Below, one piece after another: positions 1-57,893 of a stretch of DNA of 57,893 nucleotides. The notes below the pieces were generated by a model, which saw only the letters and a list, made by a program, of their open reading frames with translations, made no database searches and had not been told where the DNA came from. Position 1 is the first letter of the stretch. The number at the start of each line of letters is the position of its first letter. The stretch lies in assembly GCA_040756475.1 (NCBI GenBank), contig JBFLZB010000007.1, forward strand, positions 1 to 57,893. Direction: 5' to 3'. The translations under genes and the position numbers were made by a program. This DNA comes from Thermodesulfobacteriota bacterium (GTDB lineage: Bacteria; Desulfobacterota; Deferrisomatia; Deferrisomatales; JACRMM01).

Positions 1-41
1 GTTTTTTTCTAATTCTGCGGTATTCGCGCGCACTTACGTGA

Positions 42-104
42 CCGACAACCCTGACCCGCGTGGTTGTCGGGAGGTTGTCGGTAGACCCATCTTCACCGAC
101 AACC
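42..104. promoter_or_regulatory. Operator-like cluster of four 9-mers (CCGACAACC / GGTTGTCGG) upstream of the repressor gene
   Basis: Read directly: CCGACAACC at 42-50 and 96-104, GGTTGTCGG at 62-70 and 73-81. This gives one inverted pair with an 11-bp spacer and one everted pair with a 14-bp spacer, ending 16 nt before ATG-120. Confidence 0.5.
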
Positions 105-119
105 CTAGAAGGCTGGATC

Positions 120-806
120 ATGGGCGAAGTCCAAACGGCTGAAACCGTCGGCCAACGGTTGAGAAGGCTAAGAGGGGGGGAATCGCCAGAGAGTTTCGCT
201 AAGCGCTTTGGTGTCAGCAGGGGCACGCTTGACCGCTATGAGTTGGGCAAGCGGCTCCCTAGGTCTGATTTCCTGCGGAACGTGTGCGAGGCCTATGACC
301 TCAGCGAGACGTGGCTACTGCGGGGCGAAGGCCCGATGCGGCGCGGAGAGGGGGCAGGGGAGGCAAGCGGTGGGGGGGTGATCGAGAGCGGCGAGTTCGC
401 GGCGCTGCCCGTGTACGAACCGCGGGCCTCGGCCGGGCCGGGGGCCGAGGTGCCGGGCGAGCGTGTCGTGGATTGGCTCCACTTCAAGCGCTCTTGGCTC
501 AAAAACGAGCTAGGGGCTGCGGTGGACGACCTCTATCTACTATATGTAGAGGGCGACTCCATGGCGCCGACCCTTCAACCGGGCGACGTCATCCTGGTGA
601 AGAGGTGGCGCACGGGCCCGGCAAGAGAAGGTATCTACGTCTTCCGGGCCTATGGCGCCATCCACGTCAAGCGCGTCCAGTTCTTGGCAAACAACGCAAT
701 CAAGGCCCTGAGCGACAACCCCGCCAATGCGGCGATGGTCTACCCGCTCGACGACGATCAGGTAGAAGTCATCGGCCGCGTCGTCTGGGCCGGCAAGCGC
801 ATGTAA
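120..806 (+). CDS. Phage CI/LexA-like repressor (XRE HTH + S24 peptidase)
   Basis: Translation has an XRE-type HTH (VGQRLRRLRGGESPESFAKRFGVSRGTLDRYELGKR) and an S24 core with the Ser motif VEGDSMAPTLQPGD and the Lys motif IHVKRV. ATG-120 is preferred to the track's GTG-60 because the 9-mer cluster would otherwise be coding. Confidence 0.85.
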   Translation: MGEVQTAETVGQRLRRLRGGESPESFAKRFGVSRGTLDRYELGKRLPRSDFLRNVCEAYDLSETWLLRGEGPMRRGEGAGEASGGGVIESGEFAALPVYEPRASAGPGAEVPGERVVDWLHFKRSWLKNELGAAVDDLYLLYVEGDSMAPTLQPGDVILVKRWRTGPAREGIYVFRAYGAIHVKRVQFLANNAIKALSDNPANAAMVYPLDDDQVEVIGRVVWAGKRM

Positions 807-817
807 CGGAGGGGACC

Positions 818-1330
818 ATGGCCATCATCACCTGCCCGAGCTGCGGCAAGAAGATCAGCGACAACGCGCCGGCGTGTGGGGGGTGCGGGTTGGCGAAGGA
901 ATCGAGAGAGGCGGGCATCACCAGGGTGCTCGATGTTGTGGACGACGTGATCCCAGACAACAACCCAGCGATAGCGCGCCCCACCGAGAACCGCTTCGAC
1001 TGCCCCCTGTGCAAGGCACCCAAGACCGTCGTGGCGACCGAAGTGCCCAGGTTCCCTCAGATCGTGCGCGCCTCGGGTTTCTTTATCGCGCTACCGGCCA
1101 TGGCGGGCATCGTCGGCGGTTTCATTGTTGCGGTCTTGGGGTTGTTTGCGAGCGCAAGCCCGGCGGCGCCTGGTCCGTGGGGTCCCGCTGGTTCGCGGTC
1201 GACCACTGTGTTCGCCGGCCTTGCCATCTCCATCTCATCCCTGATTGGCGGCACCGTGGGTTGGCTTCTGATCATGAACCGCAAGGTGCTCCGCTGTAGC
1301 CGGTGCGGGCACTGCCTCGATCGCGCCTGA
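818..1330 (+). CDS. Hypothetical zinc-ribbon membrane protein (CxxC pairs flanking two predicted TM helices)
   Basis: ATG at 818 follows a GGAGGGG RBS, 11 nt after the repressor stop. Translation MAIITCPSCGKK...CGGCG, then CPLC, two hydrophobic segments (FFIALPAMAGIVGGFIVAVLGLF; VFAGLAISISSLIGGTVGWLLI), then CSRCGHC. The rest of track ORF 311-1330 upstream of 818 is an Arg-rich out-of-frame overlap. Confidence 0.6.
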   Translation: MAIITCPSCGKKISDNAPACGGCGLAKESREAGITRVLDVVDDVIPDNNPAIARPTENRFDCPLCKAPKTVVATEVPRFPQIVRASGFFIALPAMAGIVGGFIVAVLGLFASASPAAPGPWGPAGSRSTTVFAGLAISISSLIGGTVGWLLIMNRKVLRCSRCGHCLDRA

Positions 1331-1829
1331 CATCCCGCGTTGATGCAAGGGGGATCGTGTCGCAGCAGTTCTGTCCACCGGCCAGTTATCCACAACCTGT
1401 CGCAGACACCAAGTCCGCGCGACCGCGACCCCCCGAATCCCCCTCAAACCCTTCTCCTACAACAACTTTCCCACCCCTTCCCGTCCAATCCCACCCCCTC
1501 CCGTCCTGTCGCAAGTCATTTGTCCCCTTACAGCCCCCGAGGGGGGACCTCAGCATGCTTGGAGGCGAGTGCCGACCGGGTAGCCGGACAAGGTGCGCTA
1601 AAGCGACCACTTCCCCCGAACTCAAGACGATACGGAGGTTCCAACGGAAGCGGCGCCTGCCCCCCAGATGGGAGAAGCCCTCCCCCAGGAAACGAGAGCA
1701 GGCCGCTGAGTGAAACGGGGGGTCGGAGCGTAGGACGGCTCACGTCTGTTCTGTCGGGCGCCCGCATGGAAGCGAAACGAGTGTTCCACAGTGGAAGCCG
1801 GCGGGCCCTCGAGTTTCTGGAGACCCTTT

Positions 1830-2018
1830 ATGGATAACTGGGAATGCACCAAGTGCGGCTGGAGATCAGAGTCTGAGCGATGCCCAACCTGCAATTACAC
1901 TGACTGCCGAATTTGTCACATGCGTTCACTGTATGGCCAAAAGCCAAAGCAATGCCCATCCTGCCAGCAAGAGGGCGAGTTCATAGACCTGGACATCCAA
2001 CCTCCACGGGGGGGCTGA
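1830..2018 (+). CDS. Hypothetical small 8-Cys (double zinc-ribbon-like) protein in a low-GC patch
   Basis: ATG-1830 follows GGAG. Translation MDNWECTKCGW..CPTC..CRIC..CPSC has four CxxC pairs. The DNA here is visibly AT-richer than the surrounding sequence. Confidence 0.4.
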   Translation: MDNWECTKCGWRSESERCPTCNYTDCRICHMRSLYGQKPKQCPSCQQEGEFIDLDIQPPRGG

Positions 2019-2190
2019 GGCTCAACGGCGTCGTTCGCGAGCGGCGGGGCGTCTCTGCGGACACGGCCAAGCGGTTGGCGCGGCACTTCGGCGGCCACGC
2101 GCGCTCGTGGGTGGATTTGCAGGCGGCCTTCGACCTGGGTGTGGCAGGGATTCAATATGCCGAGCGAATCCCCCGCGAGATCAGGCCCAG
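2015..2190 (+). pseudogene. higA-type antitoxin remnant (C-terminal half of the HTH only)
   Basis: Translation LNGVVRERRGVSADTAKRLARHFGGHARSWVDLQAAFDL matches the second half of HigA/XRE antidote proteins. The N-terminal half and higB are absent, and there is no plausible start. Confidence 0.55.
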
Positions 2191-2500
2191 GGCCGCCTCA
2201 GCCCCGGGGCCCGCCAAACCTGCTCCGGGAAGTCGGACGGGGCGTTGTCATTCTCTCCACCCGGCGCCCGCTGGCCTCGTCTTGCAGTAGACTCGTGTGG
2301 GCACCAACCACCGCAACCACGGGCACCACCGAACCCGGCGGGCCGCGTGGCCCTTTCTTCTGCCGCTGGCCCTCGGCCGGCTTCGGCTGCTCTCGCCCCT
2401 CCCAAGCTCCGCGACACTCGCCCTTCCTGCCCGGCGCGAGCGCAGGGGCTCCCGGACCCCGCTCCCCGCCCATGTCGTGGATCCGGGACGGCCCCCTTTC

Positions 2501-2529
2501 TTGACGCCCCCCCGGGCCGTCCGTACAAT
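2501..2529 (+). promoter_or_regulatory. Sigma70-like promoter for nadA (TTGACG-N17-TACAAT)
   Basis: TTGACG at 2501-2506 and TACAAT at 2524-2529, 36 nt upstream of the nadA ATG. Confidence 0.4.
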
Positions 2530-2564
2530 CCGGCCCTTCCCGAGACCCAGCGAGGGCTTTTCCC

Positions 2565-3482
2565 ATGAGCGAAGAGGCGGTGCGGCGCGAGGTGCGGGCG
2601 CTCGTGCGGAAGCGCAGGGCGGTGCTCCTGGCCCACAACTACCAGCGCGCCGAGGTGCAGGACGCGGCGGACTTCACGGGGGACAGCCTGGCGCTCTCCC
2701 AGGAGGCGGCGCGCACCGACGCCGAGGTGATCGTCTTTTGCGGGGTCCACTTCATGGCGGAGAGCGCGGCCATCCTCTCGCCCCAGAAGACCGTGCTCCT
2801 GCCGCGCCTGGACGCGGGCTGCCCCATGGCCGACATGATCACGGCCGCCGACGTGCGACGGGTGCGGGAGGAGAACCCCGGGGTGCCCGTCGTCACCTAC
2901 GTGAACTCCTCCGCCGAGGTGAAGGCGGAGAGCGACGTGTGCTGCACCTCGGCCAACGCGGTAAAGGTGACCCGGAGCCTGAAGGTCCCCGTCGTGTACC
3001 TGGCGCCGGACCGAAACCTGGCCCAGTGGGTGGCCCGCCACACGGACCAGGAGGTGCGCTTCTGGGACGGCTTTTGCCCCACCCACCACCGGCTGCGGGC
3101 CGAGCACGTGCGCAAGGCCCGGCGGCGGCACCCGGGAGCCCCCTTCGTGGCCCACCCCGAGTGCCGCCCCGAGGTGCTCGACCTGGCCGACGCCGTGCGC
3201 AGCACCTCGGGGATGATCGACTACTGCAAGTCGGTGGAAGCCGACACGGTGATCGTGGGCACGGAGACCGGCCTCTTCCACCGACTGCGGAAGGACAGCC
3301 CGGGGAAGACCTTCGTGGCGCCGTCGGAGGACCTGGTCTGCCCCAACATGAAGCTCACCACCCTGGAGGACGTGCGCGACGCCCTGAAGACCCTCGAACC
3401 CGTGGTCTCGGTTCCCGAGGCGATCCGAACCCGCGCGGCCGCCGCCCTGGACAAGATGCTCCGGGCGGGACGCGACGAGTAG
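2565..3482 (+). CDS. nadA: Quinolinate synthase
   Basis: 305-aa [51 protein letters not shown] is typical NadA. Confidence 0.93.
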
Positions 3483-3498
3483 AGGCCTCGAACCTCCC

Positions 3499-6400
3499 GT
3501 GTCCGCCCTCCCCTCCTCCGCCCCGTCAGCCCCATCGGTCCCGTCGGCCCCACTGGGCGAGCGCCCCGCCGGCCGCTTCGAGCACCTCCTGGACGCGCTC
3601 GGGCGCGACCGCCGGGTGCGGGCCCAGGGGCTGCGGGGGTCGAGCCGGGCGTACCTGCTCGCGCGCCTCCTGCGGGAGCGGGGCGCGCCGGCCCTGGTCC
3701 TCACGGCCACCCTGACCGAAGCGCGCCGCTTCGCCAACGAGCTTCGGTTCTTTCTCGGGGCCGGCCCCCCGGCTTCCCCGGCGGACGCCCGGGTGGTGCT
3801 CTTCCCGGGGTGGGAGGCATCCCCCTTCGAGGGCATCCCGCCCCTGCCGGAGGTCTCCGCCCGGCGAATCGCCGCGCTGGCTCGGGCGCGTCACCCGGGG
3901 CCGTTCGCCCTGGTCGCCCCCGTGGGGGCGGCCCTCCAGCGCACCCTGCCCCCGGAGGTCCTCGAAGGCGCGCAGGCAAGGGTGGCGGTGGCCGACGCCC
4001 TGGACCGGGAGGTCCTGGCCCGCCGGCTCGTGGAGAGCGGCTACCACGCCGTGGGACAGGTGGCGGAGCCCGGGGAGGTCAGCCTGCGGGGGGGAATCGT
4101 GGACGTCTTCGCCCCCTTCTACCCCCAGCCGCTGCGGATCGAGCTCTTCGGCGACGAGGTGGCGTCGATCCGAACCTTCGACCCGGTCACCCAACGCTCC
4201 ACCCTGCGCCTGGAGGCCGCCGTGCTCCTCCCGGCCCGGGAGGTGGTCGCCGGGCCCGAGGCCGTGGAGCGGGCGGCGGCCCGGCTGCGGGCCCGCTGCC
4301 GGGAGCTGGGGCTCCCGCGGGCCAAGACCGCCGAGGCCCTGGAGAGCCTGCGCTCCTCCGCGGTCTCGCCCCTGCGGGACCTCTTCTACCCCTACTTCTG
4401 CGAGGCGGCCGTCCCCCTGTGGGCCCACCTCCCGGCGGGGACCCTGGCGGTCTTCGACGAGGCCGGGCCGGTGGAGGAGCGCGCCCGGGAGCTCTTTGAG
4501 GAGGCGCGGCTCTCCCACGCCCGGGCCGTGGAGCGCGAGCAGGTGGTGCCGGCGGTGGCCGACGTGTACCTGGGGGCCGGGGAGTGGGAGGCCTTTGCGG
4601 GTTCCACGGCCCGGCTCGACCTGGAGGAGCTCGAGACCGCCGGGGGGCCCGGCCTCGCCATCGCCTTCTCGACCCAGTCCAACCAGGACCTCTCGGCGGC
4701 CCTTCGCCAGAATCGGGGGAGCGAGCGCCTCCTCACCCCCCTGGTGGAGGAGATCGGCCGGGCCCGGGAGAAGGGCGTGGCCCTGTGGCTCGTGTGCCAG
4801 AGCCCTGGGACCGTGCAGAAACTGCGCGACCTCCTCGCCTCCTACGGGGTGCGCCTGGGGGAGAGCGAGGCCTTCCCCGAAGACCCCGCCCCCGACGGCA
4901 AGCTCCACGCGGCCGTGGGGGCCCTGGCCCGGGGGTTTCGGTTCCCGGCCAAGCGCCTCGCGGTGGTCTCCGACGCCGAGATCCTGGGGGAGAAGGTGCG
5001 CCGCCCCGCCCCCGCGACGCGCCAGGGGTTTCGGTCGACCCTGGCGGACCTGGAGACGGGCGACGCCATCGTCCACCAGGACTCCGGCGTGGGCCTGTAT
5101 CGGGGCCTCGTGCGCCTGGACGTGGCGGGGGAAGAGGGCGACTACCTCCACCTGGAGTACGAGGGGGGCGACCGGCTCTACCTGCCGGTCACCCGGATCG
5201 GCCTCGTGCAGAAGTACTCCGGCCCCGGCGAGGGCCTGCCGCGGCTGGACAAGCTCGGAGGCAAGGCCTGGGAGAAGGCCCGCCGCAAGGCCCTCGAGGG
5301 CATCGAGAAGATGGCCCACGACCTCCTGGAGCTCTATGCCCGGCGCCAGCTCGCCACCCGCCCCGCCTACGACCCCCTGGACCTCGCCTACCGGGAGTTC
5401 GAGTCCACCTTCCCCTACGAGGAGACCCCCGACCAGCTCCGGGCCATCGACGACGTGCTCCGGGACCTGGAGGGGCCCCATCCCATGGACCGCCTCATCT
5501 GCGGCGACGTGGGGTACGGGAAGACCGAGGTGGCCATCCGGGCCGCCTTCCGGGCCGTGACCGGGGGCCGGCAGGTGGCGGTGCTCGTGCCCACCACGGT
5601 GCTCGCCGCCCAACACTTCCAGAGCTTCCGGCGGCGGTTCGAGGGGTACCCCCTCACCGTGGAGATGCTCTCGCGCTTCGTCTCCCCGGCCGAGCAGAAG
5701 GAGATCCTCGGGCGGATCGCCCGGGGCGGGGTGGACGTGGTGGTGGGCACCCACCGGCTCCTCCAGCGCGACTTGAAGTTCAAGGACCTGGGCCTGGTGG
5801 TGGTGGACGAGGAGCACCGGTTCGGGGTGTCCCACAAGGAGCGCTTGAAGCAGCTCCGGGCCCGGGTGGACGTGCTCACCCTCTCGGCCACCCCCATCCC
5901 CCGCACCCTCAACATGGGGCTCTCCGGGGTGCGGGACCTCTCCATCATCGAGACCCCCCCGGCGGACCGCCTCGCGGTGCGCACGAGCTTGGCCCGGTTC
6001 GACGACGACGTGATCCGCGAGGCCCTGCAGCGCGAGCTCCACCGGGGGGGGCAGGTCTACTTCGTGCACAACCGGGTGCAGTCCATCGCGGGCATGGCCG
6101 ACCACGTGCGCCGGCTCGTGCCGGGGGCCCGGGTGGGGGTCGGGCACGGACAGATGCGCGAGCGCGACCTCGAGAAGGTGATGGAGCAGTTCGTGGCCGG
6201 AGAGCTCGACGTGCTCGTCTGCACGGCCATCATCGAGTCGGGCCTCGACATCCCCCGGGCAAACACCATCGTCATCAACCGGGCGGACCTCTTCGGCCTG
6301 GCCGACCTCTACCAGCTCCGGGGACGGGTGGGCCGCTCCAACCTGCGCGCCTACGCCTACCTCCTCGCCCCCGAGGAGGCCGAGCTCACGGGCGACGCCC

Positions 6401-7038
6401 GCAAGCGCCTCCAGGCCCTCCAGGAGTTCACCGAGCTCGGCGCCGGGTTCAAGATCGCCACCCACGACCTGGAGATCCGGGGCGCCGGGGAGCTCCTGGG
6501 CAAGGCCCAGTCGGGCCAGATGGCCGCCATCGGGTTCGACCTCTACGCCGAGCTCCTGGAGGAGGCCGTGCGACGGCTCAAGGGCGAGCCGGTGGAGAAG
6601 GCCCCCGAGCCCGAGATCCGCCTCAAGGTCCCCGCCCACTTCCCCCTGGAGTACGTGGAGGACCCCCGCCAGCGCCTCGTGCTCTACGAGCGCCTCACGC
6701 GGGCCGCGGGCCCCGACGAGCTCGACGACATCCGCTACGAGCTCATCGACCGGTACGGCCCGGTGCCCCTCCCGGTGGAGAACCTCCTCGAAGTCATGAA
6801 GATCCGCCGGCGCCTCGTGGACCTGCGGGCCGTGAGCTGCGACTACACGGGCAAGGACCTGGTGCTCGCCTTCGGCGAGTCCCCCCGGGTGGACCCGGAC
6901 CGGGTGCTCGCCCTGGTCCAGGGCGAGCCGGAGCGCTTCCGGGTCACCCCCGACAACCGGATCCTGTGGAAGACCGGCCCCCTCGAAGCCACCCAGGTCC
7001 TCGCCGCCGCCCGGGAGCTGTTGAACCGCCTCTCCTGA
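3499..7038 (+). CDS. mfd: Transcription-repair coupling factor
   Basis: 1179-aa ORF with GTG start. CarD-like segment (IVHQDSGVGLYRGL), the helicase motifs GDVGYGKTEVA and DEEHRFGV, and a TRCF C-terminal domain. Confidence 0.95.
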   Translation: MSALPSSAPSAPSVPSAPLGERPAGRFEHLLDALGRDRRVRAQGLRGSSRAYLLARLLRERGAPALVLTATLTEARRFANELRFFLGAGPPASPADARVVLFPGWEASPFEGIPPLPEVSARRIAALARARHPGPFALVAPVGAALQRTLPPEVLEGAQARVAVADALDREVLARRLVESGYHAVGQVAEPGEVSLRGGIVDVFAPFYPQPLRIELFGDEVASIRTFDPVTQRSTLRLEAAVLLPAREVVAGPEAVERAAARLRARCRELGLPRAKTAEALESLRSSAVSPLRDLFYPYFCEAAVPLWAHLPAGTLAVFDEAGPVEERARELFEEARLSHARAVEREQVVPAVADVYLGAGEWEAFAGSTARLDLEELETAGGPGLAIAFSTQSNQDLSAALRQNRGSERLLTPLVEEIGRAREKGVALWLVCQSPGTVQKLRDLLASYGVRLGESEAFPEDPAPDGKLHAAVGALARGFRFPAKRLAVVSDAEILGEKVRRPAPATRQGFRSTLADLETGDAIVHQDSGVGLYRGLVRLDVAGEEGDYLHLEYEGGDRLYLPVTRIGLVQKYSGPGEGLPRLDKLGGKAWEKARRKALEGIEKMAHDLLELYARRQLATRPAYDPLDLAYREFESTFPYEETPDQLRAIDDVLRDLEGPHPMDRLICGDVGYGKTEVAIRAAFRAVTGGRQVAVLVPTTVLAAQHFQSFRRRFEGYPLTVEMLSRFVSPAEQKEILGRIARGGVDVVVGTHRLLQRDLKFKDLGLVVVDEEHRFGVSHKERLKQLRARVDVLTLSATPIPRTLNMGLSGVRDLSIIETPPADRLAVRTSLARFDDDVIREALQRELHRGGQVYFVHNRVQSIAGMADHVRRLVPGARVGVGHGQMRERDLEKVMEQFVAGELDVLVCTAIIESGLDIPRANTIVINRADLFGLADLYQLRGRVGRSNLRAYAYLLAPEEAELTGDARKRLQALQEFTELGAGFKIATHDLEIRGAGELLGKAQSGQMAAIGFDLYAELLEEAVRRLKGEPVEKAPEPEIRLKVPAHFPLEYVEDPRQRLVLYERLTRAAGPDELDDIRYELIDRYGPVPLPVENLLEVMKIRRRLVDLRAVSCDYTGKDLVLAFGESPRVDPDRVLALVQGEPERFRVTPDNRILWKTGPLEATQVLAAARELLNRLS
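3522..3557. repeat. Nonamer tandem array (4 units, CCCRTCGGY) inside the mfd 5' end
   Basis: cccgtcagc cccatcggt cccgtcggc cccactggg, encoding SAPSAPSVPSAPLG. It is the reverse complement of the GATCGGNCS-type unit seen elsewhere in the window. Confidence 0.6.
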
Positions 7039-7123
7039 TGTGCTAGCGTTTCGGAGCGGTATCTTCCTCGCGCCCGCCCGAGCTCATCCCGTCCTTCCCG
7101 GCGCCGGACCCCTTCGAGGTTCC

Positions 7124-8041
7124 ATGAAGCCCTGCCTCCTCCTGTCCTCCGCAGTCGCCCTGACCCTGGCGTGCGCCGCAGCGCTGGCCCCCGCGGCCCG
7201 AAGCGCGCCCGTAGACGGCCTCGCCGCCGTGGTCGACGGCCGGGTCATTACGCGCAGCGAACTCCAGCAGGCCCTCGTCCTGGCCGAGCGCACCGGCCTC
7301 GCCTCCGGGCCCGGAGCCCGGGACCAGGTGCTGGAGGGCCTCATCGAGAAGGCCCTCGTGGAGTCGGAAGCCCGGCGCATGGGGGTCGCGGTGGCCGCAG
7401 AGGAGGTCGAGCGGGCCGTGGCCGACATCCGCAAGCGAAACGGCCTCGACGAGGCGGGATTCCGGGGGGTCATCGAAGGCCAGGGGATGGACTACGGCGA
7501 GTACCTGGGGGAGGTGCGCTCCCAGATCCTGCGCCTCAAGGTGGCGGGACGGGCGCTTCGCGCCCGCCTCCAGGTGAGCGACGAGGCCCTGCGGGAGCAC
7601 TACCTGAAGAACGTGGCGGAGTTCTGCGACCCGGACGCGGTGCGGCTCTTTCACGTCCAGGCCCGGGGAGACGACGCGCGCAGCGCCGCGGAGGCCGCAA
7701 GGGCTCGGCTCCTGGCCGGGGAGGATCCGGCCTCCGTGGCCCGGGACGTCTCCCCCTCGGCCACGGGCGCCGACATGGGCTACGTGCCGCTCGCGAACCT
7801 CTCGGAGGAGGTCCGGGACGCCCTGCGCGAGGCGGACCCCAGCGGGGTGACCCCGGTGGTGGAGATGCGGGGAGCCTGCCACGTGTTCGTGGTGGCCGAC
7901 CGCCAGGGCGGGCGCATCCCCGACTTCGAGGAGGTGCGCGATCGGGTGCGGGAGCGCTATTTCCTGGACCGGGAGGAAGAGCTCTTCCAAACCTGGATCG
8001 AGTCCCTCAAGGCCCAGGCCCGGATCGTGAGGAAGATGTGA
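7124..8041 (+). CDS. SurA-like periplasmic peptidyl-prolyl isomerase/chaperone
   Basis: ATG-7124 gives the signal peptide MKPCLLLSSAVALTLACAAALAPAA. SurA N-terminal-like region followed by a PpiC-type rotamase-like region. Sits immediately upstream of pdxA, the classic surA-pdxA order. Confidence 0.8.
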   Translation: MKPCLLLSSAVALTLACAAALAPAARSAPVDGLAAVVDGRVITRSELQQALVLAERTGLASGPGARDQVLEGLIEKALVESEARRMGVAVAAEEVERAVADIRKRNGLDEAGFRGVIEGQGMDYGEYLGEVRSQILRLKVAGRALRARLQVSDEALREHYLKNVAEFCDPDAVRLFHVQARGDDARSAAEAARARLLAGEDPASVARDVSPSATGADMGYVPLANLSEEVRDALREADPSGVTPVVEMRGACHVFVVADRQGGRIPDFEEVRDRVRERYFLDREEELFQTWIESLKAQARIVRKM

Positions 8042-8103
8042 CCCGTTGCGTGTTGCGCGTTGGGCTCAAGGCCCAGGCCCGCATCGTGAGGAAGATGTGA
8101 CCC
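8006..8103. repeat. 39-bp direct duplication (38/39 identical) of the surA-end/pdxA-start junction, separated by 20 bp of CGTTGCG-type heptamers
   Basis: CTCAAGGCCCAGGCCCG[G/C]ATCGTGAGGAAGATGTGACCC at 8006-8044 and 8065-8103. The spacer at 8045-8064 is gttgcgtgttgcgcgttggg. Confidence 0.9.
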
Positions 8104-9194
8104 TGACCCTCGCGCTCACCTGCGGCGAACCCGCGGGGATCGGCGCGGAGGTGGCCCTGAAGGCTCTCGCGGCGGGCCTGCCCCCCGGCGTGGAGGCGGT
8201 GCTGGTGGGGCCCCGGACAGTGTGGGCCGCGGCGGCCGGCCTCGTCCCCGGGGGCTTCGACCTGGCCCGGTGGCGCATCCGGGAGCCCGCGGCGTCCGAG
8301 CCCGCGGGGCGGCCCGACCGGCCCGACCGGCCCGATCATTCCGAGCGGGCCGACCGGGCCCCACCGGCCGACTGGAGCTGGGGCCGCCCTACCGCCCGGT
8401 CCGGGAGGGTCGCCGCCGAAGCGGTGGAGCTCGCAGCCCGCCTCGCCTTGGCGCGAGAGGTAGACGGCCTGGTCACGGCCCCCCTCTCCAAGGAGGGGCT
8501 CCACGCCGCCGGCCGGCCTTTTCCAGGCCACACCGAGCTCCTGGCGAGCCTGTGCGGCCCGGGTCACCGGGCCGTGATGATGCTCGGGGGTCCGCGCCTC
8601 AAGGTGTTCCTGGTGACCACCCACCTGCCGCTCGCCCGGGTGCCTGGCCAGGTGACCCGGGAGGCCGTGCTCGCCACCGTTACCGCGGCCCACCGGGGCC
8701 TGGAGCGGGACCTGGGGATTGCCTCCCCCCGCCTCGCCGTCTGCGCCCTGAACCCCCACGGGGGGGAAGGGGGCGTGCTGGGCTTCGAGGAGCGCGACGT
8801 CATCGCGCCGTCCCTGGAGGAAGCCCGGGCCGCGGAGATCCGGGCCGTGGGCCCCCTGCCCGCCGACAGCGCCTTTCACCGCGCCGCGCAGGGGGAGTTC
8901 GACGCGGTGGTGGCCATGTACCACGACCAGGGCCTGGCGCCCCTGAAGCTCCTCCACTTCTGGGACGGGGTCAACGTGACCCTGAACCTCCCCCTGGTGC
9001 GCACGAGCCCCGACCACGGCACCGCCCTCGACCTGGCCGGCCGGGGCGCCGCCCGCCCCGACAGCTTCCGGGAGGCCATCCGCTGGGCCGCCGAGATCGC
9101 CCGCCGAAGGCGGGCGGCTCGCGACGGGTCCGACCTCTCCGACCCGTCGGACGGGTCGGACAAGCCGATGGCCACCCGTCGCCGCCAACCATGA
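8097..9194 (+). CDS. pdxA: 4-hydroxythreonine-4-phosphate dehydrogenase
   Basis: GTG-8097 gives VTLTLALTCGEPAGIGAEV. Also contains VTAPLSKEGL, GHTELLA, LNPHGGEGG, MYHDQGLAPLK and RTSPDHGTA. The track's ATG-8046 start lies in the duplicated junction. Confidence 0.88.
   Translation: MTLTLALTCGEPAGIGAEVALKALAAGLPPGVEAVLVGPRTVWAAAAGLVPGGFDLARWRIREPAASEPAGRPDRPDRPDHSERADRAPPADWSWGRPTARSGRVAAEAVELAARLALAREVDGLVTAPLSKEGLHAAGRPFPGHTELLASLCGPGHRAVMMLGGPRLKVFLVTTHLPLARVPGQVTREAVLATVTAAHRGLERDLGIASPRLAVCALNPHGGEGGVLGFEERDVIAPSLEEARAAEIRAVGPLPADSAFHRAAQGEFDAVVAMYHDQGLAPLKLLHFWDGVNVTLNLPLVRTSPDHGTALDLAGRGAARPDSFREAIRWAAEIARRRRAARDGSDLSDPSDGSDKPMATRRRQP
8293..8373. repeat. Nonamer array (GGCCCGACC-type, about 9 units) in frame inside pdxA
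   Basis: ggcccgacc at 8311-8319 and 8320-8328, ggcccgatc at 8329-8337, gggccgacc at 8347-8355, plus degenerate flanking units. Encodes AGRPDRPDRPDHSERADRAP. Confidence 0.65.
9123..9167. repeat. Nonamer array (GACSNGTCS, 5 units) forming the pdxA C-terminal tail
   Basis: gacgggtcc gacctctcc gacccgtcg gacgggtcg gacaagccg, encoding DGSDLSDPSDGSDKP just before the pdxA stop / next-gene ATGA overlap. Confidence 0.65.
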
Positions 9195-10615
9195 CCATCC
9201 GCTTCGGCACCGACGGCTGGCGGGGCGTCATGGCCCGGGACTTCACCTTCGCCAACGTGCGCCGCGTGTCCGCGGCCATCGGCGCGTACCTGGAGGCCGA
9301 GGGCACCGCCGCCCGGGGAGTGGCCGTGGCCTGGGACCGGCGGCTCCTCTCGGACCGCTTCGCGGCCGAGGCCGCGGGGGTGCTCGCGGCCCGGGGCATC
9401 CCCGTGCGACTTGCCGCGGCGCCGGAGCCGACCCCGCTCCTCTCCTGGGCGGTGCGGCACCAGGGGCTGGCGGGGGGCATCGGGATCACCGCCTCCCACA
9501 ACCCCCCCGAGTGGAGCGGGATCAAGCTCAAGGAGCCCTTCGGCGGGGCCGCCCGGGCCTCGGTGAGCCGCGCCGTGGAGGAGCACCTGGAGGCCCAACC
9601 CCCGGGGGACGAGATCCCGTGCCTCTCCCTGGAGGAGGCCCGCGGGGCGGGACTCCTGGCGGCGCTCGACGCCTGGCGGGGCTACCGGGAAGCCCTGGGG
9701 CGCCTCGTGGACTTCGCCGCCCTGCGGCGGGCAGGCCTTGCCGTGGCCGTGGACGCCATGCACGGGTGCGGCAGCCCGGGGCTCCGCCGCCTCCTGGAGG
9801 AGGCCGGGTGCCGGGTGCGCGAGCTGCGTAGCGAGTGGAACCCCGGCTTCGGCGGCACGGCCCCCGAGCCGGTGGAGGCCAACCTCTCGCGACTCGCCGA
9901 GGTCGTAAAGTTCGAGGGGTGCGCCCTGGGGCTCGCCAACGACGGCGACGCCGACCGGATCGCCGCGGTGGACGAGCGGGGGCGCTACTTCTCCCCCCAG
10001 CGCATCCTCGCGGTGCTCCTGCGATACCTCCGGGAGGAGAAGGACCTGCCCGGAGGCGCCGTAAAGGCGGTCTCCGCCACGTCCCTCGTGGATCTCCTGG
10101 CGCAGCGCTACGGGATGGAGGTGACGCTCACCCCCATCGGCTTCAAGCACATCGGCGAGGCCATGCTCGCACGGCCCGCCCTGATCGGCGGCGAAGAGAG
10201 CGGGGGCATCGGCATCCCCGCCCACCTGCCCGAGCGCGACGGGCTCCTGAACGCCCTGCTCCTCGCCGAGATCGTCGCCCGCACCGGCCGGGGCCTGCGG
10301 GCCTACCTCCAGGAGATCTTCGACCAGGTGGGCTACTTCACCTACGACCGCCTGGACCTGCCCCTGGATCCCGCCGAGGCGCCCGCCGTGCGTTCGCGCA
10401 TGGCCGACGTCGACGATCCTCCCGCCCTGGCCGGCGCCCGGGTCGCCCAGGTGCTTCGCCTCGACGGCACCCGCTTCCTGCGCGACGACGCCTCCTGGCT
10501 GCTGGTTCGCCCCTCCGGCACCGAACCGCTCCTTCGCATCTACGCCGAGGCGAGAAGCGAGGCCGAGGTGCGGGAGCTGCTCGAGGAGGGAAAGCGGTTG
10601 GCGGGTTGCGCGTAG
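9191..10615 (+). CDS. Phosphoglucomutase/phosphomannomutase family (alpha-D-phosphohexomutase)
   Basis: ATG-9191 overlaps the pdxA stop (ATGA). Translation starts MTIRFGTDGWRG, with the active-site loop GITASHNPPEWSGIK, DGDADR and GGEESGG. Confidence 0.9.
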   Translation: MTIRFGTDGWRGVMARDFTFANVRRVSAAIGAYLEAEGTAARGVAVAWDRRLLSDRFAAEAAGVLAARGIPVRLAAAPEPTPLLSWAVRHQGLAGGIGITASHNPPEWSGIKLKEPFGGAARASVSRAVEEHLEAQPPGDEIPCLSLEEARGAGLLAALDAWRGYREALGRLVDFAALRRAGLAVAVDAMHGCGSPGLRRLLEEAGCRVRELRSEWNPGFGGTAPEPVEANLSRLAEVVKFEGCALGLANDGDADRIAAVDERGRYFSPQRILAVLLRYLREEKDLPGGAVKAVSATSLVDLLAQRYGMEVTLTPIGFKHIGEAMLARPALIGGEESGGIGIPAHLPERDGLLNALLLAEIVARTGRGLRAYLQEIFDQVGYFTYDRLDLPLDPAEAPAVRSRMADVDDPPALAGARVAQVLRLDGTRFLRDDASWLLVRPSGTEPLLRIYAEARSEAEVRELLEEGKRLAGCA

Positions 10616-10901
10616 CCTGTTGCAGGTGGGTGACGGGTCCGTTATCGGGTGTCCGTTGTCCGACGGACTGCCGAAGGACCTTGGGTTCCTGGGCTGACCG
10701 TGGCAATGCTCTTGCGCACAGCGTTATTGTCACTCCAACGGTCCCGGTCTGTCCGGCCTGTGCTTCCCTTGTGGAACCGTTCCCGGCCCGCTGCGGTGGA
10801 GGCGACGGACCGTGGGGCAGTAACGGGCCCGCGGCTACTGCCGTCCGTCGAGTCCCTCCGCGCGTGCCGGGCCTGGCCGGCCCGCACCCGGGCCGGCAGT
10901 G

Positions 10902-11612
10902 TTACCCGGCGGGGGCCGCGGCGAGCTCCCGGAAGCGGAGCGCCTCGTCGGGGCCCCTGGCTTCGTCTTCGTGCTTGAAGAAGACGAAGGCCTTCTCCCA
11001 CGGCTGGCGGCGGATCCGCGCCAGCCAGAGGGAGAGCTCCGCATCGGGGTAGGCAGAGCGGCGCAGGCGCAGGTAGCCCCAGGCCGCGGCGGCGGGAAGC
11101 TCCGGGGCGGGGCTCTCGTCGGTGTCGGCGGTGCACAGGGCGTGGCCGGCGCCGGTCAGGAGGTCCGGGATGCCGGCCTCGAGCCAGGTGGGGCTGCGGA
11201 ACTCGAAGGCGCAGCGCAGGCCCGCGGGCACCAGCCCCAGGAAGGCCTCCAGGCGCGGCCGGTCGGCGCGCAGGCTCGGCGGAAGTTGAAAGAGCAGCGG
11301 CCCGAGCCGCTCGCCCAGCACCCGCACGGTGCGGAAGAGGAACTCCGCCGGCTCCTCCACCTCCTTTAGCCGCTTCACGTGGGTAATGACCTGGGGCGCC
11401 TTGAGGGCGAAGACGAAGTCCTCGGGGACCCGCTCTGCCCAGGGGACGAGGACCCTCTCGGTGGGCATGTGGTGGAAGGTGTAGTTGATCTCCACCGCGT
11501 TGAGGCGCTCCCCGTAGAAGCGCAGCATCTCTTTCGGGGCGATCTTCTCGGGATAGAAGAGCCCCTTCCACTCCGGGTACGAGTACCCGCTCGTTCCGAC
11601 GTAGAGCTCCAT
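10902..11612 (-). CDS. DUF72 (UPF0759, YecE-like) protein
   Basis: MELYVGTSGYSYPEWKGLFYPEK...NAVEINYTFH..LFQLPPS is typical DUF72. The start is 2 nt downstream of the ligD stop. The long upstream part of track ORF 10902-12914 is out-of-frame overlap. Confidence 0.88.
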   Translation of the reverse strand: MELYVGTSGYSYPEWKGLFYPEKIAPKEMLRFYGERLNAVEINYTFHHMPTERVLVPWAERVPEDFVFALKAPQVITHVKRLKEVEEPAEFLFRTVRVLGERLGPLLFQLPPSLRADRPRLEAFLGLVPAGLRCAFEFRSPTWLEAGIPDLLTGAGHALCTADTDESPAPELPAAAAWGYLRLRRSAYPDAELSLWLARIRRQPWEKAFVFFKHEDEARGPDEALRFRELAAAPAG

Positions 11613-11614
11613 GG

Positions 11615-13225
11615 TCACCTCTCTTCTTCGCCGCCCTCGCGCACCACCTCCCGGGCAACCCTGTCGTCTCGCAGGCGCAGGAAGACGGGGTGTCGCAGGA
11701 GCCCCTCGCGGGTCCAGCCGGAGTAGCCCACCTCGCACACCACCTCGGGCCGCACCCAGGTGGCCGGCGCGTTGGTTCGCGGCACCGCCCGGAAGGGACA
11801 CGTTTCCTGCACCAGGGGCTCGAGCCGCTCGCGCAGCCGGCGCAGGTGCTCGGCCTTGAGGCCCCCTCCCGCGTGGCCGATGCAGACGAGCTCGCTGCCC
11901 TCGTACACCCCGAGGACCAGCGCGCCGAGGTGCCGCCTCCCCCCCCGGGGCGCCGTAAAGCCCCCGATCACGGCGTCCTGGGCCCGGGTCGCCCTGACCT
12001 TGCGCCACTGGCGACTCCTCGTGCCCGGGAGGTAGGGGCTGCGGGCGTGCTTGCCCACGATCCCCTCGAGCCCCTTCTCCCTCGCGACCCGGAAGAAAAG
12101 GACCCCTTCCCCGGCCACGTGGCTGCTGAAGCGAAGCCGCGGGGAGGACGGCAGGACCCTTTGGAGGAGCTCCTTTCGACGGACGAGGGGCAGGCCGGTG
12201 AGGTCGTGCCCCTGGAGGTGCAGGAGGTCGAAGACGCAGTAGAGGAGGTGACCGCCCGCCCGGGGGTAGTCCTGGAGGCGCTGGAAGTCGGGGTGCCCCC
12301 GCTCGTCCACGGCCACGACCTCGCCGTCGAGCACCCCCTCGAAGCGGCACTCCCGTAGCGCCTCGACGATGGGGGCGAACCGCTCCTCCAGGGGGAGGAG
12401 GTTGCGGGAGGAGAGCTTCACGGCGCCGTCCCGGACCTCGGCCACGGCCCGATAGCCGTCCCACTTCACCTCGAAGACCCACTCCGGGTCGTCGAAGGGC
12501 TCCGGGGCCGGGGTGGCGAGCATCGGGCGGACCGCGCCCGGCATGGGGCCCGCAGGGGCGTCCGCAAGGTCCTCGCCCTCCAGCACCTCCCGCAGACGCA
12601 GGCGGTCGGCCCGCTTTCGGTCCGAGGGCTTTGGCGCCTCGGAGCCGGCCTCCAGGAGGTCTTCCAGGGCACGTCCGGACGCGACGGAGCGGTTTCGGGC
12701 GAGGACCTCCGCCCCGCTCGCGTGGCGGTCTTTCTTCTTGAGCAGGAGCCAGGACGTTTCGCCCCGGCGCGTCCGCACCAGGGCGAACTCGCCCCGGAGC
12801 TTCTCGCCCTCGAGGACGAACTTCAAATCCCCCTGCCGCAGCCCCTCCCGAAGGAGCGCCTCGCCCCCCCTCGGGTCCCCCGCCGCCGGGTGCCGGTAGG
12901 TGCCCCGGTCCCACACGATGACGGGCCCGGCGCCGTAGTTTCCCTCGGGGATCACCCCTTCGAAGTCCCGGTAGTCCAGGGGGTGGTCCTCGACGCGGAC
13001 GGCCAGCCGCTTCACGGAAGGGTCGAGGGAGGGCCCCTTGGGGCAGGCCCAGCTCACGAGCACCCCGTCGAGCTCGAGCCGCAGGTCATAGTGGAGGTTG
13101 CGGGCCGCGTGCTTGTGCACCACGAAGGAGAGCGGCCCGCCCCCCGAGCCCGCCGCCGGCGCGGGCTCGGGCGTCGCCCCGAACGTTCGCTTGGACGCGT
13201 ACTCCTTGAGTGTCTCGTCGGCCAT
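11615..13225 (-). CDS. ligD: LigD 3'-phosphoesterase + ATP-dependent DNA ligase domains
   Basis: PE domain (FVVHKHAARNLHYDLRLE..WACPKGPS) then ligase (FEVKWDGYRAV adenylation motif). ATG-13225 (MADETLKEY) follows a GGTGGAG RBS; alternative start at 13255. Confidence 0.9.
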   Translation of the reverse strand: MADETLKEYASKRTFGATPEPAPAAGSGGGPLSFVVHKHAARNLHYDLRLELDGVLVSWACPKGPSLDPSVKRLAVRVEDHPLDYRDFEGVIPEGNYGAGPVIVWDRGTYRHPAAGDPRGGEALLREGLRQGDLKFVLEGEKLRGEFALVRTRRGETSWLLLKKKDRHASGAEVLARNRSVASGRALEDLLEAGSEAPKPSDRKRADRLRLREVLEGEDLADAPAGPMPGAVRPMLATPAPEPFDDPEWVFEVKWDGYRAVAEVRDGAVKLSSRNLLPLEERFAPIVEALRECRFEGVLDGEVVAVDERGHPDFQRLQDYPRAGGHLLYCVFDLLHLQGHDLTGLPLVRRKELLQRVLPSSPRLRFSSHVAGEGVLFFRVAREKGLEGIVGKHARSPYLPGTRSRQWRKVRATRAQDAVIGGFTAPRGGRRHLGALVLGVYEGSELVCIGHAGGGLKAEHLRRLRERLEPLVQETCPFRAVPRTNAPATWVRPEVVCEVGYSGWTREGLLRHPVFLRLRDDRVAREVVREGGEEER

Positions 13226-13288
13226 GGGCTTGCTCCACCTCGTCTGCCGTGGCACCGGCTCGAGCCCCCGGAGGAGGGGAAGGGAGGG

Positions 13289-14194
13289 CTACAGGTGCGG
13301 CAGCTTCTGGCGCTTCGAGAGCACGTCCCGAAAGGGATCTCCCGCGGCCTCGGCCCGTGCCAGGGCCTCCTCCGGGCCGATCCGGAGCCCCTGCCGGTCC
13401 CCGGCCCGCTCCCGGCGCTCCAGCTCCTCCCAGGCCAAGGGGCAGGAAACCCAGGGCTCCTCCCGGGCCCGCAGGGAGTAGGCGCAGACCATGGTCTTCG
13501 AGGCATCGTTCTGCTCCCAGTTGAGGAAGACACGCCCCCGGCGGGCGGCCTTCGCCATCTTCGCCGTGACCAGGTCCGGGCAGGTCCGCTGCAGGGTCAC
13601 GGCCACGGCCCGGGAGAAGGTCCTCGTCGCCTCGAAGGTGGCCCCCGGCCGGTTCAGGGGCACGAACACGTGGAGTCCCTTCTGGCCCGACGTCTTGACG
13701 GCGCTCCCGAGCCCCAGCCGCGCGAAGAGGTCCCGCAGGAGGATCGCCACCCGGGCGCAGTGGAGCACGTCTGCCCCCTCTCCCGGGTCGAGATCGAAGA
13801 CCACGGCGTCGGGGGTTTGGGGCGAGGCGGCCCGGGCTAGGGGCACGTGGAGCTCCAGGGCGGCCAGGTTCGCCAACCAGACCAGTGTCGCGAGGTCGTC
13901 CGCCACGCAGACCGTGCGGCGCTCGCCGTCTTCCTGGAGGACCTCGGCGGTCCCGGCCCAGGCCGGCCGGTGGGGGGGGCAGCGCTTCTCGAAGAAGGAC
14001 TCTCCCTCCACCCCGTCGGGGTAGCGCTTGAGGGTCAGCGCCCGGCCCCGCAGGTGGGGCAGGAGGAGGGGCGCGACGCGGCGGTAGTAGTCGAGCACCT
14101 GGGCCTTGGTGAAGCCGCAGGCGGGGTAGAGCACCTTCTCCAGGTTGCCGAGGGAGAGCCGCCGGCCGGCGATGTCCACGATCCTGCGGCTCAC
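13289..14194 (-). CDS. ligD: LigD polymerase/primase (Pol) domain protein, stand-alone
   Basis: GTG-14194 overlaps the ku stop (GTGA). LSLGNLEKVLYP..LTLKRYPDGV..VVFDLDPGEG..KTSGQKGLHVFVPL are AEP-primase LigD-Pol motifs. Confidence 0.88.
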   Translation of the reverse strand: MSRRIVDIAGRRLSLGNLEKVLYPACGFTKAQVLDYYRRVAPLLLPHLRGRALTLKRYPDGVEGESFFEKRCPPHRPAWAGTAEVLQEDGERRTVCVADDLATLVWLANLAALELHVPLARAASPQTPDAVVFDLDPGEGADVLHCARVAILLRDLFARLGLGSAVKTSGQKGLHVFVPLNRPGATFEATRTFSRAVAVTLQRTCPDLVTAKMAKAARRGRVFLNWEQNDASKTMVCAYSLRAREEPWVSCPLAWEELERRERAGDRQGLRIGPEEALARAEAAGDPFRDVLSKRQKLPHL

Positions 14195-14979
14195 CGGCCC
14201 TTCTTCACCTCGCGCATGGCTTGCTCCAGGGCCGCCATCAGGTCGGGCGGGCCGGCCTCCTCGCCTTCCTCCTCGCCCACCCCGGGCGACTCCACCGGCG
14301 CTTCCTCCTCGGCCTTCCTCCGCAGGAGGGCCAGGATCTTCTCCCGCCGCCGGTCCGCGTACTTGCCCGGGTCGAAGTCGGCCCGGAGGCCCTCCACGTC
14401 TTCCCGGATGCGGGCTTTGCGGGCCTTCGAGGTCTTGCCCTCGGGTGCGAGCTCCCCGGCCGGGGAGACCTCGTCGTGGTAGTGGAGGGTGACCAGCAGC
14501 AGGGCACCCTCCCGGCTCGTCACCGCCACCAGGTACTCCCGCTCGGCCAGCACGAACTTGGCCAGCCCCGCCTTCCCGGTCTGGCCCATCACCTCGGCCA
14601 GGAGCCGGTAGGCCTTCTCTCCGCCCTTGAGGGGCACCAGGTAGTAGGGCCGGTCGAAGTAGACGGGGTCCACCTCGGAGAGGTCGATGAACTCCAGGAT
14701 CTCGATGGTGCGGCTGCGCTCGGGGGAGACCGACTCGAGCTCCTCTTCGGTGATGGGCAGGTAGTGGTCGGGGGCGAGCTCGTAGCCCCGGACGATCTCT
14801 TCCGGAGGGACGGTCGCGTCCTCCTCGGGGCAGACCATCCGACGCGCCAGGGGCGAGTGATCCGCGGCGTGGAGCAGCCGAAAGGAGATGCGACCCGGCG
14901 CCACCGCCCGGACCAGCCGCACCGGGATCGCCACCAGGCTGAAACTGATCGTGCCGCTCCAGATCCCCTGACCGGTCAT
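14191..14979 (-). CDS. ku: Ku protein (paralog B)
   Basis: MTGQGIWSGTISFSLVAIPVRL... is a Ku core. Alternative upstream ATG at 15003. Confidence 0.88.
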   Translation of the reverse strand: MTGQGIWSGTISFSLVAIPVRLVRAVAPGRISFRLLHAADHSPLARRMVCPEEDATVPPEEIVRGYELAPDHYLPITEEELESVSPERSRTIEILEFIDLSEVDPVYFDRPYYLVPLKGGEKAYRLLAEVMGQTGKAGLAKFVLAEREYLVAVTSREGALLLVTLHYHDEVSPAGELAPEGKTSKARKARIREDVEGLRADFDPGKYADRRREKILALLRRKAEEEAPVESPGVGEEEGEEAGPPDLMAALEQAMREVKKGR

Positions 14980-15060
14980 GCCGCGTCCCTTCCCCGAGCT
15001 CATGCGCGCCTCGCCATCCGGTCTGCCCGCGACGATTCCTTCTCAGGCTCCCACAGGCTC

Positions 15061-15831
15061 TCAGGCCACCTTCTTCAGGCTCGCCTCCAAGGCCTCCAGG
15101 AGCTTGTCCGGCGCCGTGGGCTCCAGCTGCCGGGGCCGCAGGACCCGCACCTTCTCGCCCCGCGCCTTCTTCTCGATCAACTCCTGGAGCCGCCGCTGGT
15201 GCTCGTTCTGGAACTTCTCCGGTGCGAAGGGGGCGGCGAGCTGGCCGATCAGGGTCCGGCCGATCTCCACCTCCTTCTCGGAGACCGGGATCTGCGGGAG
15301 CTCCAGGGAGCCCACCCCGATGACCTCGTCGGCGTACCGAAGGGTGCCGAGGCGCAGCACCTGGTCGCGCGCCTGGAGGGCGCCGAGATGGGAGCGCTTG
15401 CGCATGGTCCAGGTGCAGATCCCGGCCGCCCCCAGCTCCCCCAACACCGCCGCGAGCTCGCCGTAGCCTTCCAGGATGCCGTCGGGCTCCAGGTAGTAGA
15501 CCCGCTCCATGAGGAGGGGGTCTACCTGGCGGGCCGGCACGAACTCGTGGACCTCGATCGCCCGGCTCCCCTCGGGGGCGGTCTCCTCCAGCTCCTCCGG
15601 GTCGATCAGGAGGTATTTGCCCTCCTCCACCTCGAACCCCCTGGTCTGGGCCTCTACCGGCACCGGCTTCTGCTCGTAGGCGCAGATCATCAGCTGGCGA
15701 AGCCGCACCCCGTCCTTGCGGTGGAGGAGGTGGAAGCGGACGCGCTCCTCCCGAACCGCCGAGTGGAGCTTGACCGGCACGCTCGTCTCCCCGAACCGGA
15801 TGACCCCCTTCCACAGAGCCCGTCCCGCCAT
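15061..15831 (-). CDS. ku: Ku protein (paralog A)
   Basis: MAGRALWKGVIRFGETSVPVKLHSAV... is a Ku core. It looks only distantly similar to paralog B by eye. Confidence 0.88.
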   Translation of the reverse strand: MAGRALWKGVIRFGETSVPVKLHSAVREERVRFHLLHRKDGVRLRQLMICAYEQKPVPVEAQTRGFEVEEGKYLLIDPEELEETAPEGSRAIEVHEFVPARQVDPLLMERVYYLEPDGILEGYGELAAVLGELGAAGICTWTMRKRSHLGALQARDQVLRLGTLRYADEVIGVGSLELPQIPVSEKEVEIGRTLIGQLAAPFAPEKFQNEHQRRLQELIEKKARGEKVRVLRPRQLEPTAPDKLLEALEASLKKVA

Positions 15832-15901
15832 CGCCGCTCCCTCTCGCCCCGTTCCATCATCCACGCCCTCCCGAGGCGCCGCCGAAGTATGGCACGGGTC
15901 T

Positions 15902-15932
15902 GGCCGGTGTCCACCGAGGGAGGACACCGGCC
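15902..15932. promoter_or_regulatory. Perfect 11-bp inverted repeat (GGCCGGTGTCC-N9-GGACACCGGCC) in the ku/MFS divergent intergenic region
   Basis: Read directly. Lies 71-101 nt upstream of the first ku start. Could be an operator or a 5'-UTR hairpin. Confidence 0.4.
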
Positions 15933-16041
15933 TCGTCGCGTCGCTCCCCCAGGAGCCCGGCCGCGGGGTCGCGTCCTCGCGCATCGTGCTGCACCCAACC
16001 CCTGCTTGACCCCGCGCCCGCCCCTGGGCCACAGTCCGGCC

Positions 16042-17484
16042 ATGAACCCGGACCCCACGGCACGCCCCTCCCCCTGGCCCGCCTTCTCCTGCGTGGCCCT
16101 GGGGGTCTTCATGGCTACGCTCGACTCCTCCATCGTCAACGTGGCCCTGCCCTCGATCCTGGCCGACTTTCAGGTGCCCCTGGCGCTGGTGGAGTGGGTG
16201 CCCAACGCCTACCTGTTGGCCATCACGGGGCTCCTGCTGGCGTTCGGGCGCCTGGCGGACATCCACGGGCAGCGGCGGGTGTTTCTGGCGGGGCTCGCGG
16301 TGTTCACCGTGGGGTCGGGGCTGTGCGCCGCCTCGGGCACGGCCTTGCAGCTCATCGCCGCCCGGGTCGTGCAGGGCACGGGTGCCGCCATGGTGATGGC
16401 GTGCTCCGCAGCCATCGTGACCGCGGTCTTCCCCCCGGAACAGCGCGGGCGGGGGCTGGGCCTGGTGGGTACCACGGTGGCGCTCGGGCTCACGAGCGGC
16501 CCGGCCCTGGGCGGGCTGCTCCTGGGGCTTTCCGGCTGGCGGAGCCTGTTTCTCCTCAACCTTCCCCTGGGGGTCCTGGGGCTTGCGCTCACGGTGCGCT
16601 TCCTGCCCCCCCTGCGCTTCGGGCGGGAGCATCAGGCGTTCGATCTCCTCGGCGCGGCTCTCCTGACCCTCGGGTGCACCGCCCTGCTCCTGGCCCTCAA
16701 CCGGGGCCGGGAGTGGGGAGTCGCGCCGGCACTGGCGTGGGCGGCCGCGGGTGCGGCAGGGCTCGCGGCCTTCGCCCTGCGGGAGGCCAGGGTGCGGGAG
16801 CCCCTCCTGGAGCTGGGGCTCTTTCGCAACCGCGCCTTCTCCGCAGCCACGGCGGCCGCCGTGCTCTCGTACCTGGCCGGGTTCGTGGCCGTGCTCCTCA
16901 CCCCCTTCTACCTCACCCACGTCCGGGGGCTCGGTCCCCGCGACATGGGGCTCACCCTCACCGTGGCGCCCCTGGTGATGACGCTTCTCGCGCCCTGGGC
17001 CGGAGCCCTCTCGGACCGGGTCGGCTATGGACGGCTCACCGCCTGGGGGCTCGCGGTGCGCGCGGCCTCGCTCCTGGCGTTGCTCCTCCTCGGCCCGGCC
17101 ACGGCCTTCGGCTGGGTGCTGGCGGCCCTGGCCCTCCTGGGGGCGGGCAGCGCACTCTTCAACCCGCCCAACACCTCTTCCATCATGGGCAGCGTGCCGC
17201 AGGAGCGCCTCGGCATCGCGGGGGGGGTGGCCGCGGTGGCCCGGAACCTTGGGATGGTGCTGGGGATCTCCCTGGGAGGAGCGACCTTCTCCGCGTTCTA
17301 CGCGAGGGCCGGGGGCGGGTCCCTGGACGGCCACACCCCCGCCCTCCACGCCGCCTTCATGGCCGGGTGGCGGGCTGCCCTGGGGGTGGGGCTCCTGGCC
17401 TGTCTGCTGGCGCTGGCCACGTCGCTGACCCGGTCCATCCCCGCGGCTCGTCCGGCCCGAGCCGGCTCCGAGGAGGCGCCGTGA
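16042..17484 (+). CDS. MFS transporter (DHA2/EmrB-QacA-like, 14-TM type)
   Basis: MNPDPTARPSPWPAFSCVALGVFMATLDSSIVNVALPSI..GRLADIHGQRRVF. Hydrophobic throughout. Confidence 0.88.
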   Translation: MNPDPTARPSPWPAFSCVALGVFMATLDSSIVNVALPSILADFQVPLALVEWVPNAYLLAITGLLLAFGRLADIHGQRRVFLAGLAVFTVGSGLCAASGTALQLIAARVVQGTGAAMVMACSAAIVTAVFPPEQRGRGLGLVGTTVALGLTSGPALGGLLLGLSGWRSLFLLNLPLGVLGLALTVRFLPPLRFGREHQAFDLLGAALLTLGCTALLLALNRGREWGVAPALAWAAAGAAGLAAFALREARVREPLLELGLFRNRAFSAATAAAVLSYLAGFVAVLLTPFYLTHVRGLGPRDMGLTLTVAPLVMTLLAPWAGALSDRVGYGRLTAWGLAVRAASLLALLLLGPATAFGWVLAALALLGAGSALFNPPNTSSIMGSVPQERLGIAGGVAAVARNLGMVLGISLGGATFSAFYARAGGGSLDGHTPALHAAFMAGWRAALGVGLLACLLALATSLTRSIPAARPARAGSEEAP

Positions 17485-19163
17485 CCCGGCCGGGCCTCCC
17501 CGTCCTCCTCGTCCAGCCCCCCCACGCCAAGGCCTGCGAGCCCCCGCCGGGGCTCCTGGCCCTGGCCGGGTACCTGCGTGCCCGGGGGATTGCGGTGGAG
17601 GTGGCGGACCTCAACCTGGAGGTGCAGGAACGACTCCTGTCTGCGTCCTCCCTGGAGGCGGGCGCGGCCCGCCAGGCCGCCGGGGGGGCTGCCGGACCGC
17701 CCCTTTCTTCGGCCCGGCGGGCCGTGCGGCGGGCGCCCGAGGGGCTGGCGGCGCTTCGCCGGGCCGAGACCTATCGGGAGTGGGGTCCCTACCGGGCCGG
17801 GCTGGACGCGGTGGCGGAGGGGTGGCGGGCCCTGTCCCGGGCCCGGGGGGCACGCTGGAGCGTCTCGGACCTGGAGGTGCCGGGGCTCTCCCCCCTTTCT
17901 TCCGCGGACCTCCTGGCCGTGTCCCGGGAGCCGGAGCGCCTGCCCCTCTTCCCCGAGCTGGCAGCCGCCGCCCGCCCCCTGCTGGACGCAGACCCGGCCC
18001 TGATCGGGGTCTCGGCCACCTACCTCTCCCAGCTCCTTCCGGCCTTTGCCCTGGCCGGAGAGCTGCGGCGCCTGGGGTACCGGGGGCGGCTGGTGCTGGG
18101 GGGGGGCTCGGTCACGTCGTGGGGGCCGCGCCTCACACCCGCGTCGCCCGTGTTCCAGGCGTGGGACGGTCTCGTGGCCGGCCCGGGAGAGGCAGCCCTC
18201 GAGCTCCTGGCCCGGGGGGGGCGGCCCGCGCACGCGCCCGGGCTCCTGGCTCCGGGTTTCGGGGCCTGGAGCCCCGCCGGCAGCGCCGGGATCTCCCCGG
18301 TGTGCTTCGCCCCCGATCCCGCGGGCTGGCCCTGGGGCCGCTACCTGGCGCCGGGTCCCCTCCTGCCTCTGGCCGCCTCCCGGGGCTGCTACTGGCGGCG
18401 GTGCGCCTTCTGCCCCGAGGCCGCCCAGGACCGCCAGCCCTTCCGGGCCGGCACTCCGGAAGCCCTGGCCGAGGCGATCCTGCGGGCGCGGGACGCCGTG
18501 GGCGCCACCCGGCTGCACCTCACCGACGACGCCGTGCCCCCGGCGCTCCTGCGCCGCCTGGCTCGGCGCCTGCGGGGGGAGGGGGTGGCGTGGTACGGGT
18601 TTGCCCGGCTGGAGCGCCAGCTCCTGGAGCCCGGCTTCGCCCGGGAGCTCGCCGAGGGGGGGTGCGCCCTGCTCCAGTTGGGGGTGGAGACCGCGTCCCA
18701 GCGGCTCCTGGACCGGATGGGGAAGGGCACCCGGGCGGCCGACGCCGGGTCGGTCCTGAGAAACCTCGCGGAGGCCGGCATCCGCACCTTCGTCTATCTG
18801 CTCTTCGGACTTCCGGGGGAAACGCGGGAGGAGGCCGAGTCCACCGTGGAATGGGCGGCGGACCACGCACCCTGGATCACCTTTGCGAATCTGGCCCTGT
18901 TTCACCTGCCCCGGGGGAGCTCCCTGGAGGCGGGGCTGCCGGACGACGCTCGTGGCTTCGCGGAGACCGACCTCTCCCTCTACCACCCCTCGGGCGGGCC
19001 GGAGCCTTCGGGGGCGCGGGCGGGCCGCCGGCGCCTGCGGGAGCTCGTCGCCGGGGCCCGCCGCCACCCCGACCTGCGCCCGATCCTCGCCCGCACGCCC
19101 TCGGGCTTCACCTCGAATCACGCGGCGTTCGCCCCCCTGCCGGGGCCGGGGGCGGCCCCGTAA
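17481..19163 (+). CDS. B12-binding-domain radical SAM protein
   Basis: GTG-17481 overlaps the MFS stop (GTGA) after AGGAGG. N-terminal Rossmann-like B12 domain (VLLVQPP...LLALAGYLRARG), cluster motif RGCYWRRCAFC, and GLPGET. Confidence 0.8.
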   Translation: MTRPGLPVLLVQPPHAKACEPPPGLLALAGYLRARGIAVEVADLNLEVQERLLSASSLEAGAARQAAGGAAGPPLSSARRAVRRAPEGLAALRRAETYREWGPYRAGLDAVAEGWRALSRARGARWSVSDLEVPGLSPLSSADLLAVSREPERLPLFPELAAAARPLLDADPALIGVSATYLSQLLPAFALAGELRRLGYRGRLVLGGGSVTSWGPRLTPASPVFQAWDGLVAGPGEAALELLARGGRPAHAPGLLAPGFGAWSPAGSAGISPVCFAPDPAGWPWGRYLAPGPLLPLAASRGCYWRRCAFCPEAAQDRQPFRAGTPEALAEAILRARDAVGATRLHLTDDAVPPALLRRLARRLRGEGVAWYGFARLERQLLEPGFARELAEGGCALLQLGVETASQRLLDRMGKGTRAADAGSVLRNLAEAGIRTFVYLLFGLPGETREEAESTVEWAADHAPWITFANLALFHLPRGSSLEAGLPDDARGFAETDLSLYHPSGGPEPSGARAGRRRLRELVAGARRHPDLRPILARTPSGFTSNHAAFAPLPGPGAAP

Positions 19164-19181
19164 GGCGCCGGGCGGGCTGCG

Positions 19182-20195
19182 TCAGACCCGCGACATCGCG
19201 CGGCGCAGCGCCTCCACCTCTGCCATGAGACGGGCAAAGCCTCCCCCGTCCAGGGACTGGGGGCCGTCGCACAGGGCCGTCTTGGGGTCCGGGTGGACCT
19301 CCACCATGATGCCGGCAGCGCCCACCACCAGCGCGGCCTTCGCCATGGGGGTCACCAGGTCCCGGCGCCCCAGGGCGTGGCTCGGGTCCACGATGACGGG
19401 CAGGTGGGTCTCCGCCCGCAGGTAGGGGATCACCGCCAGGTCCAGCGTGTTGCGCAGCGCCCGCTCGAAGGTGCGGATACCCCGCTCGCACAGGATCACC
19501 TGGGGATTGCCCTCCAGGAGGATGTACTCCGCCGCGGCCAGGAACTCCTCCAGGGTCGCGCTCATGCCCCTCTTGAGCAGCACGGGCTTGCCCGCCCTAC
19601 CGGCCTCCTTGAGGAGGTCGAAGTTCTGCATGTTCCGGGCGCCGATCTGGATGCAGTCGGCCACGGCGGCGACCCGCTCGAGCTGGTCGATGCGCATGAC
19701 CTCCGTCACCACGGGCAGGCCCACCGCCCTGCCGGCTTCCGCCAGGATCTCGAGCCCCTCGAACCCCAGGCCCTGGAAGGAGTGGGGGCCGGTGCGGGGC
19801 TTGAAGGCGCCGCCCCGAAGCACCCGTGCGCCCGCGGCCTTCACGGCCTGGGCCGCGGCCAGCATCTGCCCCCGGCTCTCCACGGCGCAGGGGCCCGCGA
19901 TGACCACGGGCTCCTCGCCCCAGCCCACGGGAACCCCGCCGATGGTCACCACCGTGTCCCGGGGCCGGAAGTCCCGGCTCACGAGCTTGTAGGGCTTGGT
20001 GACGTGGATGAACTGGAGCACGCCGGGCAGATCCCGAAACGGAGCCTCGTCCACGTACCCCTGGTTTCCCAGGACGCCGATGGCCACCCGGCTTCCGCCG
20101 GGGATCGGCTGGGGGGTGAGGCCCAGGCTGCGCACCCGCTCCGACACCGCCTCCACCTGCTCGGCAGACGCGCTCTGCTCCATGACGATCAGCAT
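19182..20195 (-). CDS. aroF: 3-deoxy-7-phosphoheptulonate (DAHP) synthase, type I-beta with an N-terminal regulatory domain
   Basis: MLIVMEQSASAEQVEAV... is an ACT/ferredoxin-like domain, then VIAGPCAVES, LRGGAFKPRT, IGARNMQN and DPSH. RBS GGAGGAGGA. Confidence 0.9.
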   Translation of the reverse strand: MLIVMEQSASAEQVEAVSERVRSLGLTPQPIPGGSRVAIGVLGNQGYVDEAPFRDLPGVLQFIHVTKPYKLVSRDFRPRDTVVTIGGVPVGWGEEPVVIAGPCAVESRGQMLAAAQAVKAAGARVLRGGAFKPRTGPHSFQGLGFEGLEILAEAGRAVGLPVVTEVMRIDQLERVAAVADCIQIGARNMQNFDLLKEAGRAGKPVLLKRGMSATLEEFLAAAEYILLEGNPQVILCERGIRTFERALRNTLDLAVIPYLRAETHLPVIVDPSHALGRRDLVTPMAKAALVVGAAGIMVEVHPDPKTALCDGPQSLDGGGFARLMAEVEALRRAMSRV

Positions 20196-20221
20196 GGCAA
20201 TCCTCCTCCACACGCGGCCCG

Positions 20222-20713
20222 CTACTTCGCGGCCAGAACCTCCCCCTCCAGGGGTTCGCAGGCGTCCACCTCCCGGGCCGCGGTGAGCAGCAGGAGGCGG
20301 TCCACCGAGAGGGGCACCGCGGAGTGGTCGTCTCCCGCCGCCGGGTAGACCGTGCGGAACCGCCGGAGCGACCGGTCCACCACGATCCGGAGCCCCGGGG
20401 GCAGGAGGAAGGGGCACACGCCCCCGGGAGCGTAGCCCGTGTGGCGCGCCACCTCGTCGCCGCTGGGGAGCCGGACCTTCCCGGTCAGGCCCGTCGCCTT
20501 CTTGAGCTTGCTGCCGAGCACCTTGTGGTCCCCGCTGGTAACCACCGCAACCGGCACGCCGCCCACGACGAAGAGCACGGTCTTGGCGATCTCTCCGGGG
20601 GAGCACCCCACGGCTCGGGCCGCGGTCTCCGCCGTGGGGGTGGGCTCGGCGAACTGGCGCACCTCGACCCCCCGCTGGGCCAGGTGCGCCTTCACCTCTT
20701 CGATCGTGGGCAT
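20222..20713 (-). CDS. YbaK/EbsC-type aminoacyl-tRNA editing (deacylase) domain protein
   Basis: IAKTVLFVVGG.PVAVVTSGDHKV..KL....G...VRL....EV...TGYAPGGVCPF is a YbaK/ProX signature. Confidence 0.8.
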   Translation of the reverse strand: MPTIEEVKAHLAQRGVEVRQFAEPTPTAETAARAVGCSPGEIAKTVLFVVGGVPVAVVTSGDHKVLGSKLKKATGLTGKVRLPSGDEVARHTGYAPGGVCPFLLPPGLRIVVDRSLRRFRTVYPAAGDDHSAVPLSVDRLLLLTAAREVDACEPLEGEVLAAK

Positions 20714-20954
20714 GGGGCTCTCCTCCGGGCGGCTCCCGCCGGGGCAAGGGCCCCGCGGCCCCGGAACTCTACACGGGGGGAGGCCGGCGCCGCCATGCCC
20801 AAGTGTGCCTCCCCGAACCCCGGGCGCCTTGACAAGACGAGGTCCCCTTCGTTCCAATCGCAGGGTGCGGGGACCAGTTCCTCCGGCTCGGGCCGGGGGC
20901 TGACAGGGAAGGCCGGCGGCCGGCCGGGCAACGGACAGCAAAGGAGCGGCTCCC

Positions 20955-21341
20955 ATGCAGAACACGGTGGTGGTGCATTTCTCCGGGGGAACCCTGCGCA
21001 AGGGCGTCACCAACGACTTCTTTCCCAACAAGGACAAGTTCCACCTGACGGACAAGGACACCGGCGAGGTGCGGGAGGTCTCCCTGACCGGTGTGAAAGC
21101 GGTGTTCTTCGTCAAGGACTACGGCGGCGACCGCACCTACCGCGAGCGCACCGATGTGGAGCGGGCCGGCTTCGGCAAGAGGATCCAGGTCCGCTTCAAG
21201 GATGGGGAGACCCTGATCGGGTACTCCCAGGGATTTGCTCCCAACCGGCCCGGTTTCTTCGTCTTCCCCGCCGACCCCCAGAGCAACAACGACCGCATCT
21301 TCGTCCTCAACGCCGCCACCAAGGAAGTGCGTTACCTCTAG
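20955..21341 (+). CDS. Conserved hypothetical protein built from two tandem homologous halves
   Basis: 128-aa ORF. VVVHFSGGTLRKGVTNDFFPNKDKFHL aligns with IQVRFKDGETLIGYSQGFAPNRPGFFV. RBS AAAGGAG. Confidence 0.6.
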   Translation: MQNTVVVHFSGGTLRKGVTNDFFPNKDKFHLTDKDTGEVREVSLTGVKAVFFVKDYGGDRTYRERTDVERAGFGKRIQVRFKDGETLIGYSQGFAPNRPGFFVFPADPQSNNDRIFVLNAATKEVRYL

Positions 21342-21455
21342 CGAAGGCCGGCCCGGCCGGTTTCTTGACACCTTCGCGCGCCGCCGACTATCCTCGAACA
21401 CTGGATTTACCGGCAAAATTCAATCACCGCACGGGACGGGAGAGAGCCGTTTCCG

Positions 21456-24400
21456 TTGAAACGAGTCCTCGTCATCGCCCTCTTGTTCCTGGTGCCGGTC
21501 GCGGTGTTCTGGGCCCTGAGACTGCCCGCCGTGGATCGGTATCTGACCCGCAAGGCCCCGGCATGGGCCCTGGCCGGGGGCGTGGAGGTGCGGCTAGGGG
21601 AAGCGGACTTCGACCCCTGGGGGCCTTCCCTGCGCCTCTCGGGGCTGGAGGCGCGGTCTGCGGGGGGCGAGTGGGTCTTTCGGGCCGAAAGCCTGGGCGT
21701 GCGCCTGCGCTTCTTCAAGTCCCTCTCGGGAACCCTGCACCTGGAGGCCGAGGCGGTCGCGCCGCACTTCGAAGGGGAGCTGCGGCCCGCGCCCCGCCCC
21801 CCGGGGGAGGCCCGGCCGGAGCCGCGGGGCCTGCCCCCGGTGGTCTTCGAAGCCCTCCGGGTCACGGACGGTGCGGTGGCCCTGGCGTTGCCGGACCTGG
21901 ACCTTCGGCTCGAGCTTCCCCTCGTCGAGGTGGCCTGGGCCGAGAACCGGGGAACCGCCCGGCTCGCCGGAGGCGGCGTCACCTGGCGCGGGGAGAAGGA
22001 GACGCTGGAGCTGCTGGCGTTCGAGGGTCAGCGGCGTTTTGCGGCGGTGCGGGTGGACCGGCTGGAGCTTCGGACCACGCGCCTGAGCCTGGAGGCCTCG
22101 GGGCGCGTGGGACCCTGGCGGCTGCTCGACCTGAAGGCGGCGGCCTCGGTCTCCCTGCGGGAGCTCCCGGGGGCGTGGCTCGATGCGGTGGGCTTGGGGA
22201 AGTTCGCACCCGTGGAGACGGCCGTGGCGGTCGCCGCCACGATCGCAGGCACCACCGAGCGGCCGGAAGCCCGGGGAAGCCTGCGCCTGGAAGCCGGCAG
22301 GTTCGCGCAGGTTCGCGTGGACGGGGCCTCGGCCGCATGGACCGCGGACCGGGGCGGGGTGTCCTTTTCGGCGCTGGAGGCCCGCAGTTCCGCCGTCCGG
22401 GCCGCCGCAGTGGAGGGCCGCCTGGGGTGGGAAGAGGGGATTGCCCTGGAGGCCCGCGGCCAGGCCGAGGACTATGACCTTCGCGCCTTCATGGGGCTCC
22501 TCGTGCCGGGGTGGTTTCCGGTGGGGGTGCATGGGTCGGGCACCTTCGAAGCCAAGGGACCCCTGGCGCCCGAGCTGGCCCTGGAGTGTCGCGTGGACGC
22601 CCGGGCTCGGGACCTGGACGTGACCGTTGGCCCGGCCGGAGGGCGCGAGACGGTCTTTGCCCTTCCTTCCGGCTCGCTCACGTCGAACCTCACGGTGGGG
22701 GCGCGGGAGATCCGGTTCGGAGCCACCCGGGTGGAGTCTCCCTCCGCGGCCGTCGTCATCCCCACGGGGCGCCTCGTCTACGCCGAGGGCCTGTGGCTCG
22801 ATACCGACGTAACGATTCGAGACCTGGAAGTGGTGCGGGCCTATGTGCCGGGGGGGTTTGACGCCCGGGGCCTGGCGGTGGGGAGTTTCGGAGGGTCTTA
22901 CGACGAGCTGGTCTTCTCGTACGACCTGGATTTGGCCTCGGTGAAGCTCTGGGGTGAGGAACTGGGCAGACTCCGGGCAACCACCCGATACGACCTGCGT
23001 GACCTCACTCTGGAGTCTGCGGTCGTGGAGGGGCCCGCGGGCCGACTCGAAGGGTCGGGCACTGTGGGGCTCTACCCGGAGGGCGAGTATGCCCTCGACG
23101 TGGGGGCCGCCATCCCCGAGGTCTCGACCCTCGCGGGCCTCGCCGGGGCCGCCGGCCTCGTTCTCCCCGGGGGGCTGGGGGGCGCTGCGTGGGCGCGGGG
23201 GCGCCTGGGGGGCCCGCTCGCGGGCCCCTGGTTTGCGGGCGAAGCCGGCGCCACGGAGGTCTCGGGAGGGGGACTTCAAGTATCCCGGGTGGAGGCCCGA
23301 GGCCGCGGCTCTGCTGCTTCCTGGACGCTCGAAGCGGGCGAGCTCTGGGCCTACGGTGCGGTGGCGCGCGTTCGGGGAGAAGGGGATCGGGACGCGTTTC
23401 GCCTCGAAGGTGGGGTGTCCGAGGTCCGGCCGGAGGTCCTGGCCGAGGCACTGGGGTGGGAGTCTCCGACCCAGGGCGCCTTCGCAGGGGACGTGCGCGT
23501 CGAGGGGGCGTACGGGTCTCCCACGGTGTCGGTGGCCGGGCGGTTCCCGGAGCTCGTCCTGCTGGGGCGATCCCTGGGGGCGGTGGAAGTGGAAGCCCGC
23601 TACGGGAATGGGGGCGTGGAAGGGGAGGCCCGGGCGTTCGGCACGGGCCTGTCGGTGCGGGCCGAGCTGGGTCTCTCGGAGGACCTTCCCCTGGCGGCAG
23701 ACGCCGTCCTCGCCGCTCTTCCCTGGGGGGCGCTGCCCTCCGAGCTCCTGCCCCAGGGGCTCCGGGGCGAGAGCCTCACGGGCCGGGTCCAGGCCCGGGG
23801 AGCCCTGGGGGGCAGCGAGCCGGCACTGGAGGTCTCCTGGACAGGGGAAGCGGCAGGGGTCTCCTGGCAGGACGTCGCCCTGGAGCGGGTGGTCGTGGGG
23901 GGGCACTACGAGCCGGAGGGCCTGAGCTTTTCCGCCTCGGCCTGGAGCGGGGAGGCGAGCGTCACGGGGCTCGCCTCGTTCCGGGAAGGCACCCCCCTGG
24001 AGCTCGGCGTCACCCTGCGTGACCTGCGGCTGGCCCGCTTCCGCCCGCTGGCCCCCGTGCCGGTGGGCCGCATGACCGCCCAGGGGCGGGCCGTCGCCTC
24101 CCTCGACCGGCTCCGGGCCGCCCAGGGCGCGGCTGCTGCCGTGGGGGCTGTGGACGACCTGGAGCTGGAAGGCACGGTGACCGGTCTGGTGGTGGCGGGG
24201 GGGGTTCTCCTGCCCGAGTGGCGGTTTCGCGCCGAGAGCCCCGGAGGGCGTCCCCGAATCCGGGTGGACTCCCAGGGGGTGATGCTCGAGGCGCAGCTGG
24301 AAGAGCCGGCCCGCCCGGCGTGGCGCGCCCGGGTGGAGCTCGACCGGTTTGCCCCAACGGCGCTGCTTCCCGACGACCATCCCCTGCGGCCCCTGGAAGG

Positions 24401-26204
24401 GCTCCTCACCGCCCGGGCCAGCGCGCGGGGGGAGGGCGGCACGGTGGGGGAGGCGACCGCCTCCGGACGCATCGAAGGCCTGGCGTGGGCGCCGGCGCTT
24501 CCCTCCCTGTGGGAGTGGTCGGCCTCCTGGGACGGCGGCCGGGCAGAGTTCTCGGCACAGGAGGGCCGCGGCGTCGCGCTGCGCGGCGGCTGGGCCCCGG
24601 GAGAGGCCCTCTCGGCCGTGGTGGAGCTGGAGGCGGTGCCCCTGCAGGGGTGGGTGGCCCATTTGGCGATTCCCGAGGACTTCGGGGGGGAGGCCGACGG
24701 CCGGGGCGAGGTGCGCTGGGTTCCCGAAAGCGGGGTGTCGGCTGGGCTGGAGCTCTCCCGGTTGCGCGTGGCGCTGGAGCCGATCGCCCTGGAGGCGCCG
24801 GTTCCCGTGCGGCTTGCGTACGACCGGGGAGACGTGCGAATCGAGAGCCTGCGGCTCGCCGGGAACGGCTTCGGGCTTTCCGCCTCGGGGGAGTTCCGGC
24901 CCGGCGAGGCGTGGGACCTGGACGCCCAGGCAACCCTGGAGCTCGACGTCTTGCGACGCTGGGTGCCCGGGGTACGGCGCAGCTCCGGCACGGCCCGGGC
25001 GGAGCTGGAGTGGCGGGGCCCTTGGGCCTCCCCTCGCCTGGCCGGACCGATCGCGGTGGAGCCCGGTGCGACGCTGGCCCTGGAGGCCTTGGATCTACCC
25101 ATCGAGGATCTGGAGGCGTCGGGCTTTTTCGACGCGGAGAAGGGCTTCGTGATCGAGTGGGTGGACGCCCAGGTGGGGATGGGCCGAGCCCACGTGGAAG
25201 GGGTGGTGGGCATGGAGGGGCTTCGCCCCGGCTCACTGCGGCTGCTGGCCGAGCTGCGAAACATCGCCCCGGAGCGCCCCCCGAGGGTGCACAGCCTCTT
25301 CGATGCCGACCTGCTGCTCACCGGCACGGTGGACCGGCCCGAGATCCGGGGCGACGTCCGGTTGAAGGAGTTTCTCTACGAGCAGCGGGTCAACCTGAAG
25401 ACCCTGATCTTCCAGGCCCTGGAGCGGCGCCCTCGGGAGGTGCGGGGCGTGCCCGAGGCCGGGACGGTCTTCGTGGACGTCTCGGTTCGGGGAGACGACA
25501 ACCTGCGGGTGGAGAACAACCTGGCCGACCTGTCCCTGGCTGTGGACCTTCGCGCCCGCGGATACCTGCCCAGGCCGGTGCTCTGGGGCCGGGTCGAGGT
25601 GCGGGAGGGAACGGCGCGCCTGCGCGCCGTGGAGTACGAGGTCCTTCGCAGCTCCGTGGAGTTCCTCGGCGAGACCCGCCCCGTGCCCGTCCTGGACGTG
25701 CACGTGCGCACCACCGTGCGCCAGTATTCGGTGAGCGTCGACATCTCGGGGCCCCTGGACGACTACCACGTGAACCTCTCGAGCCTGCCCACCCTTCCCC
25801 ACAACGACATCGTGGCGCTCCTCACCCTGGGAACCACGGCCGGGGAAATGCAGGACGCCCAGGCGCTCACCGCCGCCGAGGCCGCAAGCTTCTTCACCGG
25901 CCGGCTCCAGGACGAGCTCGAGACCGAGGTGGGTGAGCTCCTGGGCTTCGACCAGTTCTCCATCGACCCCGCCTACTCTCCGGCCACCCAGACCACCGTG
26001 CCCCGGGTCACCGTGGGCAAGGCGATCACCAGGTCCCTGTTCGCCCGGTACTCCGCCGCCATCGGGGGCGAGACCGAGCAGACCCTGGAGGCCCAGTACT
26101 CCCTCACCCCTCGGGTCTCCCTGCTCGGCACCTGGACCGACCGGGGCGCCCAGGCCCAGGGGTCCCTGGGGGGCGAGATCCGCTGGCGGTTCCCGTTCCG
26201 ATGA
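21456..26204 (+). CDS. tamB: Translocation and assembly module protein TamB (DUF490 family)
   Basis: 1582-aa ORF with TTG start. N-terminal anchor MKRVLVIALLFLVPVAVFWAL, a long beta-rich repetitive body, and a DUF490-like C-terminus ending ...GGEIRWRFPFR. Confidence 0.85.
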   Translation: MKRVLVIALLFLVPVAVFWALRLPAVDRYLTRKAPAWALAGGVEVRLGEADFDPWGPSLRLSGLEARSAGGEWVFRAESLGVRLRFFKSLSGTLHLEAEAVAPHFEGELRPAPRPPGEARPEPRGLPPVVFEALRVTDGAVALALPDLDLRLELPLVEVAWAENRGTARLAGGGVTWRGEKETLELLAFEGQRRFAAVRVDRLELRTTRLSLEASGRVGPWRLLDLKAAASVSLRELPGAWLDAVGLGKFAPVETAVAVAATIAGTTERPEARGSLRLEAGRFAQVRVDGASAAWTADRGGVSFSALEARSSAVRAAAVEGRLGWEEGIALEARGQAEDYDLRAFMGLLVPGWFPVGVHGSGTFEAKGPLAPELALECRVDARARDLDVTVGPAGGRETVFALPSGSLTSNLTVGAREIRFGATRVESPSAAVVIPTGRLVYAEGLWLDTDVTIRDLEVVRAYVPGGFDARGLAVGSFGGSYDELVFSYDLDLASVKLWGEELGRLRATTRYDLRDLTLESAVVEGPAGRLEGSGTVGLYPEGEYALDVGAAIPEVSTLAGLAGAAGLVLPGGLGGAAWARGRLGGPLAGPWFAGEAGATEVSGGGLQVSRVEARGRGSAASWTLEAGELWAYGAVARVRGEGDRDAFRLEGGVSEVRPEVLAEALGWESPTQGAFAGDVRVEGAYGSPTVSVAGRFPELVLLGRSLGAVEVEARYGNGGVEGEARAFGTGLSVRAELGLSEDLPLAADAVLAALPWGALPSELLPQGLRGESLTGRVQARGALGGSEPALEVSWTGEAAGVSWQDVALERVVVGGHYEPEGLSFSASAWSGEASVTGLASFREGTPLELGVTLRDLRLARFRPLAPVPVGRMTAQGRAVASLDRLRAAQGAAAAVGAVDDLELEGTVTGLVVAGGVLLPEWRFRAESPGGRPRIRVDSQGVMLEAQLEEPARPAWRARVELDRFAPTALLPDDHPLRPLEGLLTARASARGEGGTVGEATASGRIEGLAWAPALPSLWEWSASWDGGRAEFSAQEGRGVALRGGWAPGEALSAVVELEAVPLQGWVAHLAIPEDFGGEADGRGEVRWVPESGVSAGLELSRLRVALEPIALEAPVPVRLAYDRGDVRIESLRLAGNGFGLSASGEFRPGEAWDLDAQATLELDVLRRWVPGVRRSSGTARAELEWRGPWASPRLAGPIAVEPGATLALEALDLPIEDLEASGFFDAEKGFVIEWVDAQVGMGRAHVEGVVGMEGLRPGSLRLLAELRNIAPERPPRVHSLFDADLLLTGTVDRPEIRGDVRLKEFLYEQRVNLKTLIFQALERRPREVRGVPEAGTVFVDVSVRGDDNLRVENNLADLSLAVDLRARGYLPRPVLWGRVEVREGTARLRAVEYEVLRSSVEFLGETRPVPVLDVHVRTTVRQYSVSVDISGPLDDYHVNLSSLPTLPHNDIVALLTLGTTAGEMQDAQALTAAEAASFFTGRLQDELETEVGELLGFDQFSIDPAYSPATQTTVPRVTVGKAITRSLFARYSAAIGGETEQTLEAQYSLTPRVSLLGTWTDRGAQAQGSLGGEIRWRFPFR

Positions 26205-29002
26205 CGCGCGCCGGCCCGACCTCTCAACCGTCCCGGGCCCGGCGACGTCCGAAGCTCTTGGTCCTGTGCCTGCTCTGGACACTGCTCCTGTTCCCGAAGA
26301 CGGCGCAGGCCTACGACACCCATCTGTCGGCGGCGCAAGGCCGTCGCGTGGCGCGGATCGAGATCGTGAACCCGAGCCTCGTCCCGGACCGGGAGATCCG
26401 GCAGCTCTTCGGCCTCGCCCCCGGAGAGGTCTATGAGATCCGGAGGGTGCAGAGAGGCCTGCTGCGCCTGGCCCAGAAGGTCGGGGTGCGGGACGTGATC
26501 GTGCGGGGGGCCCTGGAGGAGCGCTCCGTCGCCCTGGCGCTGGAGGTGGTACCAGAGCCCCTGGTGCGCAGTGTGCGCCTGCGGGGGAATCGGGCGCTGC
26601 GCGACGCGGCCCTGCGGGGCCGCCTCGAGACCCGGGTGGACCGCCCCCTGAGCGAGACCGTGTTCGCCCGGGACGTGGAGGCCCTGCGCGAGCTCTACGA
26701 GAACGAGGGTTTTCCCTCGGTCCAGGTGCGGCACCGCGTGGAGCCGGTGGGGGACGGCCTGTGGCTGCGCCTCGTGATCGAGATCGACGAGGGTGCGCCC
26801 CAGCGCATCCTTCGCCTGGAGGGCATCGAGGCGCTGGAGGAGCCGGGCGACGACGGGGTGCCCCCCATGGAGCGCCCCCGGCTCGTGGCCCTCCTGGGGC
26901 TGAGGGAGGGCGCGCCGGCCTCCCGGCGGCAGCTGCGCGACGGAGTGCGCCGGGTGGTGGACGTGCTGCACCGGGAAGGCTACCCGGAAGCCCGGATCGG
27001 GCGCGCCGCCTTTCGCGCCGAGGGGGACGGCGCCGTGCTCTCGCTACCCCTGACGCTGGGAGAAGCCATCGACGTCCGGGTGGAGGACGTGGACGAGTGG
27101 GCCGCCGATGCCCTGCGGGAGATCGCCCGCGGGCGCTTCGGGGAACCCCTGGACGGCCACTGGATCGAGCGCACCGCCGAGCTGATGGAGGAGTACCTGC
27201 GCGCCCAGGGCCATTACCACGCCTCCGTGGAGACCGAGGATACCTGGGCGTACGGCCGCCGCCGCATCGTCTTCCGGACCGAGCGCGGGCCCCGGGTGCG
27301 TGTGGCCGAGGTGGCGTTCGAGGGCAACAAGAACGTCTCGTCGGCGAGCCTGCGGCAGTACCTCTCCCTCGTGGTCGGCGGGATCGTCCGCCCCCCCCCT
27401 CTTACCCAGGAGGCCCTCGACCGTGACCTCCAGGTCGTCGTGGACTACTACGCCTCCCGGGGATACCCGGAGGCGCGGGTCGAGGTGGCGGGGCTGTCTG
27501 TGTCGCCCGCGGGCAAGGCGTCGCTTCGCCTGCGCGTGGACGAGGGGCGCCTCTACCGGCTGGGGGAGATCGCCTTCGACGGCAACGGGGCGCTCGATCC
27601 CGGCGAGATCCAGGCGGCGGCCGCCCTCCGGCCGGGAGCTCCGTCCGACCCCGGGGAGCTGGGGGAGGCGCGGCTGCGCATCTTGAGGGAGCTGGAACGG
27701 CGGGGCCACCCCGAGGCCGCCGTGGAGCTCGAGGTGGAACGGGACTACGAGGCGGGCCTCGTCCACCCCACCTACCGCATCCGGGGCGGCCCGCGCGTCC
27801 GGTTCGGCGAAACCGTGGTCTCGGGGAATGCCCGCACCCAGACCAAGGTGGTCCAGCGGGAGCTCACCTTCCGGAGCGGCGATCTCTGGGATCCCCAGGA
27901 GGTGCAGCGCAGCCGGCAGCGCCTGTACCGCCTGGGGTTCTTCCAGCGGGTGCGCATCGAGCCCTTGACCCGGAATCCGGGGGACGAGGTGCGCGACGCG
28001 TGGGTGGAGGTGGAGGAGCAGGACGCGGGCAGCGTGACCCTGGGCCTGGGCTACGGTACCGAGGAGGGGGTGAAGGGCTCGGCCTCGCTTTCCCACGCCA
28101 ACCTCTGGGGCTCCGGGCGCAGCCTGGGCCTTCGGTACGACTTCGACCAGCTGGACCGGTCCTGGGCGGTCAACTTCCGGGAGCCGTGGCTCCTGGGCCG
28201 GCGCCTCGAGCTGGGCCTGACGCTCGTGAAGAGCTACCAGAACCGGGACGCGTACAACCTCTCCTCCCTGGGTTTCCAGGCGTCTCTCGAGCGGGAGTTC
28301 GGGGAGAACGTCAGGGGCTCCCTCTTCTACACGATCGAAGACAACGAGCTCGCCGACGTGGTGGACGAAACCGTGGTGGGTCAGGACCAAATCAACGCCT
28401 ATCTCCTCTCGGCCCTGGGGCCGGTGCTCGTGTGGGACTCCCGGGACGACCCCTTCAACCCGCGGCGGGGCTACCACCACACCGTCCAGGTGGAGTGGGC
28501 CTCGAACGCCTTCGGGTCCGACGTGGAGTACGAGCGATACCTGGGGTCCGCGAGCGGGTTCTTCACCGCGGGGAGGGTGACCCTGGCGCTGCTGGCCCGG
28601 GGGGGGATCGCCGTGCGCCTGGGGAGCGCCGCGGATCTACCCGTGAACAAGCGCTTCTTCCTGGGAGGGCGCAGCACCCTGCGGGGGTTCCAGAAGGACG
28701 AGGCCGGGCCCAGGGCCGCCGACGGCACCCCCGTGGGGGGCGACGTGATGGGGAACCTCAAGGCGGAGCTCCGGTTTCCCCTGTGGAAGCAGCTCGGGGG
28801 AGCGGCCTTCTGGGACGCGGGCAACGTGTGGAACCGGACCCCGGGCTTCCCCGGGAGCACGGGCATCCGACAGGGCGCGGGGGGCGGGCTGCGCTATCTC
28901 ACCCCCGTGGGTCCCCTCTCCCTGGACCTGGGCTTCAACCTCGACCCCCGGGAGGGCGAGGACGCCTGGGTCTGGTACTTCACCATCGGCAACGTGTTCT
29001 GA
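26201..29002 (+). CDS. bamA: BamA/TamA-family outer membrane protein assembly factor (multiple POTRA domains + Omp85 barrel)
   Basis: 933 aa. ATGA overlap with tamB. POTRA-like repeats (V..I.F.GN...). Barrel end ...GGLRYLTPVGPLSLDLGFNL....W.WYFTIGNVF. Confidence 0.88.
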   Translation: MTRAGPTSQPSRARRRPKLLVLCLLWTLLLFPKTAQAYDTHLSAAQGRRVARIEIVNPSLVPDREIRQLFGLAPGEVYEIRRVQRGLLRLAQKVGVRDVIVRGALEERSVALALEVVPEPLVRSVRLRGNRALRDAALRGRLETRVDRPLSETVFARDVEALRELYENEGFPSVQVRHRVEPVGDGLWLRLVIEIDEGAPQRILRLEGIEALEEPGDDGVPPMERPRLVALLGLREGAPASRRQLRDGVRRVVDVLHREGYPEARIGRAAFRAEGDGAVLSLPLTLGEAIDVRVEDVDEWAADALREIARGRFGEPLDGHWIERTAELMEEYLRAQGHYHASVETEDTWAYGRRRIVFRTERGPRVRVAEVAFEGNKNVSSASLRQYLSLVVGGIVRPPPLTQEALDRDLQVVVDYYASRGYPEARVEVAGLSVSPAGKASLRLRVDEGRLYRLGEIAFDGNGALDPGEIQAAAALRPGAPSDPGELGEARLRILRELERRGHPEAAVELEVERDYEAGLVHPTYRIRGGPRVRFGETVVSGNARTQTKVVQRELTFRSGDLWDPQEVQRSRQRLYRLGFFQRVRIEPLTRNPGDEVRDAWVEVEEQDAGSVTLGLGYGTEEGVKGSASLSHANLWGSGRSLGLRYDFDQLDRSWAVNFREPWLLGRRLELGLTLVKSYQNRDAYNLSSLGFQASLEREFGENVRGSLFYTIEDNELADVVDETVVGQDQINAYLLSALGPVLVWDSRDDPFNPRRGYHHTVQVEWASNAFGSDVEYERYLGSASGFFTAGRVTLALLARGGIAVRLGSAADLPVNKRFFLGGRSTLRGFQKDEAGPRAADGTPVGGDVMGNLKAELRFPLWKQLGGAAFWDAGNVWNRTPGFPGSTGIRQGAGGGLRYLTPVGPLSLDLGFNLDPREGEDAWVWYFTIGNVF

Positions 29003-29005
29003 AGA

Positions 29006-29110
29006 GCATAGGGCATAGAGCATGGGGCATAGAGCGCCGGTTCCGTCCGACCCAAAGGTCCCATAGGTCCCATACGTCCCATACGTCCCATGACCCCCAT
29101 ACGTCCCATG
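29006..29110. repeat. Composite short tandem repeat filling the bamA-cobU spacer: 4 heptamers (GCATRGR) then 7 nonamers (SGTCCCATR)
   Basis: gcatagg gcataga gcatggg gcataga at 29006-29033. cgacccaaa ggtcccata ggtcccata cgtcccata cgtcccatg acccccata cgtcccatg at 29048-29110. Confidence 0.85.
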
Positions 29111-29145
29111 GCTCCCCAACTCGGCCGACCCCCCAAGGAGGCATC

Positions 29146-29664
29146 TTGCGCCACATCGTCTTCGTCACCGGCGGCGCCCGCAGCGGAAAGAGCCGCTTTG
29201 CGCAGAAGACGGCCGAGGGCTGGCCCGGGCGGCTGCTCTACATCGCCACCGCCGAGGTGCGGGATCCGGAGATGGCAGACCGGGTGGCGGCCCACCGGAC
29301 CGACAGGGGGGAGCGGTGGGCGGCCCGGGAAGAGCCCCTGGATCTTCCGGCCGCCCTGGCGGAGGCGGCGGGGTTCGGGGGGGCGCTCCTGGACTGCCTG
29401 ACCCTCTGGGCCTCCAACGTCCTGGAGGCCCACGGAGACGACGAGGGGGCGGTCCAAGCCGCGGTCTCCCAATTTCTCGCCGCCCTGGAGGCCTACCCGG
29501 GCCGCCTCGCGGTGGTGACCAACGAGGTGGGGTCGGGCATCGTGCCCGTGAACGCCCTGGCCCGCCGCTTTCGGGACCTGGCCGGCAAGCTCAACCAGGA
29601 GGTCGCCGCCCGCGCGGACGAGGCCTACCTGGTGGTCTCGGGCCTGCCCCTGCGCCTGCGGTAG
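29146..29664 (+). CDS. cobU: Adenosylcobinamide kinase / adenosylcobinamide-phosphate guanylyltransferase
   Basis: TTG-29146 after [26 protein letters not shown] (P-loop) ...[10 protein letters not shown]. Confidence 0.88.
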
Positions 29665-29815
29665 GGGCGACCTCGGCCGCGAATCCCGGGCTCGGGAGGC
29701 CGGTTCCGGGGAGAGGGCCCGTTCGCGGACAAGCCCGCTCCTGCGGACGGGGCGCGGGTTTCCCCGCGGGTCCTTCTTGTGTACGATCTCCCCTTTCCCT
29801 TCTGAGGAGGCACCC

Positions 29816-30880
29816 GTGACCGAGAACGAGCTTCGCGCCCTGGTGGGGCGCATCGAGCCCCTGGCCCCCGCGGACCTGGCCGCTGCCCAGGCCCGCCTGG
29901 ACGATCTGACCAAACCCCCGGGGAGCCTGGGGCGGCTGGAGGAGGTGGCCCGGCGCCTGGCCGCCATCCAGCGCACCACCCGGCCCGCCATCCGCCGCAA
30001 GCGGGTGTATACCCTGGCGGGGGACCACGGGGTGACCGAGGAGGGGGTGAGCGCCTTTCCCCGGGAGGTGACGCCCCAGATGGTGCTGAACTTCCTGCGG
30101 GGCGGCGCGGCCATCAACGTGCTCACGCGGCACGTGGGGGCCGAGATCGCGGTGGTGGACGTGGGGGTGGACTACGACTTCGGCGGCGCCGGGGGGCTCA
30201 TCCACGCCAAGGTGGCCCGGGGCACCCGAAACCTCGCCCGAGGCCCCGCCATGACGCGGGACGAGGCACTGCGGGCCGTGGGCGTGGGGGAGGAGCTCGC
30301 CGCCCGGGCCGCCGCCGACCGGGTGGACCTCCTGGGCGTCGGCGAGATGGGCATCGGCAACACCACCCCGGCCTCGGCCATCCTGGCGGCGTTCACGGGG
30401 CTCACCCCCGACGAGGTGGTGGGGCGGGGCACCGGGGTCGACGACGCGGGGCTCCGGCGCAAGGCCGACGCCATTGCCCGGGGGTTGGCGGTGAACCGCC
30501 CCGATCCCACCGATCCCCTGGACGTGCTCGCCAAGGTGGGCGGCCTCGAGATCGCGGCCATGACCGGCCTGTGCCTGGGGGCGGCGGCCCGGCGCCTCCC
30601 GGTGGCGGTGGACGGCTTCATCTCCACCTCGGCGGCCCTGGTGGCGGTGCGCCTGGCGCCGGCGGCAGCGGACTACCTCTTCCTCTCCCACCTCTCCCAG
30701 GAGCGGGCCCACATCCGGATGGTGGAGCACTTCGGGCACAACCCCCTCCTGGTGCTGGAGCTCCGGCTCGGGGAGGGCACCGGGGCGGCGCTGGCCATGT
30801 CTGTCCTGGAGGCTTCGGCCAAGATCCTCTCGGAGATGGCCACCTTCGGGGAGGCCGGGGTCTCCAACCGGGAGGGTTGA
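29816..30880 (+). CDS. cobT: Nicotinate-nucleotide--dimethylbenzimidazole phosphoribosyltransferase
   Basis: [32 protein letters not shown] and [12 protein letters not shown]-29816 after GAGGAGG; the track's alternative start is ATG-29777. Confidence 0.9.
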
Positions 30881-30881
30881 A

Positions 30882-31619
30882 ATGGCGTCGCGCTTCGCGG
30901 TGGCCTTCCAGTTCCTGACCGCGATCCCCCTTTTCGAGGCGCGGGAGTTCTCCCCGCGCGAGCTCGCCCGCGCCATGGGGGCCTTCCCCCTGGTGGGGCT
31001 CGCCCTGGGGGCGGGGCTCGTGGCGTTCCACTGGGTGCTGGGGCACCGGCTCCCGGGCGTTCTCGAAGGGGCGGTGCTCGTGGCCCTGCTCGCCTGGGCC
31101 ACGGGGTCCTTCCACCTCGACGGCCTGGCCGATACCGCCGACGGCCTGGCGGGGGGCTGGACGCGGGAGCGGGCACTGGAGATCATGAAGGACAGCCGGG
31201 TGGGGGCGGTGGGGGCGGCGGCCCTGGTCCTGGCGATCCTCACCAAGGCCCTGGGGCTGGGGCTACTGCCCGAGGGCATCCGGGCGTGGGGGCTGCTGCT
31301 CACCCCGGCCGTCGCCCGGGGCAGCGTGGTGTGGCTTGCCTACGGGAGCATCTACGCCCGGCCCCGGGCGGGCCTGGGCACCCCCTACACCGAGCACCTG
31401 GACCGGGGCACCCTGAACCTGGCGCTCCTGGGCTCCGCGCTCCCGTGCCTCCTCCTGGGGTGGCGGGGCCTCCTGGCGTTCGGGCTCACCCTGCTCTACA
31501 CGGGGTGGCTCAAGGGGTTCTTCCACCGCCGCCTGGGGGGGGTGACCGGCGATACCCTGGGTTTTGCCGAGGAAACCGGAGAGATCCTCTTCCTGCTCTG
31601 CCTCCACCTGCTCTTCTGA
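30882..31619 (+). CDS. cobS: Adenosylcobinamide-GDP ribazoletransferase (cobalamin synthase)
   Basis: 245-aa membrane protein. FQFLT.IP, HLDGLADTADG and GGVTGDTLG. Confidence 0.9.
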   Translation: MASRFAVAFQFLTAIPLFEAREFSPRELARAMGAFPLVGLALGAGLVAFHWVLGHRLPGVLEGAVLVALLAWATGSFHLDGLADTADGLAGGWTRERALEIMKDSRVGAVGAAALVLAILTKALGLGLLPEGIRAWGLLLTPAVARGSVVWLAYGSIYARPRAGLGTPYTEHLDRGTLNLALLGSALPCLLLGWRGLLAFGLTLLYTGWLKGFFHRRLGGVTGDTLGFAEETGEILFLLCLHLLF

Positions 31620-31626
31620 GGATCTC

Positions 31627-32238
31627 TTGACCGCCTCCGCGCCCACCCGGCTCCACCTGCTGCGCCACGGCGACGTGGGGGGCGACGGCGTGCTCCACGG
31701 GCACGTGGACGTGGCGCTGACGCCCCGGGGGGTGGAGCAGATGGAGCGGGCCGCCCGGCGCCTGGCCGGAGAGCCGCTCGCGGCGGTCTACGCGTCGGAC
31801 CTCTCCCGGGCGCGGGAGGGCGCGGCGGCCGTGGCCCGGGCCCGGGGCCTCCCCGTGCGGGAGGACCCGGCGTTTCGGGAGCTCCACATGGGCCGCTGGG
31901 ACGACCGGCCGTACCGGGAGGTCTGGCGCGAAGAGCCCGCCCTGCTGGAGGCCTGGTGGGCCGACCTGGAGGGCTTCGTCCTGCCCGGGGGAGAGAGCCT
32001 GGCCCAGCTGCGCGCCCGGGTGCTCCCCGCCCTCCGGTCCGTGCTGGCCCGCCACCCGGGGGAGACCCTCTGCCTGGTGGCCCACGGAGGGGTCAACCGG
32101 GTGATCCTCTTCGACGCCCTGGGTCTGCCCCTCGGCCGCTTCCACTCCCTGGCCCAGGACTACGGGTGCCTGAACCTGGTGGAGTACTTCCCCGACGGGC
32201 GCTCGGTGGTGCGGCTCGTCAACGGGTGCGCCGAATGA
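31627..32238 (+). CDS. cobC: Alpha-ribazole phosphatase / histidine phosphatase family
   Basis: RLHLLRHGDV (RHG motif) ... LVAHGGVNRV. TTG-31627 is the first start after the cobS stop; the start is uncertain. Confidence 0.75.
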   Translation: MTASAPTRLHLLRHGDVGGDGVLHGHVDVALTPRGVEQMERAARRLAGEPLAAVYASDLSRAREGAAAVARARGLPVREDPAFRELHMGRWDDRPYREVWREEPALLEAWWADLEGFVLPGGESLAQLRARVLPALRSVLARHPGETLCLVAHGGVNRVILFDALGLPLGRFHSLAQDYGCLNLVEYFPDGRSVVRLVNGCAE

Positions 32239-33908
32239 GGCCCCGGGGGGTGTCGGCGCTCCTCGCGGTCCTGTGGGCCCTGGGGGCGGTTTCCGGGCCG
32301 GCGGCCCACGCCCGGGAGGAGCTCTCCTTTCGCGTTCCCCGCACCCTCCTCCACGCGCTGGCGGCTCCCGACGGCTGGCGCCGGCCCGGCCTGCGCGAAG
32401 AGCTCGCGGCCGCCAATCCCGGAATCCGCTCGCCCCTCCTGGGCGGCGACGCCAACCGCTTCTCCCTCGCCTGGGAGGTGAAGGGAGTGGGAGCGTTTCG
32501 CCTTGCGGGCCCCCGGATGGCCGCCTACCGGCTGTCCCTCGGGGTCATCGGGGAGGCCGAGAGCCTCCTGACCCTGCCCCAGGGGTACGGCGTGGCGGAA
32601 ACCCGCAGCGAAGCGGGGACGCTCGTGGTCCGGGTCGCCCCCGGCGAGGCTTCGGAAGCGGAGGAGGCGGAGGAGGCGGAGGAGGCACCGGACCTCGCCG
32701 GGGCGCTTCGCGAGCGGGGCTCGGCGACCCTGCGCCTCCTGGGCTCCCACCGCTACCAGAAGCCGTCCCTCGGGGGCCTCAACCCCGACAACCGTCTCCT
32801 GGCGCTGCCCCGCCAGGTCTCGGAGGGCGAGGTGCGGCTCGACCTCTCGGCCGACCTGGGCCGCCTCTCCCTCCTGGCCAAGCCCCGGGCCCGGTGGGCC
32901 CGGGAGCACTGGCAGGAGGGTCCCGCGGCGGGGGACTCCGACACCGACGCCGAGGTCGTGCTGCTGGAAGGCTCCGCCCAGCTCCGGCTCCGGCAGAACC
33001 TCTTCGCATCTCTTGGCCGCGAGAACCTCCAGTGGGGTCCCGGGCAGCTCGCCAACCCCTCCAACCCCTTCTTCGCCGACAACGGGCGGGAGAACCCCGT
33101 GCGGGAGGTCCCGGGGATGGACTTCGCCCGGGTCGTATGGCTGCCCACGGCAGCTTGGACCCTCTCGTGGATCGCCAACACCGGGCGGGGAGAGGGGGAT
33201 GTGCCCGGCGGCGAGTGGCGCGGGTCCCAGGCCCTCAAGCTCGATTACCTGGGGTACGCCGCCCACGGGGCGCTCCTCCTCCACGCCGGCACCGGGGTCC
33301 GGCCCTCCCTGCGCGGCTACGGCCAGGTGACCGCGACCGAGGCCCTGCTCCTCTACGCCGAGGCCGGGGTCTCCCGGGGCACCCGCGCGCGCTATCCCGC
33401 CGACGGCCCGCCCCCCCTGGGGGTCGCCCTGGAGGAGACGAAGAAGGACGTGCCGCGGTGGTTTCCCACGTCCCTGCTGGGGGCGGCCTACACGCTCCGC
33501 CTTGGCCCCACCCTCTCGGCCGAGTATCTCTACTACCGCGAGGGCTACGACGACGCCGAGGCCGAGCGGTTCTTCGACCTGGCCCACGGGGCGGGCGCAC
33601 TCGCGGCGGCAGGGCTCGCAGCCCCGGATCCGGACGGCTTCTCCACCCGCCTGCGCCTCCTGCGCAGGAACTACCTGTTCGTCCAGTACCTCCACACCGA
33701 GATCGCCCGCCGCCTCACCCTCCTCCTGCGGAGCACCCAGAACCTCGACGACGGAAGCCAGCTCGTTACCGGCTTCGCCGAGTGGAACCTCTCGGACCAC
33801 TGGCGCCTCTTCGCCTTCGGAGCCCACGGCTCCGGCGGCAACCGCGACGAGTTCGGGAGCGCCCTGCGCTACCTGGGGCTGGCGGGGGTGGAGTGGTCGG
33901 CCTTCTAG
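32235..33908 (+). CDS. Hypothetical secreted outer-membrane beta-barrel-like protein
   Basis: ATGA overlap with cobC. Signal peptide MRPRGVSALLAVLWALGAVSGPAAHA, alternating-polarity strands, and a terminal ...YLGLAGVEWSAF (aromatic C-terminus typical of OMPs). Confidence 0.65.
   Translation: MRPRGVSALLAVLWALGAVSGPAAHAREELSFRVPRTLLHALAAPDGWRRPGLREELAAANPGIRSPLLGGDANRFSLAWEVKGVGAFRLAGPRMAAYRLSLGVIGEAESLLTLPQGYGVAETRSEAGTLVVRVAPGEASEAEEAEEAEEAPDLAGALRERGSATLRLLGSHRYQKPSLGGLNPDNRLLALPRQVSEGEVRLDLSADLGRLSLLAKPRARWAREHWQEGPAAGDSDTDAEVVLLEGSAQLRLRQNLFASLGRENLQWGPGQLANPSNPFFADNGRENPVREVPGMDFARVVWLPTAAWTLSWIANTGRGEGDVPGGEWRGSQALKLDYLGYAAHGALLLHAGTGVRPSLRGYGQVTATEALLLYAEAGVSRGTRARYPADGPPPLGVALEETKKDVPRWFPTSLLGAAYTLRLGPTLSAEYLYYREGYDDAEAERFFDLAHGAGALAAAGLAAPDPDGFSTRLRLLRRNYLFVQYLHTEIARRLTLLLRSTQNLDDGSQLVTGFAEWNLSDHWRLFAFGAHGSGGNRDEFGSALRYLGLAGVEWSAF
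32652..32687. repeat. 9-bp tandem repeat GAGGAGGCG x3-4 inside the OMP gene (SEAEEAEEAEEA)
   Basis: tcggaagcg gaggaggcg gaggaggcg gaggaggca, read directly. The motif is unrelated to the GATCGG family. Confidence 0.8.
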
Positions 33909-33946
33909 GCGGCCGCGGGGATCGTTTGTTCCGAGAGGTGTTTCGG

Positions 33947-34675
33947 CTAGACGGCGGCCCGCAGCGCCGCCACGTCGGCCGAGACGATTCGCTCGATGTT
34001 TCGGGTGATCTTGTCCGGGGGCCAGTTCCACCACGCGATCTCCAGCAGCTCCTCCACCGCCGCCGCGGAAAACCGCATGCGAGCCACCCGCGCCGGGTTG
34101 CCGGCAACCACCGCGTAGGGCGGCACGTCGGCGGCCACCACCGAGCACGCGGCGACGATCGCCCCGTCGCCGATCCGCACGCCGGGCAGAACCGTCGCCC
34201 GGTACCCCAGCCACACGTCGTTGCCCACCACCGTGTCTCCCCGGCTGGGCTCCTCGCCCGCCTGCGCCGCCCTCTCCCAGCCGTTCCCGAAGATCTCGAA
34301 GGGATAGGTGGAGATTCCCCCCAGGCGGTGGTTGGCCCCGTTCATGAGGAACGTCACGCCCGTGGCGATGGCGCAGAAGCGGCCGATGACGAGGCGGTCT
34401 CCGACGAACGGGTAGTGATAGAGGACGTTTCTCTCGAAGTTCTCGGCGTCGTCGGGGTCGTCGTAGTACGTGTACTCGCCCACCACGATGTTGGGATTGG
34501 ACACCGTGTTGCGAACGAAACACACCCGGGGAAAAGCGGCGAGGGGATGGGGGTTGGCGGGGTCGGGTCCGATCAACGGGTCACTCTTGGAAAAGCGTCG
34601 GCTGGGCCGGGCCCGGGCAGACCAAGGGGTGGGAATCTCGCCGCATCCTACCTCCGAGCGCTCGCCCAGGTCCAC
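33947..34675 (-). CDS. Vat/CatB-type xenobiotic (streptogramin A / chloramphenicol class) O-acetyltransferase, hexapeptide-repeat
   Basis: IVVGEYTYYDDPDD...NVLYHYPF.GD.L.IG.FC.IA.GV.F.MNGANH......STYPF then LbH repeats and WWNWP. The start may instead be TTG-34576, judging by homolog length. Confidence 0.85.
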   Translation of the reverse strand: MDLGERSEVGCGEIPTPWSARARPSRRFSKSDPLIGPDPANPHPLAAFPRVCFVRNTVSNPNIVVGEYTYYDDPDDAENFERNVLYHYPFVGDRLVIGRFCAIATGVTFLMNGANHRLGGISTYPFEIFGNGWERAAQAGEEPSRGDTVVGNDVWLGYRATVLPGVRIGDGAIVAACSVVAADVPPYAVVAGNPARVARMRFSAAAVEELLEIAWWNWPPDKITRNIERIVSADVAALRAAV

Positions 34676-34759
34676 GAGATGACCGAATCCGACAGGCAGG
34701 GCAATCGCAGAAAAGCCGTGCCCGGCTCTTGCCGGGCGAGGTTGTGGAAGGATCTTGCG

Positions 34760-35159
34760 CTACAGGTCCATGCGGTGGGAATGGGCGATGAGGTCTCGCC
34801 ATTGGGATGGAACCCCTGCCTCCTGCGCATACTCGGGCCACCGGGACACGGCGGCGCGGACCTCCTGCAAGATCGCTTCAGCGCGGCCCCGCCTCAGGGC
34901 AACCCGTTGCGCGCACGTGCGCAGATCATCGCGCGTGAAGTGATCCCGCTTGCCGTTCAAGGTCATCTGGTGCACGGAGGTCCATCTGCCGGCGGGCTGG
35001 AAGCTGTAGGTCACGTCAAAGGCTGTGCAGCGGCGAGACCTCGATGCCGCTTTGCAGAAACGCTCTGTCGTACTCGAAGGAGGCGGCCTGAGCCCCCTCC
35101 TCCAGGGCAACGGCGCCGATCGTGCGTCCCCACAGCTTGACTTCCCCGACCGTGGTCAC
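34760..35159 (-). pseudogene. hipA: hipA toxin gene with a large internal deletion (N-terminal about 47 aa + C-terminal about 85 aa; kinase core missing)
   Basis: GTG-35159 (GTGA overlap with the hipB stop) gives VTTVGEVKLWGRTIGAVALEEGAQAASFEYDRAFLQSGIEVSPLHSL then a stop at 35016. In another frame, from about 35023: FDVTYSFQPAGRWTSVHQMTLNGKRDHFTRDDL...WPEYAQEAGVP, which is the HipA C-terminus. Confidence 0.75.
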
Positions 35160-35506
35160 GTCTCGTCCCCCCAGGACCACTGGGAGCCGGCCTTCCCCCG
35201 ACGGGCCCCGGACGATGCGCGCTTGCGCTCTTTCCCCCGCAGCCGCAGCAGGTCCATGGGGCGGGGCCCAGGTTCAGGGATCGCCGCGTCCAGGGACTCG
35301 AGCAGGCCCAGGACACGCAAGATGCGAAGGAGCGTCGTAACCTGGACCGTTTCGCCGGCCTCGACCCTTTCCACGGTCCGCTTTCCGACGCCGGCTTCCC
35401 GGGCCAACGCGGCCTGGGTGAGGTCGCGCTCCACGCGCCGCTTGCCCAGCCGGCGGCCGAGCTCTGCGAGAACGATGGCATCGCTCACGAGTGCGTCAAT
35501 CTTCAA
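35156..35506 (-). CDS. hipB: HipB-like XRE-family HTH antitoxin/regulator
   Basis: TTG-35506 after AGGAG. LGRRLGKRRVERDLTQAALAREAGVGKRTVERVEAGE is an XRE HTH. Confidence 0.8.
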   Translation of the reverse strand: MKIDALVSDAIVLAELGRRLGKRRVERDLTQAALAREAGVGKRTVERVEAGETVQVTTLLRILRVLGLLESLDAAIPEPGPRPMDLLRLRGKERKRASSGARRGKAGSQWSWGDET

Positions 35507-35522
35507 TGTCGGCTCCTATAGC

Positions 35523-35540
35523 GAGTTATGCGGGTAACTC
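35523..35540. promoter_or_regulatory. Imperfect inverted repeat GAGTTAT-N4-GTAACTC just upstream of hipB (candidate operator)
   Basis: gagttatgcgggtaactc, read directly, 17 nt upstream of the hipB start. Confidence 0.3.
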
Positions 35541-35702
35541 TACACCAACTCGCCACGAGCTGCGACAAAAAGGATGGTGGTCTGAGCGCGAGAAGAATCC
35601 CGATGAATGAGGAGTTCTACGAGTACGGGGAAGTACCCTCACGCGCTGCTGGGGGGAGACGCCGCGGCGTCAGCGATGCTGGACGGGAAACTCCCGCCTG
35701 GG

Positions 35703-35739
35703 AAAAAACCGAAGGGGTTAGGCTTTCGCCTAACCCCTT
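35703..35739 (-). terminator. Rho-independent terminator after tRNA-Ala
   Basis: Minus strand: AAGGGGTTAGGC-GAAA-GCCTAACCCCTT (12-bp stem), followed after 3 nt by a T6 tract. Confidence 0.8.
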
Positions 35740-35747
35740 GAAATTCG

Positions 35748-35823
<76 letters not shown>

Positions 35824-35837
35824 ACGAGGGAAGCAGC

Positions 35838-35867
35838 CTTATAGCAGACGCTTCCCGGAGGTGTCAA
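35838..35867 (-). promoter_or_regulatory. Sigma70 promoter for tRNA-Ala (TTGACA-N18-TATAAG)
   Basis: Minus strand: TTGACA (35862-35867) and TATAAG (35838-35843), 14 nt from the tRNA 5' end. Confidence 0.55.
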
Positions 35868-35896
35868 CCGGCCCGTTGCCAGGCCCGGCGCCCGTC

Positions 35897-35926
35897 TTGA
35901 CACCCCGCCGGCCGCCTCCCTATACT
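35897..35926 (+). promoter_or_regulatory. Sigma70 promoter for tRNA-Leu (TTGACA-N18-TATACT)
   Basis: TTGACA at 35897-35902 and TATACT at 35921-35926, 12 nt before the tRNA 5' end. Confidence 0.55.
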
Positions 35927-35938
35927 CCGCCGACACCT

Positions 35939-36025
35939 GCCGAAGTGGTGGAATTGGTAGACGCGCTGGACTCAAAATCCAGTGGGGTAACACCCGTGTC
36001 GGTTCGAGTCCGACCTTCGGCACCA
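35939..36025 (+). tRNA. tRNA-Leu (anticodon CAA), long variable arm
   Basis: GCCGAAGTGGTGGAATTGGTAGACGCGCTGGACTCAAAATCCAGTGGGGTAACACCCGTGTCGGTTCGAGTCCGACCTTCGGCACCA. The anticodon loop is CT-CAA-AA. Confidence 0.93.
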
Positions 36026-36036
36026 GAGGGCATCCA

Positions 36037-36067
36037 GGGGTTGCGGCATGGCCGCAACCCCTTTCTC
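36037..36067 (+). terminator. Terminator hairpin after tRNA-Leu (also downstream of the convergent MCP gene)
   Basis: GGGGTTGCGGC-ATG-GCCGCAACCCC followed by TTTCTC. Confidence 0.7.
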
Positions 36068-36089
36068 GTGGGTGCGCAGGGGCGGGTTG

Positions 36090-37721
36090 CTACACCCGGA
36101 ACCGCCCGGTCAGCGCTCGCAGTTCTTCCGCCCTCTCCGAGAGGGCCACGGCGGTACGGGCCACCTCGCCCGAGGCCGCGGCGTTCTGCTCCACCCCCTG
36201 GGCGATCTGCTCCACGTTGATGGAGACGCCTCCGAGCATCTGGGCAAGCTGCCCCGCCCCGGCGGCGATCACTCCCACCTCGGCGGCCGCGGCTCGCACG
36301 CGCGTTTCGATGTCGGCCACTGCCGCCTGGGCTCGGCTGCCCTCCTCCACGCCCCGCTCCACGGCAGTGGTGCCGTTGGCCGTGGCGGCCACCGCGTTGC
36401 GGCTCTCTCGCTGGATGGTGACGACCATGTCGCCGATCTCCTTGGTGGCGCGCACGGTCTTCTCGGCGAGCTTTCGCACCTCGTCGGCCACCACGGCGAA
36501 GCCCCGGCCCTGCTCCCCTGCCCGGGCCGCTTCGATAGCCGCGTTCAGCGCCAGCAGGTTGGTCTGGTCGGCAATGTCCTCGATCACCGAGAGGATGTCG
36601 CCGATGCGCTCCGACTGCTCTCCCAGGGCGCCCACGGTGCGGCTGGCGTCGCCCACGACGGAGGCGATCTCCCCCAGCCGCTCCAGGGCGCGGCCGATGA
36701 CCTTTCCGCCTTCGGTGGCCTGGCGCAGGGCTTCCGACGCGGACCGGTCCACCGACTGGCTGCCCTGGGCGAGCTGGTCCACGGTGGCCCGCATCTGGGA
36801 GGCGGAGGCCGACACGCCCTGGGACTGCACCGATACTTCGTCGTTGCTCGCCGCCATCTCGGCCGTGGTGGCCGAGAGCTCCTGGGACGTGGCGGCCAGG
36901 CTCTCGGCGGCCGAGGCCAGGTGGATCACGACCTCGCGCAGGTGCCCCGACATCTGGTTCATCGACGCCGAGAGCTCCCCGAACTCGTCCCGGCGGGTTG
37001 CGGCCACCGACCGGGTCAGGTCCCCCGAGGCCACCGATCGCGTAAGGGAAAGCACCTGGGCCAGGGGCACGGTGATGGAGCGGGCCAGGGTCCACCCCAG
37101 GCACGCCACCAGGGCCAGGGAAAGAGCCACCGCCACGATCACGCCCGCCTTGAGCCGGTCCACCAGCGCGGTCACCGCCTCGATGTCTGCCGCCAGCCCC
37201 GCGTGGGCTGCCTCCACGAAGGGTTCCAAGGCCTCTTCCAGGGCCTCGGCCTCCCGGTCGAAGTCGCCCATGAGGCGGTTGCCGGCCTCCGGGCCCCCCG
37301 CCACGTAGGCCTGGGCCATGCGCACGCCGAGCCGGTAGTAGGGCCCCATCCTCTCCCGGATGGCCTTCACCGCCGAGAGGGCATTCTCGTCCCCCGAGGC
37401 CCCCATGTGGGCCTCGAGGCGGTCCAGGATGGCCTGGGCGGAACGGTAGTTCTCTTCCGCCTCGGCGAAGCCGTCGTCGAGCCCGTCGAGCCCCCGGGTG
37501 GCCGAGATGTCGGTGAGCCACTGCCACATGCGAAGGACGTCCTTCTGCAGCCCCTGGGCGAGAGCGTCCGCCACCGCCCGGTCGTCCCGAACCCGGTGGG
37601 CCGCGTTCGAAATGCGTTCGGCCGCCGAGAAGGCCAGAAGGCCCCCGGCCGCCGTGACCCCGAGCTGCAAGAGGAAGCACACCGCGATCTTCCACCGAAC
37701 CGGTACGTCCTTCCAGCCCAT
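36090..37721 (-). CDS. Methyl-accepting chemotaxis protein (4HB-type sensor, HAMP, MA domain)
   Basis: ATG-37721 after AGGAGGAA. Two TM segments, HAMP ([21 protein letters not shown]), and the signalling hairpin [38 protein letters not shown]. Confidence 0.9.
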
Positions 37722-37979
37722 GGGGTTCCTCCTCTCCCCTGCAGGTGAATGAGCCGTGAGTTGGCGCCCAGGGGGCGCCTTCGGCAGCGCCCCTCTTGTT
37801 TCGGGTTGCCGACCGTAAGACTTGAGAAGAATTGTACAACATTCCGGGCTCCCGGGTCGGCGGGCGTCGCGCGAAGCCTGCACCCGGGGGCGAGGTTCCG
37901 TAGTGAACCGGTTCCCCTGTTGTGCCGAGGGCGGCCGGCCCTGTATCTTCCGGGAAGGACGAGCTTCCGGGAGGGCTTC

Positions 37980-40900
37980 ATGAATCCGGCCCAGTTCATC
38001 GCCAAGTGGCAGAAGGCCGAGCTCGGCGAGCGGCAGGCGGCGCAGCAGCACTTTCTGGACCTGTGCGAGCTCGTGGGTCACCCCAAGCCGGCCGAGGCCG
38101 ACCCGGCGGGAGAGTGGTTCACCTTCGAGAAGGGGGCGGCCAGGCACGGCTCCGGCACGTCGCGGCAGGGCTGGGCCGACGTGTGGAAGCGGGGGTGCTT
38201 TGCCTGGGAGTACAAAGGGCGGCACAAGGACCTGGGGGCGGCCTACGACCAGCTCCTCCAGTACCGCGAGGCGCTGGAGAACCCGCCGCTCCTGGTGGTG
38301 TGCGACCTGGAGCTCATCGTGGTGCGCACCAACTTCACCGCCACCGCCACGGCCGTCCACGAGCTTGCCCTGGCCGAGCTCGGCAGCCCCCGCAACCTCG
38401 AGATCCTCCACGCGCTCTTCCACGCCCCGGCCAAGCTCAAGCCCGGCGCCACGAGCGAGGCGGTCACCACCGAGGCCGCGCGCCGCATCGGCGAGATCGC
38501 CCTGGCCCTGCGCGCCCGGGGCTGCGATCCCCAGGCCGTCGCCCCCTTCCTGGACCGGGTGGTCTTCTGCTTCTTCGCCGAGGACATCGGGCTTCTGCCC
38601 GCGGGGCTCTTCACCAGCCTCCTGGAGAAGACCCGCCCCGAGCCCGCGCGCTTCGCCCGCCTGGCGGGTCAGCTCTTCGAGGCCATGGCGGGGGGCGGCG
38701 ACTTCGGCCTGGAGACCATCCGCCGGTTCAACGGCGGGCTCTTCGCCTCGGCCGAGGCCCTGGAGCTGGAGGAAGAAGAGCTTGCGAGCCTGGCCGCCGC
38801 GGGCCGGCTCGACTGGAGCGCGGTGGACCCCTCCATCTTCGGCACCCTCTTCGTGCGGGGCCTCGACCCCGCCCAGCGCGCCCAGCTCGGAGCCCAGTAC
38901 ACCAGCCGCGAAGACATCGAGACCCTGGTGGACCCCGTGGTGCTGGCCCCCCTGCGGCGCGAGTGGGAGGAGGCGAAGCAGGTTTGCGACAGCCTCCTGG
39001 CCACGGGGCGGAAGATCCCCGGTATGGACGGCTCGCCGAGCCGTCCGCCCCCCGGGTTGCGTTCGGCGAACGCTCCCTACCAGAAGAAGGCCCGGGGCGA
39101 GGCCACCTCGGTCGTCCACCGCTTCCTGATCCGCCTTTCCCAGGTCAAGGTGCTCGATCCCGCCTGCGGCTCGGGCAACTTCCTCTACGTGACCCTCCAG
39201 AAGCTCAAGGACCTGGAGAAGGAGGCCATCGTCTACGCCATGGAACGGGGCCTGGGGTCCTTCCTCCCCATGGTGGGCCCCTGGCAGCTACACGGCATCG
39301 AGGTCAGCCCCTATGCCCACGAGCTGGCCCAGATGACCGTGTGGATCGGCTACCTCCAGTGGACCCGGGCCAACGGCTTCGGGGTCACCCAGGAGCCCAT
39401 CCTGCGCCCCATGGACCGGAACTTCCTCCTCATGGACGCCATCCTCGACCTCACCGACCCCGAGCAGCCCAGGGAGCCCGAGTGGCCCGCCGTGGACTTC
39501 ATCGTGGGGAATCCGCCGTTCCTGGGCGGGAAGAAGCTGCGGGCGGAGCTTGGGGATGGGTACGTGGAGCGCCTGTTCGCCCTCTGGAAGGGCCGGGTCC
39601 CGGCCGAGGCCGATCTGTGCGCTTACTGGTTCGAGAAGGCACGCGCCATGATCGCCGAGGCCCGGTGCGGTCGCGCGGGCCTCCTTGCCACCCAGGGCAT
39701 TCGCGGGGGCGCGAACCGCAAGGTGCTGGAGCGGATCAAGGAAACCGGCGACATCTTCTTCGCCGAGAGCGACCGGCAGTGGATCTTGGACGGAGCCGCC
39801 GTCCACGTGTCCATGGTTGGGTTCGATGCCGGCATCGCGTCCGATCGCGTGCTGGACGGGCAGCCCGTCGCCGCGATCCACGCCAACCTCGGCGCGGCGG
39901 CCGATGTCGCCTCGGCCCGGCGCCTTGCCGGGAACGTGGGCCTCGCGTTCATGGGGGACACCAAGGGGGGGCCTTTCGACCTGAGCGAGGAGGCCGCCCG
40001 GCCCATGCTCACGGAACCCACGCCCCACGGCCGGCCAAACGCGGACGTGGTGGTCCCGTGGACCAATGGCCTCGACGTGACCCGACGGCCCCGAGGCGTG
40101 TGGATCGTGGACTTCGGGGAGCGCGGCGAAGCGGAGGCGGCAGCCTACGAAGCGCCCTTCGAGCACGCGCGAACATACGTGCTGCCCCAGCGTGCCGGAA
40201 ACGCGCGGGAGACCTATCGCCACCTGTGGTGGCGTCACGTGGAGGCGCGTCCGGGGATGCGGGCCGCCCTGGCCCCGCTGCCGCGCTTCCTCGCCACGAC
40301 CACGGTCTCCAAGCATCGGCTGTTCGTCTGGATGGAGGCCCCCACCCTGCCAGACCACCAGCTCATCGTCTTCGCCCGCTCCGACGACGCCTTCTTCGGC
40401 CTCCTCCACTCCCGCATCCACGAGGTCTGGGCGCTTCGGCTCGGGACCCAACTGGAGAGCCGGCCCCGCTACACCCCCACCACCTGCTTCGAGACCTTCC
40501 CCTTCCCCGAAGGCATCGTTAGGGGCGGCGCGCCGAGCGGGCCCTACCGGGAAGCCATCGCCGAAGACCGTAGGTCGGGGCTTGCCCCGGCGCGCGCCCT
40601 CGGGCCTCCGGGTTCGGCGGGGCAAGCCCCGCCCTACGCCGCGGTTGCGGATGCCGCCCGGGAGCTCGACGAGCTGCGCCGGCGCTGGCTCGACCCGCCG
40701 GAGTGGACGCGGGAGGAGGTGCTGGAGTTTCCGGGGTCCGCCGACGGGCCCTGGAGACGCTACGTGCGCGACCCGGACGCCCGGGGCATCGGCACCGTGC
40801 GCTACCCCCGCCACGTCCCGGTGGGCGCCGAGGCCGCGGCCCGCCTCAAGAAGCGCACCCTCACCAACCTCTACAACCAGCGCCCCGCCTGGCTCGACCT

Positions 40901-41021
40901 CGCCCACCGGAAGCTCGACGAAGCGGTCTTCGCCGCCTACGGCTGGGACCCCGGCCTCTCGGACGAGGCCATTCTGGAGAAGCTGCTCGCGCTCAACCGG
41001 GAGCGCAGCGGGTTCTTGTAG
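37980..41021 (+). CDS. MmeI-family type IIL restriction-modification enzyme (fused PD-ExK nuclease + gamma-class N6-adenine methyltransferase + TRD)
   Basis: 1013 aa. N-terminal D67-x9-E77-x-K79 ([16 protein letters not shown]), SAM motif [13 protein letters not shown], and motif [15 protein letters not shown]. The overall layout matches MmeI-like 'class I SAM-dependent DNA methyltransferase' proteins. Confidence 0.85.
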
Positions 41022-41062
41022 CCTCCCCTGTCCTCGGGTAGGTTTCGGGCCGTGCCCGCAGG

Positions 41063-43672
41063 GTGCGGGGCAGGAGGAGCGGGGTGGACCGGCGCAGCCG
41101 AGGCATACAGCAGGCCCAGGGCACCCTGGGGACGTTCGCGGGGGTGTTCACCCCCAGCGTGCTCACCATTCTCGGCATCATCCTCTTCCTGCGCCTGGGC
41201 TTCGTGGTGGGCAACGCGGGCCTGGGCCGGGCGCTCCTCATCGTGGCTCTCGCCAACGCCATTTCGGTTCTCACCAGCTTCTCGCTCTCCGCCATCGCCA
41301 CCAACCTCAAGGTCAAGGGCGGCGGCGACTACTACCTGATCTCCCGTACCCTCGGGGTGGAGTTCGGCGGCGCCATCGGCGTGGTGCTCTTCCTGGCCCA
41401 GTCGGTCTCCATCGCGTTCTACTGCATGGGCTTCGGCGAGGCCGTGGCGGGGCTCTTTCCGGCCACGGCCCTTGCCTCACCCCAGGCGGTGGCGGCCCTG
41501 GCGGTGGCCTTCCTCTTCGTCTTCGCGTGGCTGGGCGCCGACTGGGCGACCCGGTTCCAGTACGTGGTCATGGCCACCCTGGGGGCGGCTCTGGTCTCTT
41601 TCTTCGCCGGAGGGCTGGGCCGGTGGGACCTGGAGCTCCTGGCCGCCAACTGGGGCTCCCCCCCCGGAGGCCTGGGGTTCTGGGCGCTCTTCGCCATCTT
41701 CTTTCCGGCGGTGACCGGCTTCACCCAGGGGGTGAGCATGTCCGGGGACTTGAAGGACCCGGGCCGGAGCCTCCCCCTGGGGACGTTTCTCGCGGTGGGG
41801 GTCTCGATCCTGGTCTACTTCGCCGCGACCATTCTTCTCGCCGCCACGATGCCCGCCGAGACCCTGATCCAGGACTACGCCGCCATGAAGCGGGTGGCGT
41901 CGGTTGGCTTCCTGGTGGACGCCGGCGTGGTCGCGGCGACCCTCTCTTCGGCCATGGCGTCGTTCCTCGGCGCGCCGCGCATCCTTCAGTCCACGGCCAA
42001 GGACCGGATCTTCCCCGCCCTCGTTTTTTTCGCCGCCGGAGCCGGGCCCGCCGACAATCCCCGGCGGGCTGTGCTCCTCTCCGCCGGGATCGCGTCTGCC
42101 ACCATCGCCTTGGGGAACCTGAACCTGGTGGCGCGGGTCGTATCCATGTTCTTCCTCATCTCCTACGGCCTCCTGAACTACGCCACCTACTTCGAGGCAC
42201 GCGCCCAAAGCCCTTCGTTCCGGCCGCGGTTCCGTTGGTTCGACGCCCGGCTGAGCCTGCTCGGCGGGCTGCTGTGCCTGGGCTCCATGCTCGCCCTGGA
42301 CCTGGCGGCCGGGCTCGTGGCCATGGGCGTGCTCGGGGCCATCTACCAGTACCTGAAGCGCACCGCCGGCCCGGCTCGGTGGGCCGACAGTCGGCGCTCC
42401 TACCACCTGCACGAGGTCCGGCAGCACCTGCTCGGAGCAGCCAAGGAGCCCGAGCATCCCCGGGACTGGCGCCCGATCCTGCTGGCCTTTTCCGACGACC
42501 CGGAGCGTAGGGGTGCTCTCTTGCGCTTCGCCTCGTGGCTCGAGGGGGGCAGCGGGCTGACCACCGCGGTGCGGATTCTGGAGGGCGAGGGCGTGCGCAT
42601 GCTCCGGGAGCGCGAAGAAGCGCAGGAGGCGTTCCGCAAGTCCCTCTTCGCCGGTGGGTTTCATGCCTTTCCCCTGGTGGTGGCCGCGCCCACCCTGGAG
42701 GTGGGCGTGCCCGTCCTGGTCCAGGCTACCGGCGTCGGGCCCCTGCGGGCCAACACGGTGCTCCTCAACTGGCGGGAGGAGCGGTTCGGAGAGACCGACG
42801 AGGGGCGGGGGCGCTACGGCCGCAACCTGCGCGCGACCTACCGACTGGGGCTCAACCTGGTGGTATTGGACGCGAAGGATGCCGAGTGGGCGGCCCTGGA
42901 GGACCGGGCAGAGGAAGAGCGTCGCATCGACGTGTGGCTGCAGGACGACGCCACCGGCAGGCTCATGCTCCTGCTGGCCTACCTGGTGACCCGGACCCCC
43001 GGCTGGGAAGAGGCGGGCATCCGGGTCCTCGCCACGCGGGACAGGGAGCCCGAGGAAAAGCAGTTGGAGGCCTTGCGCGAAACCCTCGCCGACGCGCGGA
43101 TCCCCGGGGAGCCCCTGGTGGTTTCGGATCCCATCCCGGAGACCCTGGCCGAGCACTCGGCCGACGCGGCACTGGTCTTCCTGCCCTTTCGCTTGCGGGG
43201 CAACCGATTGGTGGGCCCCGCAGGCGGGCCGGTGGAGGAGTCTCTGGAGAAGCTGCCGATCGCGGCCCTGGTGCTCGCCGCCGAGGACATCGACCTGGGG
43301 GCCGAGCCCGAGGAAGGGGCGGCCGGAGAGCGGGCGGCGGCGGTCGACGCCGCGGTCGCGGCGCAGGAGAAGGCCCGAGAGGCCGAGAAGGCTGCGGAGC
43401 AGGCCGCGGCCGACGCCGAGGCCAAGCTGCGCGCCCTTCGCGAGGCGGCGTCCTCCGGCGCCCCGGAGGCGGACCTCGGGCGCCTCGAGGAGGAGGCCCT
43501 GGAGGCCCAGTCCTCCGCCGCCAATCTGGCCCGGCGCGCGGCCAAGGCCGCGGCCAAGGCCGAAGCGGCGGCCCGGGGAGCGCAAGCCCTGGGTGCGGAG
43601 ATTGGCGGTGCCGGCCCGGAGGAAGCCGGGGAACCGCAGCCGGCAGGAGAAGACAGGAAGCAGGCAGAGTGA
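41063..43672 (+). CDS. APC-superfamily cation-chloride-cotransporter-like (SLC12/CCC-type) permease with a large cytoplasmic C-terminal domain
   Basis: GTLGTFAGVFTPSVLTILGIILFLRLGFVVGNAGL and GGGDYYLISRTLG are typical of CCC/amino-acid permease family members. 12 TM-like segments, then about 400 aa of soluble sequence ending in an Ala/Glu-rich tail. GTG start, uncertain. Confidence 0.8.
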   Translation: MRGRRSGVDRRSRGIQQAQGTLGTFAGVFTPSVLTILGIILFLRLGFVVGNAGLGRALLIVALANAISVLTSFSLSAIATNLKVKGGGDYYLISRTLGVEFGGAIGVVLFLAQSVSIAFYCMGFGEAVAGLFPATALASPQAVAALAVAFLFVFAWLGADWATRFQYVVMATLGAALVSFFAGGLGRWDLELLAANWGSPPGGLGFWALFAIFFPAVTGFTQGVSMSGDLKDPGRSLPLGTFLAVGVSILVYFAATILLAATMPAETLIQDYAAMKRVASVGFLVDAGVVAATLSSAMASFLGAPRILQSTAKDRIFPALVFFAAGAGPADNPRRAVLLSAGIASATIALGNLNLVARVVSMFFLISYGLLNYATYFEARAQSPSFRPRFRWFDARLSLLGGLLCLGSMLALDLAAGLVAMGVLGAIYQYLKRTAGPARWADSRRSYHLHEVRQHLLGAAKEPEHPRDWRPILLAFSDDPERRGALLRFASWLEGGSGLTTAVRILEGEGVRMLREREEAQEAFRKSLFAGGFHAFPLVVAAPTLEVGVPVLVQATGVGPLRANTVLLNWREERFGETDEGRGRYGRNLRATYRLGLNLVVLDAKDAEWAALEDRAEEERRIDVWLQDDATGRLMLLLAYLVTRTPGWEEAGIRVLATRDREPEEKQLEALRETLADARIPGEPLVVSDPIPETLAEHSADAALVFLPFRLRGNRLVGPAGGPVEESLEKLPIAALVLAAEDIDLGAEPEEGAAGERAAAVDAAVAAQEKAREAEKAAEQAAADAEAKLRALREAASSGAPEADLGRLEEEALEAQSSAANLARRAAKAAAKAEAAARGAQALGAEIGGAGPEEAGEPQPAGEDRKQAE

Positions 43673-43695
43673 AGTCCACCCGAAAGGAGGAATCC

Positions 43696-44274
43696 ATGTC
43701 GAAGGTGAAGCTCGGTCCCAAGCCCTTCCTGCTCCCCCAGCCTGCGGTGCTCGTCGGCACCCTGGTGGACGGGGTGCCCAACTACATGGTCGCCGCCTGG
43801 TGCGGGATGGCCAACCACGTGCCTCCCATGGTGACCGTGGCGGTGCGGCCGAGCCGCCACACCGAGCGGGGCATCCAGGCCAACCGGGCCTTCAGCCTCA
43901 ACATCCCTTCGGCGGCGCTCGCGGCGCGGGCGGACTACTGCGGCATCGTGAGCGGGGCCAAGGAGGACAAGTCGGGAGTCTTCACCACGGAGGCCGGCAC
44001 GGTAGAGGGCGCACCGCTCATCCGCGAGTGTCCCCTGGCCCTGGAGTGCCGCCTGGTCCAGACCCTGGAGCTCCCCACCCACCACCTGCACGTGGGGGAG
44101 ATCGTGGAGGTGCACGCCGAGGAGACGTGCCTGGCGGAGGGTGTACCCGACATGGGGCTGGTCGATCCGCTGATCTACTCGATTACCGACGGGAACTACT
44201 GGCAGGTGGGGAAGGCCGTCGGCAAGGCCTTCCGGGTGGGCCGGGAGTGGAAGGCGCGGGACGGGGGCGGGTGA
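43696..44274 (+). CDS. Flavin reductase-like (FMN-binding split-barrel) protein
   Basis: ATG after AAAGGAGG. KPFLLPQPAVLVGT...NYM.AAW.G......P.MV.VAVRPSRHT is a flavin reductase-like domain. Confidence 0.8.
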   Translation: MSKVKLGPKPFLLPQPAVLVGTLVDGVPNYMVAAWCGMANHVPPMVTVAVRPSRHTERGIQANRAFSLNIPSAALAARADYCGIVSGAKEDKSGVFTTEAGTVEGAPLIRECPLALECRLVQTLELPTHHLHVGEIVEVHAEETCLAEGVPDMGLVDPLIYSITDGNYWQVGKAVGKAFRVGREWKARDGGG

Positions 44275-44294
44275 CGGCGCCGACGGGAGCCCCC

Positions 44295-45089
44295 ATGACG
44301 CGTCTGCGGTCCACGGATCGATCCCCGAGCCTCCCCCGCCTCTACCGCGACCTGGCGAGCTGGTTCCCCCTGCTCACGCCACCGGGGGACTACGCCGAGG
44401 AGGCTGGGATCTATCGGGAGGCCTTCTTCGCGCTCACGGCGCCCCGGCGGCCGCACACCCTTCTGGAGCTGGGTTCCGGCGGCGGGCACAACGCCTCGCA
44501 CCTCAAGGCCTGGTTCGAGGTGACCCTGGTGGACCTCTCCCCCGAGATGCTGGAGGTGAGCCGGGCGCTCAACCCCGAGTGCGCCCACGTCGCCGGCGAC
44601 ATGCGCACGGTGCGGCTGGGGCGGCAGTTCGACGCGGTGTTCCTGCAGGACGCGGTGGGGTACCTCACCACCGCGGAGGACCTGCGGGCGGCGGCACGGA
44701 CTGCCTTCGCCCACTGCGCGCCGGGGGGTGCGGCGCTCTTCTGCCCCGACTTCGTGCGGGAGAGCTTCCGGCCGGGCACCGAGCACGGCGGCAGCGACGA
44801 ACCCGGCGGGTCCGGGCGGGGACTCCGGTACCTGGAGTGGGTGTGGGACCCGGACCCGGGCGACGACACGTACCTGGCGGACATGGCGTACCTGCTGCGC
44901 CACGCCGACGGCACCCTCGAGGCGGTGGCCGACCGGCACGTGCTGGGGCTCTTCCCCCGGGCGACCTGGGCCCAGGCCATCACCGCAGCGGGCTTCGGCT
45001 TCGAGGCGCGGCCCTTCGCCCACAGCACGCTGCCTTCCGGAGCCCACGAGCTGTTTGCGGGCCGCAGGGCCGCGCAGGGGAATTCATGA
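44295..45089 (+). CDS. Class I SAM-dependent methyltransferase (MT1)
   Basis: Motif I LLELGSGGGHNA, then VDLSPEML and FDAVFLQDAV. Alternative start GTG-44271 overlaps the flavin reductase stop. Confidence 0.8.
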   Translation: MTRLRSTDRSPSLPRLYRDLASWFPLLTPPGDYAEEAGIYREAFFALTAPRRPHTLLELGSGGGHNASHLKAWFEVTLVDLSPEMLEVSRALNPECAHVAGDMRTVRLGRQFDAVFLQDAVGYLTTAEDLRAAARTAFAHCAPGGAALFCPDFVRESFRPGTEHGGSDEPGGSGRGLRYLEWVWDPDPGDDTYLADMAYLLRHADGTLEAVADRHVLGLFPRATWAQAITAAGFGFEARPFAHSTLPSGAHELFAGRRAAQGNS

Positions 45090-45916
45090 GCGAGACGGCG
45101 TCCGCCCTGTCACGGCCGGAGTTTCCCCGCTCCAACCGCTACGACCCGGCCTGGGTTCTGGAGCACCAGATGGGACCGAACCCCCTGTGGCTGGCGGAGT
45201 GGCTCTGCGAGGAGCTCGGCCTGGAGCCCGGGATGCGGGTGCTCGACCTGGGCTGCGGCACGGCGCTGACGAGCGTCTTCCTCGCCCGGGAGTTCGGGGT
45301 GCGGGTGTGGGCCTGCGACCTCTGGATCGACCCCGACGCCAACTGGCGCCGGGTGGGCGCCGCCGGGGCGGGCGAGCTCGTGTACCCCCTGCGGGCCGAG
45401 GCCCACGCGCTGCCTTTTCCCCAGGGCTTCTTCGACGCCGCCGTCTCGATCGACGCCTACCACTACTTCGGCACCGACGACCTCTACCTGGGGTACTGGA
45501 GCGGCTTCGTGCGCCCCGGCGGGGTGCTGGGGGTCGTGGTGCCCGGCCTCGTGCGCCCTTTCGAGGCAGGGGTCCCGGCCCACCTCGCCGAGCCCCAGTC
45601 CAACGGAAAGGTCTTTTGGGAAGACGAGTGCTGGAGCTTTCACACGGCGGCGTGGTGGCAGGAGCTCTGGAGCCGGTGCGGCAAGGTGGCGGACGTGAAG
45701 GCGGGGATGCAGCCCGACGGGTGGCGCCACTGGCGCGATTTCGAGCGGGAGGTGGAGAAGACCGGGAAGAGCCCCTTTCCCTCCGACGCCGAAGCCCTGG
45801 ACCGCGACCAGGGGCGCTACGTGGGCTTCGTGCGGGTGACCGCACGGCGCTCGGAGAAGGAAAGCCTGAACCTCTACGACGCGGCCCTGGGGGTACGATT
45901 CGGGGTCGGGGGGTAG
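45086..45916 (+). CDS. Class I SAM-dependent methyltransferase (MT2)
   Basis: ATGA overlap with MT1. Motif I VLDLGCGTALTSVFLA, then FFDAAVSIDAYHYFG. Confidence 0.8.
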   Translation: MSETASALSRPEFPRSNRYDPAWVLEHQMGPNPLWLAEWLCEELGLEPGMRVLDLGCGTALTSVFLAREFGVRVWACDLWIDPDANWRRVGAAGAGELVYPLRAEAHALPFPQGFFDAAVSIDAYHYFGTDDLYLGYWSGFVRPGGVLGVVVPGLVRPFEAGVPAHLAEPQSNGKVFWEDECWSFHTAAWWQELWSRCGKVADVKAGMQPDGWRHWRDFEREVEKTGKSPFPSDAEALDRDQGRYVGFVRVTARRSEKESLNLYDAALGVRFGVGG

Positions 45917-45939
45917 GAGGGGAGCGACGGGGTTCTCAT

Positions 45940-45966
45940 TGCCGGACCGATCGGTCGGATCCCTCA
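45940..45966. repeat. Nonamer array (3 units) containing the 20-mer CGGACCGATCGGTCGGATCC
   Basis: tgccggacc gatcggtcg gatccctca. The 20-mer at 45943-45962 is identical to 47006-47025. Confidence 0.75.
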
Positions 45967-46088
45967 ACGCGTGGGGCAGGCGGTGGGTGCGGATCGTGTA
46001 TCGCCCTTCGGTGCGGCTGTCTCGCCCATTGACCGCTCTGCGTGTCCAGGCTAGCCTGCCCCGGGAAGCACGAATGGAGGTATCCCCC

Positions 46089-46340
46089 ATGAGCCAGATC
46101 GTTTTCGATGTGCCGAGCCAGGTCGCGTTGGCCTTGAAGGTTCCAGAAGAGAAGGTGGGCGATGCGTTGCGCATGGCGGCTGCGGTCAAGCTCTTCGAGC
46201 TTGGCCGCCTGTCTTCAGGTGCCGCTGCCCGGCTCGCCGGCGTGCCTCGCACCGTGTTCCTGACGCGATTGGCCGATTTCGACGTCGACACCTTCCGTCT
46301 CACGCAAGAAGAGCTGGCGAGAGAGACGCGCCTTGCGTGA
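46089..46340 (+). CDS. UPF0175-family antitoxin-like protein
   Basis: ATG-46089, 9 nt after GGAGG. MSQIVFDVPSQVALALKVPEEKVGDALRMAAAVKLFELGRLSSGAAARLAGV.R..F is the UPF0175 pattern. Confidence 0.75.
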   Translation: MSQIVFDVPSQVALALKVPEEKVGDALRMAAAVKLFELGRLSSGAAARLAGVPRTVFLTRLADFDVDTFRLTQEELARETRLA

Positions 46341-46821
46341 GGTGATCAGCAACACGTCTCCACTCCAGTACCTGCATCAGGTTGGTGGACTCGATCTTCT
46401 GCGCACCCTGGTCGGAACCCTCGTCATTCCCCCGGCGGTGGTGCGGGAGTTGGCTGAAGGCCGCGCCCGTGGCATCGATCTGCCTGATCCCGAGTCCCTT
46501 GACTGGATCGTCGTCCGCGTCCCCCGCAGTACACCTGCGCTGCCTCTTCTGGCCGACCTCGGCCCCGGCGAGGCCGAAGTGCTCGCCTTGGTGCTGGAGT
46601 CGGCGGGGGCTGTGGCGATCCTCGACGACGCACTCGCCCGGCGAATGGCCGAATCCCTGCATCTTCCGTTGACAGGCACACTGGGGGTACTCGTCGACGC
46701 GAAGAAAGCAGGTCTCCTGCATGCCGTTGCCCCTCTCCTCGACTCGCTCGACGCGCTCGGCTTTCGGCTGGCCTCCAGGACCCGGGCTGCAGTGCTCGCC
46801 CTCGCGGGAGAGGCACCATAG
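46333..46821 (+). CDS. DUF3368 (PIN-like) toxin-like protein
   Basis: Overlaps the upstream gene by 8 nt (TTG-46333; alternative GTG-46342). VISNTSPLQYLHQVGGLDLL....G.LVIP.AV..EL and GEAEVLALVLE...AILDD..AR..A....L..TGTLGVL..AK..G is the DUF3368 signature. Confidence 0.75.
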   Translation: MREVISNTSPLQYLHQVGGLDLLRTLVGTLVIPPAVVRELAEGRARGIDLPDPESLDWIVVRVPRSTPALPLLADLGPGEAEVLALVLESAGAVAILDDALARRMAESLHLPLTGTLGVLVDAKKAGLLHAVAPLLDSLDALGFRLASRTRAAVLALAGEAP

Positions 46822-46846
46822 CCGGGCCGCCGCCCCGCCCCACTCC

Positions 46847-47000
46847 CTCCCCCGCCTCTACCGCGACCTGGCGAGCTGGTTCCCCCTGCTCACGCCCCCG
46901 GGGGACTACGCCGAGGAAGCCGAGATCTACCGGCGGGCCTTCGAGGACCTGGCGGCGCCCCGGCGGCCTCGCACGCTGCGGCCGGGGCGGCGGGGTGCTC
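46847..47000 (+). pseudogene. 5' fragment of an MT1-like methyltransferase gene (ends at SAM motif I)
   Basis: 46847-46971 aligns with 44331-44455 (first 71 nt 70/71 identical). Encodes [41 protein letters not shown], then loses frame at the GSGGG motif and runs into a nonamer array. Confidence 0.75.
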
Positions 47001-47001
47001 T

Positions 47002-47886
47002 TCATCGGACCGATCGGTCGGATCCGGCGGATCGGGCCGATGGGGCCGATGGAGACGATCCCTGGAGCGATTGCGTGCCCTTGCACTGCGGGAAGGCCGA
47101 GCAGCCCCAAAACTGGGAGCCCGGTCGCGGGCCCTGGCGGGCGGTGCGCAGGGCCATGGGTTGGCTGCAGAGGGGGCAGGCCGGCGCCTCGGGGGCGGCA
47201 TCGGGCCCGGGGGCGCCGCCCTGCCGGCGCCGCTCGGCGATCCTCGCCGCGGCCAGCCGCTCGCTGTAGCCGCCCTCGGTGATGAAATTCCGTTCCAGGC
47301 CGGCGATCTGGCGGTCCAGGAGGTAGTTCGCCTGGTGGATGAGGCAGATCACGGCGTTGGCCACCACGGCGGGGTCGCCATGGTCGAGCCAGGGGGCATA
47401 GGGGCCGAAGAGGCTTGCCGGGGCGCCAGGGTCAGACCGATCGGTCGGATCGGGCCGATCGGTCGGATCGGGCGGATCGGACGGATGTGAGCGGTCGAAA
47501 CCCTGCTGCCGCCCCACCTCCCGCACCTGCCGCGCCTCCGGGGAGCTCTTGCCCCAGAGGGGCAGCTTTTTCTGGCGCAGGAAGTCTTCGTAGTCGAGCA
47601 AGAGCTCGTCGAGGCTGGCCCGCGCCACGCTTACCAGCCGCAGCTCGGTCTGGCTCGATGCCGCCGAGGCGCGGCTTCCCTCGGCGATGTTCTGGCGGCC
47701 GCTGCGCGCGGCCTGCACCATCTGGTCGACCGTGCGGGAGCGCTTGTCGAGGAAGCGGGAGCAGAAGAGGACCGTGGCGTCGTACACGACGGTCGCCGAC
47801 TGAAAGGACCGCAGCTTCCGGTACCCGCCGCTGGGGCGCAGCTTGGGGGATCCGCCCGGCGCCTGTGGTTGTTCGCCATTTTTCAT
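47002..47886 (-). CDS. Four-helix-bundle protein (23S-rRNA-IVS/Avd-like fold family) with '4HB suffix' domain fused to a topoisomerase-type C4 zinc finger
   Basis: GGYRKLRSFQSATVVYDATVLFCSRFL.KRSRTVDQMVQAARSGRQNIAEGS.....SQTELRL..VARASLDELLLDYEDFLR, the suffix VANAVICLIHQANYLLDRQIAGLERNFITEGGYSERL, then CPLC..PM.LRTA.....GSQFWGCSAFPQCKGT. Confidence 0.8.
   Translation of the reverse strand: MKNGEQPQAPGGSPKLRPSGGYRKLRSFQSATVVYDATVLFCSRFLDKRSRTVDQMVQAARSGRQNIAEGSRASAASSQTELRLVSVARASLDELLLDYEDFLRQKKLPLWGKSSPEARQVREVGRQQGFDRSHPSDPPDPTDRPDPTDRSDPGAPASLFGPYAPWLDHGDPAVVANAVICLIHQANYLLDRQIAGLERNFITEGGYSERLAAARIAERRRQGGAPGPDAAPEAPACPLCSQPMALRTARQGPRPGSQFWGCSAFPQCKGTQSLQGSSPSAPSARSAGSDRSVR
47003..47065. 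repeat. Nonamer array (7 units, GATCGGNCS)
   Basis: catcggacc gatcggtcg gatccggcg gatcgggcc gatggggcc gatggagac gatccctgg. On the minus strand it supplies the last about 20 codons and the stop of the 4HB gene. Confidence 0.85.
47430..47492. repeat. Nonamer array (7 units) in frame inside the 4HB gene
   Basis: ggtcagacc gatcggtcg gatcgggcc gatcggtcg gatcgggcg gatcggacg gatgtgagc. On the minus strand it encodes SHPSDPPDPTDRPDPTDRSDP, between the 4HB and suffix domains. Confidence 0.85.
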
Positions 47887-48045
47887 GCCCGCAGAACCCT
47901 CCCCGACGGCTTCCCCCCCTGCGATGGCTCCGGAGCCGAGGTGCGTGGCCTGGCAGAGATGCCGCCAGCCTCGGCGTCTCCCGCCGCAGGCGCCCTCCTA
48001 TCCCACGCTCTGCGAGGTGTCAAGTCGCTCGGAACTACCGAGCCG

Positions 48046-49044
48046 TCAGTACGCCCGCACCGCGGTGGCCTTGAAGGAGACGACGGCGTTTCGGCCCACG
48101 GTGAGCCCCAGCTCCTCCCAGGACGCGCGGGTCACGAGGGCGACCACGGGCTCTGCGCAGTCCACGACCACGCGGACCTGGTCGCCGTTGATCATCTCGG
48201 CGCGCACCACCGTTCCCGCCAGGTGGTTGCGGGCCGAGGAGGGAAAGTCGCCTGTAGCAAGGACGACTTCCCGGGGGCTCACCTCGACGCACGACGCCGT
48301 GGGGGGCAGCCGGTGGACCGCCAGGCGCAGGCGCCCCGTGTCGAAGGCGCCGGGCTCCCCGGGCACGGGATGGCCCCGGAAGACGTTGTCCGCTTCCCCT
48401 CCCCGCACCGAGCCATCCTCCACCCGCAGGATCCGGGCGCCCAGGCGGCGGGCCAGGCCGAGGTCGTGGCTGGCGAGCACGACCGTGGTCCCCCGTTCCC
48501 TGTTGTATGCGGCGACGGCTTCCTCGATGGCCGTCGCGCTCGTCTGGTCCAGGTGGTTGGTCGGTTCGTCCAGCAAGAGGACCTGGGGCTCCAGGGCCAG
48601 TACCCGCGCCAGGGCCAGCCGCTGGGCCTCTCCCCCCGAGAGCTGGCGGGCGGGGCGGTGGGCCAGGCCGGCAAGGCCCACTCGCCCGAGGGCCGCTTCG
48701 ACCCGCGGCCCCCGCTGGGCTGTTGGGACGCCCCGAATCCGAAGCGCCCAATCCACGTTGGCCGAGGCCGAACCGTGGAAGAGGTAGGGGCTCTGGAGCA
48801 GCAGACTCACGCGCAGCCGCAGGCTGGCGAAGGCCCTCGGGCGGACAGGCTCCCCGAAGAAGGAGAGCTCGCCCGCCGACGGCTGGGCGAGGAAGGCCAG
48901 GAGGTGCAGGAGAGTGGTCTTTCCCGAGCCGTTGGGCCCCAGGAGGGCCGTGATATCCCCCGCGGGGATGGCGAGCTCCGGCATCGAGAGAACCGTCGGC
49001 CCGCCGTAGGAAAAGGCGACGCCGTGCAGGGCATAGGCGTTCAC
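48046..49044 (-). CDS. tupC: Tungstate/molybdate ABC transporter ATP-binding protein with C-terminal TOBE-like domain
   Basis: GTG-49044 overlaps the permease stop (GTGA). Walker A GPNGSGKTT, LSGGEAQR, Walker B LLLDEPT, and a C-terminal Mop/TOBE-like region ...NHLAGTVVRAEMINGDQVRVVVD. Confidence 0.85.
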   Translation of the reverse strand: MNAYALHGVAFSYGGPTVLSMPELAIPAGDITALLGPNGSGKTTLLHLLAFLAQPSAGELSFFGEPVRPRAFASLRLRVSLLLQSPYLFHGSASANVDWALRIRGVPTAQRGPRVEAALGRVGLAGLAHRPARQLSGGEAQRLALARVLALEPQVLLLDEPTNHLDQTSATAIEEAVAAYNRERGTTVVLASHDLGLARRLGARILRVEDGSVRGGEADNVFRGHPVPGEPGAFDTGRLRLAVHRLPPTASCVEVSPREVVLATGDFPSSARNHLAGTVVRAEMINGDQVRVVVDCAEPVVALVTRASWEELGLTVGRNAVVSFKATAVRAY

Positions 49045-49733
49045 GGTGCCCTCCTCTGGATCAGGAACAGGCCGGCGTTGACGGCAAACGCCACCGCCAT
49101 CAGGACGAGCCCCAAAGCGAGCGCGAGCTCGAACTCGCCCTTGCTCGTTTCGAGCGCGATGGCCGTGGTCATGGTGCGGGTGAAGCCTTCGATGTTGCCG
49201 CCCAGCATCATGGCCACCCCCACCTCGGCGATGGTGCGCCCGAAGGAGGCCACCACGGCGGCCATGACGCCGAAGCGGGCCTCGGCCAGGATCTTCCAGG
49301 CCGCGGCGCTCCTCCGGGCGCCCAGGGTGCGGATGGTGAGAAAAAGGCGCGGGTCCAGGGCCTGGATCGCGGAGTGGGCGTAGTGGACGGCCACGGGAAG
49401 GGCGAGAAGAAACTGGCCGATGATCACCCCTGTGGGCGTAAAGAGGAGCCCAAGCTCCCCGAGGGGTCCCCTGCGACTGATGAGCGCGTACACGAAGAGC
49501 CCGATCACCACCGTGGGCAAGGCCATGGCCGTATTCAGGAGCAGGAGAAGGAAGCCCCGCCCCCGGAACCGCGCCAGGGCCAGGCCGAGCCCCAGGGGAA
49601 TCCCGGCCACCGCCGCCAGGAGCGCCGAGACCGTGGCGATCTTGAGCGACGTCCAGACCACGAAGTAGACCTCGGGGTCGAAGGCCGTCAAAAGCTTCCT
49701 GGCGGCGGCGAAGGAGGTGAGGAAGTAGTTCAA
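49041..49733 (-). CDS. tupB: Tungstate ABC transporter permease
   Basis: ...DPEVYFVVWTSLKIA..., GGNIEGFTRTMTTAIALETSKGEF. TTG-49733 (MNYFLTSF...) fits the length of homologs. The track's ATG-49802 start lies inside the intergenic repeat array. Confidence 0.8.
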   Translation of the reverse strand: MNYFLTSFAAARKLLTAFDPEVYFVVWTSLKIATVSALLAAVAGIPLGLGLALARFRGRGFLLLLLNTAMALPTVVIGLFVYALISRRGPLGELGLLFTPTGVIIGQFLLALPVAVHYAHSAIQALDPRLFLTIRTLGARRSAAAWKILAEARFGVMAAVVASFGRTIAEVGVAMMLGGNIEGFTRTMTTAIALETSKGEFELALALGLVLMAVAFAVNAGLFLIQRRAP

Positions 49734-49736
49734 GGC

Positions 49737-49984
49737 TCGCTCGTTGCGCGTGGCGCGTTGCGGGTTGGGGACCTGGCTGGCGTCGGCGGTTCGCTTCTCC
49801 AACGCGCCACGGGCAACACGCCACGCGCAGGAACTCTCGTTGCGAGTTGGGGAGCTTCTCGCTGGGGTTGGCGGCTTCTACAACGCGTAGGATTGCTCGT
49901 TGCGCAAGGCGTGCTGCGGGTCGAGGGCCTGGCTAGCGACGCTCAGCCACTTCTGCAACGCGCAACCTGCAACCCGCAACCCGC
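49737..49984. repeat. Intergenic repeat block: three tandem 55-90-bp units (CTCGTTGCG...CTTCT.CAACGCG) bounded by inverted CGTTGCG / CGCAACC heptamer arrays
   Basis: Units start at about 49737, 49834 and 49893. Heptamers cgttgcg cgtggcg cgttgcg ggttggg at 49742-49769; tgcaacg cgcaacc tgcaacc cgcaacc at 49954-49981. Confidence 0.8.
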
Positions 49985-49990
49985 CTCTCC

Positions 49991-50800
49991 CTACCTCGCG
50001 TCCGGGAAGAAGAGCTGCTGGCCGTGCAGGGTGTACCCGGCGATGAGCTTCTGGCCCTCGCGGCTCACGACGAACGCCACGAGCTTCTTTGCAAGATCGT
50101 ACTTGGCGTGGGGGTGCTTGGCGGGATGTACCGCCATGATGCTGTACGGGTTGAAGAGGACCGGGTCGCCCTCGAAGAGGATGGGCAGCTCGATCTTGCT
50201 CTGGTAGGCGATGTAGGTGCCGCGGTCGGTGAGGGCGTAGCCGCGCTTCTCGTCGGCCATGTTCAGGACCTCGCCCATCCCCTGGCCGGCCGGGACGTAC
50301 CAGGCGCCCTTTGGCTCGACGCCGGCGGCCTTCCAGAGGGCCTTCTCCTTCTGGTGGGTGCCGGACTCGTCGCCCCGGGAGATGAAAGACGCCTTGCCCT
50401 CGGCGAGCCGCTGGAACGCCTCCGCGGCGGTCTGGGCGGCCTTGAGTCCGGCGGGGTCGGCCGCCGGCCCCACGACGACGAAGTCGTTGTGCATCACCTT
50501 CTCCCGGTTCGCCCCGAAGCCGGCGGCCATGAACTGGTCCTCCAGGGCCGGGTCGTGGGTGAAGACCACGTCCACGTCGCCGTTCTCGCCGAGTTTGAGG
50601 GCCTTTCCCGTGCCCACGGCGATCACGTCGACCTTGACGTTGTGGGCCGCCTCGAAGGGCGGCAGAAGCACCTTGAGGAGCCCCGAGTTCTCGGTGCTGG
50701 TGGTGGTGCTCAGGCGCAGGCGCTCCTGGGCGAGGCCCGGAGCGGCAAACGCGAGGACCATCAGCGCCGTCATGAACAATGCAGAAAGAACGCGTCGCAT
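49991..50800 (-). CDS. tupA: Tungstate ABC transporter substrate-binding protein
   Basis: Signal peptide MRRVLSALFMTALMVLAFAAPGLAQE. STTTSTENSGLL and SRGDESGTH are TupA-type anion-binding motifs. Confidence 0.88.
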   Translation of the reverse strand: MRRVLSALFMTALMVLAFAAPGLAQERLRLSTTTSTENSGLLKVLLPPFEAAHNVKVDVIAVGTGKALKLGENGDVDVVFTHDPALEDQFMAAGFGANREKVMHNDFVVVGPAADPAGLKAAQTAAEAFQRLAEGKASFISRGDESGTHQKEKALWKAAGVEPKGAWYVPAGQGMGEVLNMADEKRGYALTDRGTYIAYQSKIELPILFEGDPVLFNPYSIMAVHPAKHPHAKYDLAKKLVAFVVSREGQKLIAGYTLHGQQLFFPDAR

Positions 50801-51408
50801 GGGTCATCCTCCTGTGTCTGTTCTCGGGGTGAGCCCTGGAAACCCCAGCCGTAGGGCGGGGCTCGCCCCGCCGCCCTCCCGCGGGCGAACCCGCTGTGCG
50901 GAACCGCCCGCCCCACGCCTGTGGTCCGTCCCCCCTCAGAACGCCAACTGGACTGGCCAACCCGGAGACCCAGCTGTGGCAGGGGGGTGTAGTCGGCGAA
51001 CCAATCGAAAAGGGACACGGCGTTCTGGTCGCCCGAGTACACGTTGAGGAAGAGCTGGTACTTGAGGTCCTTGAGGAAGGCGTTGCCGCGAAGGCCCAGC
51101 CGGGCCCGCTGCACCGAGAAGTTGCTGCGGTTGTCGCCCTGGTCCCGGTCGTCGAAGGTGTAGCGCACCTGCCCGTACCCGTAGAGTTCCGCCCGGAACC
51201 TGCCGTCCGGGGTCGCCCAGGAGAAGCCCCGCCCCCGGTGGGCGGAGACCACGTCCTGCTCCTTGGCGAGCTCCTTTCGCTCCTCCTCCGTGAGGATGCC
51301 CTTCTCCACCAGCCGCTGGAGCAGATCCACCGCGGCCGCCGCCGGCTGCGCGGCGGCGCACAGGAGCATCCCCGACACCAGGATCCCGATGACCGCAGGC
51401 CTTCTCAT
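50770..51408 (-). pseudogene. Phosphate-selective porin O/P-family gene, N-terminal about 150 codons only (truncated)
   Basis: ATG-51408 after GAGGAGGAG. Signal peptide, LLQRLVEKGILTEEERKEL, then FRAELYGYGQVRYTF...SNFSVQRARLGLRGN..DLKYQLFLN...LFDWFADYTPLPQLGLRVGQ. Similarity stops near 50953, and the ORF then runs through the tupA RBS and start. Confidence 0.6.
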
Positions 51409-51510
51409 GCTCTCCTCCTCTTCCTGTGCGGGATCGCGTCCCGCAAGAATGCCCCGAAGGGGCGACCCCAGGGCGAAAACAGGGAAAGGAGGCGCGGGGA
51501 GGGGCGACGC

Positions 51511-51540
51511 AAAAAAGCCCTCCCCGCGCAGGGGAGGGCC
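51511..51540 (-). terminator. Intrinsic terminator (expression platform of the riboswitch)
   Basis: Minus strand: GGCCCTCCCC-TGCG-CGGGGAGGGC followed by TTTTTTG. Confidence 0.75.
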
Positions 51541-51566
51541 TGTAGCTCGTGCAAGGCACCCTTCCG

Positions 51567-51664
51567 GTCTCCTTTCCAAGCGCGGGAGGCCGGGGCGTTT
51601 CCACCCGGGCCCGTTGGCTGGCGACCGTAGGCTCTCTCGCCGGTAGGCCGCTTCGCTCGGAGAC
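51567..51664 (-). promoter_or_regulatory. Moco (molybdenum/tungsten cofactor) riboswitch aptamer candidate
   Basis: Minus strand: GUCUCC-GAGCG...GGGUG-GAAA-CGCCC...GGCCUCCCGCGCUUGGAAA-GGAGAC. P1 is GUCUCC/GGAGAC, with CUCCGAGC, a GAAA tetraloop hairpin, and GCCUCCC..GGAAAGGAG as I recall from the Moco RNA motif. The context upstream of tupABC fits. Confidence 0.6.
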
Positions 51665-51671
51665 GGGGGCG

Positions 51672-51700
51672 AACTTACCGGGGCGGCGTGCCCGTGTCAA
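51672..51700 (-). promoter_or_regulatory. Sigma70 promoter (TTGACA-N17-TAAGTT) driving the riboswitch leader
   Basis: Minus strand: TTGACA (51695-51700) and TAAGTT (51672-51677), 7 nt upstream of the P1 stem. Confidence 0.55.
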
Positions 51701-51761
51701 GTGCGAGCATTCCGGAGCGGCGGCTGGGGTGCGCGGCCCTTGGGCGCGAACGGGCCCTGGC

Positions 51762-52364
51762 TCAGTGCAGGGGGAAGGGGGGCGCCTGGAGGGAGAGGTC
51801 CACGATCTCGTCTTCGGACTCGATGCGGGCGAGCAGGGCGTGGAGGTCGTAGCCGCCGATCTCCACCTTGCCGTCCACGAGCCGGCGCACCGGGGGGGCG
51901 AAGCCGCAGCGGGCGTGGAGGCGCAACCGGGGGTGGTCGATGGCTTCACGCAGCCGAAACGACAGCGACGTTCGCAGGAGCTCCGAGTACATGGCGTAGA
52001 GCAGGAGCAGGCTCACGTGTTTTCCGCGGGCCTCGGGGCACACGAACAGGAACGTGTCGTCGAAGCAGGTGGGATCGCCGTTGTGGGCCACCGCGTAGAA
52101 GCCCAGGGGTGCTCCGGTTTCCGAGGCAGGGCCGTCGTCTGCCGCCGCCTCCGCGACGGCCAGCCCCACCACCCACCGCGCCGGATCGAAGTCCCGGGCA
52201 TGGGCCGCCTCGCCCGCGGCCTCTGCGATGCGGCGCGGCTCGCCGGGGCCGATGGGGTAGACGCGGTAGGTCTTGCCCCGCAGCCGGTACAGCTTACCGG
52301 CCCCTTCCTTCTGGATCAGAGAGCAGGAGACGGGAGAAGGCACGGGGTCGAGGGCGGCATCCAT
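51762..52364 (-). CDS. GNAT-like N-acetyltransferase (hypothetical)
   Basis: 200 aa. FLFVCPEARGKHVSLLLLYAMYSELL resembles GNAT motif A, and LHARCGF resembles motif B. The part of the track ORF upstream of ATG-52364 is not protein-like. Confidence 0.55.
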   Translation of the reverse strand: MDAALDPVPSPVSCSLIQKEGAGKLYRLRGKTYRVYPIGPGEPRRIAEAAGEAAHARDFDPARWVVGLAVAEAAADDGPASETGAPLGFYAVAHNGDPTCFDDTFLFVCPEARGKHVSLLLLYAMYSELLRTSLSFRLREAIDHPRLRLHARCGFAPPVRRLVDGKVEIGGYDLHALLARIESEDEIVDLSLQAPPFPLH

Positions 52365-52404
52365 GGAATGGAATCCTGTCAGACACGCAAAGAAGAATGC
52401 CAGA

Positions 52405-52433
52405 AAGATAGCAGAGCGTGCCCGACGTTCCAA
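52405..52433 (-). promoter_or_regulatory. Possible sigma70 promoter (TTGGAA-N17-TATCTT) for the GNAT gene
   Basis: Minus-strand hexamers at 52428-52433 and 52405-52410, about 40 nt upstream of ATG-52364. Confidence 0.3.
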
Positions 52434-52868
52434 GAAGAGCCGAACCCGGCATCTCCGAATCCTACAAGACGCTGTTTGCTTGTCTTTGTTCGGTTCCAAT
52501 GCCGTCCGTGCGGAACCACTGTATGGACCGAGGCCGTGGGTGGTTCGTCGGACGGCAAGCGCAGCAGCTCCACAAATCCAGGAACAGGCGGCGTTCCAAA
52601 TGCCATTTGTGCAACCGGACCCGCGGTGGGCTTTGCCGCGGAGCCCTGGCAGGCCTGGAGCTGCCGAAAGGGGGGAGTGGGCGAAGCGGGACGCAGGGGG
52701 TGTCTCGGCGGCGGCCGGAGCAGGACTTGCGGACCTGCCCGCGTGCGAAACGCCGTTCTCGATGTCGGGATTCGGGTTCGCGGCGAGCCCGGCGGGACGG
52801 AGGTTTCCACTGCGGAGGGGCGTCCCGTCCCGCGGTGGGGACCCGGCAGGGCGGATACCGAAAGGGGT

Positions 52869-52890
52869 GGGGAGGGGGTACCCCCTCCCC
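52869..52890 (-). terminator. Perfect 22-bp palindrome GGGGAGGGGGTACCCCCTCCCC downstream of the histidine kinase gene
   Basis: Read directly, about 75 nt after the kinase stop. Only a weak T-run (CTTTC) follows on the minus strand. Confidence 0.4.
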
Positions 52891-52964
52891 CCCGGCCCGG
52901 ATCGAATCGCAATCCAAATCACAGCCGACACCCACCGCCTTCGCGGAGCCAGGTGCCTGCCCCC

Positions 52965-55325
52965 TCACCCCAAACCTCTCCCCCGGGGGGGAGAGGGAGG
53001 AATCGGGCTCGCCAGGGTCTCGCGGATGCGGGCGCCGAGCTCTCGCAGCCGGTAGGGCTTGCCCACGAAGCCCGCGGCTCCTTCCTCCACCGTGGCTTCG
53101 GCGTGTTCGGCGGGGGAGTAGCCGCTGGCCACCAGGACCCGCGCTGCGGGCCGGATGCGCAGGAGCTGGCGCAGGCACTTCCTCCCGCCCATCCCCGGCA
53201 TGCCCAGGTCCAGCAGCACGAGGTCCACGGCCTCGGGGTTGCGCCCGAAGACCGCCAGGGCCTCTTCTCCGCTGCGGGCGGTGAGCACCCGGTAGCCTGC
53301 GTGGTCGAGGTAGTCGGCGACGACCTCTACGACGGCAGGGTCGTCGTCGGCCACGAGCACCGTGGCCTCCCGCCCGGCGGCGGGAGCCGCCGGGTCCTCC
53401 GGGGCGGGGGCAACGTCGGGCGCCTCGGCGGCCGGGAGGAGGAGCCGGAAGGCCGTACCCCGACCCTGGGCGGTCTCGAAGGTGAGGTGCCCTCCGTGGC
53501 GCTGCACGATGCCGTAGGTGCTGTAGAGCCCGAGCCCTGTGCCCTGCCCCACGCCCTTGGTCGTGTAGAAGGGCTCGAAGGCGTGCTCCGCGACCTCCGG
53601 GGCCATGCCCCTGCCGGTGTCGCTTACCGCCAGGAGCACCCACCGCTGGGCCGGGGGTCCGGCCCCGGAAGGAAGCAGGGGGGAGTCGGCGGCGAGTGTT
53701 TCGAGGCGAAACGTCAGGGTTCCTCCGTCGGGCATGGCGTCCCGGGCATTGGTAGCCAGGTTCAGGAGCACCTGCTCGAGTTGGGCCGGGTCCCCCCACA
53801 CCAGGACCGGATGGTCTGCCCCCTCCTGACGGATCCGGATCATCTTGGGAAAGGTGCGTTCCAGGATCTCGGCGATGCGGCGCACCTCGGCCCCCAGGTC
53901 CACGACGTGCCGCCTGGGCTGACCGGCGCGGCTGAAGGCCAGGAGATTCTTCACCAGGTCGGACCCGCGCCGGGCGGCCTCCTCGATGCCGGCGAGGAAG
54001 CGGGCCGTGCGGCCCTCGGGGCGCTCGGCCAGGGAGAGCTCGGCATACCCGGTGATGGCCTGGAGGAGGTTGTTGAAGTCGTGGGCGATGCCGCTCGCCA
54101 GGGTACCCACGGCCTCCAGCTTCTGGGCCTGGAGGAGCTGGTGCTCCACCTGCCGGCTGCGGGTCACGTCGCGCAGGACGACCACGATGCCGGCCGCCTT
54201 TCCCCGGTGGTCGTGGTAGACCGAGGAGCTGAGCACCACGTCGAGGATGCGGCCGTCCCTGGCCAGGCGCCGGGTCTCGAACCCCCGGCAGGGCTGGCCG
54301 GCGAGAACCTGGCGGATCGTCTCGGCGGTTCCCGGGGCCTCGGCCTCCGGGACGAAGGGGATGCGCCGGCCGACCATCTCCTCGGCGGTGAAACCGAACG
54401 TCTCGGTGAAGGACGGGTTCAGGTAGACCGCGTTGCCCTCCAGGTCGTAGAGGGCCACCGGGTCGGGGATGGAGCGCAGGAGGGAGCGATAGAGCTCTTC
54501 CTGCTCCACGGCCTTTCGGTAGAGCTCTTCGATACGCTGGGCCGAGGCGCGCAGGTGGTCTTCTGCGGATCGCCGTTCGGTGATGTCCTCGAAGGCCACC
54601 GCGAGCTCCCCCGGGGCCACCCGGAAGGCGCGCACGGCGTAGACGCCCGAGATCCGCTCGTCCTCGTAGGTGACGTGCTCCGATGCCCAGGGCCGGCCGG
54701 TGCGGGCCACCTCGCGGTAGGCGCCGGGAATGGCGGTGGCCGCCAGAGGAGGAAACGCTTCCTCGATCGTCTTTCCCACCCGTGCGGCGCAGCGGATGCC
54801 GAGGATGGCGTCGGCCGCCGGGTTCCCGCCCGCGAAGACGAGCCGGTCCCCGGGCTCCAGGCGGTACTGGAGGATGCCCCAGGGGGAGGCGTCGACGATG
54901 CTCCGGTAGCGCCCCTCGGACTCCCGGAGCTCCCGGTCGGCCCGGTTGCGCTCGGTGACGTCGGCAAAGGAGGCGAGCAGGCACAGGGGGTTTTCCCCCT
55001 CGTCCCGGACCAGGGTGGCCGAGACCTCCACCTCGATCTCCCCGCCGTCCCGCCGAACTCCGGTGAGCCCGCCCCGCCAGCTTCCCCCGGCCCAGAGGGC
55101 TCTTACCACAGCCTGGGCCGCGCCGGGGTCTCTCCAGAACTCGAGGGACGAGCGCCCCAGCACCTGGGTTTCGTCGTCGTACCCCCACAGGCGCAGGAAC
55201 GCGGGGTTGACCTGGGTGAGCCGCCCCTGGAGGTCGCCAAGGGCGATGGCTTCGATGGAAGCCTGGATCGCGGTCTCCAGGATGCGGAGCCTGTCCCTGG
55301 CTGTGGCGTCGCGGCTGTCTTCCAT
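52965..55325 (-). CDS. Hybrid sensor histidine kinase (three PAS domains, HisKA, HATPase_c, C-terminal receiver)
   Basis: 786 aa. PAS-like repeats, H-box LASGIAHDFNNLL, N/G boxes (LNLATNARDAM; DTGRGM; GTGLGL), and a receiver VLVADDD...DLVLLDLGMPGMGG...KP. Confidence 0.9.
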   Translation of the reverse strand: MEDSRDATARDRLRILETAIQASIEAIALGDLQGRLTQVNPAFLRLWGYDDETQVLGRSSLEFWRDPGAAQAVVRALWAGGSWRGGLTGVRRDGGEIEVEVSATLVRDEGENPLCLLASFADVTERNRADRELRESEGRYRSIVDASPWGILQYRLEPGDRLVFAGGNPAADAILGIRCAARVGKTIEEAFPPLAATAIPGAYREVARTGRPWASEHVTYEDERISGVYAVRAFRVAPGELAVAFEDITERRSAEDHLRASAQRIEELYRKAVEQEELYRSLLRSIPDPVALYDLEGNAVYLNPSFTETFGFTAEEMVGRRIPFVPEAEAPGTAETIRQVLAGQPCRGFETRRLARDGRILDVVLSSSVYHDHRGKAAGIVVVLRDVTRSRQVEHQLLQAQKLEAVGTLASGIAHDFNNLLQAITGYAELSLAERPEGRTARFLAGIEEAARRGSDLVKNLLAFSRAGQPRRHVVDLGAEVRRIAEILERTFPKMIRIRQEGADHPVLVWGDPAQLEQVLLNLATNARDAMPDGGTLTFRLETLAADSPLLPSGAGPPAQRWVLLAVSDTGRGMAPEVAEHAFEPFYTTKGVGQGTGLGLYSTYGIVQRHGGHLTFETAQGRGTAFRLLLPAAEAPDVAPAPEDPAAPAAGREATVLVADDDPAVVEVVADYLDHAGYRVLTARSGEEALAVFGRNPEAVDLVLLDLGMPGMGGRKCLRQLLRIRPAARVLVASGYSPAEHAEATVEEGAAGFVGKPYRLRELGARIRETLASPIPPSPPRGRGLG

Positions 55326-55447
55326 GTCACACCGAGTGAGAAACTAGGGTTGCCCGGGCAGAGCGGCCCAGCACCCGCTTTCCTCCCCAAGCTCCCCCCG
55401 CTCCGAGCTGCCCGCTGTCCGTTGAGAGCTTAGGGCGGACCGCTCCT

Positions 55448-56479
55448 CTACAGCAGCCCGTCCATCCGCGCGACCTTCTCGATGAGGTCGGTTACGCGTA
55501 CGGAGTAGCCCCACTCGTTGTCGTACCAGGCCACGACCTTGGCCATGCGGTCCTTGCGCACGTGGGTGAGCTCGGCGTCGAAGATGGCGGAGTGGGGGTT
55601 TCCGATGATGTCCACCGAGACGATGGGGTCGGTGTTGTAGGCCATGATGCCCCGCAGCCCTCCCTCGCACGCGGCCCGCATGGCCTCGTTGATCTCCGGG
55701 GCGGTGGCCTTCCTTTCGAGCATCACGGTGAGGTCGATGAGCGAGCCGGTGGGCACGGGGACCCGGAAGGCGATTCCCTCGATGCGCCCGTCGAGCTCCG
55801 GGATCACGAGCCCCAGGGCCTGGGCCGCCCCGGTGGAGGTGGGGATGATGGAGAGGGTCGCCATCCGCGCCCGCCGGAAGTCCTTGTGGGGGTAGTCGAA
55901 GAGCCGCTGATCGTTGGTGAAGGCGTGCACCGTGGAGAGGTACCCCTTGGCGATGCCCCAGTGCTCGTGCAGCACCTTGGCCACCGGCGCCGCGCAGTTG
56001 GTGGTGCACGACGAGTTGGAGATGATGGTGTGGTCCGGGCCGATGACGCCGTCGTTCACGCCCATGACGATGGTCGCCTCCAGGGGATCCTTGGAGGGTA
56101 CGGTGAGGATCACCCGCCGGGCGCCCGAGCGCAGGTGCCCCTCGAGCTGGGACACCTTGCGGAAGACGCCGGTGGACTCCACCACGTAGTCGACGCCGTA
56201 GTCCCTCCAGGGAAGATCCAGGGGGTCGCTGCTGCGCTTGCTCGCGCCGCTGATGACCTGCATGGCGTCGCCGTCGATGACGAGCTTGTCGCCCTGGAGC
56301 TCCACGTTGCCCGGGAACCGGCCGTGGATCGAGTCGTACTTGGTGACCATGTACAGGGCCTCGATGTCCGCCAGGTCGTGGAGTGCGACGAAGTCGAAGT
56401 CCTTCTTGTACTTCTTGGCCGCCCGGAGCACGAGGCGGCCGATGCGGCCGTAGCCGTTGATGGCGATGCGCACTGCCAT
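55448..56479 (-). CDS. gap: Type I glyceraldehyde-3-phosphate dehydrogenase
   Basis: MAVRIAINGYGRIGR, SNSSCTTNC (catalytic Cys) and WYDNEWGYS. RBS AGGAGGAA. Confidence 0.95.
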   Translation of the reverse strand: MAVRIAINGYGRIGRLVLRAAKKYKKDFDFVALHDLADIEALYMVTKYDSIHGRFPGNVELQGDKLVIDGDAMQVISGASKRSSDPLDLPWRDYGVDYVVESTGVFRKVSQLEGHLRSGARRVILTVPSKDPLEATIVMGVNDGVIGPDHTIISNSSCTTNCAAPVAKVLHEHWGIAKGYLSTVHAFTNDQRLFDYPHKDFRRARMATLSIIPTSTGAAQALGLVIPELDGRIEGIAFRVPVPTGSLIDLTVMLERKATAPEINEAMRAACEGGLRGIMAYNTDPIVSVDIIGNPHSAIFDAELTHVRKDRMAKVVAWYDNEWGYSVRVTDLIEKVARMDGLL

Positions 56480-56661
56480 GGACGTTCCTCCTGTGGGATG
56501 GAAGAAGGGGGCGGCGAGGCCGCAACCGCGGCCAGCCTACCCAGGATCGGCCGGACCGCAACCCGAGTTGAGGCGCCGGCCCTCCCGCCGGGCGGCGCGG
56601 CGGGGGCTCTTACGGATCGTGTGGGTGGATCCGCTGGTGAGCGAACCCCGGCGTCTCGGCG

Positions 56662-56735
56662 CGTAGGGGCGCACTGCGTGCGCCCGGAGGGTTCGGGGTG
56701 GGTCCGAGCGCGGGCGCACACTGTGCGCCCCTACG
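56662..56735. repeat. REP-like element: two hairpin-forming 24-mers in inverted orientation (CGTAGGGGCGCAC..GTGCGCCC / GGGCGCAC..GTGCGCCCCTACG)
   Basis: Arms at 56662-56685 and 56712-56735. Each arm is itself GGGCGCAC-N3-GTGCGCCC. Confidence 0.75.
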
Positions 56736-56802
56736 GGTGAACGGCCGTATTCCCGAGCTCTCAGCCGCTACGCGAACCCACACGGATCGGAACAGCGCCC
56801 CC

Positions 56803-57480
56803 TTACGGGGGCGGGCGCAGCAGGCGGGCGGCGGCGTCGCCGATGGCAGCGGGTTCCAGCCCCGCGGCGTGGAAGAGCCCTCCCCAGGTCGCAGAGCCCT
56901 TGCGGACGGCGGCGAGGGTCTGCACCGGTGGGGTGCCCGTGAGCCGGAAGAGGAGCGCCCCGGCCACGGTCTCGGCGTCCGACGCCCCGGCGGCCCGCAA
57001 GGCCTCTAGTTCTGCCGGAACCGCTGCCAGGCGCTCGGCGGCAACGGCGTCGACCACTGCCGAAGCCAGGAGGGCGTCTGCCCCGTTGCGCTCCAGGAAG
57101 TCCGGGAACGCGCCCCCCAGGCGCTCGGGAGCCACCCCCAGGGAGCCCAGGGCCTCCCCCCAGGTGCCGGCGCGGGCCCGGGCGTCGAGGAGCTCTGCCG
57201 GGCGCAGGCCGGTGCGGGCGGCCGCAAAGTGGGCCAGCCACAGGTCCTCGTTGGCCGCGCCCGTCATCTTGGCCTGCACCACGGACTTCTTCTCCAGGCC
57301 GAAGACCGCCGCCAGCACCGAGTTCTGGGCGGTGGCGAGCACGTAGGGGTCCGCCGCGGCGGGTCGGAGGGGGTCGAAGGACCGGTCGCGGAAGCAGTGG
57401 CACGAAACGGCGGCCGCCGCCTCGAAGGGGACGGCGGCCAGGGGCACGAAAAGGGCCAGGGCGAGGAGTCGGGTACGCAT
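56803..57480 (-). CDS. Hypothetical secreted protein
   Basis: ATG-57480 gives the signal peptide MRTRLLALALFVPLAAVPFEAAAA. A 225-aa Ala/Leu-rich helical-looking protein with no family I recognise. Confidence 0.55.
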   Translation of the reverse strand: MRTRLLALALFVPLAAVPFEAAAAVSCHCFRDRSFDPLRPAAADPYVLATAQNSVLAAVFGLEKKSVVQAKMTGAANEDLWLAHFAAARTGLRPAELLDARARAGTWGEALGSLGVAPERLGGAFPDFLERNGADALLASAVVDAVAAERLAAVPAELEALRAAGASDAETVAGALLFRLTGTPPVQTLAAVRKGSATWGGLFHAAGLEPAAIGDAAARLLRPPP

Positions 57481-57893
57481 CGGGCCTCCGCGGGTTCCGG
57501 GTTCACGGGTTGCGCCCAGGGTGCCCGTTGCGCGCAGGCGCCGGCCATGACCGGGGTCAAGGGTCGTGGGTTCTCCACGCCCCACGTCCAACGAGGCGGC
57601 GTGTCAGACCGTCGAGGCATGGGCGGGCCGGGGGCCTCCCATGCGGCGGCGCAGGATCCCGTGAGCTCTTCAATGGTCCGTGGCCTTCCGGCGATGGAGG
57701 GGAAGAGCACCCTGTGTCCGCTGCGGCATCGCCAAAGCCGCCTGCGCCGCCTCCGGGGAGACCCCCGGCCCGCCCCCCGAACCTTGCGCGGCCACCGGCG
57801 GGTCCAGCGAAGCGGACCCATCCTCGCCAGGGAGAACCTGGACGCATTGTTCGAGATTCCAGGTCCTGAAGGATTCCTGGGTGGCGGATCCCG

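Follow-up and report, generated by a model that had tools for sequence, protein, structure and literature searches.

Nonamer arrays in the Deferrisomatales window

The stretch of DNA analyzed here (57,893 bp from a Deferrisomatales genome, referred to as the window) carries short tandem arrays of a nine-base unit with the consensus N-A-T-S-G-G-W-C-N (NATSGGWCN), which vary in length and are located both between genes and in frame within genes (Table 1). The genes concerned are mfd (3499–7038), pdxA, the bamA–cobU pair, and a leftwards-transcribed gene encoding a four-helix-bundle (4HB) domain, a suffix domain and a Top1-type zinc ribbon. The units come in two flavours. Type A (GATC-SGWCS, equivalent to tandem TCGGWCCGA) is a perfect 9-bp palindrome with W at its center, and arrays built of it are significantly self-complementary as DNA; type B (NATGGGWCN) is G/C-strand-asymmetric, with the opposite strand reading GTCCCATAN.

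Table 1. Positions in the window of the nonamer arrays and of the 4HB gene
Feature	Position	Strand	Units and remarks
Mfd array	3520–3553	+	Weak, 4 units: GCCCCGTCA GCCCCATCG GTCCCGTCG GCCCCACTG; APS-APS-VPS-APL
PdxA insert	8308–8373	+	GGCCCGACC x2, GGCCCGATC, then degenerate units; peptide RPDRPDRPDHSERADRAPP
PdxA tail	9123–9167	+	Marginal period-9 (25/36): GACGGGTCC GACCTCTCC GACCCGTCG GACGGGTCG GACAAGCCG (GSDLSDPSDGSDKP)
bamA–cobU array	29046–29110	+	Strongest intergenic array, ~7 units of the GTCCCATAC type; other strand TATGGGACN
Two-unit fragment	45940–45966		GGACCGATCGGTCGGATCC; ~2 units, 19-nt piece of the array at 47004
4HB + suffix-domain + Top1-type zinc-ribbon gene	47002–47886	-	Carries two arrays
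4HB 3′ array	47004–47065	-	~7 units: GATCGGTCG GATCCGGCG GATCGGGCC GATGGGGCC x2 ...; 3′ end of gene
4HB linker array	47431–47492	-	~6 units, GATCGGTCG/GATCGGGCC ..., 18-nt higher-order period; encodes PSDPPDPTDRPDPTDRSDP

Several comparisons within the window bear out the proposal of an initial annotation that these arrays belong to one nonamer family, enriched over shuffled controls. First, a search for three consecutive units (ATSSGNC(NN)x3, with up to two mismatches allowed) finds 26 matches compared to 0.26 expected and a maximum of two in any of 100 shuffles, and all 26 lie within 3520–3553, 8312–8336, 29049–29109, 47004–47059 and 47431–47495. Secondly, self-similarity at an offset of 9 identifies five arrays with at least 21/27 matches, versus none or one at offsets of 3, 6, 12, 15 and 21; at a looser threshold of 24/36 there are eight period-9 regions, versus 1.3 on average in shuffles that keep triplets intact. 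Thirdly, the 17-mer GACCGATCGGTCGGATC, said to be identical at three loci, occurs at exactly those three (45945, 47008 and 47435), with none expected. Five loci are robust (the Mfd array, the PdxA insert, the bamA–cobU array and the two 4HB arrays). All seven stretches listed originally exist, but the PdxA tail (GACNNNTCS x5) is marginal, as is the interval 3502–3559, each scoring just 25/36 and singly being near chance level at about one per window, and the two-unit fragment is a secondary copy of the 4HB 3′ array. A further period-9 array at 32645–32695 (GGAGGCGGA) has a unit unrelated to the family.

Both TRF and the period-9 self-similarity place the units head to tail, as in minisatellites generically (units of 6–100 nt), and they are contiguous, without the unique spacers that separate the 24–40 nt repeats of CRISPR arrays. 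A higher-order period of 18 nt within arrays is compatible with block duplication, and units at the array edges are degenerate, decaying outward. The signature of the arrays is at the DNA level and not the protein level, with one DNA unit read in several frames and strands as TDR/PDP (4HB linker), DRS (4HB tail), RPD (PdxA) and APS (Mfd), and present extragenically too. A collagen-like (Gly-X-Y)n origin was considered, as the conserved positions fit ATS-GGW-CNN, and rejected; that frame, which would read G-P/R-I/M, is not used by any ORF in the window. Rfam searches of the window at gathering thresholds recover only two tRNAs and one Moco riboswitch, none of which overlaps an array. The arrays are translatable, as described originally, and located at gene ends or in a loop or linker, and the gene contexts given were right overall, with the exception of the pdxA start, which we place at a GTG at ~8097 rather than the TTG at 8046 because homologues begin VTLTLALTCGEP; the true gene thus spans ~8097–9194.

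Array lengths in close relatives

The PdxA and Mfd tracts are lineage-specific, as seen from the alignment of orthologues, a check that the initial annotation had suggested. The Mfd array is within an N-terminal extension, with the Mfd family model first matching at residue 44, and the orthologue in one relative (L010) has no tract and starts LTSSSSDRTFGRFEHLL. The PdxA insert extends a variable loop in frame, with three units in the window, exactly one fewer in a 94%-identical orthologue, and none in orthologues of 87%, 85% and 75% identity. The PdxA C-terminal tail lies between the pdxA stop and the start of a phosphoglucomutase-family (PGM) gene; it is absent from L010, where pdxA and the PGM gene overlap, and from P0121, and differs in L256 (GCCCGACCC GGCCCATCG GACCGGGCC GACCTCTCA). 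The Asp codon of the PdxA tracts is GAC, the one preferred by the host.

The bamA–cobU array is truly intergenic, with the bamA stop at 29002 and the cobU start a TTG at 29146 preceded by an AAGGAGG ribosome-binding site. Its seven units compare with three in L014 (91% CobU identity), a difference of 36 nt or four units, and with about two degenerate units in L012 (88%). The spacer RNA is unstructured, folding no better than shuffles (z = 0.35), and a scan of the spacer for promoters and terminators found none. Separate heptamer arrays are located beside the nonamer array (29003–29035); a hairpin between the two was considered and dropped given this fold result.

The 4HB protein belongs to the 4HB-suffix family, with both the suffix (TIGR04258, 74.5 bits, cutoff 40) and four-helix-bundle (TIGR02436, 28.8 bits, cutoff 24) domains exceeding curated cutoffs, and its Top1-type zinc ribbon (PF01396) scores 33.1 bits against a cutoff of 32; no record of this particular protein was found in the assembly index. 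There are more than 8000 4HB-suffix homologues across phyla with 62–84% identity, and in view of this high conservation we read the gene as horizontally mobile; in one relative it sits within a type I restriction-modification operon. All of the homologues carry length-variable (S/T)D(R/P/Q) tracts at conserved positions, so that such tracts characterize TIGR04258 proteins as a whole, in many phyla, and are not, as the initial annotation had it, arrays absorbed locally into this protein. The linker array, which joins the 4HB and suffix domains, has six units in the window as opposed to two (HQTDRSDS) in L001, whose orthologue is 84% identical; the DNA of the window's linker array has a hairpin z of -3.05, and its Asp codon is GAT in five of six cases versus 7.5% genome-wide. 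Among eight 4HB-suffix loci from genomes of 52–72% GC, the tract Asp codons are 44 GAT and 7 GAC (86% GAT), compared to 33 GAT and 73 GAC (31% GAT) in the rest of these genes. The 4HB-suffix tracts thus keep to GAT(C) in spite of the codon bias of their hosts, and unit sequences are identical between genomes of 52% and 72% GC.

The 3′ array of the 4HB gene contains both unit flavours and, in the absence of the ancestral stop codon, is read through as ...SSPSAPSARSAGSDRSVR*. The 4HB gene of L001 ends just ahead of the orthologous array, which is shorter, and in both L001 and L005 the array is intergenic. The two-unit fragment was copied from the edge of this array by segmental duplication and is therefore not independent; it is within a 42-nt duplicate (45921–45962, 83% identical to 46984–47025) that bounds a 1-kb insert containing a toxin-antitoxin (TA) module and a methyltransferase fragment (repeat pairs D14 and D2). 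Two insertions in the window have flanking duplications of ~40 nt (repeat pairs D13 and D14).

Since the arrays of close relatives differ in length by multiples of nine nucleotides, in whole units, these members of one consensus family are genuine, fast-evolving minisatellites that extend proteins without loss of frame. The unit-number differences at shared loci (pdxA, bamA–cobU and the 4HB linker) are those of a variable-number tandem repeat, and not of a phase-variable contingency locus, since the period is frame-neutral and every orthologue compared, whatever its unit number, is an intact ORF. The suggestion that such arrays are a slippage-prone source of protein-length variation predicted these 9-nt steps. 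Spreading by recombination or repair, also proposed, does not gain from the comparisons, which equally fit amplification in place from short native seeds. The relatives, of which ~86 kb was examined, have far fewer arrays than the window, indicating that the rate or the source differs among close lineages.

Arrays in other genomes

The family is not special to the source genome. Arrays of the same consensus (GATCSGWCN, NATGGGWCN) occur in many phyla, including Planctomycetota, Verrucomicrobiota, Lentisphaerota, Acidobacteriota, Myxococcota and Bacteroidota, in some genomes with both flavours mixed within single arrays, and in isolates as well (e.g. Oligosphaera ethanolica DSM 24202). The scan returned at least 120 array loci, ascertained with a pattern of our own choosing that also matches collagen-like coding sequence and ordinary tandem repeats of homogeneous units; some matches in Firmicutes and viruses are probably collagen-like, and the scan of viral contigs is uninformative on the family because homogeneous arrays, taken as coding repeats, dominate it. 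In the 84 heterogeneous arrays, positions left free by the search are non-random: position 7 is A or T in 83%, versus 49% of homogeneous arrays, 'GC' is nearly missing at positions 4–5, and G precedes ATC. The fetched loci contain just three arrays beyond the primary matches in 0.82 Mb (0.07 in permuted controls), so array density is low and the idea that carrier genomes are very densely populated is unsupported. Among the 120 array loci listed, no gene family is common to the neighborhoods, the sole larger cluster of neighbor genes being a generic ABC ATPase family, and a 4HB-suffix gene is within 8 kb at just four, although the phyla with arrays overlap those with 4HB-suffix genes. The intergenic arrays of other phyla are often directly upstream of start codons or form inverted pairs that make long hairpins (L070, L125, L087, L083 and L108). 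The literature searched (including TIGR04258, TIGR02436, PF05635 and nonamer repeats) holds no description of such arrays, in agreement with the initial failure to recognize a described family.

If the arrays are as widespread as the scan of at least 120 loci suggests, they would be an unrecognized source of protein-length variation in housekeeping and defense-associated genes and of recurrent spurious ORFs translated in other frames (SDRSDRSD, MGPMGPMG, PISPISPI), and would probably cause contigs to break when metagenomes are assembled. They would also raise the question of why the same nonamer (palindromic in part, in part a run of G) is amplified alike in Planctomycetota, Acidobacteriota, Myxococcota and Bacteroidota. 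Attention is also drawn to the 4HB-suffix/zinc-ribbon protein, which is very widely distributed and has hypervariable linkers, whether by design or through parasitism.

Origin of the arrays and comparison with known repeats

The account that we favor, with somewhat better than even confidence, is of one nonamer minisatellite family driven by slippage or recombination and tolerated in frame. Once a few units are present, an array would grow or shrink in whole 9-nt steps by replication slippage or unequal recombination, perhaps assisted in the palindromic flavour by hairpin formation. Because nine nucleotides are three codons and most units lack stop codons in most frames, length changes never shift the reading frame, and intragenic arrays are read as (S/T/P/R)-P/D-(R/P/S) tripeptide tracts. 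Near-neutral tolerance may then act as the filter, with arrays persisting where extra flexible residues do little harm (N- and C-termini, inter-domain linkers and surface loops) and in short operon spacers, and the 4HB-suffix gene could be one vehicle that moves them between genomes. Slippage explains the changes in array length; the recurrence of a single consensus in phyla from Bacteroidota to Planctomycetota is not accounted for, as pure slippage predicts arbitrary units. A tentative proposal, which we think rather doubtful, is that the arrays are instead the product or target of some sequence-specific process operating in many phyla, a 'mobile minisatellite' crossing phyla that would colonize intergenic DNA and open reading frames alike; the process could be a self-propagating 9-bp duplication at TCGGWCCGA or an activity of the mobile 4HB-suffix/zinc-ribbon gene.

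It is unlikely that the arrays are functional cis elements (binding-site arrays, C-rich rut-like Rho-loading sites, G-quadruplexes or i-motifs, or hairpins) whose copy number tunes expression of neighboring genes. The positions of intergenic arrays at start codons and in inverted hairpin pairs would suit such a role, type B arrays satisfy a G3-N6 x4 quadruplex pattern as read from the sequence, and the C-rich strand of type B is the sense strand in all seven co-directional intergenic cases, with which the bamA–cobU array agrees. However, orientation overall is mixed when genic and divergent cases are included, a regulatory role is improbable for the same units in frame inside the PdxA, Mfd and 4HB genes, and copy number is not kept even among 88–94% relatives; the unstructured bamA–cobU spacer without promoter- or terminator-like sites and the lack of an Rfam match also argue against it. 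Dam/SeqA-type GATC clusters were set aside because type B units contain no GATC.

Slightly less likely still are the two specific forms of a sequence-specific process, namely 9-bp staggered cleavage and fill-in at TCGGWCCGA, akin to target-site duplication with every event making a new copy of its own target, or an activity linked to the 4HB-suffix/zinc-ribbon gene. The symmetry of the type A unit about its central W, the recurrence of one unit across phyla, the retention of GAT(C) against codon bias and the D13 and D14 duplications are consistent with these, as are the shared phyla of arrays and 4HB-suffix genes and the fact that this gene is itself riddled with arrays. Type B units are not palindromic, though, the 18-nt periodicity and four-unit jumps suit slippage or recombination better than one-unit additions, and the scarcity of 4HB-suffix genes and of any common family near the listed loci is unfavorable.

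An improbable alternative is that the tracts are ordinary low-complexity linkers, with flexible Ser/Thr/Pro/Asp/Arg residues selected independently and the DNA likeness a by-product of GC content and codon usage. Their location in termini, one loop and linkers, the conserved tract positions in 4HB-suffix proteins and the use of GAC in PdxA fit this; yet the strongest array is intergenic, the 4HB 3′ array is translated in the window and intergenic in two relatives, one DNA sequence is read in different frames, GAT is favored in tracts well above its use elsewhere in the same genes and in the source genome, and units are identical despite widely differing GC content, which together largely refute it for the GATC-type and intergenic arrays. 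Chance or codon periodicity in a 72% GC genome, or misassembly, is very improbable and refuted for the five strong loci by the 26 consensus matches, the lack of comparable arrays at other multiples of three, and the presence of arrays in isolates and, with differing unit numbers, at orthologous loci of independent assemblies, even though 3502–3559 and 9117–9168 score only at a level reached ~1.3 times per triplet-shuffled window.

A minisatellite family of this kind resembles several known repeats. The STRR (short tandemly repeated repetitive) sequences of heterocystous cyanobacteria, reportedly described by Mazel et al. in 1990, likewise comprise a handful of short units arrayed in tandem at numerous sites of a genome, mostly at gene boundaries and without known function. 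They are heptamers, a length that rules out in-frame arrays, and are known from only one group of cyanobacteria, whereas the arrays here have a 9-nt unit, occur in frame within genes too, and share a consensus in many phyla. The term STRR is also used in PMC2670836. The PdxA and Mfd alignments, with in-frame, lineage-specific insertions in conserved proteins, provide a second parallel. Rickettsia palindromic elements (RPE) are said to have been described by Ogata et al. in 2000 as selfish DNA that inserts, in frame, into protein-coding genes, and they share with part of our family a palindromic character and with its intragenic arrays the tolerance of lineage-specific peptides at permissive surface sites of housekeeping proteins. 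RPEs are single elements of 100–150 bp, known only from Rickettsia and not known to vary in unit number, unlike the 27–80 nt of tandem 9-mers found here. RPEs are mentioned in PMC1166351 and PMC10969869.

The arrays also share with in-frame variable-number repeats a unit of 3n length, such that slippage alters protein length without a frameshift. Examples are the 12-bp repeat that resets target spacing in the HsdS subunit of EcoR124I/II, the staphylococcal Ser-Asp repeat regions, and the (GPT)n collagen-like region of BclA; each of these is known from a single gene family, read in one frame, whereas here one consensus is common to unrelated genes and to intergenic DNA, in several frames and strands. 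REP/BIME extragenic palindromes and the cyanobacterial palindrome HIP1 (GCGATCGC) are similarly short, GC-rich, palindromic motifs dispersed in genomes, and HIP1 has CGATCG in common with the type A core CCGATCGG. However, REPs are 20–40 nt hairpins, strictly extragenic and tied to REP-associated tyrosine transposases (RAYT), unlike arrays inside the PdxA, Mfd and 4HB ORFs; HIP1 is not tandem, and neither of them is known to have a 9-nt period or to occupy reading frames. The window also contains a separate REP-like family, at 49733–49990.

Nonamer arrays and their variation among relatives

The window has a GC content of about 72%, and its best protein matches are in Deferrisomatales MAGs, the nearest named genome being GCA_033551855.1. 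The seven stretches of tandem nonamers described in the initial annotation are all present, although that at 9123-9167 is a weaker array (25/36 matches only) and that at 45940-45966 amounts to about two units, lying in a 42-nt stretch duplicated from the edge of the 47004 array. Aligned with itself at an offset of 9, the window shows five arrays with at least 21/27 matches, compared to 0–1 at offsets of 3, 6, 12, 15 and 21, and at a looser threshold of 24/36 there are eight such regions, against a mean of 1.3 in shuffles preserving codon triplets. The three-unit consensus ATSSGNC(NN) is matched 26 times with up to two mismatches where 0.26 matches are expected (see table), the 17-mer GACCGATCGGTCGGATC occurs three times with none expected, and an 18-nt higher-order period is present within the arrays. 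At 32645-32695 there is a further strong period-9 array, but its unit, GGAGGCGGA, is unrelated; one frame of this unit would encode an acidic Glu/Ala-rich tract.

Positions of the arrays and associated features in the window
Feature	Position	Strand	Remarks
Consensus matches (complete set; three units, up to two mismatches)	3520-3553, 8312-8336, 29049-29109, 47004-47059, 47431-47495
Mfd gene	3499-7038		3520 tract in 13-residue N-terminal extension, ahead of the part matched by family models
29046 array	29046		Intergenic; bamA stop 29002, cobU start TTG 29146 with AAGGAGG site upstream
4HB-suffix gene	47002-47886	-	Four-helix-bundle domain TIGR02436, 'suffix' domain TIGR04258, Top1-type zinc ribbon
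1-kb segment	45921-47025		Bounded by 42-nt duplication
UPF0175/DUF3368 (PIN-like) toxin-antitoxin pair	~46060-46821		Inside 1-kb segment
Truncated 5' methyltransferase copy	46835-46977		87% identical to 44330-44461; inside 1-kb segment
tRNA gene	35751-35823	-	Rfam
tRNA gene	35939-36022	+	Rfam
Moco (molybdenum/tungsten cofactor) riboswitch	51553-51674	-	Rfam

PdxA, whose true start is a GTG at about 8097 (homologues begin VTLTLALTCGEP), has two tracts, the first in a variable loop and the second in its C-terminal tail. In the 4HB-suffix protein the 47431 array forms the linker joining the four-helix-bundle (4HB) and suffix domains, and the 47004 array is translated by read-through as a C-terminal tail. 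We looked for a promoter, a terminator and an Rfam match in the bamA-cobU spacer and found none.

Translated from one strand or the other, a single unit gives TDR/PDP, DRS, RPD or APS, and it is found outside genes as well; the array signature resides in the DNA, not in the protein. GAT accounts for 7.5% of Asp codons genome-wide and for 1/12 in the remainder of the 4HB gene, compared to 5/6 in its linker; at eight 4HB-suffix loci from genomes of 52–72% GC, the Asp codons of the tracts comprise 44 GAT and 7 GAC, against 33 and 73 in the remainder of the same genes. Re-phased, the GATC-type unit is a perfect 9-bp palindrome, TCGGWCCGA. Hairpins are candidate structures for (TCGGWCCGA)n, and G-quadruplexes or i-motifs for (GGGACNTAT)n. 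The 47425-47500 array folds as DNA far better than its shuffles (z = -3.05), and the GTCCCATAN-type bamA-cobU spacer shows no folding beyond shuffles (z = 0.35).

Because orthologous loci of relatives differ by whole units or are without the tract, the tracts are taken to be of recent origin, unstable and lineage-specific. The pdxA insert has three copies of GGCCCGACC in the window, two in a 94%-identical orthologue and none at 87%, 85% and 75% identity; the PdxA C-terminal tail is absent in two relatives and different in a third, and the Mfd tract is absent from the relative compared. This orthologue comparison bears out the proposal that the PdxA and Mfd tracts are lineage-specific rather than conserved. 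The bamA-cobU spacer contains seven units, compared to three in a 91% relative, a difference of exactly 36 nt, and about two in an 88% relative, in degenerate form. The 4HB linker has six units as against two in the 84% orthologue, in which the array at the 3' end of the gene is shorter and is positioned past the stop codon.

Arrays in other phyla and the 4HB-suffix gene

A scan of one genome per species with a four-unit pattern returned at least 120 array loci, although the pattern was of our own choosing and also catches ordinary homogeneous tandem repeats, with probable collagen-like genes. Among the matches listed the dominant units are GATC[CG]G[AT]CN and NATGGG[AT]CN, and a few arrays mix both types, as does the 47004 array of the window. 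In the 84 heterogeneous arrays listed the positions left free by the pattern depart strongly from randomness: A or T occupies position 7 in 83% (49% in homogeneous arrays), 'GC' is nearly absent at positions 4–5, and G precedes ATC. The carriers listed include Planctomycetota, Verrucomicrobiota, Lentisphaerota (among them the isolate Oligosphaera ethanolica DSM 24202), Acidobacteriota, Hydrogenedentota, Myxococcota, Desulfuromonadales, Armatimonadota, Prevotella and Muribaculum, and several genomes contribute two to five loci each to the 120. Planctomicrobium piriforme, too, is a carrier with a finished or isolate genome. By crude gene calls these arrays lie between genes, directly before start codons, in inverted pairs and inside long ORFs. 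The loci retrieved contain few secondary arrays (three in 0.82 Mb, compared to 0.07 for permuted controls). In Planctomycetota and Lentisphaerota there are perfect inverted pairs with loops of 20–75 nt (L087 1652-1809, L083 2410-2506, L108 1850-2171), which would fold into long hairpins, at one locus several in tandem.

The 4HB-suffix gene lies within 8 kb at 4 of the 120 loci listed, and no other gene common to their neighbourhoods was found. Its protein has more than 8000 homologues of 62–84% identity in Planctomycetota, Verrucomicrobiota, Chloroflexota, Acidobacteriota, 'Deltaproteobacteria' and others. Every sequence inspected contains (S/T)D(R/P/Q) tracts, which vary in length and occupy as many as four sites (N-terminus, 4HB/suffix linker, suffix/zinc-ribbon linker and C-terminus), and the tracts are, as judged from these sequences, a hallmark of the family. 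The initial annotation had them absorbed locally into the 4HB protein; instead, identical DNA units (GATCCGTCC, GATCGGTCG and others) are common to 4HB-suffix genes on two contigs, one of 62% GC and one, from Chloroflexi, of 52% GC, and the tracts therefore travel with the gene. On the latter contig the gene forms part of a type I restriction-modification operon, with hsdS on one side and hsdR on the other, and its last array is past the stop codon. This setting, together with high cross-phylum identity and unrelated neighbourhoods, suggests an accessory gene that moves horizontally and may be related to defence; its conservation across very distant phyla, in the window as at three other such loci (L005-L007), is unusual. 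Beside it in the window is a 1-kb segment, whose bounding duplication takes in the first two units of the array; the relative with the 84% orthologue has an intact methyltransferase that directly adjoins the array.

Origin of the arrays

The arrays form a consensus family, are tolerated in frame, and change by multiples of 9. On balance we lean slightly towards regarding them as slippage-driven, selectively filtered minisatellites. Slippage or unequal recombination would be the most economical engine, fitting both the 18-nt higher-order period and the four-unit jump in the bamA-cobU spacer, and hairpins would assist arrays of the palindromic type. In-place amplification from seeds would be a plausible origin, since the bamA-cobU spacers of relatives already hold one or two degenerate units and a native CGGCCGAC adjoins the pdxA insert. 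However, slippage leaves two facts unaccounted for, namely that one unit recurs across phyla and that GATC is retained, and three rivals therefore remain, all of which we place well below slippage. The arrays could be generated by a sequence-specific process, or be transported by the mobile 4HB-suffix gene and then spread locally. A cis function is weakly supported, by the tendency of the C-rich strand of type B arrays (NATGGGWCN) to be the sense strand in co-directional spacers.

None of the three nearest known analogues fits on its defining features. Cyanobacterial STRR are dispersed tandem heptamers of one clade, resembling the nonamers in their dispersed tandem units but differing in period (7 rather than 9) and in their single-clade range; Rickettsia palindromic elements are selfish and likewise inserted in frame, but are single elements of 100–150 bp; and ordinary in-frame variable-number repeats, unlike the nonamers, are private to one gene. 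We found no description of the family in the searchable literature, and classify it as a dispersed short tandem repeat or minisatellite.

Neighbouring repeats

The junction of pdxA with the following phosphoglucomutase-family gene (PGM; 9100-9195) is a hotspot with a different short repeat in each relative: a tract of nonamers in both the window and L256 (2730-2795), a CACCCGG heptamer array in L008 (~2915-2955), a REP-like element with CGCTTCA heptamers in L009 (3815-3930), and no repeat in L010, where the two genes overlap. At the other end of pdxA, direct duplicates of 39 nt (8006-8044 and 8065-8103, 97% identical) surround a 20-nt heptamer element (GTTGCGT GTTGCGC GTTGGG), and because the duplicates copy the overlapping surA-stop/pdxA-start junction both genes are intact. 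The structure recurs in L008, where the insert measures 37 nt, and L009, L010 and L256 have an uninterrupted ATGTGA overlap; the layout resembles what might be left by off-target integration of a CRISPR spacer or by an insertion that duplicates a long target. A second dispersed family, REP/BIME-like, occupies one intergenic region (49733-49990) as three tandem hairpin units of ~75–82 nt (CTCGTTGCG...GTTGGGG / loop / CTTCTCCAACGCG...), with related copies past the PGM stop (10600-10625), within the surA/pdxA insert and past pdxA in L009. In the bamA-cobU spacer a heptamer array (29003-29035; GCATAGG/GCATAGA/GCATGGG) with a 14-nt higher-order period directly adjoins the nonamers, and is kept in the 91% relative and absent in the 88% relative. 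Arrays of 7–8 nt often flank the nonamer arrays of other phyla too (L022, L103, L107).
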